From the human T2T-CHM13v2.0 reference genome, Homo sapiens, in NCBI RefSeq assembly GCF_009914755.1, contig NC_060947.1: a DNA stretch of 64,000 nucleotides; one strand, written 5' to 3'. Below are positions 1 through 64,000 of this stretch, piece by piece. Made by a program: the position numbers and the translations under genes. Each line of letters starts with the position of its first letter. Positions within the stretch are counted from its first letter, which is position 1. Below the pieces are notes generated by a model. That model was not told where the DNA came from and made no database searches. It worked only from the letters and a program-made list of their open reading frames with translations.

Positions 1-241
1 GGGTCAGGTAGTTCCCTTTCCTAGTCAAAGAAAGGGGTGATGGACGGCACCTGGAAAATCGGGTCACTCCCACCCTAATACTGTGCTTTTCCGACGGGCT
101 TAAAAAATGGCACACCAGGAGATTATATCCCACACCTGGCTCAGAGGGTCCTACGCCCACGGAGTCTTGCTGATTGCTAGCACAGCAGTCTGAGATCAAA
201 CTGAAAGGCGACAGCAAGGCTGGGGGAGGGGTGCCCGCCAT
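1..241 (-). CDS. L1 ORF0 (antisense ORF in 5'UTR), open to the window edge
   Basis: ATG at 241-239; hand translation MAGTPPPALLSPFSLISDCCASNQQDSVGVGPSEPGVGYNLLVCHFLSPSEKHSIRVGVTRFSRCRPSPLSLTRKGNYLT matches primate ORF0; no stop before position 1. Confidence 0.8.
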   Translation of the reverse strand, partial: MAGTPPPALLSPFSLISDCCASNQQDSVGVGPSEPGVGYNLLVCHFLSPSEKHSIRVGVTRFSRCRPSPLSLTRKGNYLT

Positions 242-571
242 TGCCCAGGCTTGCTTAGGTAAACAAAGCAGCTGGGAAGCTCCAACTGGGTGGAGCCCAC
301 CACAGCTCAAGGAGGCCTGCCTGACTCTGTAGGCTCCACCTCTGGGGGCAGGGCACAGACAAACAAAAAGACAGCAGTAACCTCTGCAGACTTAAATGTC
401 CCTGTCTGACAGCTTTGAAGAGAGCAGTGGTTCTCCCAGCATGCAGCTGGAGATCTGAGAATGGGCAGACTGCCTCCTCAAGTGGGTCCCTGACCCCTGA
501 CCCCCGAGCAGCCTAACTAGGAGGCACCCCCCAGTAGGGGCAGACTGACACCTCACACAGCCAGGTACTCC

Positions 572-699
572 TCTGAGACAAAACTTCCAGAGGAACGATC
601 AGACAGGAGCATTCGCGATTCACGAAAATCTGCTGTTCTGCAGCCACCGCTGCTGATACCCAGGGAAACAGGGTCTGGAGTGGACCTCTAGCAAACTCC
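572..699 (+). promoter_or_regulatory. ~129-bp L1 5'UTR segment carrying the ZNF93 binding region (lost in younger L1PA3/PA2/HS)
   Basis: Sequence TCTGAGACAAAACTTCCAGAGG...CTAGCAAACTCC sits between ACTCC direct repeats (567-571, 695-699), where L1HS reads directly GGGTATTCCAACAGACC. Confidence 0.8.
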
Positions 700-825
700 A
701 ACAGACCTGCAGCTGAGGGTCCTGTCTGTTAGAAGGGAAACTAACAAACAGAAAGGACATCCACACCAAAAACCCATCTGTACATCACCATCATCAAAGA
801 CCAAAAGTAGATTAAAACCACAAAG

Positions 826-1833
826 ATGGGGAAAAAACAGAGCAGAAAAACTGGAAACTCTAAAAAGCAGAGCACCTCTCCTCCTTCAAAGGAACGCAGA
901 TCCTCACCAGCAATGGAACAGAGTTGGACGGAGAATGACTTTGATGAGTTGAGAGAAGAAGGCTTCAGACGATCAAACTACTCCAAGCTACAGGAGGAAA
1001 TTCAAACCAAAGGCAAAGAAGTTAAAAACTTTGAAAAAAATTTAGAAGAATGTATAACTAGAATAACCAATACAGAGAAGTGCTTAAAGGAGCTGATGGA
1101 GCTGAAAGCCAAGGCTCGAGAACTACGTGAAGAATGCAGAAGCCTCAGGAGCCAATGCAATCAACTGGAAGAAAGGGTATCAGTGATGGAAGATGAAATG
1201 AATGAAAGGAAGCCAGAAGGGAAGTTTAGAGAAAAAAGAAATGAACAAAGCCTCCAGGAAATATGGGACTATGTGAAAAGACCAAATCTACGTCTGAGTG
1301 GTGTACCTGAAAGTGACGGGGAGAATGGAACCAAGTTGGAAAACACTCTGCAGGATATTATCCAGGAGAACTTCCCCAATCTAGCAAGGCAGGCCAACAT
1401 TCAGATTCAGGAAATACAGAGAATGCCACAAAGATATTCCTCGAGAAGAGCAACTCCAAGACACATAATTGTCAGATTCACCAAAGTTGAAATGAAGGAA
1501 AAAATGTTAAGGGCAGCCAGAGAGAAAGGTCGGGTTACCCACAAAGGGAAGCCCATCAGACTAACAGCGGATCTCTCGGCAAAAACTCTACAAGCCAGAA
1601 GAGAGTGGAGGCCAATATTCAACATTCTTAAAGAAAAGAATTTTCAACCCAGAATTTCATATGCAGCCAAACTAAGCTTCATAAGTGAAGGAGAAATAAA
1701 GTCCTTTACAGACAAGCAAATGCTGAGTGATTTTGTCACCACCAGGCCTGCCCTAAAAGAGCTCCTGAAGGAAGCACTAAACATGGAAAGGAACAACTGG
1801 TACCAGCCACTGCAAAATCATGCCAAATTGTAA
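826..1833 (+). CDS. L1 ORF1p (coiled coil-RRM-CTD), uninterrupted 335 aa
   Basis: MGKKQSRKTGNSK...; REKG and ARR motifs kept; IKR (9 bp) missing relative to the 338-aa canonical protein; YPAKLS changed to YAAKLS. Confidence 0.93.
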   Translation: MGKKQSRKTGNSKKQSTSPPSKERRSSPAMEQSWTENDFDELREEGFRRSNYSKLQEEIQTKGKEVKNFEKNLEECITRITNTEKCLKELMELKAKARELREECRSLRSQCNQLEERVSVMEDEMNERKPEGKFREKRNEQSLQEIWDYVKRPNLRLSGVPESDGENGTKLENTLQDIIQENFPNLARQANIQIQEIQRMPQRYSSRRATPRHIIVRFTKVEMKEKMLRAAREKGRVTHKGKPIRLTADLSAKTLQARREWRPIFNILKEKNFQPRISYAAKLSFISEGEIKSFTDKQMLSDFVTTRPALKELLKEALNMERNNWYQPLQNHAKL

Positions 1834-1896
1834 AGGCCATCGAGACTAGGAAGAAACTGCATCAACTAACGAGCAAAATAACCAGCTAACATCATA

Positions 1897-5721
<3,825 letters not shown>

Positions 5722-6207
5722 ACAATGAGAACACATGGACACAGGAAGGGGAATATCTCACTCTGGGGACTGTTGTGGGGTGGGGGTAGTGGGGAGGGAT
5801 AGCATTAGGAGATATAGCTAATGCTAAATGATGAGTTAATGGGTGCAGCACACCAGCATGGCACATGTATACATATGTAACTAACCTGCACATTGTGCAT
5901 ATATACCCTAAAACTTAAAGTATAATAATAAAAATAAATAAAAATAAAATAAAAATTAAAAAAAAATACATCGACATTTCTATGTGATGTATGCCATCTC
6001 AGTTTTCAGTATATGCATCAGAGAACCACATTCATATTATTTGGCAGGGTCTCAAGGTTTTATAAAAACACTAGAAGTTCATATATGAGTCATTTATTTC
6101 TATAAAATATAGGAGGAAAATCTGGAATCGTGGGAAAGATGGGGGCAGGTAGATTTTGCTGGCAGTCTTTTCTCATCTTTTCATATTTCTTCTTGCATTT
6201 GCTACAG

Positions 6208-6279
6208 ACTGGCCAAGTTAGTCTGTTAACCTACATTCATTGCTGTAGGAGTAGGTGCGAGGAAACACTCAGGTTGCAG
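6208..6279 (+). pseudogene. Candidate degenerate exon encoding the first part (C1-C4) of an EGF module
   Basis: Long polypyrimidine tract plus TACAG acceptor (6206-6207); strong CAG|GTATGG donor; ends TGC AG (Cys-Arg, phase 2); Cys codons at 6224, 6241, 6256 and 6275 lie in two frames, with TAA at 6227. Confidence 0.5.
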
Positions 6280-6679
6280 GTATGGAACTGGAAGCCTAGG
6301 CCTCTTCAACCTCTTCAGAGCAGTGATAGAACTAGTGTAGCCAAAGTGAATACAGGTATAAGCCGTAGGCAAAATGCTGACAATTTAAAAAACAGTCTTG
6401 AGACAGCCCTTGTGGATGAGCCTTATTTTTCTTCATACGTGCCACATCTTCATTGCCTAATGATTGGGAAATCTTGTCAGCCTTCTGCATGCTGACTCAG
6501 TGTGTTAAAACCTGTAGGCTTTAGAGTGCTTGCTCAGGTGGGAAATGGGACAACATAAAACTCTTGAAGGTCTTAAGGAGAAATGTGATGGTTGAGTAAC
6601 AATGAAATGTTTGATTCATTCAAGGGACACCATTTGTTTTTTCCTAATATGTGAGCTTTTTCTATTTCTCTCTATGTAG

Positions 6680-6871
6680 ATGTCCAAATTTCAGAAGTCA
6701 GTGGAAAAATTATGGGTACATGGGGACCAAATGTGACCAACTCTGGAGTACTCTGGATCTGATTTTAGTAGTGGCATTGCTTGGAATACGATTGGCTTTA
6801 ATAGTTGGTGTAACAATCCAGACTATGTACTGCTGTAAAAAGAAGTCAAAGAAGAATATAGCTGACCACTA
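6680..6871 (+). pseudogene. Exon encoding EGF C5-C6 loop, transmembrane helix and basic cytoplasmic start (meprin-beta/IMPG2/ErbB-ligand-like architecture)
   Basis: TTTTTCTATTTCTCTCTATGTAG acceptor; 192-bp open exon (R)CPNFRSQWKNYGYMGTKCDQLWSTLDLILVVALLGIRLALIVGVTIQTMYCCKKKSKKNIADH; GTAAGA donor at 6872. Confidence 0.72.
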
Positions 6872-7304
6872 GTAAGAAATTTCTAAATACCTTGAGAATG
6901 ATGGCAAATCTCTTGTGAGATCAGCAAATGAATCCAGAAATAATGAATATAATTTATCATGCATATTACATACAGGTGGTATGTTCTCTTCCACATTCAT
7001 CAACATCGTAATTAAATTCTAACAAAAGTCAGATTAACACTGCCACACCAGACATATTTTGTTCAGGATTTGGATAAAGTAAAAACTGGAAAGTCACTTC
7101 CCCAGACAGAAGCCAAGTGTAATTCACCAGATAACTGTCCTACTTCAGTGTTTTCCTTCCCACCAAGGGTCAGTATTTGTGTGCACCCCCATATACTGTC
7201 CTAATAGTGTGTGTTGGTTGGGGGTGGGAGACGGCGTACCATTACCTCCCACTCACTCCCTAATCCCAGCAACAATGCCAGATAAATGGAAAGAGGAATC
7301 CAAT

Positions 7305-7655
7305 AGACTTGCTCTAATCTGAATCTGTCTTGGGTAAATCTCTTCACATCATTGGGCTTCATGTTCCTAATCTATAATATAGAAATTGTTATAATCAGAT
7401 CTACCCACCTCACAGAGATGGTGGAATGATACTTAAAGCAGCAATCGTTTATTGAGAGTTTATTATGTGTGTCAGGCTGAATTATAAATGTTTCACACCT
7501 ATCAACTCATTTAAGACTCACCACCCTATAAAGTCCTGATGAGATTACTGAGGCACAAAAAGATCAAATAACTTAGCCAAGGTTACAGGCCTAACTCTGA
7601 ACCCAGGCAGTCTGGCCATCTGGCCACTAGACCTAAACTCTTAACTCCAGACTAT
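7305..7655. mobile_element. MIR fragments (two, opposite orientation)
   Basis: MIR core-like CTTGGGTAAATCTCTT...GGGCTTCATGTTCCTAATCTATAA and ACTGAGGCACAAAAAGATCAAATAACTTAGCCAAGGTTACA. Confidence 0.65.
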
Positions 7656-8699
7656 ATTAATGGAATCTAATGAGATAAAATAGTGCTTAGAAAGCTGTAA
7701 AGCCATGCTATATTCCCTTCACTTATTTGTTTAAAAGCAAACTGTTTCCTTTATACTTTGCACTGTCTCTGAATGAGAGGTATGAGGGGTAAATAACAGT
7801 ATAGTAAAATCTCATAAATTTTATATTGGTAAATTCGAATTAGCATCTACATTAAATTATAATTCCCCAGTGACAAGATAATGTTACCCTCTATGCAGTA
7901 TAAAGGTAGTTTGAAATATTACTTTAAAATTGGAAGAATGGGCTTATAAATTGTAATAAAATCAGCAATTTGAACAGCCTCAGATATTTGTCTCTGGGAG
8001 GAATGAGATAAACTCTCCAACCTTTTTGTCATTTCAAAATCCTAAATTTTGCACCATAATTCCGTATCCTTTCAAGCATCATGTGGTATACATGTATATA
8101 TAGGCATAAAATCAATGCTAAACATTAATTTTTAAAAATTTAAATTACTGTGGAGAATTCCATATCACCATTTGACAGAGGTTGGAAACCCCCTGAGATG
8201 TTAAAGAATCATTATGATTAGAAATCACACCTGTAAACATGTCACTTTTGAACTATTCTCCATAGCTTTCCTACTCCAAGGTTTTCTAGAACACTGGATT
8301 TGTATTCCAATCTTTCTCTTCCTCTAATTGGGTATAACTTTGAGGTGATCACTTAGCCCCTATTTCCTCCTTTAGAAGTAGGGAGAAGGATGATACATAT
8401 CTTACTTCCCTATACTTGTGAGATTCAAATGAAATAATTAATGAAAAATTGTATTGAGAAGCAAAAGTAAAACGGAAAGATTTATAATAAATCTCAAGCA
8501 CTTGGGGTTATTTACATGCTTTTTGGGTAAATAATTAAGCTGCTTTATTTTCTTCCAATTAAAATGCAGTTTAGTTTGAGCTCCATTTTATTCTCCCTCT
8601 GCCATTTCCTGATTTGTGAATTGACAAAGTAACTTTAAATATACTCTGGGAGATTCTTTAGTGTAGTGAAAAAAATAGGGTCCATGGTGCCAGACAGAA

Positions 8700-8830
8700 T
8701 GAGACTCAATTCCCTGCCCCATAAATCACTGACTATGTGGCCTAGGGGCACTTTCTTAAAATTTCTTAGAGTTGGGCTTCTTATCCACAAAATGAAGTTA
8801 AAATTACCTACCTTGCAGGCTTTTTGTAAA
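8700..8830 (+). mobile_element. MIR fragment
   Basis: ACTATGTGGCCTAGGGGCACTTTCTTAAA...CTTCTTATCCACAAAATGAAG...CCTACCTTGCAGG. Confidence 0.6.
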
Positions 8831-8849
8831 TATTTAAATAAAATAATGT

Positions 8850-9075
8850 AATATTTTTGTGAAATATACTGATGTCTGCAATTTACTTTTGGGTGTTTCA
8901 AAAAATAAGGTGTATTAATGGATAGATAAAGGAATGAATAGATGGACAGATATATATTAAAGAAAGTATATTAAAATTTTAATGGTATAATTAAGTTGGT
9001 AGATACATGGGCATTAACTGTAAAATTCTTTCAGCTTTGCTATAAGTTTTAGCGTTTTTATAATAAAATGTTGGA
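8850..9075 (+). mobile_element. Old L1M (L1ME-like) 3'UTR fragment
   Basis: GATGTCTGCAATTTACTTT...ACTGTAAAATTCTTTCAGCTTTGCTATAAG...TAATAAAATGTTGG. Confidence 0.6.
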
Positions 9076-9279
9076 TGAATCAGACAATCTTAAGTAAACC
9101 ACTTTGAACATGGAAAACGTTAAAAAAGGTCACCATTCTTATTGCTTTCTCTTGGGTATAGTCTGAAAATGGGAGCATTCATTCCGTATTGTCGCAAAAC
9201 AGTTTATCAAAGAAAAAGATTTATAACCAATTAAGCAAATGCTCTATCCTATGTCGTTGTTGTTTTTCAAATGTGCCAG

Positions 9280-9373
9280 AGAACAGAGGCGTTCATCAAG
9301 ACTCCAACCTTAGCAGAATTCTGCATATGATTTTGATACTGATATGAGGCCTCCTCAACCTGATCAAGGCCGG
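9280..9373 (+). pseudogene. Candidate cytoplasmic-tail exon with in-frame stop
   Basis: TTGTTTTTCAAATGTGCCAG acceptor, CGG|GTAAAC donor; phase 2 to 0; EQRRSSRLQP*QNSAYDFDTDMRPPQPDQGR, TAG at 9311. Confidence 0.4.
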
Positions 9374-9770
9374 GTAAACACTGGAACTCATTTGCCAGAT
9401 AAACTAAGTTTACAGAAGGCACCATAAACAGAAATGCCTCGGAGAAACAAAAAGAACCTTGGGAGATCAAAGAAGTAGTCAGAGACAACAAAATGAGATG
9501 TAATCAGATCAAATTGCACAAATATGGGATGGTTGATGACAGGTAGAGTACAGGTTGATGATCAGTAGAGTACAGGCCAGGCCTGGGGCATTTACATTGG
9601 GAGTGCTGTCTACTATTCCTCCCCACCATTTGTTTCCAGGTAGCATCAAGTTAAAACACATACCTAAGGCAGCCTTGGGGAAAGTTAAAACATATCAAAG
9701 AGGCAAAGAGGTCCGCAAAAGAGGGCCAGAAAGATATGGATAACAGTACAAGGATTTGAACCATGTGGAG

Positions 9771-9771
<1 letters not shown>

Positions 9772-9818
<47 letters not shown>
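9772..9818. repeat. (TA)n microsatellite
   Basis: Perfect TA run of about 23 units. Confidence 0.97.
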
Positions 9819-9824
<6 letters not shown>

Positions 9825-10860
9825 GTAAATCTCTTCTCATCCAATGTTCCTAGTAGCACAGATTCTCTAACAGAGACTTGTGGGAATCTCTTCAATTCAT
9901 TTCATTGTACTTTAGGAGCAGCTCTGAATGAAGAGTAAGAGGGGTATGTGTGTCATATTAGGCCACAAGTATCAGAAACGGCAGCAATGCTTTTATTGTT
10001 TTAAATCGAACAAATCATATGTAAAACACTACAAAATCATCTTTTTGTTATGGCATACTAAGTCCTAGAATATGCCCAATTATGATCTCTATATTTAAGG
10101 AAGTAATTCTACATATGTTTCTGATATGGCTCTGTCTTAATAACATCAAGGCCAGTTAAATGCTGAAACTCATAAAAAGGTTAAATTAAAGGGTTGATGA
10201 ATCAAGGAGAGTGGCAAGATACTTTCTAGTTGAAGTCAAAAAAATTAAATATTGAAACAAATTATAGTATGAAGGGTTTGTTGTAATCTATAGTATTTTT
10301 CAAAAAAGAAGGTTAAAGTACTCTAGGTGAATATCCTACTATGAATATTGTTGATGTCTCCAAAAGGCTAAACTCTAGAACTGTCAAATGATTTTGGTTG
10401 CCCATTTTTCCCAATTATTTTCTAGATAAACCCTAAAAGTTAGAGAACCGTGCAGGTAGGAGACACCTTTCTTTTTCTAAGGATTCACTTTTTCTTAGTC
10501 TCCCTAGTTACTTCTGTCACCCACCTATTTTTCAAATCTCCGAGTTGACATTCTCATCTTTTCTCCTCTGTAATAATCTCTCTTTTTAACTTAATGCTAT
10601 ACAAGCTCTAATTGTGGATAAAATTCATGAGGAAAGCCAAGTATAATGCCCATCACTTAGGCTATGTTCAATAAATGTCACTCTCCCTTTCCCTGTCTCA
10701 AATTTCCTATGGCTAAATCTCTGCTATAGTTCTTGTTAAATATGAATACTTATGGATACTTTTTATTTAATGCTTTAACCATTTCCTAAACTTTCCTTGT
10801 CTAGGAAAGCCACAAGCGAACTACCATACCTGTCCCAATCTACATATTCTTCTCTTTCAG

Positions 10861-10907
10861 ATTGTTTCCCAAAGTCTGGGGAATTAGGAAGCAGAAATGG
10901 ACTACAG
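10861..10907 (+). pseudogene. Candidate 47-bp exon with in-frame stop
   Basis: Strong acceptor TTCTTCTCTTTCAG, weaker donor CAG|GTTAAC; phase 0 to 2; IVSQSLGN*EAEMDY. Confidence 0.3.
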
Positions 10908-12239
10908 GTTAACAACTTAATAGAAAACTAAGAGACTTTTAAACCAACTTAAACTATTTAGAAAGGTGTCCAGATGCACTTTGCTCTGAACGTACATTTG
11001 AAAGATTGACTTTTGCAAGTAATGACTTCTCAGAAGCTAAGACTTAGATGAAGTTTCCACAGAATTAATGCTTTTTCATGCAAATTCATCACTGTTTTTT
11101 TTTTATTCAGCTAGCTCACACACACAACCAGGAACTAATAAGCAGAGGTTGAATTCATTCTTGAATTGTCTATGTTAACCTTTTCTAACTGATTTAGCAA
11201 TTAGATTTGAGTAAGTTGACGTGAGACTACATATTTGCTACCTCTTCTTCACCCCATCCCCACCTCCACTTTTACGTTTAGCACAAAGTAGCTTATAGCT
11301 TTCAAAGTTGTTACAATTGTGGCATGAGCATATAATTAGAAATCCCAATACATTCTGTAAATCTTTGACAGAAAGGGGTGCTCCATAGTTTAGTCATGTG
11401 AAAAGAATTCACTGTTGCCTTTGTTGGTTATTTTCGTTGTTGTTCTCATCATAAATACCTTTTAAAAATTTATCTACCTTTAAAACAAAGCTTTTATAGT
11501 TCAGCCTTTTCCATAGGAAAGGAATATGCTTGAATTACTTTCACCTGGTGAAAATAAACAACAATTATATTGGGGGAATAAAAACTACATTTCCTAGAGA
11601 TCCAGCTAATGGGCATATTCTTAAGAGTATAGAAATAAATACTGGTATGGCTTAACGAACATAAAAAGAATACCAAGCCATATAATAGAAGCAACAAATA
11701 TGGATAAATGCTCACTGAAAAGGAAGAACACTGAATAATAATCCGATTTTCTAAATGTGGCAGTGATAATCACAAACTTACCATATTATTGACTTTATTA
11801 TATTTTCAAATGGAATAAATTGAAAGTAGGAGGAGACAAGCTAAGCTTTAAATTATCAAGTTTTTAAATCCAGGAAATTATCCTTCCTAGATAATAATAC
11901 AAAAATAATATCTAATTATTTAAAGTATTCTTTACATACCTGAGAGTATTATTATAACTTAATAATTTGTCATTTGAAGTTGTTCATACCATCATCAAAT
12001 AGTTAAATATTATCAAGCACTCCACAACAGACAACACTGTACAAATTGTGATAATCTCCAGCCCTTCACTATAATTTCAATATGTAATATCACTGGATAA
12101 GTATAAGATTAACTCCACCCTATAAGTACCTGGTTAGTTACAGCTTTATGACTGTGCATATTTGCATGGTTAAATCACTATGTCATATCACTTATGTAAT
12201 TCATGAAATGAATATTTTTAGACAACGAGTTATATACAA

Positions 12240-12536
12240 CAGGGGTCCCCACCCTCCTGGCCATGGACCCATACTGAGGGGGCATTAACACCTAAGTTCC
12301 GCCTCCTCTCAGATTAGTGGCAGCATTAGATTCTCATAGGCATGCAAACCCTATTGTGAACTACACATGCAAGAGATTGAGGTTGCATGCTCCTTATGAG
12401 AATCTAATGCCTGATGATCTGAGGTGGAACAGTTTCATCCTAAAACAATCCCCACCTGACTGCCCTACCCCCAATAAATAGAAATATTGTCTTCCGGGAA
12501 ACTGGTCCCTGGTGCCAAAAAGATTGGGGATCGCTG
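12240..12536 (+). mobile_element. MER1B (hAT-Charlie) non-autonomous DNA transposon
   Basis: TIRs CAGGGGTCCCCA.../...TGGGGATCGCTG; internal AGATTCTCATAGG...CCTTATGAGAATCTAATGCCTGATGATCTGAGGTGGAACAG. Confidence 0.88.
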
Positions 12537-12635
12537 ATCTGAAGTGTACTGGAAATAAGAAAGGTAGAAATAACATATTTTACCATGTTTTTTTTCAAAA
12601 TAAATAGTACAACGTTTTGCTTTAAAAAATATTAG

Positions 12636-15306
12636 CCCTCATGGTAACACCACCATGAACACAACTGCATGCAGTTGCTGGAGGGTCCCCCTGACCAAGC
12701 CATGCTGCCTCTGTGAATGCCCACATGGAAGCCAGCAAACTGGCACCTGCTAGCATCCTGCTGTAGCTGATAAGCATGAACCCTGCCATGCTGCCACTGC
12801 TGCTGCTGCTGGGACATGTGAACAAGGATGGATCCTGCTGCCACCACCCTACGAAACACCTTGGCTGGCACCATCCATTGGCGTTCTGGGACCAGCAGGT
12901 CGGGAGCACATAGGCCCCCACCATCACAGTGTGTTCTTAAACTTAAAGAGCCAGAAAACAAAGTCGGGGCCCAATATCAGTCCCCCAGTGTTAGAGCATG
13001 CAGTTCAGGAGTTGTGAGCTGAGCCTTGGCCCCTTACAATCTTCCAGAAATGAAGTCAGCTGACTGAACCCACCTTACACCATAATCAAACTCTCAAGGT
13101 CATCAAATAGGAGAAAAGAAAAAAAAATCTAGAGGACAGCGACTTTAAAGATGGAAGGAATATCAGCCCATAAACATGAGAAAGAATCAGTGCAAGGTCT
13201 CTGACAACTCAAAAAGCCAGAGTGCCTTCTTTCCTCCAAACAACCACACTAGCTCTCCAGCAAGGGTTCTGACCTGGGATGAGATGGCTGAAATTACAGA
13301 AATAGAATTCAGAATATGGATAGGAACAAAGATCATCAAGGTGCAGCAGTAAATTGAAACCCAATCCAAGAAAACTAAGGATCACAGTAAAACGATACAG
13401 GAGCTGACAGAAAAAATAGCCAGTATAGAAATGAACGAAACTGACCTGATAGAGCTGAAAAACACACTACAAGAATGTCATAATGCAATCCCAAGTAGAA
13501 TACCAGAATAGACCAAGCTGAAGAAAGAATTCCAGAGCTTGAAGACTGGCTTTCTAAGACAGTCAGAAAAGAATAGAGAAAAAAGAATGAAAAGGAAAAA
13601 ATAAAACCTCCGAGAAATATGACATTATGTAAAGCGACCAAATCTATGACTCACTGGTGTCCCTGAAAGATGGCAAGAATGGAAGCAACTTGGAAAACAT
13701 ATTTCGGGTTGTCATACATGAGAACGTCCTCAACCTAGCAAGAGAGGCTAACATTGAAATTCAGGAAATGCAGAGAACTCCAGTAAGTTACTTCACAAGA
13801 TCTACCTGAGACACACATCATCAGTTTCTCCAAGGTTGAAATGAAAGAAAAAAATCTTAAAGGCAGCTGGAGAGAAAGGTCAGGCCACGTACATCAGACT
13901 AACAGTGGAACTCTCAGCAGAAACCCTACAAGCCAGAAGAGATTGGGGGCCAATATTCAACATTCTTAAAGAAAAGTAATAACAACCAAAAATCTCATAT
14001 ACGGCCAAACTAAGCTTAATAAGCAAAGGAAAAATAAGATTCTTTTCAGATAAGCAAATACTGAGGAAATTTGTCACCACCAGACATTCCTTAAAAGAGT
14101 TCCTGAGGGAAGCAGTAAGTATAGAAAGGAAAGACCAGCCACTACAAAAACACACTGAAATACACAGACCAGTGACACTATAAAGGAACCACACGAACAA
14201 GTCTGCATAATAACATCTAACACATCATGATGACAGGATCAAATCCACACATATCAATACTAACCTTCAATGCAAATGGGCAAAATGCCCCAATTTAAAA
14301 GGCACAGAGTGGCAAGCTCAATAAAGAAGCAAGATCCAATGGTATGCCATCTTCCAGAGACCCATCTCACATGCAGTGACACACACAGGCTCAAAATAAA
14401 GCAATGGAAAAAATCTGCCAAGCAAATAAAAAAAAAAAAAAAACAGAAAAAGCAGGGGCTGCAATCCTAATTTCAGACAAAACAGACTTTAAACCAACAG
14501 AGATCAAAACAGACAAAGAAGGGAACTACATAACAGTAAAGGGTTCAATTCAACAAGAAGACCTAACTATCCTAAATATATATGCAGCCAATACAGAAGC
14601 ATCCAGATTCATAAAGCAGGTTCTTAGAGACCTACAAAGAGACTTAAACTCCCACATAATAATAATGGGAGACTACAATACCTACTGACAGAATTAGACA
14701 GACAATTGAGGCAGAAAATTGGATATTCAGGACCTGAATTCAGCACTGGACCAAATAGACCTCACAGACATCTACAGACCTCTCCATCCAAAACTAACAG
14801 AATATATATTTTTCTAATTGCCGCATGTCACATTCTCTAAAATCGACCACACCATTGGACATAAAACAATCCTCAGCAAATGTAAAAGAACTGATATCGT
14901 ACCAACCACTCTCTCAGACCACAGTATGATAAAATTAGAAATCGAGACTAAGAAAAATCACTTGAACCCATATAGTTATGTGGAAATTAAATAATCTCCT
15001 CCTGAATGGCTTTTGGGTTAATAATGAAATTAAGGCAAAAATCAAAAAGTTATTTGAAACTAATGAGAACAAAGACACAACATACCAGAATCTCTGAGAT
15101 ACAGCTAAGGCAAAGTTAAGAAAGAAATTATAGCAGTAAATGCCCACGATAAAAAGTTAGAAAGGTCTCATGTTAAAAACCTAACATCACATCTAAAAAG
15201 AGAACCAGGAGCAAACCAACCCCAAAGCTAGCAGAAAACAGGAAATAACCAAAACCAGAGATGAACTGAAGGAGACTGAGACAAGAAAACCATTCAAAAG
15301 ATCAAT
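12636..15306 (+). mobile_element. L1PA13-16-like element, 5' part (partial 5'UTR, ORF1, ORF2 endonuclease)
   Basis: Degenerate ORF1 (~13175-14140) and ORF2 start ATGACAGGATCAAATCCACAC at ~14230; breaks at the QKIN codons. Confidence 0.88.
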
Positions 15307-18706
<3,400 letters not shown>

Positions 18707-19857
18707 ATTGAAAAAATAATTCTAAAATTCTTATGAAACCAAAAAAGAGCCCTCATAGCCAAAGCAAGACTAAACAAAAAGAACAAATCTAGAGGCATCA
18801 CATTACCTGAGTTCAAACTGTACTACCAGCCTATAGTTACTAAAGCAGCATGGCACTGGTATAATAGTAAGCAAGTAGATCAATGGAACAGAATAGAAAA
18901 CCAAAAAATAAAGCCAAATACCTCTAGCCAACGGATCTTCAACAAGACATACAAAAACAAAAAGTGGGGAAAGGACACCCTATGTAATAAATGGTGCTGG
19001 GATAATTGGCAAGCCACATGTAGAAAAATGAAACTGGATCCTTATCTCTCACCTTGTTAAAAAATCAACTCAAGATGGATCAAAGACTTAAATCTAAGAC
19101 CCCAAACCACAAAAATTCTAGAAGATAACACCAAAAAAGCTCTTCTGGACATTGTCTTAGGCAAAGAATTAATGACCAATAGCACAAAGGTACCTGCAAC
19201 AACAACAAAAAAGATAAATAGCTGGGACTTGATTAAACTAAAAAGGGTCTGCACAGCAAGAGAAATAATCAGCAAACAGACAACCAACAGAGTGGGATAA
19301 AATTTTCACAATCTGTGCATCCAACAAAGGACTAATATCCAGAATCTACAAGGAACTCAAACAAATCATCAAGAAAAAATTCAAATAATTCCATCACAAC
19401 TGAGCTAAGGACGTGAATAGACAGTTCTCAAAAGAAGATATACAAATGGCCAATGAATATATTAAAAAGTGCCCCAAATCACTAATTATCAGAGAAATAC
19501 AAATCAAAACCACAATGTGATACCACCTTACTCCTACAAGAAAGGCCATAACTAAAAAATCAAAAAATAATAAATGTTGGTGTGGATATGGTGAAAAGGG
19601 AACACTTTTACACTGCTGGTGGAAATGTAAACTAGTACAACCATTATGGAAAACAGTATGGAGACTCCTTAAAGAACTAAAAGTAGAGCTACGATTTGAT
19701 CCAGCAATCCCGCTGCTGGGTATCTACCCAGAGGAAAAGAAGTCACTATATGAAAAAGATACCTGCACATGCATGTTTATACCAGCACAATCCACAATTG
19801 CAAAAATATGGAACCAGTCTAAGTAACCATCAACCAATAAGTGAATAAAGAAAATGG

Positions 19858-19932
<75 letters not shown>

Positions 19933-20365
19933 ATGGTATAAAGGTGTGTGTATATATGTGTGGTATATATGTGTGTGTGTATATACATATCTCATGGAAT
20001 ACTACTCAGCCATAAAAAGGAACAAAATAATGGCATTCTCAGCTACCTGGGTGGAGTTGGAGACCACTATTCTATATGAAGTAACTCAAGAATAGAAAAC
20101 CAAACATCATATGTTCTCACTTGTAAGCCGGAGCTAAGCTGTGAGGACACAAAAGCATACGGATGATTGATATAATGAACTCTGGGGAATCAGAGAGATG
20201 GGGGGGGGTTGATGAGGGACAAAAGACCACACATTGGGTACAGTGTACACTTGTTCAGTTGATGGGTGCACCAGAATCTCAGATATCACCCCTAAATAAC
20301 TTATACATGTAACCAAACACCACTTGTTCCCCCAAAACTATTGAAATAATAATAATAAAATGGAA
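18707..20365 (+). mobile_element. L1PB-like element, non-inverted 3' segment and 3'UTR
   Basis: ORF2 from LEKIILKF onward; L1PB 3' end ATTGGGTACAGTGTACAC...GTAACCAAACACCACTTGTTCCCCCAAAACTATTGAAATAA. Confidence 0.87.
19860..19990. repeat. Compound (TA)n(TG)n microsatellite inside L1PB
   Basis: About 16 TA followed by about 19 TG and a degenerate continuation. Confidence 0.95.
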
Positions 20366-23250
20366 ATAAAAATAAACATAATTAAAAATGACAAATGAGA
20401 TATTACCACTGATGTCACAGATATACAAATAACCATCAGAAAATATTATGAACACATCTATGCACACAAACTAGAAAATTTAGAGGAAATGGATAAATTC
20501 CTGGACACATACATCCTCCCAAGACTGAACCAGGAAGAAATTGAATCCCCAAACAGACCAATAACGAGTTCTGAAATTGAGGCAGTAATAAATAGCTTAG
20601 CAACAACAAGAAAAAAGCCCAGGATCAGATGGATTCACACCCTAATTTTACCAGATGTACAAAGAAGAGCAGGTACCACTCCTATTGAAACTATTCCAAA
20701 AAATTGAGGAAGAGGGACTCATTCTATGAGGCTAGCATCATCCTGATACCAAAACTTGGCAGAGATACAACAAAACCAGAAAACTTCAGGCCTATATCCT
20801 TGAACATCAATGGAAAAATCCTCAACAAAATACTAGCAAGCCTAATTGAGCAGCACATCAAAGCCTACTTGTCCATCACGATCAAGTACGCTTTATCCCT
20901 GGGATGCAAGATTGGTTCAACATACACAAATCAATAAGTGTGATTAATCACTTAAATAGAACTAAGAACAAAAAAAAAACACATGATTGTCTCAATAGAT
21001 GCAGAAAGGCTTTTGATAAAATTCAACACCCTTTCATATTAAAAACTCTCAATAAACTAGCTATTGAAAGAATATACCTCAAAATAATAAGAGCCATATG
21101 TAACAAACCCATAGTTGACCTGATACTGAATGGGCAAAAGCTGGAAGTGTTCCCCTTGAAAAATCAGACAAGGATGCCCTCTCTCACCACTCCTATTCAA
21201 CGTAGTATCAGAAGTCCTGGCCAGAGCAATAAGGCAAGAGAAGAAATAAAGGAGATTCAAATAGTAAGAGAGGAAGTCAAACTATCCCTGTTTGCACACG
21301 ACATGATCCTATATCTATAAAGTTCCATAGTCTCAGCCAAAAAGCTCATTAAGCTGATAAACAACTTCAGCAAAGTCTAGGATACAAAATCAATGTACAA
21401 AAGTCGTTAGCATTCCTATACACCAAAAACGGTCAAGCTGAGAGCCAAATCAGGAATGAACTCCCATTTACAATTGCCACAAAAAGAATACGTAGGAATA
21501 CAGCTAAGGAGGGAGGTGAAAGATTTCTACAATGAGAACTACAAAACACTGTTCAAAGAAATCAGAGATGACACAAAGAAGTGGAAAAACATTCCATGCT
21601 CATGGATATGAAAAATAAATATTGTTAAAATGGCCATACTTCCCAAAACAATTTATAGGTTCAATGCTATTTCTATCAACCTAGCAATTACTTTCCTCAC
21701 AGAACTAGAAAAAAATATTTTAAAATTCAAATGGAACAAAAAATGAGCCCGAATAGCCACAACAATCCTAAGCAGAAAGAACAAAGCTGGAGCTATCACA
21801 TTACCCAACTTCAAACTATATTACAGGGCTACAGTAACCGAAACAGCATACTACTTGTACAAAAACAGACTTATAGACCAATAGAACAGAATAGAGAGCC
21901 CATAAATAAGGCCATACACCTATAACCATCCGATCTTTGACAAAGATGACAAAAACAAGCAATGGGAAAAAGACTCCCTATTCAATAAATGGTGCTGGGT
22001 TAAGTGGCTAGCCACATGCAGAAGACTAACTGGATCCCACTCTTACACCATACACAAAAATAAACTCAAGATGGAGTAAAGACTTAAATGTAAAACCCAA
22101 AAGTATAAAAACCCTGGAAGACAGCCTAGGCAATACCATTTTGGACATAGGAATGGGCAAATATTTCATGACAAAGATGCCAGAACCAACTGCAACAAAA
22201 GCAAAAATTGACAAATAGGATGTAATTAAACTAAAGAGTTTCTGCACAGCAAAAGAAACTATCAACAAAGTAAGCAGATGACCTATAGAATGGGTAAAAA
22301 TATTTGTAAGCTGCATCTGACAAAGGTCTAATATCCAGCATCTATAAGGAACTTTAACAAATTTACAAGAAAAAAAAACAAGCAATCCCATTAAAAAGTG
22401 GGCAAAAGACAAGAAAAGACACTTTTCAAAAGAAAACATACATGCAGCCAACAAAAATATGCAAAAAAGCTCAACATCATTGATCATTAGAGAAATGCAA
22501 ATTAAAACCACAATGAGATACTATCTCACACCACTCAGAATGTCTATTATTAAAAAGTCAAAAAGTAACAGATGCTGGTGAGGTTGTGGAGAAAAAGGAA
22601 TGCTTATACACTGTTGGTTGGAGGTAAATTAATTCAACAATTGTGGAAAGTAGTGTTGTGATTCCTCAAATAGCTGAAAACAGAACTACCATTAGATTCA
22701 GCAATCCCATTACTTGGTGTATACTTAAAGGAATATAAATTGTTCTATCATAAAGACATATGCACATGTATGTTCATTGTAGCACTATTCACAATGGCAA
22801 AGACATGAAATCAACCTAAATGCCCATCAATGGTAGACTGCATGAAGAAAATGTGATACATGTAAAGCATGGAATACTATGCAGCTATAAAAAATAACAA
22901 GATTATCATCCAGGAATATGGATAGAGCTGGAGGTCATTATCCTTAGCAAACTAATGAAGAACAACAACAACAAAAAAACAAATACCACATGTTCTCACT
23001 TATGAGTGGGAGCTAAATGATGAGAACATATGGACATGTAGAGGGGAACAATAGATACTGGGGCCTACTTAAGAGTGGAGGTTGGGACAAGGGAGAGGAT
23101 CAGAAAAAATAACTAACGGGTACTAGGCTTAATACCTGGGTGACAAAATAATCTGTACAACAAACCCCCATGAGACGAGTTTTCCTCTATAACAAACCTG
23201 CACATGTACCTGTGAACTTAAAATAAAAGTTTAAACTATAAGAAAAGTAA
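20366..23250 (+). mobile_element. L1PA13-16-like element, 3' part (continuation of 12636-15306)
   Basis: ORF2 resumes at IKNDK.DITTD; 3'UTR GGATCAGAAAAAATAACTAACGGGTACTAGGCTTAATACCTGGGTGAC; possible TSD AAAAATATT(T)AG at ~12625 and ~23252. Confidence 0.88.
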
Positions 23251-24483
23251 CAAAAATATTTAGTTGTCCAGAAACACTAAAGGAATCTCAGTAATTGAAC
23301 AGGAATATTTTTTCTGCGACATTTTATTTTGCCTTTCTCAGATCAACAGTGATATATGGAAAATATTAGTTTACTTGGTTTAAACTAATATTTAAATCTA
23401 AGATGATTCAAAGCAATCTATGTACCGATGAAAAGCAAACAGTATGTCTTACAATCTTAGGCTAATGTCCACAGCAGGAAAGAACAATTAGTAAAATCAT
23501 GAATTATCCCTCTGTTTTTACTTTCACTTAAAAGTCTGTCTTTTGGTTTGTATACAGCCATGTTTCATGGCTTGAGAAAATCAGGAATTTCCATATAAAT
23601 GTGTTAACTGAGTTTGGATTCCAGTGTAAAATGCAAAACCTGTGTAAGTCAAACATTGATTTGGATAAATGAAATGCAAATGCGCTTAAAACAATAGTAG
23701 TCTTTAATGAAGAAACAATATATGAGACAAAAAGAAAGAAGTTAGCTCTTTTGTTAGAGGTCTAGACAAAGGATCATTTGTGAATTTGATATTTTTCTTC
23801 CAGTTATTAACATTATCTGGTATAAGCATGGGACATACAACAGAAATTATATAAATGCTTGAACACATGAATTAATGCATTAATGAACAAATACTCTCAT
23901 GAGTTTTATTTTACTGTGCGAATAAATTTTCATAAAATATCATGTGTGTCATATCTGGATGATCTGATCACTAAAAAGGTTACCTGTAGAGTCAAGAAAA
24001 TCTTGCATAACTGGTAATTTAAAAGTAAGAAATACTAATAGAATAATATGGTCATAAGCCATAAATGTCAGCCACTGATTACAAGAGAGCACATATGAGA
24101 ACCGGCATAAATCAGGGTAAACTTATTCTCATTCCTGTATTGTGATCACAAGGCAAAAGTCTGCTTTAGGCGCCCTAGTGATCTAGTTAGAACTAAATAT
24201 TTCTTTTATTGTTGGTTGTTTACTTTTTGAATCTCATAAGATTGAATCCATGGGAATATTAAAACTTAACTGTGAATATTTATTTTTATAATAGCATCAA
24301 CACTCTAAGAACTGTACTTTCTTGTATCGTTATTTCAATTATGTTATTGAAGTACGGTTAATGAATACATAATTGCAATCTGCAATATCATTCTAATGTT
24401 TTCATGTTTAGAAAATCTCTCCTTTTCTGTTTCTGTTCAAATTATGATAAGAAAATCTAGCTTTCTTTTCCTATTCACATAAG

Positions 24484-24569
24484 TGTAAATACCCTCAACC
24501 TGAAAAGAGAAGATATAAAGTCTCTCTCACATTCAGGAACTTTGTCCTTGCTAAATACTCCTGAATCGA
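24484..24569 (+). pseudogene. Candidate 86-bp exon
   Basis: CTTTCTTTTCCTATTCACATAAG acceptor, GA|GTAGGT donor; open in phase 2 to 1 (VNTLNLKREDIKSLSHSGTLSLLNTPES); phase 0 reads CKYPQPEKRRYK. Confidence 0.3.
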
Positions 24570-25214
24570 GTAGGTCATTAGAAAAGACATTACTCTTTTT
24601 CTAGTTTCTAAAAAATGGGGACAAAACTTACCCACCTTGTGGGAACTATATATAGCAACAAATCATTCACTATATGAGGCTATAGCTAGCATTCTTTAGT
24701 TTACAAAATGAAGAGTAAAGCCCTTGTAAGTATTTCTGCATACTCTGCTCAAAAGAGCATTGTATTAAGTGAACAAATCCTCTCTCATGTGTTTATGAGC
24801 ATTAATGTCTAGATTGCAGGAATGATTTAAAGAGAATGCCAAGTTAAAGAAATTGTTCTACTAATGACAACGTCTAGTAGTGCCATGGCAGACTGACAGG
24901 AGATATAATTCAATACATAATTTGTTTGCCCCTGAAATCATATCACTCACACTGCTTTTGAAGTTATCACTGTGGCCACAATTTCCTGAATTCTTCACTA
25001 AGACATTAAAAAGCAAGAAAGGAAAATTATCAACCAATTATCTTATATCTTCTTTCCTTCAATTATCTTATATCTTCTTTCCTTCTCCTTCAAACCCTCT
25101 GGAACTTTTACTGGGAGAAAAAGGCAGTATTCATGTGGATATTTACCTAAAGAGGATATACGCATGTATGTGGGGAATGTCTGTAAAGTGTTTAACCATA
25201 ACATTCATTTACAT

Positions 25215-25440
25215 AGACATTTATTTAAAAATGTTTATTGAGTATCTACTAGATGTTAGACACTCTATTTGATACTGGAGATGTAATGTCAAATAACACA
25301 AACAGTTTTGCCTATCATAGTGCTTCTAGTCTAGTAAAAAAGATGATTATACATGAAATATTCATACAAATAAATGTGAAGTTGTTACTGTGAGAAGTGT
25401 TTAGAAGGAAGACAATGTGGTGCTTAGAGAGTTCAAATAG
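25215..25440 (-). mobile_element. L2 3' fragment
   Basis: ATGTTTATTGAGTATCTACTAGATGTTAGACACT...CTTCTAGTCTAGT. Confidence 0.6.
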
Positions 25441-26718
25441 TATGAATACTAGACCAGAGGCAAAGGAAAGTGCTTTCCTTTATTCTATACTTCAAATGTC
25501 CTACCATTCTTTCATCTTTCCTTCTGTTCTCTATGCTTCTTTGACAGACTGTCTTAACTTAGGGCTCATATAGGCACGTCTTATGCAATAATAAATACAT
25601 AAATACATGGATCAACAATTTAAAAAATAATTAAAATACAACTTTTAACCACTACCTTGTGTTAAACTACTGTTAATATATTGCCTAGATTGTATGACAT
25701 CATAGATAGATAACATGAATCCTAAAAGTCCTACTTACAAAGAAAACAAAAACAAACAAATAGAAACCTGGTTACAGGGTTATTAGCTGGTTTGGGAGCC
25801 ATAAGATTAGATTAGTTTTGTACCTCTATAAGATGGGCATCTATATTAAAAAGAAAAGCCAAGAGAAAGAATGTTATATTTTGACTAAAGTCCTAAAATT
25901 TCTTAATTTTTATTCTGATTTTTCTTGCCATGTTAGTTAATATTATGATGCCCTCAAATTTTCTAGAATTATTTTTAAAATATGTTTTTATAAACAAATA
26001 TCCACGCCATGAGAAAAAGCCACTAGATGAAATTCTCCATTTTTAAAAGTAGATGGTGATGGCAGTGATTAACTTTTATATCATTGTTCATGTTTTCCAA
26101 GTCTTTGAGCAGGAGCCTCTTCTGTGAAAACTCAAAATAATAAAACCTGTAGTTAAGGACCCAGGGCCAAATTATTTACTGGACTGTACAAGTAGTATCA
26201 GATTATGCTTATTTTCATAAAATTTTAAGTGATTTGCATTATACTAAAGGCATTTTAAAACAAGACTCCATCAAGTAAAAAATAGGAAAATATGAAACTG
26301 TAGATATTGAAGGATCAGTACTATCCTTTTTTCTAATGTATACATAAATTATAGAAATACATTTACCAAAATATGGACTGCATTTTTCTTTATGGGTGAG
26401 ACTACAGGTCTTTTTTTCCCCATTATTGAAATTTTTCCATGGTTTTCTTTTTTTTATGATATTAAATGTTTTATTTTCTAATATACATTTTTAAGTTGTT
26501 GATTAATATTGACAGATTTTCAAAGCCATTATAGTTTTGAAGTTTTTCCCCTTCTACCCATATACAACTTTCCAAATTAGGAGATATAACTTTTAGAGGA
26601 AAGCATTTCAAACACTTAAACACACACGTTAAAAAAAAATTGTAAGGTTTTAAGTGTAAACATGCATTTGATCTATATGTCCTATGTTTTCACAATCTTT
26701 TAAATTGCCTCCAGAAGT

Positions 26719-27210
26719 CTTTTTTTTTAATTATTATTATACTTTAAGTTCTAGGGTACATGTGTGCAACGTGCAGGTTTGTTACATATGTATACATGTG
26801 CCATGTTGGTTTGCTCCACCCATTAACTCGTCATTTACATTAGGTATATCTCCTAATGCTATCCCTCCCCCCTCCCCCATCCCCACGACAGGCCCTGGTG
26901 TGTGATGTTCCCCACCCTGTGTCCAAGTGTTCTCGTTGTTCAATTCCCACCTATGAGTGAGAACATGCGGTGTTTGGTTTTTCTGTCCTTGTGATAGTTT
27001 GCTCAGAATGATGGTTTCCAGCTTCATCAATGTCCCTACAAAGGACATGAACTCATCCTTTTTTATGGCTGCATAGTATTCCATGGTGTATATGTGCCAC
27101 ATTTTCTTAATCCATTCTATCATTGATAGGCATTTGGGTTGGTTCCAAGTCTTTGCTACTGTGAATAGTGCCGCAATAAACATACGTGTGCATGTTTCTT
27201 TATAGCAGCA
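26719..27210 (-). mobile_element. 5'-truncated L1PA (PA5-7-like) 3' end
   Basis: TTATACTTTAAGTTCTAGGGTAC...; ORF2 C-terminus [17 protein letters not shown] on the minus strand. Confidence 0.93.
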
Positions 27211-27279
27211 ATAAAAAGACCAAATACCTAAGCATATACTTAATAATAAAAGTATAAGACCTGTATGGATAAAACTTTT

Positions 27280-27571
<292 letters not shown>

Positions 27572-28039
27572 GGATAAAACTTTTAAACACCAGAAATCTA
27601 AGAGAATAACTTAACAGATGGGGAAAGACATACCATTTTCATGGACAATCAAAATCAAAATCAAATAGTGTAAATTTTCTCTCAACTAATAACATTCCCA
27701 TGATTGCAATAAAAATATAATAGATTTGTAATATTTGTTTTAGCTAGATGAACTGATTGTAAATTTCATATGAAAATAAATAGAGAATGAAACTGAAAAA
27801 GACAATGAGAAGATACTAGTCTTATCAGATATTAAAATATAAGACTTTAATAACAAAACCTATATGGTACAGAGGCATTAATAAACAATCCAACAAAGCA
27901 AAAATGAATCTAGGCATTGACTAGACATCAGAATTTAGTACACTGTAAGTGTGAAGGAGAGTTGGAATAATTATCTAGTGTTGTGACAACCAGGAAGCAA
28001 TTTAGAAAAAATTAATATTGGATCTATGCCTTACAGAAA

Positions 28040-28219
28040 TGATTTTCAGTGTGGTTCAGACCAGTGCATCAGCATCAACCATGGAACTTGTTAGTAGTGA
28101 AATTTGTTGGGCCCCTCTCCAGACTTAGTGAATTAGAACCTCTAGGGCACACCCCAGCAATCTGTTTTAAAAAGTTCTCTAGGTGATTTGAATGCATGCT
28201 CAAGTTTTAGACTGCCTGC
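28040..28219. mobile_element. MER5A (hAT-Charlie)
   Basis: CAGCATCAACCATGGAACTTGTTAG...CCCAGCAATCTGTTTTAAAAAGTTCTCTAGGTGATT...CAAGTTTTAGA. Confidence 0.78.
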
Positions 28220-28489
28220 CTTACTCTATACACCAGAGTAATTCAAAATAAATCAAATATTTACCTATAAAGAATTGAAACCATATAACTACTAGAAGAA
28301 AATAGGAGAGAAATCTTTTATAACATTGGAGTAGGAAAGTTCTTTCCAACTATGACTCAAAATACAGCAACCATAAAAATTACTAATAAAATTTTACCAC
28401 ATTGGAAACAAAACAAAACACTTCTAAATTGACAAATCACCCTGAGAAAAGACATGAGGAAACTGTAATAAAACATTTGCAACTCATAT

Positions 28490-28965
28490 TTTATTAACCA
28501 GAATCCCAGGAAGAAACAGATGGCACAGGAAATCAGATTAATTAAAGGACAGTTTAATAAAGGGACTATTTGGAAAGGTGTGGACAGATTAAATAAAGGA
28601 ACCACAATAATGTAATACCCCAGAGCTGGAAATATTAAGGCTTTTGACGCCCCTTGGCTTAAAAAAAATGAGGAGAGGGAATGGTTACTGGAACCTGGGA
28701 GGAAAGAATTTTATGGAGAAGACCACTTTAGTCAAGGGGGGCAGTCATTGCAAGGCAACCTGGTAAAGAAGGAGCTGGAGGAATAAATACTTCAATCTTA
28801 CTCTCCTCCCTCCCTCTTATCTCCTGATATTACTTCCTATTGACCAAACTCAATCAGAAGCCAGAGGCCAAGGAAGCCCATTGATAATTATATGGGTCAG
28901 CATTCTGAGGGCAGAGAGCAAAGATGGAGATTACATCTAAAGCACCAAACAAAAGATATCCAGGA
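28490..28965 (-). mobile_element. MaLR solo LTR (MLT1-like)
   Basis: CCCAGGAAGAAACAGATGGCACA...TTTAATAAAGGGACTATTT...CCTATTGACCAAACTCAATCAGAAGCCAGAGGCCAAGGAAGCCCATTGA. Confidence 0.7.
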
Positions 28966-29814
28966 TAAATATTACAAAGGGCTAATTTTCCTTAATATAT
29001 AAAGATATCTTCAAAATCTTGAAGTAAAGGATCAACAACTTATTTTTTAAAATGGGCAAATTAGATGAACAGTTACTGAAAAGGAAACTCAAATGGATCT
29101 TATACATATAAAAAGACTTCACTCATAATAAGAGAAATGTGACTATAATCACACTGAGGTACCATTTTTGTCTACCATTTTGGTAAAGATATGAAAGCGT
29201 GATAATATATTCTATTGGCAAGACTGCGAGGAAAATGGCTGGTGAAAAAGCAGTATGGCAATTACAAATGCATATATCATTTGACTCAGCTATATCACTT
29301 CTGGTAGTCTATCCTATAGAATATATTTCCACAGGTACAAACTGATGAATTCACACAACTTTTATTGCAGTATAAATTGCAGTAGAAAAGAACTGGAAAC
29401 CAGACAAATGCCTACTAAGAGAGCCTGGTTAAATAAATCTATCGTACATCTATACAATGGAATGCTATGGAACTTTACAAAAGAAGAATAGTTATCTCTG
29501 TACTGATCTGAATAGCTCTCCAAGATATGCTAAGTGAACAAAACAATGCACAAGAGTGTGTATAATATGTTTGCTTTTCTGTATGAAAAGAGAGGAAATT
29601 AGAATATATGTACATATTTGTTTACATTTATATAAATAAATTCTACACAAGCAACCATAAAATTGATTGCTGTTTAGGGGGTCAGAGGTTGGGAACTGAG
29701 TGGTTGGAGAAGATAAGTCGGAAAAAATTTTTCTCTATTTAAATTAGTACTCATTCAGAAATTTTTCAGTGTTTTGCTTTTAATAATGGAATAAATAAAA
29801 GTATGTTTTAAAAG

Positions 29815-30360
29815 CAATCTGGCAGACACCACCTTAACTATGTAAACCAAGGTTAACATTACTAGTAATAAGATATATCAACATCATGTAATCCCTAATA
29901 AGATGCACTATGAAGGGCAGGTCACTTCTGTGGTTTTCTTGCCAAAAATGAGTGGCCTCAATGTAATCATGAGAAAGCATCAAACTCATTGAAGGGACAT
30001 TCTACAAAATAACTGACTAGCATTATTCAAGTGTGTCAAGGTCATATAAAACAAAGACTGGGTGTCTCTAAACAGAGTTGAAGAGACTAAGGAGAGAGAA
30101 GTACAATGTGGGATTCTGAATTAGATCCTAGACCAGGAAAATTATATTAGTGGGAAAACTGTTGAAATTCACATAAGATCTAGAGTTTAGTTAATATTGT
30201 TCCTTTGCTATTTTCCTGATTTTGATAATGTACTATGGTTACATAAGGTATGAGAACTAGGAGAAGCTGAGTCAAAGTAATATGAGAACTCACTGTACTA
30301 TTTTTGCAACTTTTTTGTAAGTCAAATTATATCAAACTTAAAAAGTTATTTTAAAATAAA
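29815..30360 (+). mobile_element. L1MC-like 3'UTR fragment
   Basis: CTGGCAGACACCACCTTAAC...GGGACATTCTACAAAATAACTGAC...TGTACTATTTTTGCAACTTTTTTGTAAGTC. Confidence 0.75.
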
Positions 30361-30684
30361 CATTTGTTGCGAACCTCTCAGGTCCCCAGTCCTTTGCTGG
30401 GATGTGTGGGAATACAGACAAACATCATTATTCTTGATATTCGGGATATGACAAAAATCCATGAAACAATGGACAAGTCTAGGTCAAGTTCTTCTGTCAT
30501 ACACTCTTGTAGGAAGATGTTTCTCTCTTTTGTAACACATCTCACTGTGCAACTATATACCCAATTTGGGTGGTTATTTTTTAAATGTTTGCTTTCCTTC
30601 TAGACTCTAAGTGTAATAGGAGCAGGAAAAATATTCTGTACATATTGTACATGATTTATGTCATAAAGTATAGATAGGACATTT

Positions 30685-30985
30685 ATGTGGAAGAGCAATT
30701 ATACTAATTTTGCACAGTTCCAAAAGGCAGAACCAAAACTAATGGTGGAGATTACAGGGTGGGGGAAATTTCAGCTCAATGTAATGCATTTAGTTTCTAA
30801 CAATTGGGTCAATAAATAATTAAATGGATTGTTCCAGTGAGGTGGTTCACACCTAAAAAAAATCCTTCAAAATTGGAAGCATTCCAGAAGACTAAGATGA
30901 GATAGAAGAAGCATCTTCAGATGGGAAAGCAGACTAGAGGTCAGCTAAGATTATATGATATTCCAGTGTAAGATTCTGTATCCTT
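30685..30985 (+). mobile_element. CR1/L3 3' end
   Basis: GGCAGAACCAAAACTAATGGTGGAGATTACAG...TTTCAGCTCAAT...TTTCTAACAATT...GTGAGGTGGT. Confidence 0.7.
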
Positions 30986-31360
30986 TTCAGCATATCATAT
31001 TTTAGATTTCCTTAAGCTTCCTTCATATTTGAAGAATCAAAGGAGGTTTTTTGGCCATCCTTTAACTCTGTGATCTCAGTATGTCATATGTCAAGGTTAC
31101 CCTTTGAAGCCCATTTTCTAATAAATAACATTTAGCTCACAGAAGATTATCTGTTTCAGTTCTGCCTCTCATTCAGCCTTGGCAGATCCCTATGTAGATT
31201 ATCCTCATCAATTTGACAGTTCATTCCCAAGAATGCCAACAGCAAATATTAGTCTAGAAGAAATTCTGGAGACCATCTATTTAATGACAGATGCTCTCTC
31301 TAGCTCCATGCTGACATAAATTTTAAAGGTCCTTTGGTATGGAAACCTGTCAAAGATTTT

Positions 31361-31499
31361 GTTTTTGTTTTTGTTTTTGTTTTAGAAACAGTCTCCCTAT
31401 GTTTCCCAGGCAGGTCTTGAACTCTTGGGCCCAACTGATCCTCCTGCCTTAGCCTTCCAAGTAGCTGGAATTCTAGTAGTGCAACACAAGTGCCTGGCT
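31361..31499 (-). mobile_element. FLAM (Alu left monomer) with (GTTTTT)n tail
   Basis: CTATGTTTCCCAGGCAGGTCTTGAACTCTTGGGCCCAA...CCAAGTAGCTGGAATT; flanked by TGTCAAAGATTTT and TGTCAAAAGTTTT. Confidence 0.82.
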
Positions 31500-31561
31500 T
31501 TTGTCAAAAGTTTTTGAAGGTCTAAATGAGTTATAACCACTTCAGCCCACACAAAATGCTC

Positions 31562-31618
31562 AAAAAAAAAAAAACAAAAACAAACAAACAAACAAACAAA
31601 AAAAAACAAAAAAACAAA
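31562..31618. repeat. A-rich (AAAC)n simple repeat
   Basis: AAAAAAAAAAAACAAAAACAAACAAACAAACAAAC... Confidence 0.9.
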
Positions 31619-31942
31619 CCTCTAGCTGATTTAGTCAGTCGTAATTTTTCTTTACAGAAATCATGATTATTTTTACCTTTTAGGTTATGTTTTCTTAAGC
31701 ATTTGATGATCTTTGTTAATCTACCACCTCACTCACCATGAAAGAACAAGAATTATTGGTCTATAGTTCTCATTATTCTATCTTTATGGAATGTAGTTAA
31801 CATGGTGATCATTTGTAACAAAATGCAACACTTCTTGGTCATTTGTCCCACATTTCAACTTTTACTTCCAGACTCTTCAGGAGATGCTCTCTGGCCATTA
31901 TGATTCTCCTATACTTAGTAAATTGATTAACTCTTGACCAAT

Positions 31943-32158
31943 GATTTCAAATGGAACTTTCCGTGATGATGTAAATGTTCTATAAATCTGTGCTGTACAG
32001 GATGTTACCCACTAGGCACATGTGGCTATTGTGGACTTGAAATGTGGCAAGTATAACTAAGGAACAGATTTTTAGAATTTTCATTTTATTTTGTTAAATT
32101 CAAATTTGTATGTAAATAGCCACATGTGGCTAGTGGCTACTATATTGGACAGAACAGA
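31943..32158. mobile_element. MER3 (hAT-Charlie)
   Basis: GAACTTTCCGTGATGATGTAAATGTTCTATA...AAATAGCCACATGTGGCTAGTGGCTACTATATTGGACAG. Confidence 0.82.
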
Positions 32159-32594
32159 TATAGACCATTCTACACATTTAAAATAATTTACACAATACCT
32201 CTGACATTTGATTTACTAAACCTTTTGAGACAAGTGCTATTCTTAATATTTTTCTCAGTAAAAACCAATGAAAATAATTCATGTAGTCTGTTATCTAATT
32301 TAAAAAAAATATCAGAATAGTTTTTGTTTCTGTTTCCTCATTTTCCACTTTGGGTTAGAGTGTACTAAGCTCCGAGTTTGGAAGCATGTGATCAGCATCT
32401 GAGAAATCGTTCAGTGATCTTGATCTTTTCACTTACTTGATTTATTTAATCAGAACCTATTGAATCACAGTAATCGAGTAGTTCTAATGTTTTCTTTTTC
32501 TTTTCCCAATCAACTGTCCATTCAATATTCATTAGCCTTTACTGTGAGCTAGGTACTCTGGGATGCAATAGGAATAAGGTAATGGAGTAGAGAA

Positions 32595-33075
32595 GAACTA
32601 ACATATATTGAGCATCTACCATATGCCATATTTTCCTATATATAGGATATCTATAAAATAGGACTTCTGTTTTAATTTTCAACACTGCCCTGCATAGTCT
32701 TACTACCTCTATTTTTACAAACAAGGAAATCAAGGGCAAGAAACGTTAAGAGACTGCACAGGGCCATGGGACTAAGCAACAGAACCAGGATTCAAAACCA
32801 GGTCTTTGAACTAGAAGTTCAATCTTCTTTCTACTAAACCACAGCTGACTCCTGAATAATTAAAAAAAAAACACACACACACAATAATACCTAGCATAGT
32901 TTGAGTATTCATGTGCCAGGATGTATGCTGGGTACTTTATATACATTACCATTTAATCCTCACAATATCCTCAAAACTCATTTAATCCTCACAACATCCT
33001 CAAAACTCATAGGAATGAGTTTTACAGATAAGAAACTATAAAACACAGGTTAAATAACTTTAAGTTAGCAGGGTC
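32595..33075 (-). mobile_element. Two MIR elements
   Basis: CTAACATATATTGAGCATCTACCATATGCCA...ATTTTTACAAACAAGGAAATCAAGG; TTTAATCCTCACAA...TTTTACAGATAAGAAACT. Confidence 0.7.
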
Positions 33076-33258
33076 AAATGCTTTAGCGAGGTCAAAAAGG
33101 ATTTAAATAGTCAGCTTTTCTACCACGTTCAAAGCACTCTATTAGGTTGGGACAGAGTAGGCAGATCACTGTCTTCAAAAGTCTTTTCCTCTTCCATTCT
33201 CTTCAGTATTCCTTCCCTCCCCTGTTCACTGTCTATATGAAGTCAGGCAGTGGAGGAA

Positions 33259-33549
33259 TGTTCTGAGAATGCACCATTAGGCACTTCTGTTATTATGAGA
33301 ACATCATAGAGTGTACTTACACAAACCTAGATGATATAGCCTACTACATACCTAGGCTATATGGTATAGCCTATTGTTCCTAGGCTACACACATGTACAG
33401 TATGTAACTGTACCGAACACTGTAGGCAACCAACACAATGGTATGTGTGTATCTAAACATATTGTTTATATTGTGTTATAATCTTATGGAACAAGCATCA
33501 TATATGCCATCTGTCATTGACAGAAATGTCCTTATGTGGCAAATTACTA
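33259..33549 (+). mobile_element. Tigger3-family (MER7-type) Tc1/mariner relic
   Basis: AACATCATAGAGTGTACTTACACAAACCTAGATGATATAGCCTACTACATACCTAGGCTATATGGTATAGCC...TTGACAGAAATGTCCTTATGTGGC. Confidence 0.8.
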
Positions 33550-33907
33550 TAATTTATCAAAGTATATTCAATCTGAAAATCAAGTTAATGATACATAATT
33601 TTCATTTATTGCAAATTTGATTCCTGTTACAAATTGTATTCCAATTATATTGGAGTAGGCAGATCCAGGGTGGAATGTGCTTAAAATTAAGACTGGACTC
33701 AAAGTTAACAGCAGAGCAGCTGCTTCTAGTTTATAAGCTCCTGATTCAATTTTCTCCATCTTGTTTCATGACTTAGCTATTCTACCTTGTCTCACACATT
33801 TCAGATTTTGACTTTTTTATAACATTCAAAAATGTTATATATATTTTCAAGATGCATATAGTTAATTTCCTTATTCTCCTTATTTTAATTTCTCTTCTTT
33901 GCTTCAG

Positions 33908-34022
33908 GAGACATTAAGTACAATCTAAGTGGAAAGATGAGAACTGCTGCTGGCCAAGATTATAAAAATCGTTTAACAAGAGAAAAATGTGTCATTTGAT
34001 AAAAAACCTCAACCTGAAAAAC
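33908..34022 (+). pseudogene. Candidate 115-bp exon with strong splice sites and an apparent +1 frameshift
   Basis: TTTCTCTTCTTTGCTTCAG acceptor, AAC|GTAAGT donor; phase 1 DIKYNLSGKMRTAAGQDYKNRLTRE then TGA at 33997; removing one A from the A5 run (33983-33987) gives ENVSFDKKPQPEK. Confidence 0.45.
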
Positions 34023-34047
34023 GTAAGTGAAAAACAGCTGAATGTAA

Positions 34048-34167
34048 TGTGTGTGTGTGTGTGTGTGTATATACGTGTGTGACAGAGTATATACACATAC
34101 TCATACACACAGACAGATATATATATATATGTGTGTGTGTATATATATATATACATATATATATATA
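34048..34167. repeat. (TG)n/(TA)n compound microsatellite
   Basis: TG run followed by CA/TA/TG blocks. Confidence 0.92.
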
Positions 34168-34889
34168 TTCTTTTCCCTCCTGGAACCAAATATTGAGAAA
34201 AATTCATCTAAGTGAATGCCCATGGAAATACTGCTTTCCTCTCTTTCTTTTTGGTAGTCCATTTCTGATTCAATCTAAGGAGGAACCAGAGGATTATCTA
34301 AAGTCTAGAGCAATTCAAGATGCCTACTCCAAGAGACGTGAGGCAGTTCCCAGATTAACCTAGTATTTCAGTTTTATTTTGAGAGGAACTGGGGATTCAG
34401 TATGGATCAAAATCTCTGGGAGCATTCCAGACTACCTCAGAGCAGACTCAAATCCAACTTGCCTGTGGGGTGTAGATGGGTAGGAGTCAGATTTTTCTGA
34501 GTGTTAGTCACCAGTCCCTCTCCTTTAACTCTGAAAGCAAAACCTGAATGCAATCTGCAAAATCATACTCAAATTATTTCAAAGGTCCTTATCTCTCAGA
34601 AAGAGCATACATCTATGGGTTTGGCTAGTGCTCACAGTCAAATCACAGCTCTTTATATTTGTTTTCTCACCTCTAAAAAAGAAGGAAAAATTGGAATGTG
34701 AGCCATCTCTGTCTTGCAGGACTGTTTTAACTACTTAAAGGTAAAGTGCTTCAAATATCAAAATTGTAATACAAACTAGTAGATTATTATAGGGAAAGAT
34801 GCAAATTCTTTTTAGCATGAAGCACTAAAACAATGTGTACATTTTTCTGGATTTTTTTGTACATTTGAAACATATACCTCTTAAAGCAA

Positions 34890-36570
34890 GTTTTCTTTAA
34901 TTAAAAAAATTTTAACTGGACACATAATAATTACACATATTTATGGAGTACACAGTGATATTGTTATGCATATAATGTATATTAATCAGATCAGGGTAAT
35001 TAGCATATCCATCATATCAAACATTTATCATTTCTTTGTATTGAAAATTTTTGATATCCTCTTTTATCTATTTGAAACTATATATTGTTGTTAACTATAG
35101 TCATCCTACAGTGGTACAGAACACTGGAAATTAATCCTTCTATCTAGCTGTAATTTTGTATCCTTTAACAAATATTTCCCTATCCTCTCCTTTCCCCTAC
35201 CCTTCCCAATCCCTAATAACCATAATTCTTCTCTCTACTTTTATGAGGTCACCTTACTCTGCTCCCAAATATAAGTGAGAACATGCACTATCTATATTTC
35301 TATTCCTGGCTTATTTCATTAACATAATGTTCTCCAGTTACATCCATGTTGCCAGGAATGACAGGATTTCATTCTGTTTTATGGCTGAATAGTATTCCAT
35401 TGTGTATACATACCACATTTTCTTTATCCATTCATCTGTTGTTTGACACCTTGGTTGTTTCTATATCGTAGCTACCGTGAATAGTGCTTCAGTAAACATG
35501 GTGGTGCAGATACCTCTTTGATATCCTTTGATTTCTTTTCCTTGCATGGTAGTAGAATTGCTAAATCATATGTTAGTTCTATTTTTAGTTTTTTGAGGAA
35601 CTTCCATACTGTTTCTCCATAGTGGCTGCACTAATTTACATTTCCACCAACAGTGTGTAAGAATATCTTTTCTCCACCTCCTCACCAGCATTTGTTATTT
35701 TTTTTGTCTTATTGATAATATGCATCTTAACCAGGGTGAGAGGATACCTCATTGTGGTTTTGATATCAATTTCCCTGATGATTAGTGATGTTGAGCATTT
35801 TTTCATGTATTTGTTGGCCATTTGTATGTCTTCTTTTCAAAAATATCTGTTTAGACCAACTGACCATTTTTAAATTGGACTGCTTGTTTTTTGTTGAGAT
35901 GCTTGAGTTCCTTGTGCATTTTGGATATTAATCTCTTGTTAGATGAATACTTTGCAAATATTTCTCCTATTCTTCATGTTGTTTTTATTCTATTGATTGT
36001 TTCCTTTGCTGTGCAGAAGGTTTTCAGTTTGATCCCATTTGTTTATTTTTGCTTCTGTTGCATATGCTTTTGAGGTCGTAATCATAAAGTCTTTTCCCAG
36101 ATCAATGTCTTGAAGGATTTCCCTTATTTTTTTAACTAGTATTTTTATAGTTTCGGGTTCTATATTTAGGTCTCTCTTCCATTTTGAGTTGATTTTTGTA
36201 TAGGTTGAGAGGTGAGGATCTACTTCCATTCTTGTGTATATGAATATCCAGTTTCCCCAACACCTTCATTGAAGAGACTGTCCTTTCCCCAATGTTCTCG
36301 GTGCCTTTGTCAAAAATCAGTTGGTTGTAGATATATGGATTAATTTCTGGGCTCTCTTTTCTATACCATTGGCCTATGTATCTGTGTTTATACTTGTACT
36401 ATGCTCTTCTGGTTACTAAGGCTTTGTAGTATATTTTGAATTTGGTAGTATGATACCTGAAAGCTCTGTTCTTTTTGCTCAGAACTGCTTTGGCTACTTG
36501 GGGTCTTTTGTGCCACCATACAAATTATAAGATATAAAAAAATTATGTGAAGAATGTCATGAGTATTTTG
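34890..36570 (-). mobile_element. L1MA (MA5-7-like) 3'UTR and ORF2 C-terminus, outer element
   Basis: ACATAATAATTACACATATTTATGGAGTACA...CAGATCAGGGTAATTAGCATATCCATCA; minus-strand ORF2 fragments ([25 protein letters not shown]). Confidence 0.85.
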
Positions 36571-39500
36571 TTTTTTGTTTAGTTTTCCTTTTTTAAAGGA
36601 AGTTTTGTGGCACACAGTAGGAGTGTATATTTATGGAGTACAATAGATATTTTGATACAGGCACACAATGCATAATAATCACAACAGAATAAATCAGGTT
36701 ATCCATCACCTCAATTATTGATCCTTTCTCTGTGATAAACAATCCAATTATATCTTTTTGTTATTTAAAAATATCCGATAAGTTATTGTTGACTGTAGCC
36801 ATCCTGCTATGCTATCAAATACTAGATCTTATTCATTCTATCTAAGTATATTTTTAAATTCATTGGTCATCTCCTCTTTCCCCACCCCACTACCTTTCCC
36901 AGGCTCCAGTAACCGTCATTCTGCTCTCTATCATCATGAGTTCAGCTATTTTAATTTTTAGCTTTCACAAATAAGTGAGAACATGTGAAGTTTGTCTTTC
37001 TGTTCCTGGCTTATTTCACTTAATGCCCTTCAGTTCCATCTATATTGTTGCAGATGACAGTATCTCATTCTTTTTATGGCTGAATAGTTTTCCATTGAGT
37101 ATAGGTGCCACATTTAATTTCTCCATTCATCTGCTGATGGACACTTAGGTTGCATCCAAACCTATAAGGTTTCCACCGAAAAGTCTGCTACTTTTAGGAT
37201 CTTTTATTTTTACTTGACCTTTAGGGGCTTGATCACTATGTTTCTTGGGATAGCCTTATTTTGAGTTAAATCTTGGTATGCTATGGTCTTCTTGTACTTG
37301 AATATTGATATCTTTCTCTAGGTTTGGGAAGTTCTTTGTTATTATCCTTTTGAATAAACTTTCTACCCCTATCTCTCTCTCTACCTCCTCTTTAAGGCTA
37401 GTAACTCTTAGATTTGTCCTTTTGAGACTATTTTCTAGATGTGTAGGTGTGCTTCATTCTTTTCTATTCATTTTTTATCTCCTCTGACTACATATTTTCA
37501 AATAGTCTGTATTCAAGCTCAATTCTTTTTTTGCTGAATCAATTCTGAAGTTAAGAGACTCTGATGCATTCTTCAGTGTGTCAATTGCATTTTTCAGATC
37601 CAGAATGTCTGTTTGATTCTTTTAAATTATTTCGATCACTTTGTTCATCTTATCTGATAGGAATATGAATTCCATCTCTGTGTTATTTTGAATTTCTTTG
37701 TGTTTCCTCAACATGGATATTTTGAATTCTCTGTCTGAAAGGTGACGTATTTCTAACTTCCCATAATTGGTCACTGGTGCCTTATGTAGTTCATCTGGTG
37801 AAGTCTTGTTTACCTGAATGGTCTCTGCATGTGTATGTTTGTTGGTGTCTGGGTATTGAAAAGTTAGGTATTTATTGCAATATTCACAGTCTGGGCTTGT
37901 TTGTACCCATCCTTTTTGGCAAGATTTTCCAGGTATTTGAAGGGACTTAGATGTTTTGATCTAAGCCTTTGGTCACTGCACCTATATCTGCATTAGGGGT
38001 CAGCCCAAGCCCATAACATTGTGGATCTTGCAGCCCCATAGTGGTACCACCTTGTTGGTCTTGGGTAAAATCCAGGAGATTTCCCTGGATTACCAGGCAG
38101 ACACTCTTTTCTCTCTCCTCTTACATTTCCCTCAGTCTCTCTCTGTGTGTGGAACTGCCTGGAGCTAGGGGACGGGTGACACAAGCACCCCTGTGGCCAC
38201 CATCACTGGTAATCTGCAGGGTCAGACCTGAAGCCAACACTGTATTTCACTCAAGGCTCATGGTGACCACCACCTGGCAAGTGCGTATTTTCACTCAGGT
38301 ACCTACGGCTCTACAATTAGCAGGTGGCGAAGCCAGCCAGCTTGTGTCCTTACCTTCAGGAGAGTGAGTTCTCCCTGGCCCCTGTGGGTCCAGAGATGCC
38401 ATCCAATAGCCAGGGCCTGAGGTAGGGAATCTTAGGAATCTACCTGGTGATCTATTCTACTGTAGCTGATATGCCACCCAAGCCACAAGACAAAGTCCTT
38501 CCTACATTCCCTCACTTTTCCTCAAGCAGAGCAGTCTCTCCCTATGGCTATCACTACCCCAGGCCTGTGGCAAGCACTGCCTGGCTACCACTGATGTTCC
38601 CTCAAGTCTTAAGGGCTCTTCAGTCAGCTTTTAGTAAACGCTGTCAGGCCTGAGTCTTTCCCTTTATGGTAATGGGCTCCCTTCTGGTCCAGGGCAGGAC
38701 CAGAAATTCTATCCAGGAGCCAAGGTCTTGAATCATGGATGCCAGGAGCCCACTTGGTGCTCTACCCCCCTGTGGCCAAAGTGGTACCTAAGTTGCAAGA
38801 CAAAGTCCCCTTTACTCTTCCCTCTCCTCTCCTCAAGCAGGAATCTCTTCTCATGACCATCACAGCTGGGCATGTGCTGGGTCACACCTGAAGCTAGCCT
38901 AGTTCTGGGTCTCACCCAAGGCCCACGGCGAGTACCACCTGGTTACCACTGCTGGTTAAAAGGATTCTTTAGTTAGCAGGTGATAAATTCTGCCAGGACT
39001 GGGTCCTTTCCTTCAAGGCAGCAGTTTCACTTCTGGCCCTGGGCATGCCTGGAAATGTCATCCCAGAGCTGGGGCTTGAAATGGGGGCCCCTCAGGACTC
39101 TGCCTGGTGCCCTTAATCTACTGAGGCTGAGCTGGTATCCAAGTTGCAAGACAAAGTCCTCTTTACTCTACCCTGTCCTCTCCACTCTACCCTGTCCTCT
39201 CCTCAAGCAGAAGGAAGGAGTCTCTCTCAGACCTGTGCACTGAGCTGCCTGGTGTTGGGGAAGGGGTGATGCAAACACTCCCTTGGCTGCCCCAGCTGTT
39301 GTCTCACTAGGACATGTGCACCCCAAGTCTAAAGGCTCCAAGCCCAGCCTAGCACCAGGATTTGACCAGCAATTTCAGTCCTTTTGGCCTAGACTGCCTT
39401 TCAAGTTTATTTAGGCCCCCAGAGCACTTTGGCACATGGTGGTATGGCTTGCTGGAACTCAGGCTTTTACGTGACTGGGATGGACAATTCACCTCTGTCT

Positions 39501-39858
39501 AGGGCTGGTCTAAATGCTCCCTCTGTGGACACAGTGGTGCTTTCTGCTGTGACAGTGCAATACTAAATTTCAATAGGAAGTCCCACAGTCACTGTGGTCT
39601 CTTTCCCCTAAGTACACAGATTTTCTTTCTTCAGCATATGGTAGCTGCTGCAGGAATCCTGGATGGGTGGTGTAGGTTATTCAAGACTGTCCTTCTTACC
39701 CTCTTTAGTGCCTCTTTCCTTAATATGATGTTAAAACCAGGTAGTGTGATTGTTCACCTGATTTCTGGGTGTTATGAAGGTGCTTTTTGTGTTTGTGGAT
39801 AGTTGTTCAATTTGGTGTTCTGGTGTGTATCTATTCAGCCATCTTGCTCCACCTTTTT
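36571..39858 (-). mobile_element. L1MA (MA2-4-like) with both termini but most of ORF2 missing, nested in the outer L1MA
   Basis: 3'UTR 36571-37162 joins directly to ORF1 (ADFSVETL), then a long 5'UTR ending ...CTATTCAGCCATCTTGCTCCACC. Confidence 0.8.
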
Positions 39859-40866
39859 CTGTCACATGTAGTTTGATATAGATTGCTTTGATTATATAGA
39901 TTTTCTTGGGTAATATGGTCATTTTAACAATAGTAAGTTTTCTCATCCATGGGCATGGGCTATTTTTCCATTTGTTTGTATCCTCTTCAGTTTCTTTCAT
40001 CAGCGTTTTGTAGTTTTGATTTATTCCTAAATATTTTTTGTAACTATTGTAAATGGGACTGAATTGATTTCTTTTTCAGATAGTTCATTGTTTGTGAACA
40101 GAAACATTAATAATTTTTTGAGTTTTGATTTTGGATACTGCTACTTTACTGTATAATTTTACTCATTCTAACATTTTTTGGTGTATTCTTTAGGTTTCTC
40201 TCTATATAAAAGACCATGTCATCTGCAAATAGGGACTTTCCAATTTGGATGCCCTTTATTTATTTTTTTCTCTTGCCTAAAATTGCTCTGGTTAGAACTT
40301 CCAGTATTATGTAGAGTAAGAGTGGTGAGAGTGGGCATCCTTACCTTGTTCTAGTTCTTAGAGAAAAATATTTCAGTTTTTCACCATTCTGAGCAGTGTG
40401 TTTATCATATATAACCTTTATTGTGTTGAGGTACTTTCCTTCTATAACCAATTTATTGAGAGTTTTTGTCACAAAAGGATGTTGATCTTTATCAAATGCC
40501 TTTTCTGCAGCTATTGAGATGATCGTATGGTTTTTGTCCTTAATTCTGTTAATGTAATATATCACATTTATTGATTTCCGTATCTTGAACCATCCTCACA
40601 CTCCTGGGATAAATTCCATTTGATCATGGTGTATTACCTTTTTGATATGTTGTTGGTTTTCATTTGTTAGTATTTTCTTGAGGACTTTTGCATCTATGTT
40701 CATCAGAAATATTGGCCTGTAGTTTTGTTGTTATTGTTGTTGTGTCCTTGTCTGGTTTGGTATCAGAGTTATGCTGGCCTTGTTAAATCAGTTAGGAAGA
40801 GTTCTTGCCTTTTAAAAAATGTTTGGGGAATAGTTTGAGAAGAATTTTCATTAATTTCTCTTTAAT
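39859..40866 (-). mobile_element. Outer L1MA ORF2 continuation
   Basis: Minus-strand [12 protein letters not shown] and [15 protein letters not shown]; resumes where 36570 stopped. Confidence 0.82.
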
Positions 40867-41397
40867 GTTTTTTTTTTAAGTTCTAAACCTTTTAAATTCT
40901 CCTAGAAGCCTCTCATCCCTCCTCTATAATTGTAAAAAGGAAACAAATTAGCACAGAAGTCAAAAAGTTTCTAATTGTTCATCTAAAAATTACTATGATT
41001 CTGTGAAATTATCGGGTACATTTTTAGCATATTCTACCATTCATTATCTCTTTGCAAATAAATTTTTACCTTCCTTGCATGCAAAGAAATGCTGTACATA
41101 AAAAGATAATTGGCCATAGCATACAAATGAAAATTCAAAAAATATATGTTAGCTGGGTGGAAATATGTTACCCTGTTTCTTTCTACTTTCCATGAAAATA
41201 ATTAACTGCTAACTTTCAAGCTAATATGGGGTTTAAGGGTCCTTTTAGATATGAATGAGTGAGGTGAGATGTGCAGACATGTGGGGACTTAAAAAAGTTG
41301 GGAAGAGGTGTGTGGTGTGTATGTGTGTTAAGTTATGGTAAGAAGTAAAAATAAACCTATAAAAGGAAATCTCTAGATAAAAATAATTGTAATATCA

Positions 41398-41606
<209 letters not shown>

Positions 41607-42127
41607 TTGCATACCCAAAACTATACTTTTGAAAAAAGAGATCTAAAATATTTGCAAAAAATATCTTCATTACTTTTCTATGTGGATTGCAAATTTCTTA
41701 ACAATCAGGATACATTCATCTTGATATTTCTTCATACTTGTATGAGTGCTATGCACCTTGTGAATGCTCAATTAATATTATTGAATGTTGATAAAGAGCA
41801 ATAGTATCTAGTAAACAGTGCTTCTTTTCCCTTCTCACTTCTAGTTCTCATACTGAATTAAAGACAAAGCATTATCTACATTGATATGTGGCTGCCAAAT
41901 TGGCCACAATATTCTTGGATTTTGTATTTCAGTGAATAAAGTAAATTTTTGATCACAGAATTAGCTCACCCATACAGAAGTATAATTTAGCCATTAAAGT
42001 GATCAACTGATACTAAATTCTTTCATGCTGCAGATTTTTAGTTATATATGCCAAACACAGGAACTGTGAAGTTTTGTTTGTTAAATTTGCTGGAATGTTC
42101 TCTTAAAATTTTCTTCTACCCCTGGTT

Positions 42128-42270
42128 ATTTTATTTTTGTTTTAAGAGATGGGTTTCTCACTATGTTGCCATAGCAACAGTCAAACTCCTGGGCTCAATT
42201 GATCCTCCTACCTCATCCTCCCCAGTAGCTGAGACTACAGGTATGTGCCACTGTGCCATGCTATCCCTGG
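42128..42270 (-). mobile_element. FLAM (Alu left monomer)
   Basis: GAGATGGGTTTCTCACTATGTTGCC...AAACTCCTGGGCTCAA...GTAGCTGAGACTACAGG. Confidence 0.82.
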
Positions 42271-43736
42271 TTCTATGAGCATGACTCCCAAAAAACTTGT
42301 TGTAGAGAAAGTCCCTGTTTGAAGCAGACAAAATTTTGATGCGGCAATATGGTTGTATCAAAAAGTCTACATCCGTGTTCCAGCATTGTAACGTGGTGAA
42401 TTCTGGGTATGTGTGGAACAGTTTTGGGCTTCCCCACAGTTAAAGACTTAAACGTAATCACATAAGATTTCCTAACAGCTACGTGGCATCCCAAAAGGTA
42501 GCTACTTTGTGAATCTACTATTTTAAAACCTCCCCTCTCAGATAAAAATTCTCTGTGAAATTTATGCTAATATCCACTTGAATAATATATGGAGTTTTCA
42601 GAATCAGGCATAGCAAGACATCTGTAACACAAGACTATGAATACAACTTGGCAAGATTTGATATTCAATTGGTATTCATTGCTCTAATATGGATATTTCA
42701 CAATTGGAGCGAGACAACTGCTATCAATACAGCATGGTCAGAATGGCTAATAGGAGCATTCAATAAGTAAATGCACAGAAAAGAAACTTCTTGTCTCTTC
42801 TTTAATCATTTCTTTGCTAGTTAGTTCTAATTTATTCCAATACCAATCTATTACTAAATTGAAAAATGATTGCCAAGCTCCTTTTTAGAAATATAAAAGC
42901 TTAAAAGTTTGAGCATTAATTCATGCTTAAACATATTCTTTTATAATGTACTTTCTCAGTCTGTACAGTTATTGCAGTTTGATATTTAATGAAATTATTT
43001 CAAAGTGTATTTATTGAATTTATGGTTATAACACAGCTACATTTGACCCATACTGCCTACATTTGTTATAATAAGCTAAGGACAAAATAATGTAGGCTAT
43101 AGGATACACACAATTTGAAAAACTAGAAATAAAAATCAGTATATCAAAAACGTTTTTCCTCTAATAAAATTAGAAAGTTTTATTCTAATAAATAATGTCC
43201 TTATCCAATAGGATCTATCCTGTTTGAATAAGATAAAGTCAATCATCTGACATAAAAATAAAATAGCAATAGTAATAGTGCTAGAATCTCATGATTATCT
43301 ACAGATGGTTAATCCACACACTTTGGCATCTAACTCAGCTAGATAAAGGCTATGGTCCTATTTTTCAAGGAACTCAATCTCACTTTCTTTTTTCCCACTA
43401 ATAGGCAAAATAACTGTGTTAAGATTAATCACTGGCAAATGTGCTATCAACAAACTATCAACATCGAAGGCAGAATATCTTAGATAATACCCACTAAAAG
43501 ATATACTAGATGTTAAAACAACTATTCTTCTACTTAATAAAATAGGACTTATTCAGCTAGCAGTTTTACTTGTGTTGTCACCAGACCTGTCAATCATTCA
43601 AAAGATAAGGAAATACACAGTTCTATAAAATAACGAGGCCAATTCTTATAAGGTAAACAAAAAATTAGCCTCATTATGTTATTATCACAGTCCTATTGTG
43701 ACTATGGTAAAGAGTTGATGCAAATAGTGTTATAAC

Positions 43737-44081
43737 AAAAAAGGATGAGTTCATGTCCTTTGCAGGGACATGGATGAAACTGGAAACCATCATTCTCAGC
43801 AAACTACAGCAAGGACAGAAAACCAAACACCGCATGCTCTCACTCATAGGTGGGAATTGAACAATGAGAACACTTGGACACAGGATGGGGAACATCAGAC
43901 ACCGTGGGGCCTGTCGTGGTGTAGGGGGAGGGGGGAGGGATAGCATTAGGAGATATACCTAATGTAAACGATGAGTTAACGGGTGCAGCACACCAACATG
44001 GCACATGTATACATATGTAACAAACCTGCATGTTGTGCACAAGTACCCTAGAACTTAAAGTATAATAATAATAATAAAAAA
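43737..44081 (+). mobile_element. Short 5'-truncated L1PA (PA4-6-like) 3' end
   Basis: GGATGAGTTCATGTCCTTTGCAGGG...CCCTAGAACTTAAAGTATAATAAT. Confidence 0.93.
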
Positions 44082-44179
44082 TGATACCCATTATTTATGC
44101 AATTGTGTAATATCATGCATTCTAGAAGGCAATACTTCTACACACATAATATTTAAATCATTCTGACATTATTTTCTCA

Positions 44180-44406
44180 AAGTTTTATTTCATTTTAAAT
44201 TGACACATAATAATTGTGCATATTTATTGGATACATTTTGATATTTTGATACATGTATACACTGTATATGATCAAATCAGGGTACTTAGCTTATCCATCA
44301 CATCAAACTATTATCATTTCTTTTTTTTCCTTGTTCCCACACTACACAGATGTAACAATGATCATTTCTTTGTGATGAGAACATTCAAAATCCTCTTTTC
44401 TAGCTA
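44180..44406 (-). mobile_element. L1MA 3' terminal fragment
   Basis: TTGACACATAATAATTGTGCATATTTATTGG...ATCAAATCAGGGTACTTAGC. Confidence 0.75.
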
Positions 44407-44842
44407 CAGTTGACCCTTGAACAATGTGGGGGTTAGGAGCACTGACACCATGTGCAATAGAAAATCCGTGTATAACTTTTGATTCCTCAAAAACTTAACT
44501 ACTAATAGCTTACTGTTGACTAGAAGCCTTACTGATAACATAAACAGTTGATTAACACATATTCCATGTTATATGTATTATATACTGTATTCTTACAGTA
44601 AACTAAGCTAGAGAAAAAATGTTATTAAGAACATCATAAGGAAGATAAAATGTATTTACTATTCATTAAGTGGAAATGGATCATCATAAAGGTCTTCATC
44701 TTTGTTGTCTTCATGTTGAGTAGGCTGAGGAGGAGGAAGAAAAAAGGTTGGTCTTGCTGTCTCAGAGATGGCAGAGGTGGAAGAAAATCTGTGTAAAAGT
44801 GGACATGCACAGTTCAAACCTGCATTGTTCAAGGTTCAACTG
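44407..44842 (+). mobile_element. Tigger2a (MER28-type) with TIRs and TA target duplication
   Basis: TA|CAGTTGACCCTTGAACAATG ... CATTGTTCAAGGTTCAACTG|TA. Confidence 0.88.
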
Positions 44843-44879
44843 TATATTTACTATAAATACTTAACAGTGTAATCCACTG

Positions 44880-45780
44880 AAACCTAATCTGTCTCAGTAA
44901 AAGAGACCATTACTCACCCAAGTTATACAAGACAGAAACATAGACTTGATCCTTGAGTATTCTCTGTTCCTCACTTGGTGTATCAATTATCACATCCCAT
45001 CTGTTAGCTCTTCATATTTCTTAAATCCATCAATTGTCTCCATCTCTATGGCTACTGTCATAGTTCAACCACCCTTCATCTTTTACCTTGTCTGTTACCA
45101 TAGCCTTTTAGGTGGACTATAAGTTTCTATTTTTGCCCTGTCTCAACTTTCACCATTCATTCTCCATGGTGGATCCAGCATGACCTTTCCAAAACATAAA
45201 TATAATCTTGTTACTTCCATAAGTAAAAGCTTTTTAACTGTGCTCAGTAACCTACAGGATGAAAACTCTATTTTTTGGCATGTCTCATAAAGCCTTTCCT
45301 GGTTGCCCCCTGCCTTCTTTGCCAACCTCATTTTCCATGCCTTCTCTTCCCCTCCATTGTCCTGTATTCTAACCATTTCAAGGTACTTGGAGTTCCACAA
45401 ACACTACCTACATTTTCACACTTTCCACATTTTACACATGTTCTTTTTTCTGGCTTTATGTCCTCACTTTTCTTTGTCCCCTACTCCCACATACCTGAAA
45501 AACTCATACTTGTTCTTCCAAGCTTACATTAAAAAAACACATTCTTTGTAGAATATTTCACTGATGAAGTCAAGCAGTCATTTGTTTTGTCCACCTGCTT
45601 CCACAGCACCTCATATATACTCCCCCCATAGTGCATACTACATTGAATTATAAAAATATGTCAATCCATATTCCGCATTAGTTTTTGAGCTATTTAAAGG
45701 CAGAAACTGTGTCATATTCTTTTTTTATCCCTAGTATTTAGCAGACTGCCTAGTACCTAATAAGGTATCAAAAATCATAC
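44880..45780 (+). mobile_element. L2 3' region
   Basis: Pyrimidine-rich L2 body ending GAGCTATTTAAAGGCAGAAACTGTGTC...CCTAGTATTTAGCAGACTGCCTAGTACCTAATAAGG. Confidence 0.7.
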
Positions 45781-46462
45781 ATTATTTGACTACTTAGAGA
45801 TGACATTTGGTAAATGAATTACAGATAATATACTAGAAATAAAACATTTATATGTATTTTAAAAATCACATACAGAAGTTTTAATCTTAAGTGTTTAACT
45901 TCACTCTACTCTACTCTTGATTCTTGCACTCTAAAAGTGGAAAAATCAAAGCTAGAAATACTACAACAGTTTTAGTTAAATGAAAGTTGTGGTTGTGTCT
46001 ATAATGGGAGTTAAGTACTTTTACGATATGCAAATGTCAGGGAATAATGGTACTATATATTCCATATCATTCATTCAACAGATATTGATTACCTAATTGA
46101 TTCCTGTTACTGTACAAATTGCTAGAGATAAAACATATATGATTATATCACAGTACTCAAACTCACAGTCTAATGGGGAGGAAAAATGATGATGGTACAA
46201 TGTGTTTAATACTGTAAGAGGGTAACTCACAAGATTCTATGTGAATTCATACATGCCTAACCCAGGAAATGTTAAGGAAGGCTTTTCAAATATAAGTAGC
46301 AGCTACCCAGGCGAAGAAGAAGGATAGATAATCCAGGCAATGGCAAGAGTCTGAAAAGCCATTAAAGTGAGTGCAAGTGTGTCTTATTTGAAGAGCTGCC
46401 CACTATATACATTCATGTTTCAACATATCTAGAGCATAGGGGGCACAGTCCAGTCAAATACT

Positions 46463-47130
46463 TTTTTTAGCTTATATTTTAGGTTCAGAGGTACCTGTGA
46501 AGGTTTGTTACATAGGTGAACTTGTGTCATGATGGATTGCTGTACAGATTATTTCATCACTCAGGTACTAAGCCCAGCATTCAATAGTTACCTTTTCTGC
46601 TCCTCTCTGTCCTCCCAGCCTCCACCCTTAACTAGACTTCAGTATCTGTTGTTCCCTTCTTTGTGTTCATAGGTTATCATCATTTAGCTCCCACTTATAA
46701 GTGAGAACATCTGGTATTTGGCTTTCTGTTCCTGCATTAGTTTGCTAAGAATAATGGCCTTCAGCTCCATCCATGTTCCCACAAAAGACAAATCTCAATC
46801 TTTTTATGACTGCATAGTATTCCATGGTGTATATATGCCACACTTTCTTTATACAATTTGTCGTTGGTGGGCATTTAGGTTGACTCTATGTCTTTGCTAT
46901 TGTGAACAGTGCTGCAATAAACGTTTGTGTGCATGGGTCTTTATGGTAGAATGATTTATATTCCTCTGGGTATATACCCAGAAATGGGACTGGTAGGTCA
47001 AATGGTAGTTCTGCTTTTAGCTCTTTGAGGAATAAACATAGTACTTTCCACAATGGTTGAACTAATTTACACTTCTACCAACAGTATATAAGTGTTGCTT
47101 TTCTCTACAACCTTGCCAGCATCTGTTATT
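46463..47130 (-). mobile_element. 5'-truncated L1PA11-13-like 3' end
   Basis: GTGAAGGTTTGTTACATAGG...GTGTTCATAGGTTATCATCATTTAGCTCCC; TSD-like TCAAA(T/G)ACTTTT on both flanks. Confidence 0.88.
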
Positions 47131-47536
47131 TCAAAGACTTTTCTAAGCCATGGTAAGAAATTTTATTCTGAAGACAGTGGCAGGTGGTAGGCAGTTGGAG
47201 AGGAGAATTGAAGGATTTTAAAAAGAAGAGTGCTGTGATCAGATCTGCATTTTAGAAATATCACTGGTTACTTTGTACAAAATGTATGGGAGTGGAGGAA
47301 ACAGTTGTCAAGATTGGAGACACAGACACCAGTTACGGTCAAAGTAAGATGTGATCGTGGCCTAGTAGTAATAACTTAGTAGTAACAGAGGTGAAAAAAA
47401 TATATTTAAAATATAGAATTGACAGGTATGAGAGACTGTGTAAAGGGGTGCCCAGAATACAGTCTTAGTTCTCTGATTTGGATTACTGGGTGTTTGGTAA
47501 TACCACTCACTATGTCTGGGCATAATAAAAGGACAG

Positions 47537-47985
47537 TATTCACAATAGCAAAGACTTGGAACCAACCCAAATGTCCATCAGTGATAGACTGGATAAAGAA
47601 GATGTGGCACATATACACCATGGAATACCATACAGCCATAAAAAAGGATGAGTTCATGTCCTTTGCAGGGACATGGATGAAGCTGGAAACCATCATTCTC
47701 AGCAAACTATCACAAGAACAGAAAACCAAGCACTTCATATTCTCACTCATAAGTGGGAGTTGAACAATGAGAACACATGGACACAGGAAGGGGAACATCA
47801 CACACTGGGGTCTATCGGGGGGTGGGAGGGTAGGGGAGGGATAGCATTAGGAGAAATACCTAATGTAGTTGATGAGTTGCTGGGTGCAGCAAACCCCCAT
47901 GGCATGTGTATACCTATGTAACAAAACTGCACATTCTGCACATGTACCCCAGGACTTAAAGTGTATATATATATAAATATACATA
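47537..47985 (+). mobile_element. 5'-truncated L1PA7/8-like 3' end
   Basis: [18 protein letters not shown]...; GGAGAAATACCTAATGTAG. Confidence 0.9.
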
Positions 47986-48381
47986 AAAAGACAACAGTTT
48001 TGACCCTGTTTGGAGAACCTGTGTGTCATAAGGATGGAGAAATACAGTATGTAGGTGGAGACATACAGTAGGTCTGCAGCTTAGGAAAAAGGCCTTAGCT
48101 ATAAATACTGACCTAGAAGATATCATCATAGAAATGGTAGTTAAAACTATGGGAGTAAATAACTCTCAAATCTCTGCTTTTGGCCAAGACTTTTTTTCTG
48201 GGCTCTAGACTAAGAATGAGCACATATTTTCAGTGGAGTGGTGGAGGACAGAAAGCAGACAGTGGTAGACTGGGAAGAGAGTGAGTGGTAAAAAACTGGA
48301 AGTAGTGTAGTCCACATTTTTAGAAGATTGAGTGTTAAGAGTCTCCAAAATAGTGTTATTCATGGAGAAAATTTATGATCA

Positions 48382-48786
<405 letters not shown>

Positions 48787-49034
48787 CTATGGGGGTTCAA
48801 AACGTTGAGAGCACGTTCAGAACTGCATTTGACAAAAGATCACTATGAGAACATGTGACAATTGAATTGGAGGTTGAATTAATTCATAAGTGTGTGCATT
48901 CTTCAAGGCTGGGGGGAAATCCCAAGGTTTCAGCTCTTAATGGAAGAAACAGAGCACACCAAAACACATTCCTACAAACCCATACCAGCCATGGAGTTGA
49001 ATGTAACCTCAGGTTATACTGAGCCTGTGGTTGA

Positions 49035-50148
49035 AATTGAGCAGGATACAAGATCAATATACAAAAATAAATTTTATTTCTATACACTAACAATGAAGAA
49101 TCCTGAAATGAAATTTAAAAATAGATTCATTTACAATGGTATCAAAATGAATTAACTACTTAGAAATAAATTTAACAAAAAAGCACAAAGCTACAAAGTA
49201 GAAAACATTGAAATAAATTAAGGAAAAAATAAAGTAAAATAAAATTGTTGAAATAAAGAAGACCTTAATAAATGAAAAGACATCCCATGTTTATGGATTA
49301 AAAGACTTAGTATTGTTAAGATGACAATACTACCCAAATTGACATACAGATACAATATGCAAGCCCTATGAAAATCCCCACTGCATTTTTTTGCAGTACA
49401 CTGTGATGCTAAAATTCATATGCAAATGCCAGAGTGCCAGAACAGCCAAAACAATCTTGAAAAAGAGGAACAAAAATGGAGGATGTATACATCACTACAA
49501 AGGATGTAATTAAGACAGTGAAGTACTTCAAAGCATGAGGTAGGCTGATTTCAAAAAAAGACAGTGAGGTGCTGATATAAGAATAGACATATTGATCAAT
49601 GGAGTAGAACTGAGAGTTCAAAAATAAACCCTCACATTTATTGTCAAGTGATTTTTTTACAAGGGTGCCAATAAAATCCAATGGGAACAAGATTTGTCTT
49701 CTCAAAAAAATCATCCTGGGACAACTGGATATCCATATACAAAATAATGAAACTGGACATCTACTTCACACAACATATAAAATTAACTAAAAACAGATCA
49801 AAAACCTAAATGTAAGGAGCTAAAACTATACAACTCTTAGAAGAAAACAAGTGCAAATCTTTGTGACCTTGGGATAAGCAATGGTTTCTTAGATATGACA
49901 CAAAAGGCATAACTGATAAAAGGAAAAATAAGTAGACTGGAAATGATCAAACTTTAAAATTTTGTGTTCAAAGGACATCACCAAGCAAGTAAAAAGAGAG
50001 TAAGAGAGTGAGAGAAAATGTTGGTAAGTCATATGTCTGCTAAAGGACTTGTATCGAGAATATATTGAAGAGCTCCTACAACTCAAAAGTAAAAGGACAA
50101 ATAACCCAATTAAATATTTGGCAAAGTATACGAATAGACATTTCTCTC
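49035..50148 (+). mobile_element. Old L1M ORF2 C-terminal fragment
   Basis: GCAGGATACAAGATCAATATACAAAAAT, GACATCCCATGTTTATGGATT, CTCTTAGAAGAAAACA, AATAGACATTTCTC. Confidence 0.78.
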
Positions 50149-50416
50149 ATTTTAATTTTTTTAATTTTAATTTTTAATTTTTCTGGGTACATAGTAGGTG
50201 TATATATGTATGGAGTATATGAGCTATTTTGATACATGCATGCAATGCATAATAATCACATCAATGTAAATGGGGTATACATCACTTCAAGAATTTACCT
50301 TTCTTTGTGTTACAAAAAAATCCTTTTAGTTATTAATACCCTTTTAGTTATTTTTAAAAGTACAATAAATGATTGTTGGCTGTAGTCACTCTGTTATGCT
50401 ACCAAATACTAGATCT

Positions 50417-50451
<35 letters not shown>

Positions 50452-51550
50452 TTTTACTTTATTATTATTGTACTTTAAGTTTTAGGGTACATGTGCACAA
50501 TGTGCAGGTTAGTTACATATGTATACATGTGCCATGCTGGTGTACTGCACCCATTAACTAGTCATTTAGCATTAGGTACATCTCCTAATGCTATCCCTCC
50601 CCCCTCCCCACACCCCACAACAGTCCCCAGAGTGTGATGTTCCCCTTCCTGTGTCCATGTGTTCTCATTGTTCAATTCCCACCTATGAGTGAGAACATGT
50701 GGTGTTTGGTTTTTTGTCCTTGCGATAGTTTACTGAGAATGATGATTTCCAATTTCATCCATGTCCCTACAAAGGATATGAGCTCATCATTTTTTATGGC
50801 TGCATAGTATTCCATGGTGTATATGTGCCACATTTTCTTAATCCAGTCTATCATTGTTGGACACCAAATACTAGATCTTATTCATTCTATCTAATTATAT
50901 TTTTGAACCCAATAAAAATCCCCACCCCTTGCCCCTGCCACTACTCTTCTCAGCCTCTGGTAGCCATCATTCTACTTTATATTACCATGAGTTCAAGTGT
51001 TTTAATTTTTAGCTCCCACAAATAAGTGAGAACATGTAAAATCTGGCTTTATGTGCCTGGCTTATTTTACTTAACATAATGTCCTCCGGTTTCGTCTGTG
51101 TTTTTGTGCATGACTGAATCTCATTCTTTTTAATGGCTAAATAGTATTCCATTGTGCATATGTACTATATTTTCTTTCTCTATTCTGTTGATGGACATTT
51201 AGGTTGCTTCCAAATCTTGGTTATTGTGAATATTGCTGCAATAGACTTGAGAATGCAGACGACTCTTGGATATCTTGATTTCCTTACTTTTGGGTATATA
51301 GCTAGCAGGGAGATGGCTGGATCCTATAGTACTTCTATTTTTAGTTTCTTGAGGAATCTCCAAACTGTTCTCCATAGTGGTTGTACTAATTTACATTCCC
51401 ACTAACAGTGTAGAGGGTTCCCTTTTCTCCATATCTTCGTCAGCATTTGCCTGTCTTTTGAACTAAAAAGCCATTTTAACTTGGGTGAGATGCTATAACA
51501 TTGTAGTTATGATATACATTTCTCTGATGGTCAATGATGTTGAGTACCTT
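50149..51550 (-). mobile_element. L1MA (MA2-4-like) 3' end, interrupted by L1PA3
   Basis: GGGTACATAGTAGGTGTATATATG...AATAATCACATCAATGTAAATGGGGTA. Confidence 0.85.
50418..50862 (-). mobile_element. 5'-truncated L1PA3-like 3' end with (TTTA)n tail and perfect 17-bp TSD
   Basis: TSD ACCAAATACTAGATCTT at 50401-50417 and 50863-50879. Confidence 0.95.
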
Positions 51551-52240
<690 letters not shown>

Positions 52241-53075
52241 TGCTAGCAAGGATGCGGAGAAAAGGGAACCCTCATACACTGTTGGTGGGAACGTAAATTA
52301 GTATATCACTACGGAGAACGCTTTGGAAGCTCCTCAAAAGACTGAAAGTAGAGCTACCATATGATCCAGCAATCCCACTGCTGGGTATATACCCTAAAGA
52401 AAGAAAAGCAGTATATGGAAGGGATAGCTGCATTCCCACATTTATTGTAGCAGTGTTTACAGTAGCCAAGATTTGGAAGCAACATAAGTGTCGGTCAACA
52501 GATGGAGAAAGCAAGTGTGGTACCTATACACAATGAAGTACGATTCAGCCATAAAAAGAATGAAATCCTGTCATTTGCAACAACATGCATGGAACTGGAT
52601 ATCATTATGTTAAGTGAAATAAACCAGGCACAGAAAGACAAACTTCACATGTTCTCATTCATTCATGAGAGCTAAAAATTAAAACACTTGAACTCATGGA
52701 GATAGAGTGTAGAATAAGGTTGCCAGAGGCTGAGTGTAGAATAAGGTTGCCAGAGGCTGTGAAGGGTAGTGGTTGGGGGATTGGACATGACTAATGGGTG
52801 TACAATTTAGTTAGACATATTGAATAAGATCTAATATTTGATAGCACAACACGGTGACTACAGTCAACAATAATTTATTGTGTATTTTAAAATAATTAAA
52901 AGATTATAACTTGAATGTTTGTAACACAAAGAAAGGATAAATGCTTGAGGTGATGGATACCCCATTTACCCTGATGTGATTATTACACGTTGTATGCCTG
53001 TATCAAAATATATCACTTACCCCATAAATATATACACCTACTATGTACCTACAGAAATTAAAAATTAAAAATGAA
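52241..53075 (+). mobile_element. L1MA (MA3-5-like) 3' end
   Basis: GGAGAAAAGGGAACCCTCATACACTGTTGG...TTGAGGTGATGGATACCCCATTTACCCTGATGTG; 27-bp tandem duplication at 52705-52758. Confidence 0.87.
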
Positions 53076-53324
53076 TAAGTATAAATGACCAGAAATCCCT
53101 CACTTTTTTTCACACCTCATTTTTAAAGTAATTCATATGTGTCCTCTCACTTGTTCCTCTCATCATTCTTTAGAGACAAAGGCTATTTACTTGTCTGTCT
53201 TCCCTTCCCCCAGAACTATAACATCTATGTCTTTTGTATCTCTGTGTCCAGATTCTTAACACATAGAAAGTGCTCAATAAAAAATGACATAAATAATTGA
53301 AGAAGTGACATCCCTTTATTGACA

Positions 53325-53500
53325 TACAATGAGCAGATATACCTTGCCAATCACTGGACTGAGCACTTCATACATATTATCTCATTTAGCATTCGTAACA
53401 GAAAACTATGAGGCAGACATTGTTATTATTAGTTCCACTTAAAAACTAAGGAACCTAAGGCTCCAATAGGTTAAAAAGTGTGAAGCTGGTACTGAAAACC
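53325..53500 (-). mobile_element. MIR
   Basis: GAGCACTTCATACATATTATCTCATTTAG...CTATGAGGCAGACATTGTTATT...AAGGAACCTAAGGCTC. Confidence 0.65.
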
Positions 53501-54416
53501 TGTCGGTATATGTGATCACCCAAGGAGAGCACATGGATATAAATTAAAGGGACTGATGCTAGAAACTTGACCATGATCCCCAGTCTTATTCCACTAAATT
53601 TTGTGTTCACTTACTCATCACTAATTCACAAAGGAATTTCTTTAAAATAAGAGGTGATACATGTATAGTAATTATATTTTCTGGTCTAAAAATTAGGACA
53701 TGTGGTATAAAAAAGTTTTTTTTAAATCTATTTATTTACATTAAAAGTTTTACACAGGCATAACATATCCAGGTAATACCATTAGCAATTTATTATATAT
53801 AATATTATATAATTAACATTTATTGAAAAAATGTTACATAAAATCAGTGCTGTCCCTATAAAAACTTAAAACATATGGTCTTTATTAGGTGTAGTGCCAA
53901 TGAAGAAATCTGTGAGGAACATGAGTCAGATTCTCTCAGGATTTAAATTCTCTGTAGTTGTAAAATGTGCACCTTTAGCAGATGCGTTCACTCTTTCTTG
54001 TCTACAGTACCTCAGGGTACTATTTAATGGTGTTAAATAGAACTCAAGGAAGGTGACTGCATTTTAATGCAGCTTCCAGCACGTTCACATAAATGTATAC
54101 TTGTGTGTGCTTTTGTGCATGTGTGTGTGCACTCATGCCTGTGTGTGGGGGTGACTTAGATCAGAAGTAGGGAAATGTTTTACTTAGAGATTTAAAATAC
54201 TTAATTTCATTACATTTCTATGCTTCTGGCAATAGAGAATTTAAACATAGTATAGGGGACTGTTAATTAACAATAATTTTAATTAATAGAGATTCTGGCT
54301 CTATTTTGCTGGCTTTTAAGGCCCAATTTTAAGATTGTATCGTGTGCCACTGTATACCCTGATCTATTGTAAGTTATGCTTTCAATGAGTTATTTTAACT
54401 CCATTTATATATACTT

Positions 54417-57364
54417 TCTTTTTTGAATTTTAATTTTAGGTTTAGGGGTACATGTGAAGGTTGGTTACATAGATAAATATGTGTCACGGGAGTTTGTTGT
54501 ACATATTATTACATCACCCAGGTATTAAACTCAGTACCCAAGAGTTATTTTTTCTGCTCCTCTCCCTCCTTCCACCCTCCCTTCTCAAGTAGATCCCAGT
54601 GTCTTCTGCTTCCTTCTTTGTGTTCATAAATTTTTATCATTGAACTCCCACTTATAAGTGAGAACATGCGGTATTTGGTTTTCTGTTCCTGTGTTAAGTT
54701 TGCTAAGGATGATAGCCTCCAGCTCCATCCATGTTCCACAAAAGAAATGACCTCGTTCTTTTATGGCTGTATAATATTCCATGGTGTATATGTACCACAT
54801 TTTCTTTATCCAGTCTGTCATTGATGGGCATTTAGGTTGATTCCATGTCTTCGCTATTGTGAACAGTGCTGCAATGAACATTTATGTACATGTGTCTTTA
54901 TGGTAGAATGCTTTATATTCCTCTGGCTATACACCCAGTAATGACATTGATGGGTTGAATGGTACTTCTGCTTTTAGCTTGTTGGGGAATCGCCACTACT
55001 TTCCACAATGGTTGAACTAATTTGCACTCCCACCACAGTGTATAAGGGTTCCCTTTTCTCCACAACCTCACCAGCATGTTATTTTTTGACTTTTTAATAA
55101 TAGCTATTCTGACTGGTGTGAGATGGTATCTCTTTTAATTTAAGTTCCCTATAGATGCTGGATATTAGACCTTTGTCAGATACATAGTTTGCAAATATTT
55201 TCTCCCATTCTGTAGGCTTACTCTGTTGATAGTTTATTTTGCTGTGCAGAAGCTTCAAAGTTTAATTATATCCCATTTGCCAATTTTTGCTTTTGTTGAA
55301 GTTGCTCTTGGTGTCTTTGAACGGTATTTCTGTCTTTACGTCTTTGGTAGAGTTTTGCTTGGTTATATGGCTTCCCTGTGTTTCCTCACAGTTGCAGCTC
55401 TGTTCCCTCTCAGTGCTCTGAAAGTGTGGGTTCCTCTCCCTCTTGAGTGCTGGCTATAGTTTGTGACTTGGCACTCCAATGCTAGGCACTGCAGCTCTGG
55501 GGCAATCTCAGTGTTTATGCTCCTTCCCCAGCTTAGAGGCAGCAGAGAAAGAAATCCTAGTGGGGATTGTGGCCAAGGGTCCTTCGCTTATTCCTAGAGG
55601 CTTCAATCCATAGCGATGCAGGTCAGCAATCACTTAGTGCAGTCAGCCCAAGATGGAGGGTTTGTGCTGTGGGCCCAAGCCAGGCATTCCCTTTCTGGTG
55701 ATGAGCCATGGAGGGTATGCGGGGCCTAAGGGAGATGGACTGGCCTCCTCTCCTTGGGTCAACTGCAGCTTGTTGGAGGGGTGGATAGGGCACTTAAGGT
55801 CTTTGCTCGTTCATTAGTCCAAGGGTGGCAAGGGCAGTTCCACTGTAGAGGCAGTGACCAAGTGGCTGTCAGTTGCCCCTGGGGCCTCTGTCCAGAGAGT
55901 TACTGATTTGGTACTGGCTCAGTAGCTCTGGTGGGGGGTGGCTGCAGGTCCAGGCCTGCAGGACCTGCCCAGTGAGGAGATACGGGAATGGGCACCCACG
56001 TAACAGTCTGGCCACCTTTCCATAGGGCTGCTGCGGTATGCTTGGGGCCTGTTCCAGTCCCTAGTCACCTCGGATTTTCCAGAACCTGGAGGTGTGTCAC
56101 CAGTGAAGCCTGCAAAATAGCAAAGATGGCAGCCCGTCCTTCCCTGTGGGAGCTTTGTCCCAGGGAGGTATGGACCTGTTGCTGGACCAAAGGCACCTTC
56201 AGGAAGCGGCTGGAGACCCCAGTTGAGAGGTCTCACCCAGTGAGGAAGAATGGGAAAGGCACCCACTTAAAAAAGCAGTCTGGCCACGTTTTGGTAGAGC
56301 AGCCATGCTGTGCTAGGGGTCCACTTCAGCCTCCTGTCACCTCACAGACTATGAAGGCCAAAGGCTGGAATGGCTAAGTCACCCAAAGAGCAAAGCACTT
56401 TGAAGGCCAAAGGCTGGAACGGCTAAGTCATCCAAACAGCAAAGATGGCATCCCACCCCTCTCTCTGGGAGTACCATCCCAGGGAGAATTCAGATCTCTG
56501 TCAGCTAGACAGCTCTAGTGGGGAAGGCTGGAGACCCCAGTTGGGAGATTCTGCCCAGCGAGGAGGATCAGGACCAGGTACCTGCTTAAAGCAGCAGTCT
56601 GGCCACATTTTGGTAGAGCAGCTGTGCTGTGCTGGAGGATCCCTTCTGCCCCGGGTCAGCTCAAACTCTCCAAAGCCTGAAGGCTGGAATGGCTAAGGTA
56701 CCTGAACAGCAAAGATGGCGGCCCGCCCCTTTCCACGGGAGCTCCTTCTTAGTGAGGTGCAATGCCGCCACTGGTAGCTGGCTGGAATTCCAAGCCAGTG
56801 GGTCTTATCTTGCGTAGTGCCGTGGAAGTGAGGCTTGTGGGCTGTTGCTGCTCAACCCCAAGGATTCAGCCTTTTTCCTAGGAGTATGTACAGGAGTGTA
56901 ACTTTTCACTTTGCCAAAGCTGCAGCTACTTTTGCTGGAATGCCTGAGTATCTAAGTCTTCAAAGGCCTCCATGCATGCCCGAGCAGCTGCTTTGCCAGG
57001 ACTCCATGTAGCTCTGTCTGTCAGACTGAAGACTGAAGGCTCTGGTGGAGTGGGTTCGCAAGGAGATCTCCTGACTTAAGGGTTGCAAAGATCTGTGGGA
57101 GAAGTGTAGTTTCCCAGGGTCGTTCATTCACTTACTGCTTCCCTCAGTGGGGGAGGATCCCCTGGCTCCCTGTTGCTCCCAGGTGGGTTGTTGTCCTGTC
57201 TTGCTTTTCTTCATTCTCTGTGCGTCAAGTTGTTTCCTTGATTAATCCCAATGTCAGTACCTGGATGTTTCAGTTGAAGGTGTTATATTTATCACTGCTT
57301 CTGTTCCTCTCCATGATAGCCACGCACACTAGCTGCTTCTAGTCAGCCATCTTGGCCACTCCTC
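54417..57364 (-). mobile_element. L1PA11/12-like element with both termini and TSD, lacking ORF1 and nearly all ORF2
   Basis: 3' end 54417-55319 abuts the 5'UTR 55320-57364 ending GTCAGCCATCTTGGCCACTCCTC; TSD CCATTTATATATACTT at 54401-54416 and 57365-57380. Confidence 0.88.
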
Positions 57365-58201
57365 CCATTTATATATACTTGCTATACATTTATGGCTTTT
57401 TTTAAAAATCCTGGATGTGAAACTTTTCTTTTCATTTCACAAGCCTATCTGGCATGCATTAAAGAGCATTGAGAAAGTTAAAATTCACTTCACAGCTGAT
57501 CCAGAAGAGCTCATAGGGTTCTGTGAGTCACTATGTTTTTGGATAAGGCTATTATTTGGAGCAAAGACAGGAAAAGAAACAATTCCTCTCTAATTGTTGG
57601 AGTAATCCTAGAGTAGGGGGTTGAAGACTAATTACCTCTTTGACTTTCTTTTATTTCCTTGACTCACTTATCCCCTGTGAATACGCACAGGGGTTATGTG
57701 ACCACTATTCATTCGCCAGATCTTAAATACCCAATGCTTAATTATCTTTAGTTCTGATCAAGAAGTGAGACTAAAGGAAATATGTATGTATTAAATCTTC
57801 AAACAAAAAAAAGTAATCCAATTTCCTTTTAGAACATTTTCTTCTACCAACCTTGGACTAAAGCTGATAATAGAAGCCAAATTGATTAGTTTGAGTAACA
57901 AATTGTGTTTCTTGTTCTTATTCTTCTTATGAGGGCACAAAGATAACAAAAGGCAGTTAGCCAGAAGGATGGAAAATTAAAGGATCCTGGATAGTGGATT
58001 GGTTCTGATTGAGAGTTCACTTTGCCTCATTTATTGCTGAGATTACTCATCATCTGTGCTTAGCATTATCTTGGATATTTCAAGAGACCATTAAAGTATA
58101 GGGTCACAGCATTGAGATTACAGACCCTATAGGAGAAGGAACCAATGTTATTCCTTTTGGTCTTTAGCATAAAAATGCACTCATCACTGTTCAGTAGATA
58201 T

Positions 58202-60145
58202 CATTCATTGATTCATTCAACAAAATTTATTGAATGCCTACTATATGCCTAAAACCGTTCTATACATTGGTGAAAGAGTGGTATCTCATATTGAGTCTTG
58301 TCCTCATAGTATTTACATTCAAGAAGGGAGAGAAGGAAGACAATAAACAAATAAGCAAGTAAATAAAATAATTTCAGATTGTGATAAATTCTATAAATAA
58401 AATAAAACAGGATGATGTAATAGTGACTTGGGAGTGGATAACATTAATTGGAAAAGTTAGGCAAGAGTTTGAAGAGATATTTGAATTGAGAATAAAGACT
58501 GAGGAAAACCCTTCTATATAAAAAGGGAAACAACTTTCTAAATAGAGAGAAGAACTACTACAAAAATCCTTAGGAAAAAATGGGCTTGATGTTTTCAAAG
58601 AAAGAAATTCAACATGGCTGAAATGTTGATAAGGTAGATGTGTCATGCTGGGCTTTGTAGGATACAGTAAGATATTTGGTTTTGTTGTCAGTTCAGTGGA
58701 AAGTCATACAGGAGCACTGCCTCTATGGTAATAATTCTAAATGTTGTAAAGAGGATGGTTTGGAAGGGGCCATGACTATAAGCAGGAAGAAGAGTCCAGA
58801 ATCTGATAGAAGTCTAAGAAAGAGATGATGCCTTGAACTACAGTGGTGACAATGGAGATAGAGAGAAGTGGGCTTCGAGGTCTGTTTTATAAATAGAACA
58901 AACAAAACTTGCTGACTGGCTGAACACGGGGCATGAAGGAAAGACAGAAATCAAGCATGACCATAAATATTTTGGTTTGAGTAACTAGATGGGTAAGGAA
59001 CATGGGAGGCAGAGCAGGTTTGAGGCTGGTGGTGAGAAAGGATAAAAAATTTTGGTTTTGACATGTTTAACTGGAGATGCCTATCAGAAATCCAAGTGGA
59101 AATAGTGAATAGACAGTTGGATATGTGAATATAGATCTCAGGAGACAAGCATGGGCTGAAAAATATAAACTTGTTATCAGGATATGGGTGCTATTTAAAG
59201 TCATGTTAATGGACTTACGGCCAGAGTATAGATTCAGAGGAAAAAAGAGCTTAGTAACAAGCCCTTAGATACTTCAACACTTAGAGGTCAGGTAGTGAAA
59301 AAGTAGCTGGGTTGGTAAAAGGAATTAGGGTAAATCAGAAATAGCAATAAGAGAAAAACCCAGAGAGTGTGGTGGCATACCAGAAAAGAGAAAGAAGAAA
59401 GTATTTCAAGAAATACAGAAAGGTCTACTGTATTAAGAAGTGCTACTGAGGGATCAAATCAGAGGAGGACAGAGCAATTACTATTAGATTTGGCAACATG
59501 GAGGTGGTTGATAACCTTGACAAAAGCACTTTCAGCAAAGAGGTGGGAACAGAAGCAAGCCTGAAATAAATTGAAAACTGAAAGAGTGGTGAAGGAGTGT
59601 TGAAAATTAGGGTAGACAACTTTCTTTGAGATGTTTTATAATGATAGGCAGCAGAAAAATGAGGCAGTGGCTAAGAGAAAATGTGGAATTAATGGTTTTT
59701 ATGGAATTCACATCTATATGTTAATAGAAATGATCCAATAGAAAAGAATAAAGTGTAAATGTAGGACAAAACGGAAATTATTGCATGAGTAAAGGCTCTG
59801 GGGAGGCAAGAAGAGGAGGAATCCTGAGAACATTTGGAAGGCTGTGTCTTTTATACAAGCAGAGAAAGTTTATTCACAGCAGAGTGTATTAATACAGAGG
59901 CAGATAGGTTGGTAAATTTGGTGGTGAGAAGATGAAATAGTTCTCTTCTGATTGTTTCTACTTTATTTGTGAAATAAGAAGTGAGGTTATCTGGGAATAA
60001 ACAACATGCAGAAGCTGGAGGTTTTAAGGGAGAGAAGATAGTGAAATATTTGTCTCAGAGAGTAGAAAAATAATTAATTAGGGAATTGTAGGATAGGCTG
60101 AGCAGTGCTGTTGAACTTCTGGAAATTCTTTATCATAAATTTTAA
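58202..60145 (-). mobile_element. Long L2 (L2a-like) element
   Basis: CATTCATTCAACAAAATTTATTGAATGCCTACTATATGCC 3' end; TTTGGTTTTGACATGTTTAACTGGAGATGCCTATCAGAAATCCAAGTGGA; GATTTGGCAACATGGAGGT. Confidence 0.85.
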
Positions 60146-60822
60146 AGCCTTCAATTCATCTGAGAAACCCAGATCTAGCCTTCCATTGTTCAGTGTACTC
60201 CTTGTTCTGAGCATTGCTTCCCTAGATACAGTCTTTATTCTGTAACAATTGGAAAAACTTCATTGGCATTAGGGAGGAGAATGAATAGTGCAACTCCTTT
60301 GCCTGTTACTTCAAATACACAGGGCTCCTACTCAGGCTGTTCCACATAGATTAGACGTACCTTCATATCTTCTTGTGCACAACATTTCTGATCTTTGGAA
60401 TGTTATCAGTGAGTCCCACAAACTTCTCTTCATTTAGTTACTTTTCCCAGCCTGCAGATGATGTTTTGCAATTTGATCATAAATTTAAATGGGAATCTGC
60501 TCACTTTCCTACACTTATGTCCTAATGAGCCCCCTTCACATGACTTCATATTTATACTTTGAAATTTGCAAGCTGAACCATGGCTTAATGGTGCATTGGA
60601 CACAACTGTCCCAGATTCTCACAGCATCCCCCTCACTGTGGCTGTGGAAAAATGGAATCCCTGATTGTGCCTATACAATACTCAAAAGGGTGTGTCAAAG
60701 GTTTTTGAAATAAGACATGGAAGTTAAATTTCTTTTGATGAAGAAAGTGGAAGTCACATTGACTATGTTTCTGGAGAACATGGGGAGGCTCAGCTTTGGG
60801 TCCGCCAATTGTGACTTCAAAG

Positions 60823-63046
<2,224 letters not shown>

Positions 63047-64000
63047 CCTCCCGAGTTTGATATGGTCACTACTTCCAGAGAAACCTGCCTTCACTAACTA
63101 GCTGCTGTTTTTTTTTTTTCTGTACCCTCATGTGCACATATGAGTGGAGTGCCACACTCTTATAGCCACTACCATCGCCACTCTTTCTGAGACCGGATCT
63201 CAAAAATAATCTCACCATTGCCGTTACTCTTTGGCCCTGCCATCTACTTTATAATTTTCTACTCTTTAAGTTTTGCTTAGAACAATTTTCTATATCTACC
63301 TAGTTGGATCAAGGACTGGGTTTGGATTAATAAGTTTAAATTCGGTCCAAACTGGTAAAAAAAAAAAAAAAAAGGAGGCACACAGCCATCCCTCTACATT
63401 TGGAGACCCTTACTGCTTCCAAAGGAATCCTCCCTAACACATCCACACTGCTGAAGCTAAAGAGTCTGTGTTTAGGTCCCCCAAATCCAAATTTTATATA
63501 GGCCTTGTTTCATCCCAACAGATATACTACTCTTTCTTGCCTGATAAGAGAAAGAAGCCTAGACCAATGAAATTAAGTCCACCATGGAAGGAAAGGTGGC
63601 CCCTTTAAGAACATGGAATGGTCTGGAACCCTTGATTCTGCCCACTATGACAACAGGAAGCAAAGGTCAGAGGGACTGGCCATAGGCACATGTGAAGCTT
63701 TCTTGCCAATCTTCATTGAACTCACACTTCAAAAGTCATGGTTTTCTCTTTGTTTTATTGTAATTTTCTGTTTTATTATAAAGAAGATTGCAGAAAAGAG
63801 GCAGAATAGGAGAGCTGAAAGACAAAAAAAGAGTATCTAAACAACAGAGGACACATACTGGGTCTGTCTTTTTTTTCCTGTTTGTATCGGTTTGTCTTTT
63901 CATATAATACTTAACCTCTATCTTACCCTTGATATCATTACCAATCTAAGAATCTCTACCCCTCAAGGGTGGTTGTGGGCATTAGATGAAACTTAGGAGT

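What the first reader, a model, noticed from the sequence alone, without database searches (positions are those of the whole stretch)
6208..6877. Split EGF module plus transmembrane exon pair: remnant of an ErbB-ligand/meprin-like membrane protein gene
Seen in sequence: exon 6680-6871 has a strong acceptor and a GTAAGA donor, and is 192 bp and fully open. It encodes C-x14-G-x-K-C (CPNFRSQWKNYGYMGTKC), a short stalk, a ~23-aa hydrophobic stretch and YCCKKKSKK. An exon-like segment 400 bp upstream (6208-6279) ends TGC AG|GTATGG, so splicing gives Cys-Arg-Cys. Established knowledge: an intron between EGF Cys4 and Cys5, with the TM in the second exon, is the hallmark of ErbB ligand precursors and of MEP1A/B, IMPG2 and MUC3/12/17. 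From memory, the meprin-beta end (CRC...YMGERC...STRDTIVIAV...YCTRKK) is similar. Inference: this is the 3' part of such a gene. It appears decayed: the upstream exon has a TAA and out-of-frame cysteines, there is an Arg in the TM (CGA), and a stop follows ADH whether or not the donor is used. I cannot assign a gene name.
Basis: partly seen in the sequence, partly recalled or inferred. Interest (0 to 1): 0.85.

Follow-up and report, generated by a model that had tools for sequence, protein, structure and literature searches.

The report
Dead human copy of 2010106E10Rik
The flagged exon is a real leftover of a small membrane-protein gene that many other vertebrates still keep intact, but the human copy is broken in many places and is an ordinary dead gene.

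Summary
Window 6680-6871 (+) is a real exon remnant. Its 63-aa translation matches about 270-aa membrane proteins of many mammals at E 1e-25 to 1e-14 (71-81% identity). The rat member is named "similar to RIKEN cDNA 2010106E10". It is exon 3 of 7 and carries the second half of the EGF-like domain, the transmembrane helix and KKKSKK.

I found five more human exon remnants on the + strand, at -3617..-3539, 9280-9373, 64961-65043, 65632-65769 and 71997 onward. They keep canonical splice sites. Together with the exon 3/4 junction they carry six in-frame stops, two 1-nt deletions and a 9-nt insertion.

Exon 2, the first half of the EGF-like domain, was found nowhere.

The EGF-like/TM module is homologous to that of meprin beta (hhalign 97.4%, E 1.4e-11) and shares its intron position and phase. 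The family has no protease domains.

The last exons lie inside lncRNA LOC101928128, which looks like the still-transcribed 3' remnant.

Verdict: a unitary pseudogene, absent from the RefSeq table supplied.

The parts
1..5968 (+). In-window part of a full-length L1 retrotransposon (whole element about -210..5968) inserted in the intron between exon 1 and exon 3. It belongs to the locus history, not to the gene. OUTSIDE THE WINDOW, upstream: the exon 1 remnant (signal peptide) at window coordinates -3617..-3539, + strand.
   Evidence: L1: Pfam finds L1 ORF1 domains (E 2.6e-61) and RVT_1 (E 2.5e-30). A-rich tail at about 5900-5968. A 15-of-16 target-site duplication ATACAT[G/C]GACATTTCT flanks it. 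Exon 1: tblastn with 28 orthologs gave 12 hits, best E 0.006, 65% identity over residues 1-23. The translation is MVDRLFILS*ILFISWCFLTVRCE*, with the ATG kept, two in-frame stops (TGA, TAA) and donor C|GTAAGA.
6208..6279 (+). It looks like an exon but is not homologous to exon 2 of the family; most likely a chance pseudo-exon in the intron.
   Evidence: Splice-like sites read. No ortholog hit in tblastn apart from one noise row (P0023 residues 154-234 at 6211-6453, E 2.9). Not among the top hits of the frameshift-tolerant alignment. Degenerate-nucleotide score 12.0-12.8 against a background of 20-27.
6680..6871 (+). Exon 3 remnant: EGF-like C-terminal half (Cys5 to Cys6), transmembrane helix and polybasic KKKSKK. 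It is open, but ends in a junction stop codon (TA|A).
   Evidence: E 1.8e-25, 81% identity; profile E 1.4e-34; squirrel isoform P0048 skips exactly this exon. 8 of 64 residues are not seen in any of 24 orthologs, including W73G (6714-6716) and P95L (6780-6782) at invariant columns, plus Gly-to-Arg in the TM (6789-6791).
9280..9373 (+). Exon 4 remnant (start of the cytoplasmic tail), with an in-frame TAG at 9311-9313.
   Evidence: tblastn E down to about 1e-16. Exon-4 profile E 1.3e-9. Acceptor tgtgccag| and donor |gtaaac. Translation EQRRSSRLQP*QNSAYDFDTDMRPPQPDQGR.
63777..63861 (+). 3' part of LOC101928128 exon 1. It is homologous to an alternative internal exon used in a bat isoform of the gene. 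OUTSIDE THE WINDOW, downstream, + strand: exon 5 remnant at 64961-65043 (open); exon 6 remnant at 65632-65769 (TGG-to-TGA plus a 1-nt deletion); exon 7 remnant at 71997-72236 (in-frame TGA, 9-nt insertion, 1-nt deletion at the terminal Asn-Tyr-stop, AATAAA at 72212).
   Evidence: Alternative exon: P0022 residues 162-186 match in tblastn at E 0.034. The three-frame translation shows IIKKIAEKRQ in one frame and KEYLNNRGHIL in another, against bat DYKKQAEKES...KTYLNNRGLRT. The donor TACTGG|gtctgt coincides with the annotated exon end. Exon 5: (E 4e-6); the jerboa protein P0044 lacks exactly this segment. Exon 6: (two HSPs in different frames). Exon 7: E 1.7e-6; E 1e-13, 70% identity; its end coincides with the annotated end of LOC101928128 (72236, from the hub table).

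Best explanation
Window 6680-6871 is exon 3 of a human unitary (unprocessed, single-copy) pseudogene. It lies on the + strand, antisense inside a SATL1 intron and downstream of APOOL.

The ancestral gene is the orthologue of mouse RIKEN 2010106E10. Where the gene is intact it encodes a type I membrane protein of about 270 aa, made of:
- a signal peptide;
- a roughly 60-aa, 8-cysteine EGF-like ectodomain with N-glycosylation sequons;
- one transmembrane helix and a polybasic KKKSKK stop-transfer patch;
- a Pro/Ser-rich cytoplasmic tail of about 150 aa ending in a conserved ...PYRIGRxQMKxNY.

The EGF-like/TM/juxtamembrane module is homologous to the C-terminal module of meprin beta, but there are no protease domains.

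In human the gene cannot make this protein. Exon 1 has two stops. Exon 2 is gone. The exon 3/4 junction codon is TAA. Exons 4, 6 and 7 each carry a stop, and exons 6 and 7 also carry indels.

Shown here: homology, exon map, lesions and the meprin-beta relationship. Inferred: the 3' exons survive as the spliced lncRNA LOC101928128, started from a new first exon that absorbs an old alternative exon. Also inferred: the loss happened on the primate lineage before or within the anthropoids.
For: (1) Homology. 25 mammalian proteins match at E 1.8e-25 to 1.9e-14, with 71-81% identity to the exon peptide. A full-length horse query finds 54 family members, including rat 'similar to RIKEN cDNA 2010106E10', turtle, kiwi and frog. 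A profile search over 1.84e9 representatives finds 82 hits at E <= 1e-3, including proteins with the same cysteine pattern and C-terminal motif that I take to be fish (the library gives no taxa).

(2) Synteny. Three gene models fuse APOOL/MIC27 to exon 2 onward of this gene: Microcebus P0009, Heterocephalus P0014 and Sus P0051. In human, APOOL lies just upstream on the same strand (hub table).

(3) Exon map. tblastn and a whole-genome search place the remnants of exons 1, 3, 4, 5, 6 and 7 in order on the + strand. Exon limits agree with ortholog isoforms that skip exon 3 (P0048) or lack exon 5 (P0044). All AG/GT sites are kept.

(4) Lesions read directly from the sequence: six in-frame stops counting the junction codon, two 1-nt deletions and a 9-nt insertion.

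(5) Exon 2 is absent from 134 kb on both strands and from the whole-genome search.

(6) No other copy. The whole-genome search with the horse protein gives, besides this locus, only the chr18 EGF/TM exon (E 0.019) and a noise hit on chr8 (E 4.1).

(7) Relaxed constraint. 8 of 64 exon-3 residues are unseen in 24 orthologs, 2 of them at invariant columns. 19 of the 24 orthologs have 0-4 such residues.

(8) Meprin-beta link.
Against: Exon 3 itself is fully open, and every remaining splice site is canonical. Taken alone, that could suggest function.

No orthologous primate DNA could be examined, so neither the timing of the loss nor the fixation of each lesion was tested.

The Microcebus model reads exon 4 in a shifted frame, so even the lemur copy may be damaged, or the model may be wrong.

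I could not see GENCODE or Ensembl pseudogene tracks, or the internal exon coordinates of LOC101928128. The lncRNA link therefore rests on its first exon, its annotated end and the polyA signal.

Identifying the chr18 exon as MEP1B rests on linkage to astacin exons plus recalled knowledge that MEP1B is on 18q12.
Confidence: 0.93

Rival explanations
1. One reading: 6208-6279 is the heavily decayed EGF N-half exon (exon 2), so the split EGF pair is still present.
For: The segment has a strong polypyrimidine acceptor and a GT donor. It ends TGC AG|, which would give Cys-Arg-Cys on splicing, the same junction as lemur ...FCR|C. It lies in non-repeat DNA 400 bp upstream of exon 3, a plausible position.
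Against: There is no detectable similarity to exon 2 peptides at either the protein or the degenerate-nucleotide level. It scores 12-13 against a background of 20-27, whereas neighbouring remnants of the same age score 49-100. At 72 nt its length does not fit the exon 1/exon 3 phases, and the real exon is about 106 nt. The MEP1B intron also happens to end in tgcag, so that junction motif is weak evidence.
Confidence: 0.04
2. A still-functional, unannotated human coding exon, belonging either to a shortened protein or to a SATL1-region gene.
For: A 192-nt open exon with good splice sites. The downstream exons are transcribed as LOC101928128 (hub table).
Against: Exon 1 has stops at codon 10 and at its last full codon. 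Exon 2 is missing. The junction codon is TAA, and more stops and frameshifts follow downstream. Invariant Trp and Pro are replaced and an Arg sits in the TM. No anthropoid protein appears in three database searches.
Confidence: 0.01
3. A duplicated or processed fragment of MEP1B (meprin beta) rather than a separate gene.
For: NCBI names several truncated orthologs 'meprin A subunit beta-like'. There is real homology to the MEP1B EGF/TM exon.
Against: Identity to MEP1B is only 25-27%, against 71-81% to 2010106E10Rik orthologs. Introns are retained, so it is not processed. The family runs from frog to mammals with its own signal peptide and long tail, and without astacin or MAM domains.
Confidence: 0.02

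Closest known systems
Mouse RIKEN cDNA 2010106E10 gene (2010106E10Rik) and its unnamed vertebrate orthologues ('uncharacterized protein LOC...', 'EGF-like domain-containing protein')
   Same: Exon-3 peptide identity of 71-81% among the hits. Same exon boundaries. Same neighbourhood beside APOOL. X-linked in mouse (chrX 109.67 Mb in mm9, + strand; passage of PMC4197816).
   Different: The human copy is disabled: six in-frame stops, two frameshifting deletions and loss of exon 2. The mouse gene is expressed in small intestine, with 544 reads at an Apobec-1-edited 3'UTR site (PMC4197816, passage seen).
Meprin beta (MEP1B), C-terminal EGF-like domain, TM and short tail
   Same: The module is homologous: C-x-C...WYMGxxC, then a TM, then a basic patch. 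hhalign gives 97.4%, E 1.4e-11, over 71 columns at 32% identity. Meprin-beta-like fragments are retrieved by the family profile at E 8e-7 to 3e-4. Both have a phase-2 intron in the Arg/Lys codon between Cys4 and Cys5.
   Different: The family has no astacin, MAM or MATH domains (Pfam found none). The mammalian Cys5-Cys6 loop is 16 residues, against 12 in the meprin-beta sequences. There are two extra cysteines and a conserved cytoplasmic tail of about 150 aa.
ErbB-ligand precursors (EGF/TGF-alpha family)
   Same: A type I precursor with one membrane-proximal EGF-like domain split by an intron between Cys4 and Cys5, with the TM in the next exon. That this layout is typical of the family is recalled knowledge.
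   Different: The cysteine spacing here is C-x7-C-x5-C-x8-C-x-C-x16-C with G-A-K-C. This does not fit the recalled ligand consensus CX7CX4-5CX10-13CXCX8GXRC. No sequence match to any ligand appeared in the PDB search, Pfam or the whole-genome search.
Human unitary pseudogenes (the class defined in Zhang et al. 2010, Genome Biol 11:R26; only the search listing and abstract were seen)
   Same: A single-copy, unprocessed gene with functional orthologues elsewhere, multiple disabling lesions and retained introns.
   Different: It is not in the RefSeq table supplied with the finding.

Membership tests
2010106E10Rik orthologue family | Significant sequence similarity across the conserved EGF-like/TM exon | tested here: met
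   E 1.8e-25 to 1.9e-14, 71-81% identity; exon-3 profile E 1.4e-34.
2010106E10Rik orthologue family | Remaining exons present in order on the same strand, with the same boundaries | tested here: met
   Exons 1, 3, 4, 5, 6 and 7 were found, and the boundaries agree with isoforms P0048 and P0044. Exon 2 was not found.
2010106E10Rik orthologue family | Conserved synteny next to APOOL | tested here: met
   Indirect. Three APOOL/MIC27 read-through models (P0009, P0014, P0051) continue into exon 2 onward of this gene. The hub table places human APOOL upstream on the same strand. Orthologous genome maps were not examined.
2010106E10Rik orthologue family | Intact reading frame (a functional member) | tested here: not met
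   Six in-frame stops, two 1-nt deletions, a 9-nt insertion and a missing exon 2. It is therefore filed as a pseudogene of the family.
Unitary pseudogene | No functional paralogue elsewhere in the same genome | tested here: met
   the six-frame whole-genome search with the horse protein gives only this locus, the chr18 meprin-type exon (E 0.019, 28% identity) and one noise hit (E 4.1).
Meprin beta (astacin metalloprotease) | Astacin protease domain plus MAM/MATH domains upstream of the EGF-like domain | tested here: not met
   Pfam scan of 5 orthologs found nothing above cut-off. The proteins are only about 270 aa, with the signal peptide directly before the EGF-like domain.
Meprin beta (astacin metalloprotease) | Homologous EGF-like/TM/juxtamembrane module with the same intron position | tested here: met
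   (hhalign 97.4%, E 1.4e-11).
Pfam EGF-type domains | Match to an EGF family model | tested here: inconclusive
   No EGF model matched the human exon or 5 orthologs at E <= 10. The meprin-beta fragments also matched none at E <= 0.001, and the human MEP1B exon matched none at E <= 10. The negative result is therefore uninformative. The AlphaFold model was too poor (mean pLDDT 41) for a fold test.
ErbB ligands | Six-cysteine spacing CX7CX4-5CX10-13CXCX8GXRC (consensus recalled, not from a call) | tested here: not met
   Read from alignments: the Cys3-Cys4 gap is 8, the Cys5-Cys6 gap is 16, the motif is G-A-K-C, and there are two extra cysteines.
ErbB ligands | Receptor binding or activation | not testable with these tools

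The most novel reading that the evidence does not exclude
Humans, and perhaps all anthropoid primates, have lost a vertebrate-wide membrane protein that mice express in the gut and that carries a meprin-beta-type EGF-like/TM module. Its 3' half lives on as the spliced lncRNA LOC101928128. That RNA starts at a new promoter which absorbed an old alternative exon, and it keeps the ancestral splice sites and polyA signal. On this reading the RNA may have been retained for a function of its own, and mouse gut biology includes a surface protein with no human counterpart.
Probability: 0.3. Interest if true: 0.5.

Novelty: new member of a known kind. Interest (0 to 1): 0.35.

Why it matters
The finding gives an identity to an unannotated conserved exon. 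It also links the orphan lncRNA LOC101928128 to the gene it descends from.

It documents the human loss of an uncharacterised gene that is otherwise kept in frog, bird, turtle and many mammals, and probably in fish. That matters when mouse intestinal expression data featuring 2010106E10Rik are carried over to humans.

It also shows that the EGF-like/TM module of meprin beta exists as a free-standing small membrane protein, which is a lead for the origin of that module.

It is not a new kind of element. Unitary pseudogenes are well known.

Tried and rejected
- **Pfam and PDB on the human exon peptide:** only noise (best E 0.58, SRCR and GPCR chains).
- **PDB with the MEP1B exon:** no chain, so no solved structure covers this module.
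- **AlphaFold2 of the horse orthologue with 24 sequences:** mean pLDDT 41 and pTM 0.18. This is too poor, so I ran no fold search. Only a helix at residues 86-122 (the TM) and a short hairpin at 50-61 were predicted.
- **Search for exon 2:**
  - tblastn with 28 proteins over 134 kb;
  - exon-2 profile against six-frame ORFs of the window (best E 0.15, minus strand, noise);
  - frameshift-tolerant DP over -3546..6690 (top scores 25-34, within the shuffled-peptide null of 26-39 from 30 shuffles);
  - degenerate-nucleotide Smith-Waterman over 134 kb, both strands;
  - whole-genome search with the lemur exon-2 peptide (no match).
  - The best hit in the degenerate-nucleotide alignment, at -53320, is an Alu.
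- **L1 insertion as the cause of exon-2 loss:** rejected, because the element is flanked by a 15-of-16 target-site duplication and so was a plain insertion.
- **129-aa open frame at 6106-6495:** no Pfam match and no ortholog hit other than the one noise row noted for 6208-6279 (P0023 at 6211-6453, E 2.9). I treat it as chance.
- **Literature:** '2010106E10Rik' occurs in 3 papers and 'LOC101928128' in 1. In the two 2010106E10Rik papers whose passages I read, the gene appears only in data tables. For the third (PMC5880790) and the LOC101928128 paper I saw only the search listing.
- **Third homolog search:** it added only three short fragments, none labelled as primate.
- **Report format:** The out-of-window exons are now described inside the text of the in-window parts.
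Full report
**1. The observation**

- It is 192 nt long.
- Its acceptor is ttctatttctctctatgtag| and its donor is TA|GTAAGA.
- It sits in a 74-codon open frame (6648-6872).
- It translates to (R)CPNFRSQWKNYGYMGTKCDQLWSTLDLILVVALLGIRLALIVGVTIQTMYCCKKKSKKNIADH followed by TAG.

The only slip is the spacing, which is C-x13-G-x-K-C, not x14. The upstream segment 6208-6279 also exists as described, with a good acceptor, ...TGC AG|GTATGG, and a TAA at 6227-6229 in that frame.

**2. What the exon is**

Pfam and PDB sequence searches with the peptide gave nothing. The large protein database gave a clear answer.
- 25 mammalian proteins matched at E 1.8e-25 to 1.9e-14, with 71-81% identity.
- Most are about 270 aa and are labelled 'uncharacterized protein LOC...' or 'meprin A subunit beta-like'.
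- With the horse protein as query, 54 family members appeared. They include rat 'similar to RIKEN cDNA 2010106E10', many rodents and bats, hare, tenrec, sloth, alpaca, hippo and pig, plus a turtle, a kiwi and a frog.
- A profile of 24 members, searched against 1.84e9 representatives, found 82 proteins at E <= 1e-3. Among them are proteins with the same cysteine pattern and the same C-terminal motif, which I take to be fish; that library carries no taxa.

The alignments show the architecture:
- a signal peptide;
- an ectodomain of about 60 aa with eight invariant cysteines (C-x8-C-x7-C-x5-C-x-C-x6-C-x-C-x16-C) and two N-x-T sequons;
- a TM helix and KKKSKK;
- a tail of about 150 aa ending ...EEPEIPYRIGRVQMKPNY.

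Three gene models (mouse lemur, naked mole-rat, pig) wrongly fuse APOOL/MIC27 to exon 2 onward of this gene. That places the gene just downstream of APOOL on the same strand, as in human.

**3. The rest of the human gene**

The human assembly was searchable, and I fetched 70 kb of flanks. tblastn with 28 full-length orthologs, direct reading and a script that cut out and translated each exon give this map, in window coordinates on the + strand. Values under 1 or over 64000 lie outside the window.

| Exon | Coordinates | State in human |
|---|---|---|
| 1 | -3617..-3539 | MVDRLFILS*ILFISWCFLTVRCE*; ATG kept, two in-frame stops, donor C\|GTAAGA |
| 2 | not found | missing |
| 3 | 6680-6871 | open; spliced to exon 4 the split codon is TA\|A (orthologs have AGR, Arg) |
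| 4 | 9280-9373 | CAG-to-TAG at 9311-9313 |
| 5 | 64961-65043 | open |
| 6 | 65632-65769 | TGG-to-TGA, plus a 1-nt deletion |
| 7 | 71997 onward | in-frame TGA, a 9-nt insertion, and a 1-nt deletion that removes the ancestral ...NY-stop; AATAAA at 72212 |

Every AG and GT at these exons is retained (and the reads above). Exon limits are confirmed independently. A squirrel isoform (P0048) skips exactly exon 3, and the jerboa protein (P0044) lacks exactly exon 5.

Within exon 3, 8 of 64 residues are not seen in any of 24 orthologs. Nineteen of those 24 orthologs have 0-4 such residues. The only others reaching 10-11 are guinea pig, the unlabelled protein P0032, turtle and frog. Two of the human changes hit invariant columns, Trp73-to-Gly and Pro95-to-Leu, and a Gly in the TM became Arg.

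The whole-genome search found no second copy. This is a unitary pseudogene.

**4.

The real exon 2 encodes (P)NCTSVTDFDDCPGNITDFCPENIVCACKDGEPFC(K/R) and is about 106 nt. Nothing in the human sequence matches it.
- tblastn over 134 kb found nothing.
- The exon-2 profile on six-frame ORFs gave a best E of 0.15, on the wrong strand.
- A frameshift-tolerant protein-DNA alignment between exon 1 and exon 3 gave top scores of 25-34. These lie inside the null of 26-39 from 30 shuffled peptides.
- A degenerate-nucleotide Smith-Waterman over 134 kb on both strands gave a background of about 20-27. The region 6150-6300 reached only 12.0-12.8. The controls scored 100.4 (exon 3) and 49.2 (exon 1).
- A whole-genome search with the lemur exon-2 peptide found nothing.

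The neighbouring remnants, of the same age, are still 55-80% identical to orthologs. A surviving exon 2 would therefore have been obvious. I conclude that exon 2 was deleted and that 6208-6279 is a chance pseudo-exon.

The full-length L1 that fills -210..5968 is not the culprit. It has L1 ORF1 and RT domains and is flanked by a 15-of-16 target-site duplication, so it was a plain insertion.

**5. Relation to meprin beta**

Besides the locus itself, the only match in the human genome was an exon on chr18 (E 0.019). That exon encodes ...CRCQSGEDWWYMGERCEKRGSTRDTIVIAV...YCTRKKY. It lies 10-14 kb downstream of astacin-domain exons on the same strand. I take it to be MEP1B; the chromosomal assignment is recalled.

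The evidence for homology is:
- Pairwise BLASTP gives E 2e-10 at 25% identity for the horse protein and E 4e-9 at 27% for the human exon peptide.
- The family profile retrieves four meprin-beta-like C-terminal fragments at E 8e-7 to 3e-4.
- Profile-profile comparison gives 97.4% probability, E 1.4e-11, over 71 columns that span the EGF-like domain, the TM and the basic patch.
- In both genes the intron splits the Arg/Lys codon between Cys4 and Cys5 in phase 2.

The family is still not a meprin. It has no astacin, MAM or MATH domains, and the protein begins with its own signal peptide. It also does not fit the recalled ErbB-ligand cysteine spacing. Pfam EGF models match neither this family nor the meprin-beta fragments, so that test is uninformative. 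The AlphaFold model was too poor to test the fold (mean pLDDT 41).

**6. The lncRNA**

The hub table gives LOC101928128 as 63656..72236 (+), with four exons, the first at 63656-63861.
- The 3' part of that first exon (63777-63861) is homologous, across a frameshift, to an alternative internal exon used by a bat isoform. IIKKIAEKRQ and KEYLNNRGHIL correspond to bat DYKKQAEKES...KTYLNNRGLRT, and the donor is shared.
- The annotated 3' end, 72236, lies 19 nt after the AATAAA that follows the exon-7 remnant.
- Exons 5-7 keep their splice sites.

I infer that the lncRNA is the still-transcribed 3' half of the pseudogene. I could not see its internal exon coordinates.

**7. Function where the gene is intact**

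Nothing is published on the protein.
- '2010106E10Rik' occurs in three papers of the library. In the two whose passages I read, it appears only in tables. One is an Apobec-1 C-to-U editing target on chrX, read 544 times in mouse small intestine (PMC4197816, passage seen). The other is a cecal differential-expression list next to Fgf15 and defensins (PMC9871501, passage seen). For the third (PMC5880790) I saw only the search listing.
- 'LOC101928128' occurs in one paper (listing only).

From the anatomy I infer a glycosylated surface protein of gut epithelium with a tiny EGF-like ectodomain. Its conserved disordered tail and C-terminal motif probably recruit cytoplasmic partners. This part is inference only.

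**8. Timing and limits**

The only primate protein in three searches was the mouse-lemur fusion model. That model reads exon 4 in a shifted frame, so either the lemur copy is damaged or the model is wrong. The absence of annotated anthropoid proteins suggests an old loss, but it is weak evidence, and no primate DNA could be compared.

I could not consult GENCODE pseudogene tracks. The pseudogene may therefore already be catalogued there.

**9. Verdict**

This is an ordinary but cleanly resolved case. It is a unitary pseudogene of an uncharacterised, widely conserved vertebrate gene, and it is not in the RefSeq table supplied. The upstream exon and the '3' end of the gene' were wrong.

Interest 0.35. 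Novelty: new member of a known kind.

Noticed in passing
window 1-5968 (+), extending upstream to about -210: A full-length L1 with a 340-aa open ORF1, ORF2 split into several open-frame pieces (one with RVT_1), an A-rich tail and a 15-of-16 target-site duplication (ATACAT[G/C]GACATTTCT). It is inserted in the pseudogene's intron between exon 1 and exon 3.
   Followed up: partly
window 63656-63861 and beyond, to 72236: lncRNA LOC101928128 appears to be built from an old alternative exon plus exons 5-7 of the dead gene. Its annotated end lies 19 nt after the polyA signal that follows exon 7.
   Followed up: partly
protein P0009 (Microcebus murinus model): This APOOL/MIC27 read-through model reads exon 4 in a shifted frame (NRGIHQDSNLSIILHRLLILI, matching a shifted frame of human 9280-9345). 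Either the lemur copy is also damaged or the model is wrong.
   Followed up: no
proteins P0002 (alpaca) and P0022 (bat isoform); human L013:1719-1769 (window 65719-65769): Both proteins end in ...MGTSIL(R/Q)P.., which is the same shifted frame of exon 6 that the human 1-nt deletion produces (QIMGTSIYQPRK*). This could reflect an independent lesion in alpaca, or frame changes caused by alternative exons.
   Followed up: no
It has no Pfam match and no credible ortholog hit, and its hydrophobic start is just the translated polypyrimidine tract. Probably chance.
   Followed up: partly
protein P0134: A 50-aa protein from a JGI source is labelled 'type III secretory pathway component EscS' yet is 78% identical to this mammalian TM exon. 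It looks like host-DNA contamination with a wrong name.
   Followed up: no
protein P0130 (439 aa): This unlabelled protein carries the same membrane-proximal module (C-x-C...LWYIGERC followed by a TM and KKKRERK) after a longer ectodomain. The module may be more widely shared than meprin beta and this family.
   Followed up: no

What the first reader, a model, noticed from the sequence alone, without database searches (positions are those of the whole stretch)
6208..34022. Phase-consistent chain of six candidate exons over 28 kb, suggesting a unitary pseudogene
Seen: AG/GT-bounded segments in non-repeat islands chain in phase: 6208-6279 (ends phase 2), 6680-6871 (2-2), 9280-9373 (2-0), 10861-10907 (0-2), 24484-24569 (2-1), 33908-34022 (starts phase 1). 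The deduced tail is hydrophilic and rich in Ser/Pro/Tyr, with an NxxY-like motif (NSAY). Its lesions are simple: two TAG codons one transition from CAG (9311, 10885), a TA|A junction stop and one extra A in an A-run. Inference: a gene lost in the primate lineage whose introns then took sense-strand L1s. Caveat: I picked candidates by eye, so part of the phase agreement may be selection bias, and the 10908 donor and 24483 acceptor are weak.
Basis: inference. Interest (0 to 1): 0.7.

Follow-up and report, generated by a model that had tools for sequence, protein, structure and literature searches.

The report
Dead human copy of mouse 2010106E10Rik
Two of the six proposed exons are real remains of a membrane-protein gene that many other mammals still have intact, but the other four are chance picks and the true remaining exons lie elsewhere, partly inside a neighbouring non-coding RNA gene.

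Summary
The core of the finding holds and the chain does not. Segments 6680-6871 and 9280-9373 are relic exons of an unprocessed pseudogene. Its intact orthologues, about 270 aa, occur in many placental mammals, a turtle, a kiwi and a toad. One rat protein is named 'similar to RIKEN cDNA 2010106E10'.

An orthologue profile scores these two segments 114.7 and 27.1 bits. The other four reader segments score 0.4 bits or less, inside the null range. About 4.2 million phase-consistent three-exon chains can be built in the same intron.

- Signal-peptide exon: window -3614..-3539.
- Three cytoplasmic-tail exons: 64961-65043, 65632-65769 and 71997 onward.

The tail exons fall within the span of lncRNA LOC101928128. 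The cysteine-rich exon 2 cannot be found in this 134 kb region or elsewhere in the genome.

I count six stops (one at a splice junction), two one-base deletions and the missing exon. No intact copy exists elsewhere in the genome.

Verdict: a genuine unitary pseudogene, which is an ordinary kind of thing. I did not find it in the RefSeq table supplied or in three published lists.

The parts
1..5966 (+). Full-length sense-strand L1 in the intron between relic exons 1 and 3. It begins outside the window at -210. It is flanked by an 18-bp target-site duplication (17 of 18 identical; -228..-211 and 5964-5981), so the insertion itself removed nothing. Relic exon 1 lies further upstream, outside the window, at -3614..-3539 (chrX 83572386-83572461). 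Exon 1 reads MVDRLFILS*ILFISWCFLTVRCE*, with TGA at -3587, TAA at -3542 and the donor GTAAGA at -3538.
   Evidence: L1: Pfam Transposase_22 on 811-1833 and RVT_1 on 3626-4783, both + strand; flanks read. Exon 1: the signal-peptide sub-profile scores 26.5 bits against a next best of 4.8; alignment score 58.9 against a 99th percentile of 35.3; sequence read.
6680..6871 (+). It encodes the end of the Cys-rich ectodomain, the transmembrane helix and KKKSKK. All 63 codons are open, the acceptor is a pyrimidine tract followed by TAG|A, and the donor is TA|GTAAGA. Two of 15 columns invariant across tetrapods are changed (W>G, P>L), and an Arg has appeared inside the helix.
   Evidence: 71-81% identity to 25 intact proteins. 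tblastn E 1.8e-26 to 1.9e-31 with 8 of 8 queries. 108.7 bits. Invariant columns counted.
9280..9373 (+). Its first base completes the junction stop TA|A. A TAG at 9311 lies where orthologues have Gln. The donor is GTAAAC at 9374. Some orthologue isoforms read 30 nt further (VNT.TH...).
   Evidence: 45.8 bits against a next best of 0.7. tblastn E 1.1e-10 to 0.084 with 8 of 8 queries. 21 of 31 residues match the orthologue majority.
63656..63861 (+). Annotated first exon of lncRNA LOC101928128. Its part 63786-63851 matches an alternative exon used in a bat isoform of the orthologue (P0021).

The remaining relic exons follow outside the window, within the lncRNA's span:
- Exon 5, 64961-65043: open.
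- Exon 6, 65632-65769: TGA at 65687 and a one-base deletion near 65717.
- Exon 7, 71997-72236: TGA at 72078, a one-base deletion near 72132 that removes the stop, and AATAAA at 72212-72217.
   Evidence: First exon: tblastn finds 14 of 22 identical residues, E 1e-4 in the 134 kb region; a GT follows 63861; exon coordinates come from the hub's table.

Exons 5-7:
- Whole-genome hits with E 0.065 and 1.7e-6.
- Sub-profiles score 21.8, 18.3, 19.8 and 70.3 bits against a background of 1.0 or lower.
- Alignment scores are 38.9, 97.0 and 122.3 against 99th percentiles of 21.9, 26.4 and 28.9.
- Sequence read.

Best explanation
The locus is the decayed, unprocessed human copy (a unitary pseudogene) of a seven-exon gene.

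The ancestral gene encoded a type I membrane protein of about 270 aa:
- a signal peptide;
- a small ectodomain with eight cysteines and two N-x-T sites;
- a juxtamembrane W-Y-M-G-x-K-C motif and transmembrane helix related to the C-terminal exon of a meprin-type gene on chr18;
- a KKKSKK stop-transfer;
- a Ser/Pro/Tyr-rich tail of about 150 aa with NSAY/NPxY.

The orthologue is the mouse/rat 2010106E10Rik gene, which lies downstream of APOOL on the X chromosome.

In human the relic spans about 76 kb (window -3614 to 72236), antisense within a SATL1 intron. Exons 1, 3, 4, 5, 6 and 7 survive with all ten splice dinucleotides. Exon 2 is gone. The reading frame carries six stops and two one-base deletions, so no protein of this family can be made.

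Shown: homology, exon mapping, the lesions, and the absence of another copy in the genome.

Inferred:
- The loss happened in primates.
- The three exons of lncRNA LOC101928128 that lie outside the window are relic exons 5-7, using the ancestral poly(A) site.
- The ancestral protein worked at the gut and kidney epithelial surface.
For: (1) Intact relatives exist.
- 25 proteins out of 152 candidates, 71-81% identical to the translated 6681-6869.
- 54 proteins out of 446 candidates with the zebra protein as query. They include a rat protein named 'similar to RIKEN cDNA 2010106E10', a turtle, a kiwi and a toad.

(2) Per-exon profiles from 27 orthologues were run over 134 kb in six frames. Six of seven exons appear in collinear order on the + strand, at 18-109 bits against a background of 5 bits or less. 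A frameshift-tolerant alignment gives the same result.

(3) A whole-genome search with the zebra protein finds only these chrX relics, a 28%-identical chr18 exon and one E=4 hit.

(4) The lesions were read directly.

(5) Synteny is consistent.
- Predicted models in mouse lemur, naked mole-rat, pig and Egyptian rousette fuse APOOL to this gene.
- Human APOOL exons lie upstream on the same strand.
- The mouse gene is on X, + strand (PMC4197816, table passage).

(6) Constraint is relaxed. Two of 15 invariant columns in exon 3 are changed.

(7) Exon boundaries agree with orthologue isoforms that skip exon 5 (P0043) or exons 5 and 6 (P0018).
Against: - Exon 3 is fully open over 63 codons. With about 6 stops in about 237 relic codons, roughly 1.6 would be expected, so zero is unremarkable (Poisson about 0.2, my arithmetic).
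- No DNA from other mammals was available. Orthology rests on protein models and fusion models, not on a genome alignment.
- The timing of the loss is untested.
- The lncRNA exons outside the window were not visible to me.
That is noise level.
Confidence: 0.9

Rival explanations
1. The reader's six-exon chain is the true structure of the lost gene, or of a primate-specific splice form of it.
For: All six segments have AG/GT borders and consistent phases. One tblastn hit at E=10 overlaps segment 5.
Against: Four of the six segments score within the null against the orthologue profile. The orthologue sequence after exon 4 maps to 64961-72131 instead. About 4.16 million equally phase-consistent chains exist in the same intron. 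Segment 1 ranks 500 of 536 blocks for the exon 2 profile.
Confidence: 0.02
2. Part of the locus still encodes something in human, such as a small membrane peptide from the open exon 3 or an APOOL read-through isoform that uses it.
For: Exon 3 has 63 open codons and intact splice sites. APOOL-to-this-gene fusion models are predicted in four other species.
Against: - Exon 1 holds two stops and exon 2 is absent, so a signal peptide cannot be joined in frame.
- The exon 3/4 junction is a stop.
- Residues invariant across tetrapods are changed and an Arg now lies in the helix.
- RefSeq annotates no exon here (hub table).
Confidence: 0.04
3. The relics are a duplicated or processed pseudogene of the chr18 meprin-type gene rather than the remains of a separate gene.
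For: NCBI names some orthologues 'meprin A subunit beta-like'. The chr18 exon aligns with E 5e-10.
Against: Identity to the chr18 exon is 17 of 61 (28%), against 71-81% to the separate orthologue family. Introns are retained, so it is not processed. No astacin or MAM part lies beside it: MAM hits on chrX are far away. The family exists as a separate gene back to amphibians.
Confidence: 0.01

Closest known systems
Mouse/rat 2010106E10Rik and the uncharacterised LOC proteins of other mammals (P0001-P0055)
   Same: Same exon order and phases. The relics match the orthologue majority at 159 of 224 aligned residues. They lie in the same neighbourhood downstream of APOOL on X. NSAY, KKKSKK and WYMG.KC are shared.
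   Different: The human copy has six stops and two frameshifts and lacks exon 2. The rodent gene is expressed in gut and kidney, and I saw it only in gene tables of PMC4197816, PMC5880790 and PMC9871501 (passages). Its function is unstudied in those papers.
Meprin beta (MEP1B), C-terminal EGF-like/transmembrane exon on chr18
   Same: The juxtamembrane WYMG-x-C motif, the transmembrane helix and the basic stop-transfer align at 28% identity over 61 aa, E 5e-10. MAM-domain exons lie 5-10 kb upstream of that chr18 exon on the same strand. The gene name is my recollection plus NCBI's '-like' names.
   Different: The family has no astacin, MAM or TRAF part. It is only about 270 aa with no Pfam domain. 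It has a long Tyr-rich tail that did not align with the chr18 exon.
Published human unitary pseudogenes (Zhang et al. 2010, PMC2864566)
   Same: Unprocessed, syntenic, disabled, and with no functional counterpart in the genome.
   Different: This locus is not in that paper's supplement. It is not in PMC7555810's text or supplement. It is not in the supplementary files of PMC6886504 that the look-up reported as searched. All were searched for 2010106E10, SATL1, APOOL and ZNF711.
lncRNA genes built from pseudogenised coding exons (Xist from Lnx3 is the classic case; recalled, not checked here)
   Same: An annotated lncRNA (LOC101928128) overlaps relic exons 5-7, ends 19 nt after the relic's AATAAA, and starts in a sequence matching an orthologue's alternative exon.
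   Different: No function is known for LOC101928128. Its three exons outside the window were not visible to me.

Membership tests
Unitary (unprocessed, orphaned) pseudogene | Clear homology to a gene that is intact in other species | tested here: met
   25 and 54 intact relatives. Six relic exons at 18-109 bits.
Unitary (unprocessed, orphaned) pseudogene | Ancestral exon-intron structure retained (not a retrocopy) | tested here: met
   Relic exons are separated by introns of 0.6-55.6 kb and all have AG/GT borders. The boundaries match exon-skipping isoforms P0043 and P0018.
Unitary (unprocessed, orphaned) pseudogene | Disabling lesions in the ancestral frame | tested here: met
   Stops at -3587, -3542, the 6870-71|9280 junction, 9311, 65687 and 72078. 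One-base deletions near 65717 and 72132. Exon 2 undetectable.
Unitary (unprocessed, orphaned) pseudogene | No functional copy elsewhere in the same genome | tested here: met
   Whole-genome six-frame searches with the zebra and mouse-lemur proteins find only the chrX relics and the 28%-identical chr18 exon. The tool scores only its best candidates.
Unitary (unprocessed, orphaned) pseudogene | Orthologous (syntenic) position | tested here: inconclusive
   APOOL fusion models in four species and the mouse X/+ location support it. No genome alignment was available.
2010106E10Rik-like membrane protein family (functional member) | Eight conserved ectodomain cysteines, seven of them in exon 2 | tested here: not met
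   The exon 2 profile finds nothing in 134 kb: best 2.8 bits, on the wrong strand. Alignment scores stay at background. The whole-genome search with the lemur protein leaves residues 236-268 unmatched.
2010106E10Rik-like membrane protein family (functional member) | Invariant W73 and P95 (zebra numbering) in the juxtamembrane/TM exon | tested here: not met
   Human has G and L at these columns; 13 of 15 invariant columns are kept.
Meprin (astacin metalloprotease) | Astacin catalytic, MAM and TRAF domains | tested here: not met
   Pfam finds no domain in three full-length orthologues at E<=1, apart from a sub-threshold TMEM154 hit. No MAM hit lies near the locus.
EGF-like domain protein (UniProt's label for some orthologues) | Match to an EGF family model or an EGF fold | tested here: inconclusive
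   No Pfam EGF hit. The AlphaFold2 model had mean pLDDT 41, too poor for a fold search.

The most novel reading that the evidence does not exclude
The lost gene encoded a gut and kidney brush-border partner or competitor of meprin beta. It shares only meprin beta's juxtamembrane/transmembrane module, and its loss is common to all anthropoid primates. Rodent models would then carry a regulator of meprin-type shedding or signalling that humans lack. The 3' half of the dead gene would live on as the spliced lncRNA LOC101928128, built entirely from ancestral exons.
Probability: 0.1. Interest if true: 0.55.

Novelty: new member of a known kind. Interest (0 to 1): 0.3.

Why it matters
It adds one well-documented gene loss to the human catalogue. 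A conserved tetrapod membrane protein that mouse expresses in gut and kidney has no human counterpart, which matters when mouse data for 2010106E10Rik are carried over to human.

It also gives an origin for an 'uncharacterized' lncRNA, LOC101928128.

For the scan itself, it shows that phase-consistent AG/GT chaining by eye cannot find exons in a 55-kb intron. An open frame with a clean transmembrane helix, by contrast, was a true signal.

Tried and rejected
- The PDB sequence search with the zebra orthologue and with the chr18 exon gave only chance-level hits, E>=0.12. The chr18 gene could not be named that way. I used the MAM exons beside it instead.
- Pfam found no domain in the orthologues.
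- AlphaFold2 on a 20-sequence alignment gave mean pLDDT 41 and pTM 0.16, so I ran no fold search.
I used the single mouse-lemur protein instead.
- I tested whether 6208-6279 is the decayed exon 2. It scored 0.4 bits in the wrong frame and 23.0 in the alignment, rank 500 of 536 blocks. Rejected.
- I tested whether the L1 insertion deleted exon 2. The L1 has an 18-bp target-site duplication, so the deletion was a separate event. Rejected.
- I looked for the squirrel isoform's extra exon (P0020) in the region. No hit better than E 0.74.
- Three papers on human unitary pseudogenes or new coding regions, searched in the parts named under Closest known systems, gave no mention. In PMC6886504 two supplementary files were not searched.
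- Papers naming 2010106E10Rik (3 found) or LOC101928128 (1 found) mention them only in gene lists.
The relic exons outside the window are therefore described inside the neighbouring parts and in the text.
Full report
**What was checked first.** Each has AG before it and GT after it. Their lengths (72, 192, 94, 47, 86, 115) give the stated phases. Read from 6681, segment 2 is 63 open codons containing a hydrophobic helix followed by KKKSKK. Segment 3 read from 9281 contains NSAY and one TAG at 9311. The junction 6870-71|9280 reads TA|A.

**Intact relatives.** The translated 6681-6869 finds 25 proteins (of 152 candidates; lengths 112-2000) at E 1.8e-25 to 1.9e-14 and 71-81% identity.
- They come from alpaca, sloth, zebra, hippopotamus, several bats, tenrec, naked mole-rat, hare, marmot, squirrels and chinchilla, plus four unnamed records.
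- With the zebra protein (273 aa) as query, 54 proteins of 446 candidates match. They include murid rodents, a rat protein named 'similar to RIKEN cDNA 2010106E10', a turtle, a kiwi and a toad.
- A search among shorter proteins adds 11 of 27 candidates, with no named primate.
- Across these 65 clusters the only named primate is a mouse-lemur model, P0008. It fuses APOOL to exons 2-4 of this gene and reads exon 4 in the -1 frame. That is the same frame that gives 'NRGVHQDSNLS...' in human.

**Which reader segments are real.**
- tblastn of 8 of the 25 proteins against the window gave two places with E<0.1 for all 8. These were 6672-6869 (E 1.8e-26 to 1.9e-31) and 9278-9373 and beyond (E 1.1e-10 to 0.084). 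Everything else was at E>=0.17. That includes one hit over segment 5, seen with 1 of 8 queries at E=10.
- A profile of 27 full-length orthologues scores segment 2 at 114.7 bits and segment 3 at 27.1 bits.
- Segments 1, 4, 5 and 6 reach 0.4, -2.7, -1.9 and -1.9 bits in their best frame.
- The null of 1500 random intron segments has median -2.2, 99th percentile 2.6 and maximum 5.3.
- The 54.6 kb after exon 4 holds 754 segments with a pyrimidine-rich AG and a consensus-like GT, and about 4.16 million phase-consistent three-exon chains with at most one stop each. Phase agreement therefore carries no weight.

**Where the other exons are.** The window's genome is held, so I searched it whole with the zebra protein.
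- Besides the two window exons, it finds chrX 83640955-83641053 (window 64955-65053; E 0.065) and 83647997-83648131 (window 71997-72131; E 1.7e-6).
- It also finds a chr18 exon (E 0.019) and one E=4 hit.

I then fetched 60 kb upstream and 10 kb downstream. I ran per-exon sub-profiles over all six frames with X at stops:

| Exon | Window position | Bits | Next best |
|---|---|---|---|
| Signal peptide | -3614..-3543 | 26.5 | 4.8 |
| TM exon | 6681-6869 | 108.7 | 1.4 |
| Tail exon 1 (cy1) | 9278-9370 | 45.8 | 0.7 |
| Tail (cy2), piece 1 | 64961-65056 | 21.8 | -0.7 |
| Tail (cy2), piece 2 | 65627-65719 | 18.3 | -0.7 |
| Tail (cy2), piece 3 | 65707-65766 | 19.8 | -0.7 |
| Last exon | 71997-72131 | 70.3 | 1.0 |

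- The Cys-rich exon 2 profile finds nothing; its best hit is 2.8 bits on the minus strand.
- A frameshift-tolerant profile-to-DNA alignment gives the same picture. Six exons stand far above the 99th percentile of 536 blocks. Exon 2 has no signal.
- The mouse-lemur protein, the closest relative that has exon 2, leaves its residues 236-268 unmatched anywhere in the human genome.

**Anatomy and lesions (read directly).**
- *Exon 1:* ATG at -3614, TGA at -3587 (Arg in orthologues), TAA at -3542 (Gln), donor GTAAGA.
- *Exon 2:* absent.
- *Exon 3 (6680-6871):* open.
- *Junction of exons 3 and 4:* TA|A, where orthologues have Arg.
- *Exon 4 (9280-9373):* TAG at 9311, where orthologues have Gln.
- *Exon 5 (64961-65043):* open.
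- *Exon 6 (65632-65769):* TGA at 65687 (Trp), and a one-base deletion near 65717.
- *Exon 7 (from 71997):* TGA at 72078 inside a three-codon insertion. A one-base deletion near 72132 removes the NY-stop. AATAAA lies at 72212-72217.

All ten splice dinucleotides of the six relic exons are kept. The relics match the orthologue majority at 159 of 224 aligned positions. In exon 3, two of 15 columns invariant from toad to horse are changed (W>G, P>L), as is one of 15 near-invariant columns (Y>C). The openness of exon 3 is not evidence of selection. With six stops in about 237 codons, about 1.6 would be expected in 63 codons.

**Surroundings.**
- The intron between exons 1 and 3 holds a full-length sense L1 (-210..5966). 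ORF1 and RT domains lie on the + strand.
- The L1 has an 18-bp target-site duplication, 17 of 18 identical. It therefore did not remove exon 2.
- The annotated lncRNA LOC101928128 (63656..72236, four exons; hub table) spans relic exons 5-7 and ends 19 nt after the relic's AATAAA.
- Part of its first exon (63786-63851) matches an alternative exon of a bat isoform, 14 of 22 residues, E 1e-4.
- I infer that the lncRNA is the still-transcribed 3' half of the dead gene. Its three exons outside the window were not shown to me.

**What the ancestral protein was.**
- From the alignment: a signal peptide, two N-x-T sites, eight conserved cysteines, W-Y-M-G-x-K-C, a transmembrane helix, KKKSKK, and a Ser/Pro/Tyr-rich tail.
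- The NxxY is NSAY in 23 of the 32 proteins where my pattern found one. It is NPAY in a bat and the kiwi, and NPGY in the turtle. That is the canonical NPxY form, whose role in endocytosis and PTB-domain binding is textbook knowledge and was not tested here.
- The juxtamembrane/TM exon is 28% identical (17 of 61, E 5e-10) to a chr18 exon. That exon lies 5-10 kb downstream of three MAM-domain exons on the same strand. This fits NCBI's label 'meprin A subunit beta-like'; that the chr18 gene is MEP1B is my recollection.
- The family itself has no Pfam domain.
- An AlphaFold2 model was too poor to use, at pLDDT 41.
- In print I found the mouse gene only in gene tables, seen as passages. These were an Apobec-1 editing target in small intestine on X/+ (PMC4197816), a kidney expression list (PMC5880790) and a cecum expression list (PMC9871501).

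**Is it known?**
- RefSeq's table for the window has no pseudogene here.
- None of the terms 2010106E10, SATL1, APOOL and ZNF711 occurs in the supplement of Zhang et al. 2010.
- None occurs in the text or supplement of PMC7555810.
- None occurs in the supplementary files of PMC6886504 that the look-up reported as searched; two files were not searched.
- I could not consult GENCODE.
- I rate it a new member of a known kind and of modest interest.

Noticed in passing
window -210..5966 (L012:9790 to window 5966): Full-length sense-strand L1 with a 340-codon open ORF1 (811-1833) and a broken ORF2. It is flanked by an 18-bp target-site duplication, 17 of 18 identical (-228..-211 and 5964-5981).
   Followed up: partly
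window 63786-63851: Part of the first exon of LOC101928128 matches an alternative, frame-shifting exon used in a Molossus isoform (P0021) of the orthologous gene: 14 of 22 residues, E 1e-4. The human version has two stops in that frame.
   Followed up: partly
P0008 (Microcebus murinus model) versus window 9280-9345: The mouse-lemur APOOL-fusion model keeps exons 2 and 3 open but reads exon 4 in the -1 frame and stops at the TGA equivalent to window 9343. This is either a lemur frameshift or a gene-model artefact. It bears on when the gene died in primates.
   Followed up: no
G000:C5:146531615-146532325 (+): A contiguous match to residues 1-236 of the lemur MIC27/APOOL protein at 80% identity, with four stops. 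It looks like a processed APOOL pseudogene on chr5.
   Followed up: no
window 9374-9403: The 30 nt after the exon 4 donor translate to VNTGTHLPDK. This matches the 10-residue extension (VNTETHLSNK, VNTETHLTNE) present in Mus caroli and ground-squirrel isoforms, so it is an ancestral alternative donor. In human the site that follows reads CTAAGT.
   Followed up: partly
   Followed up: no
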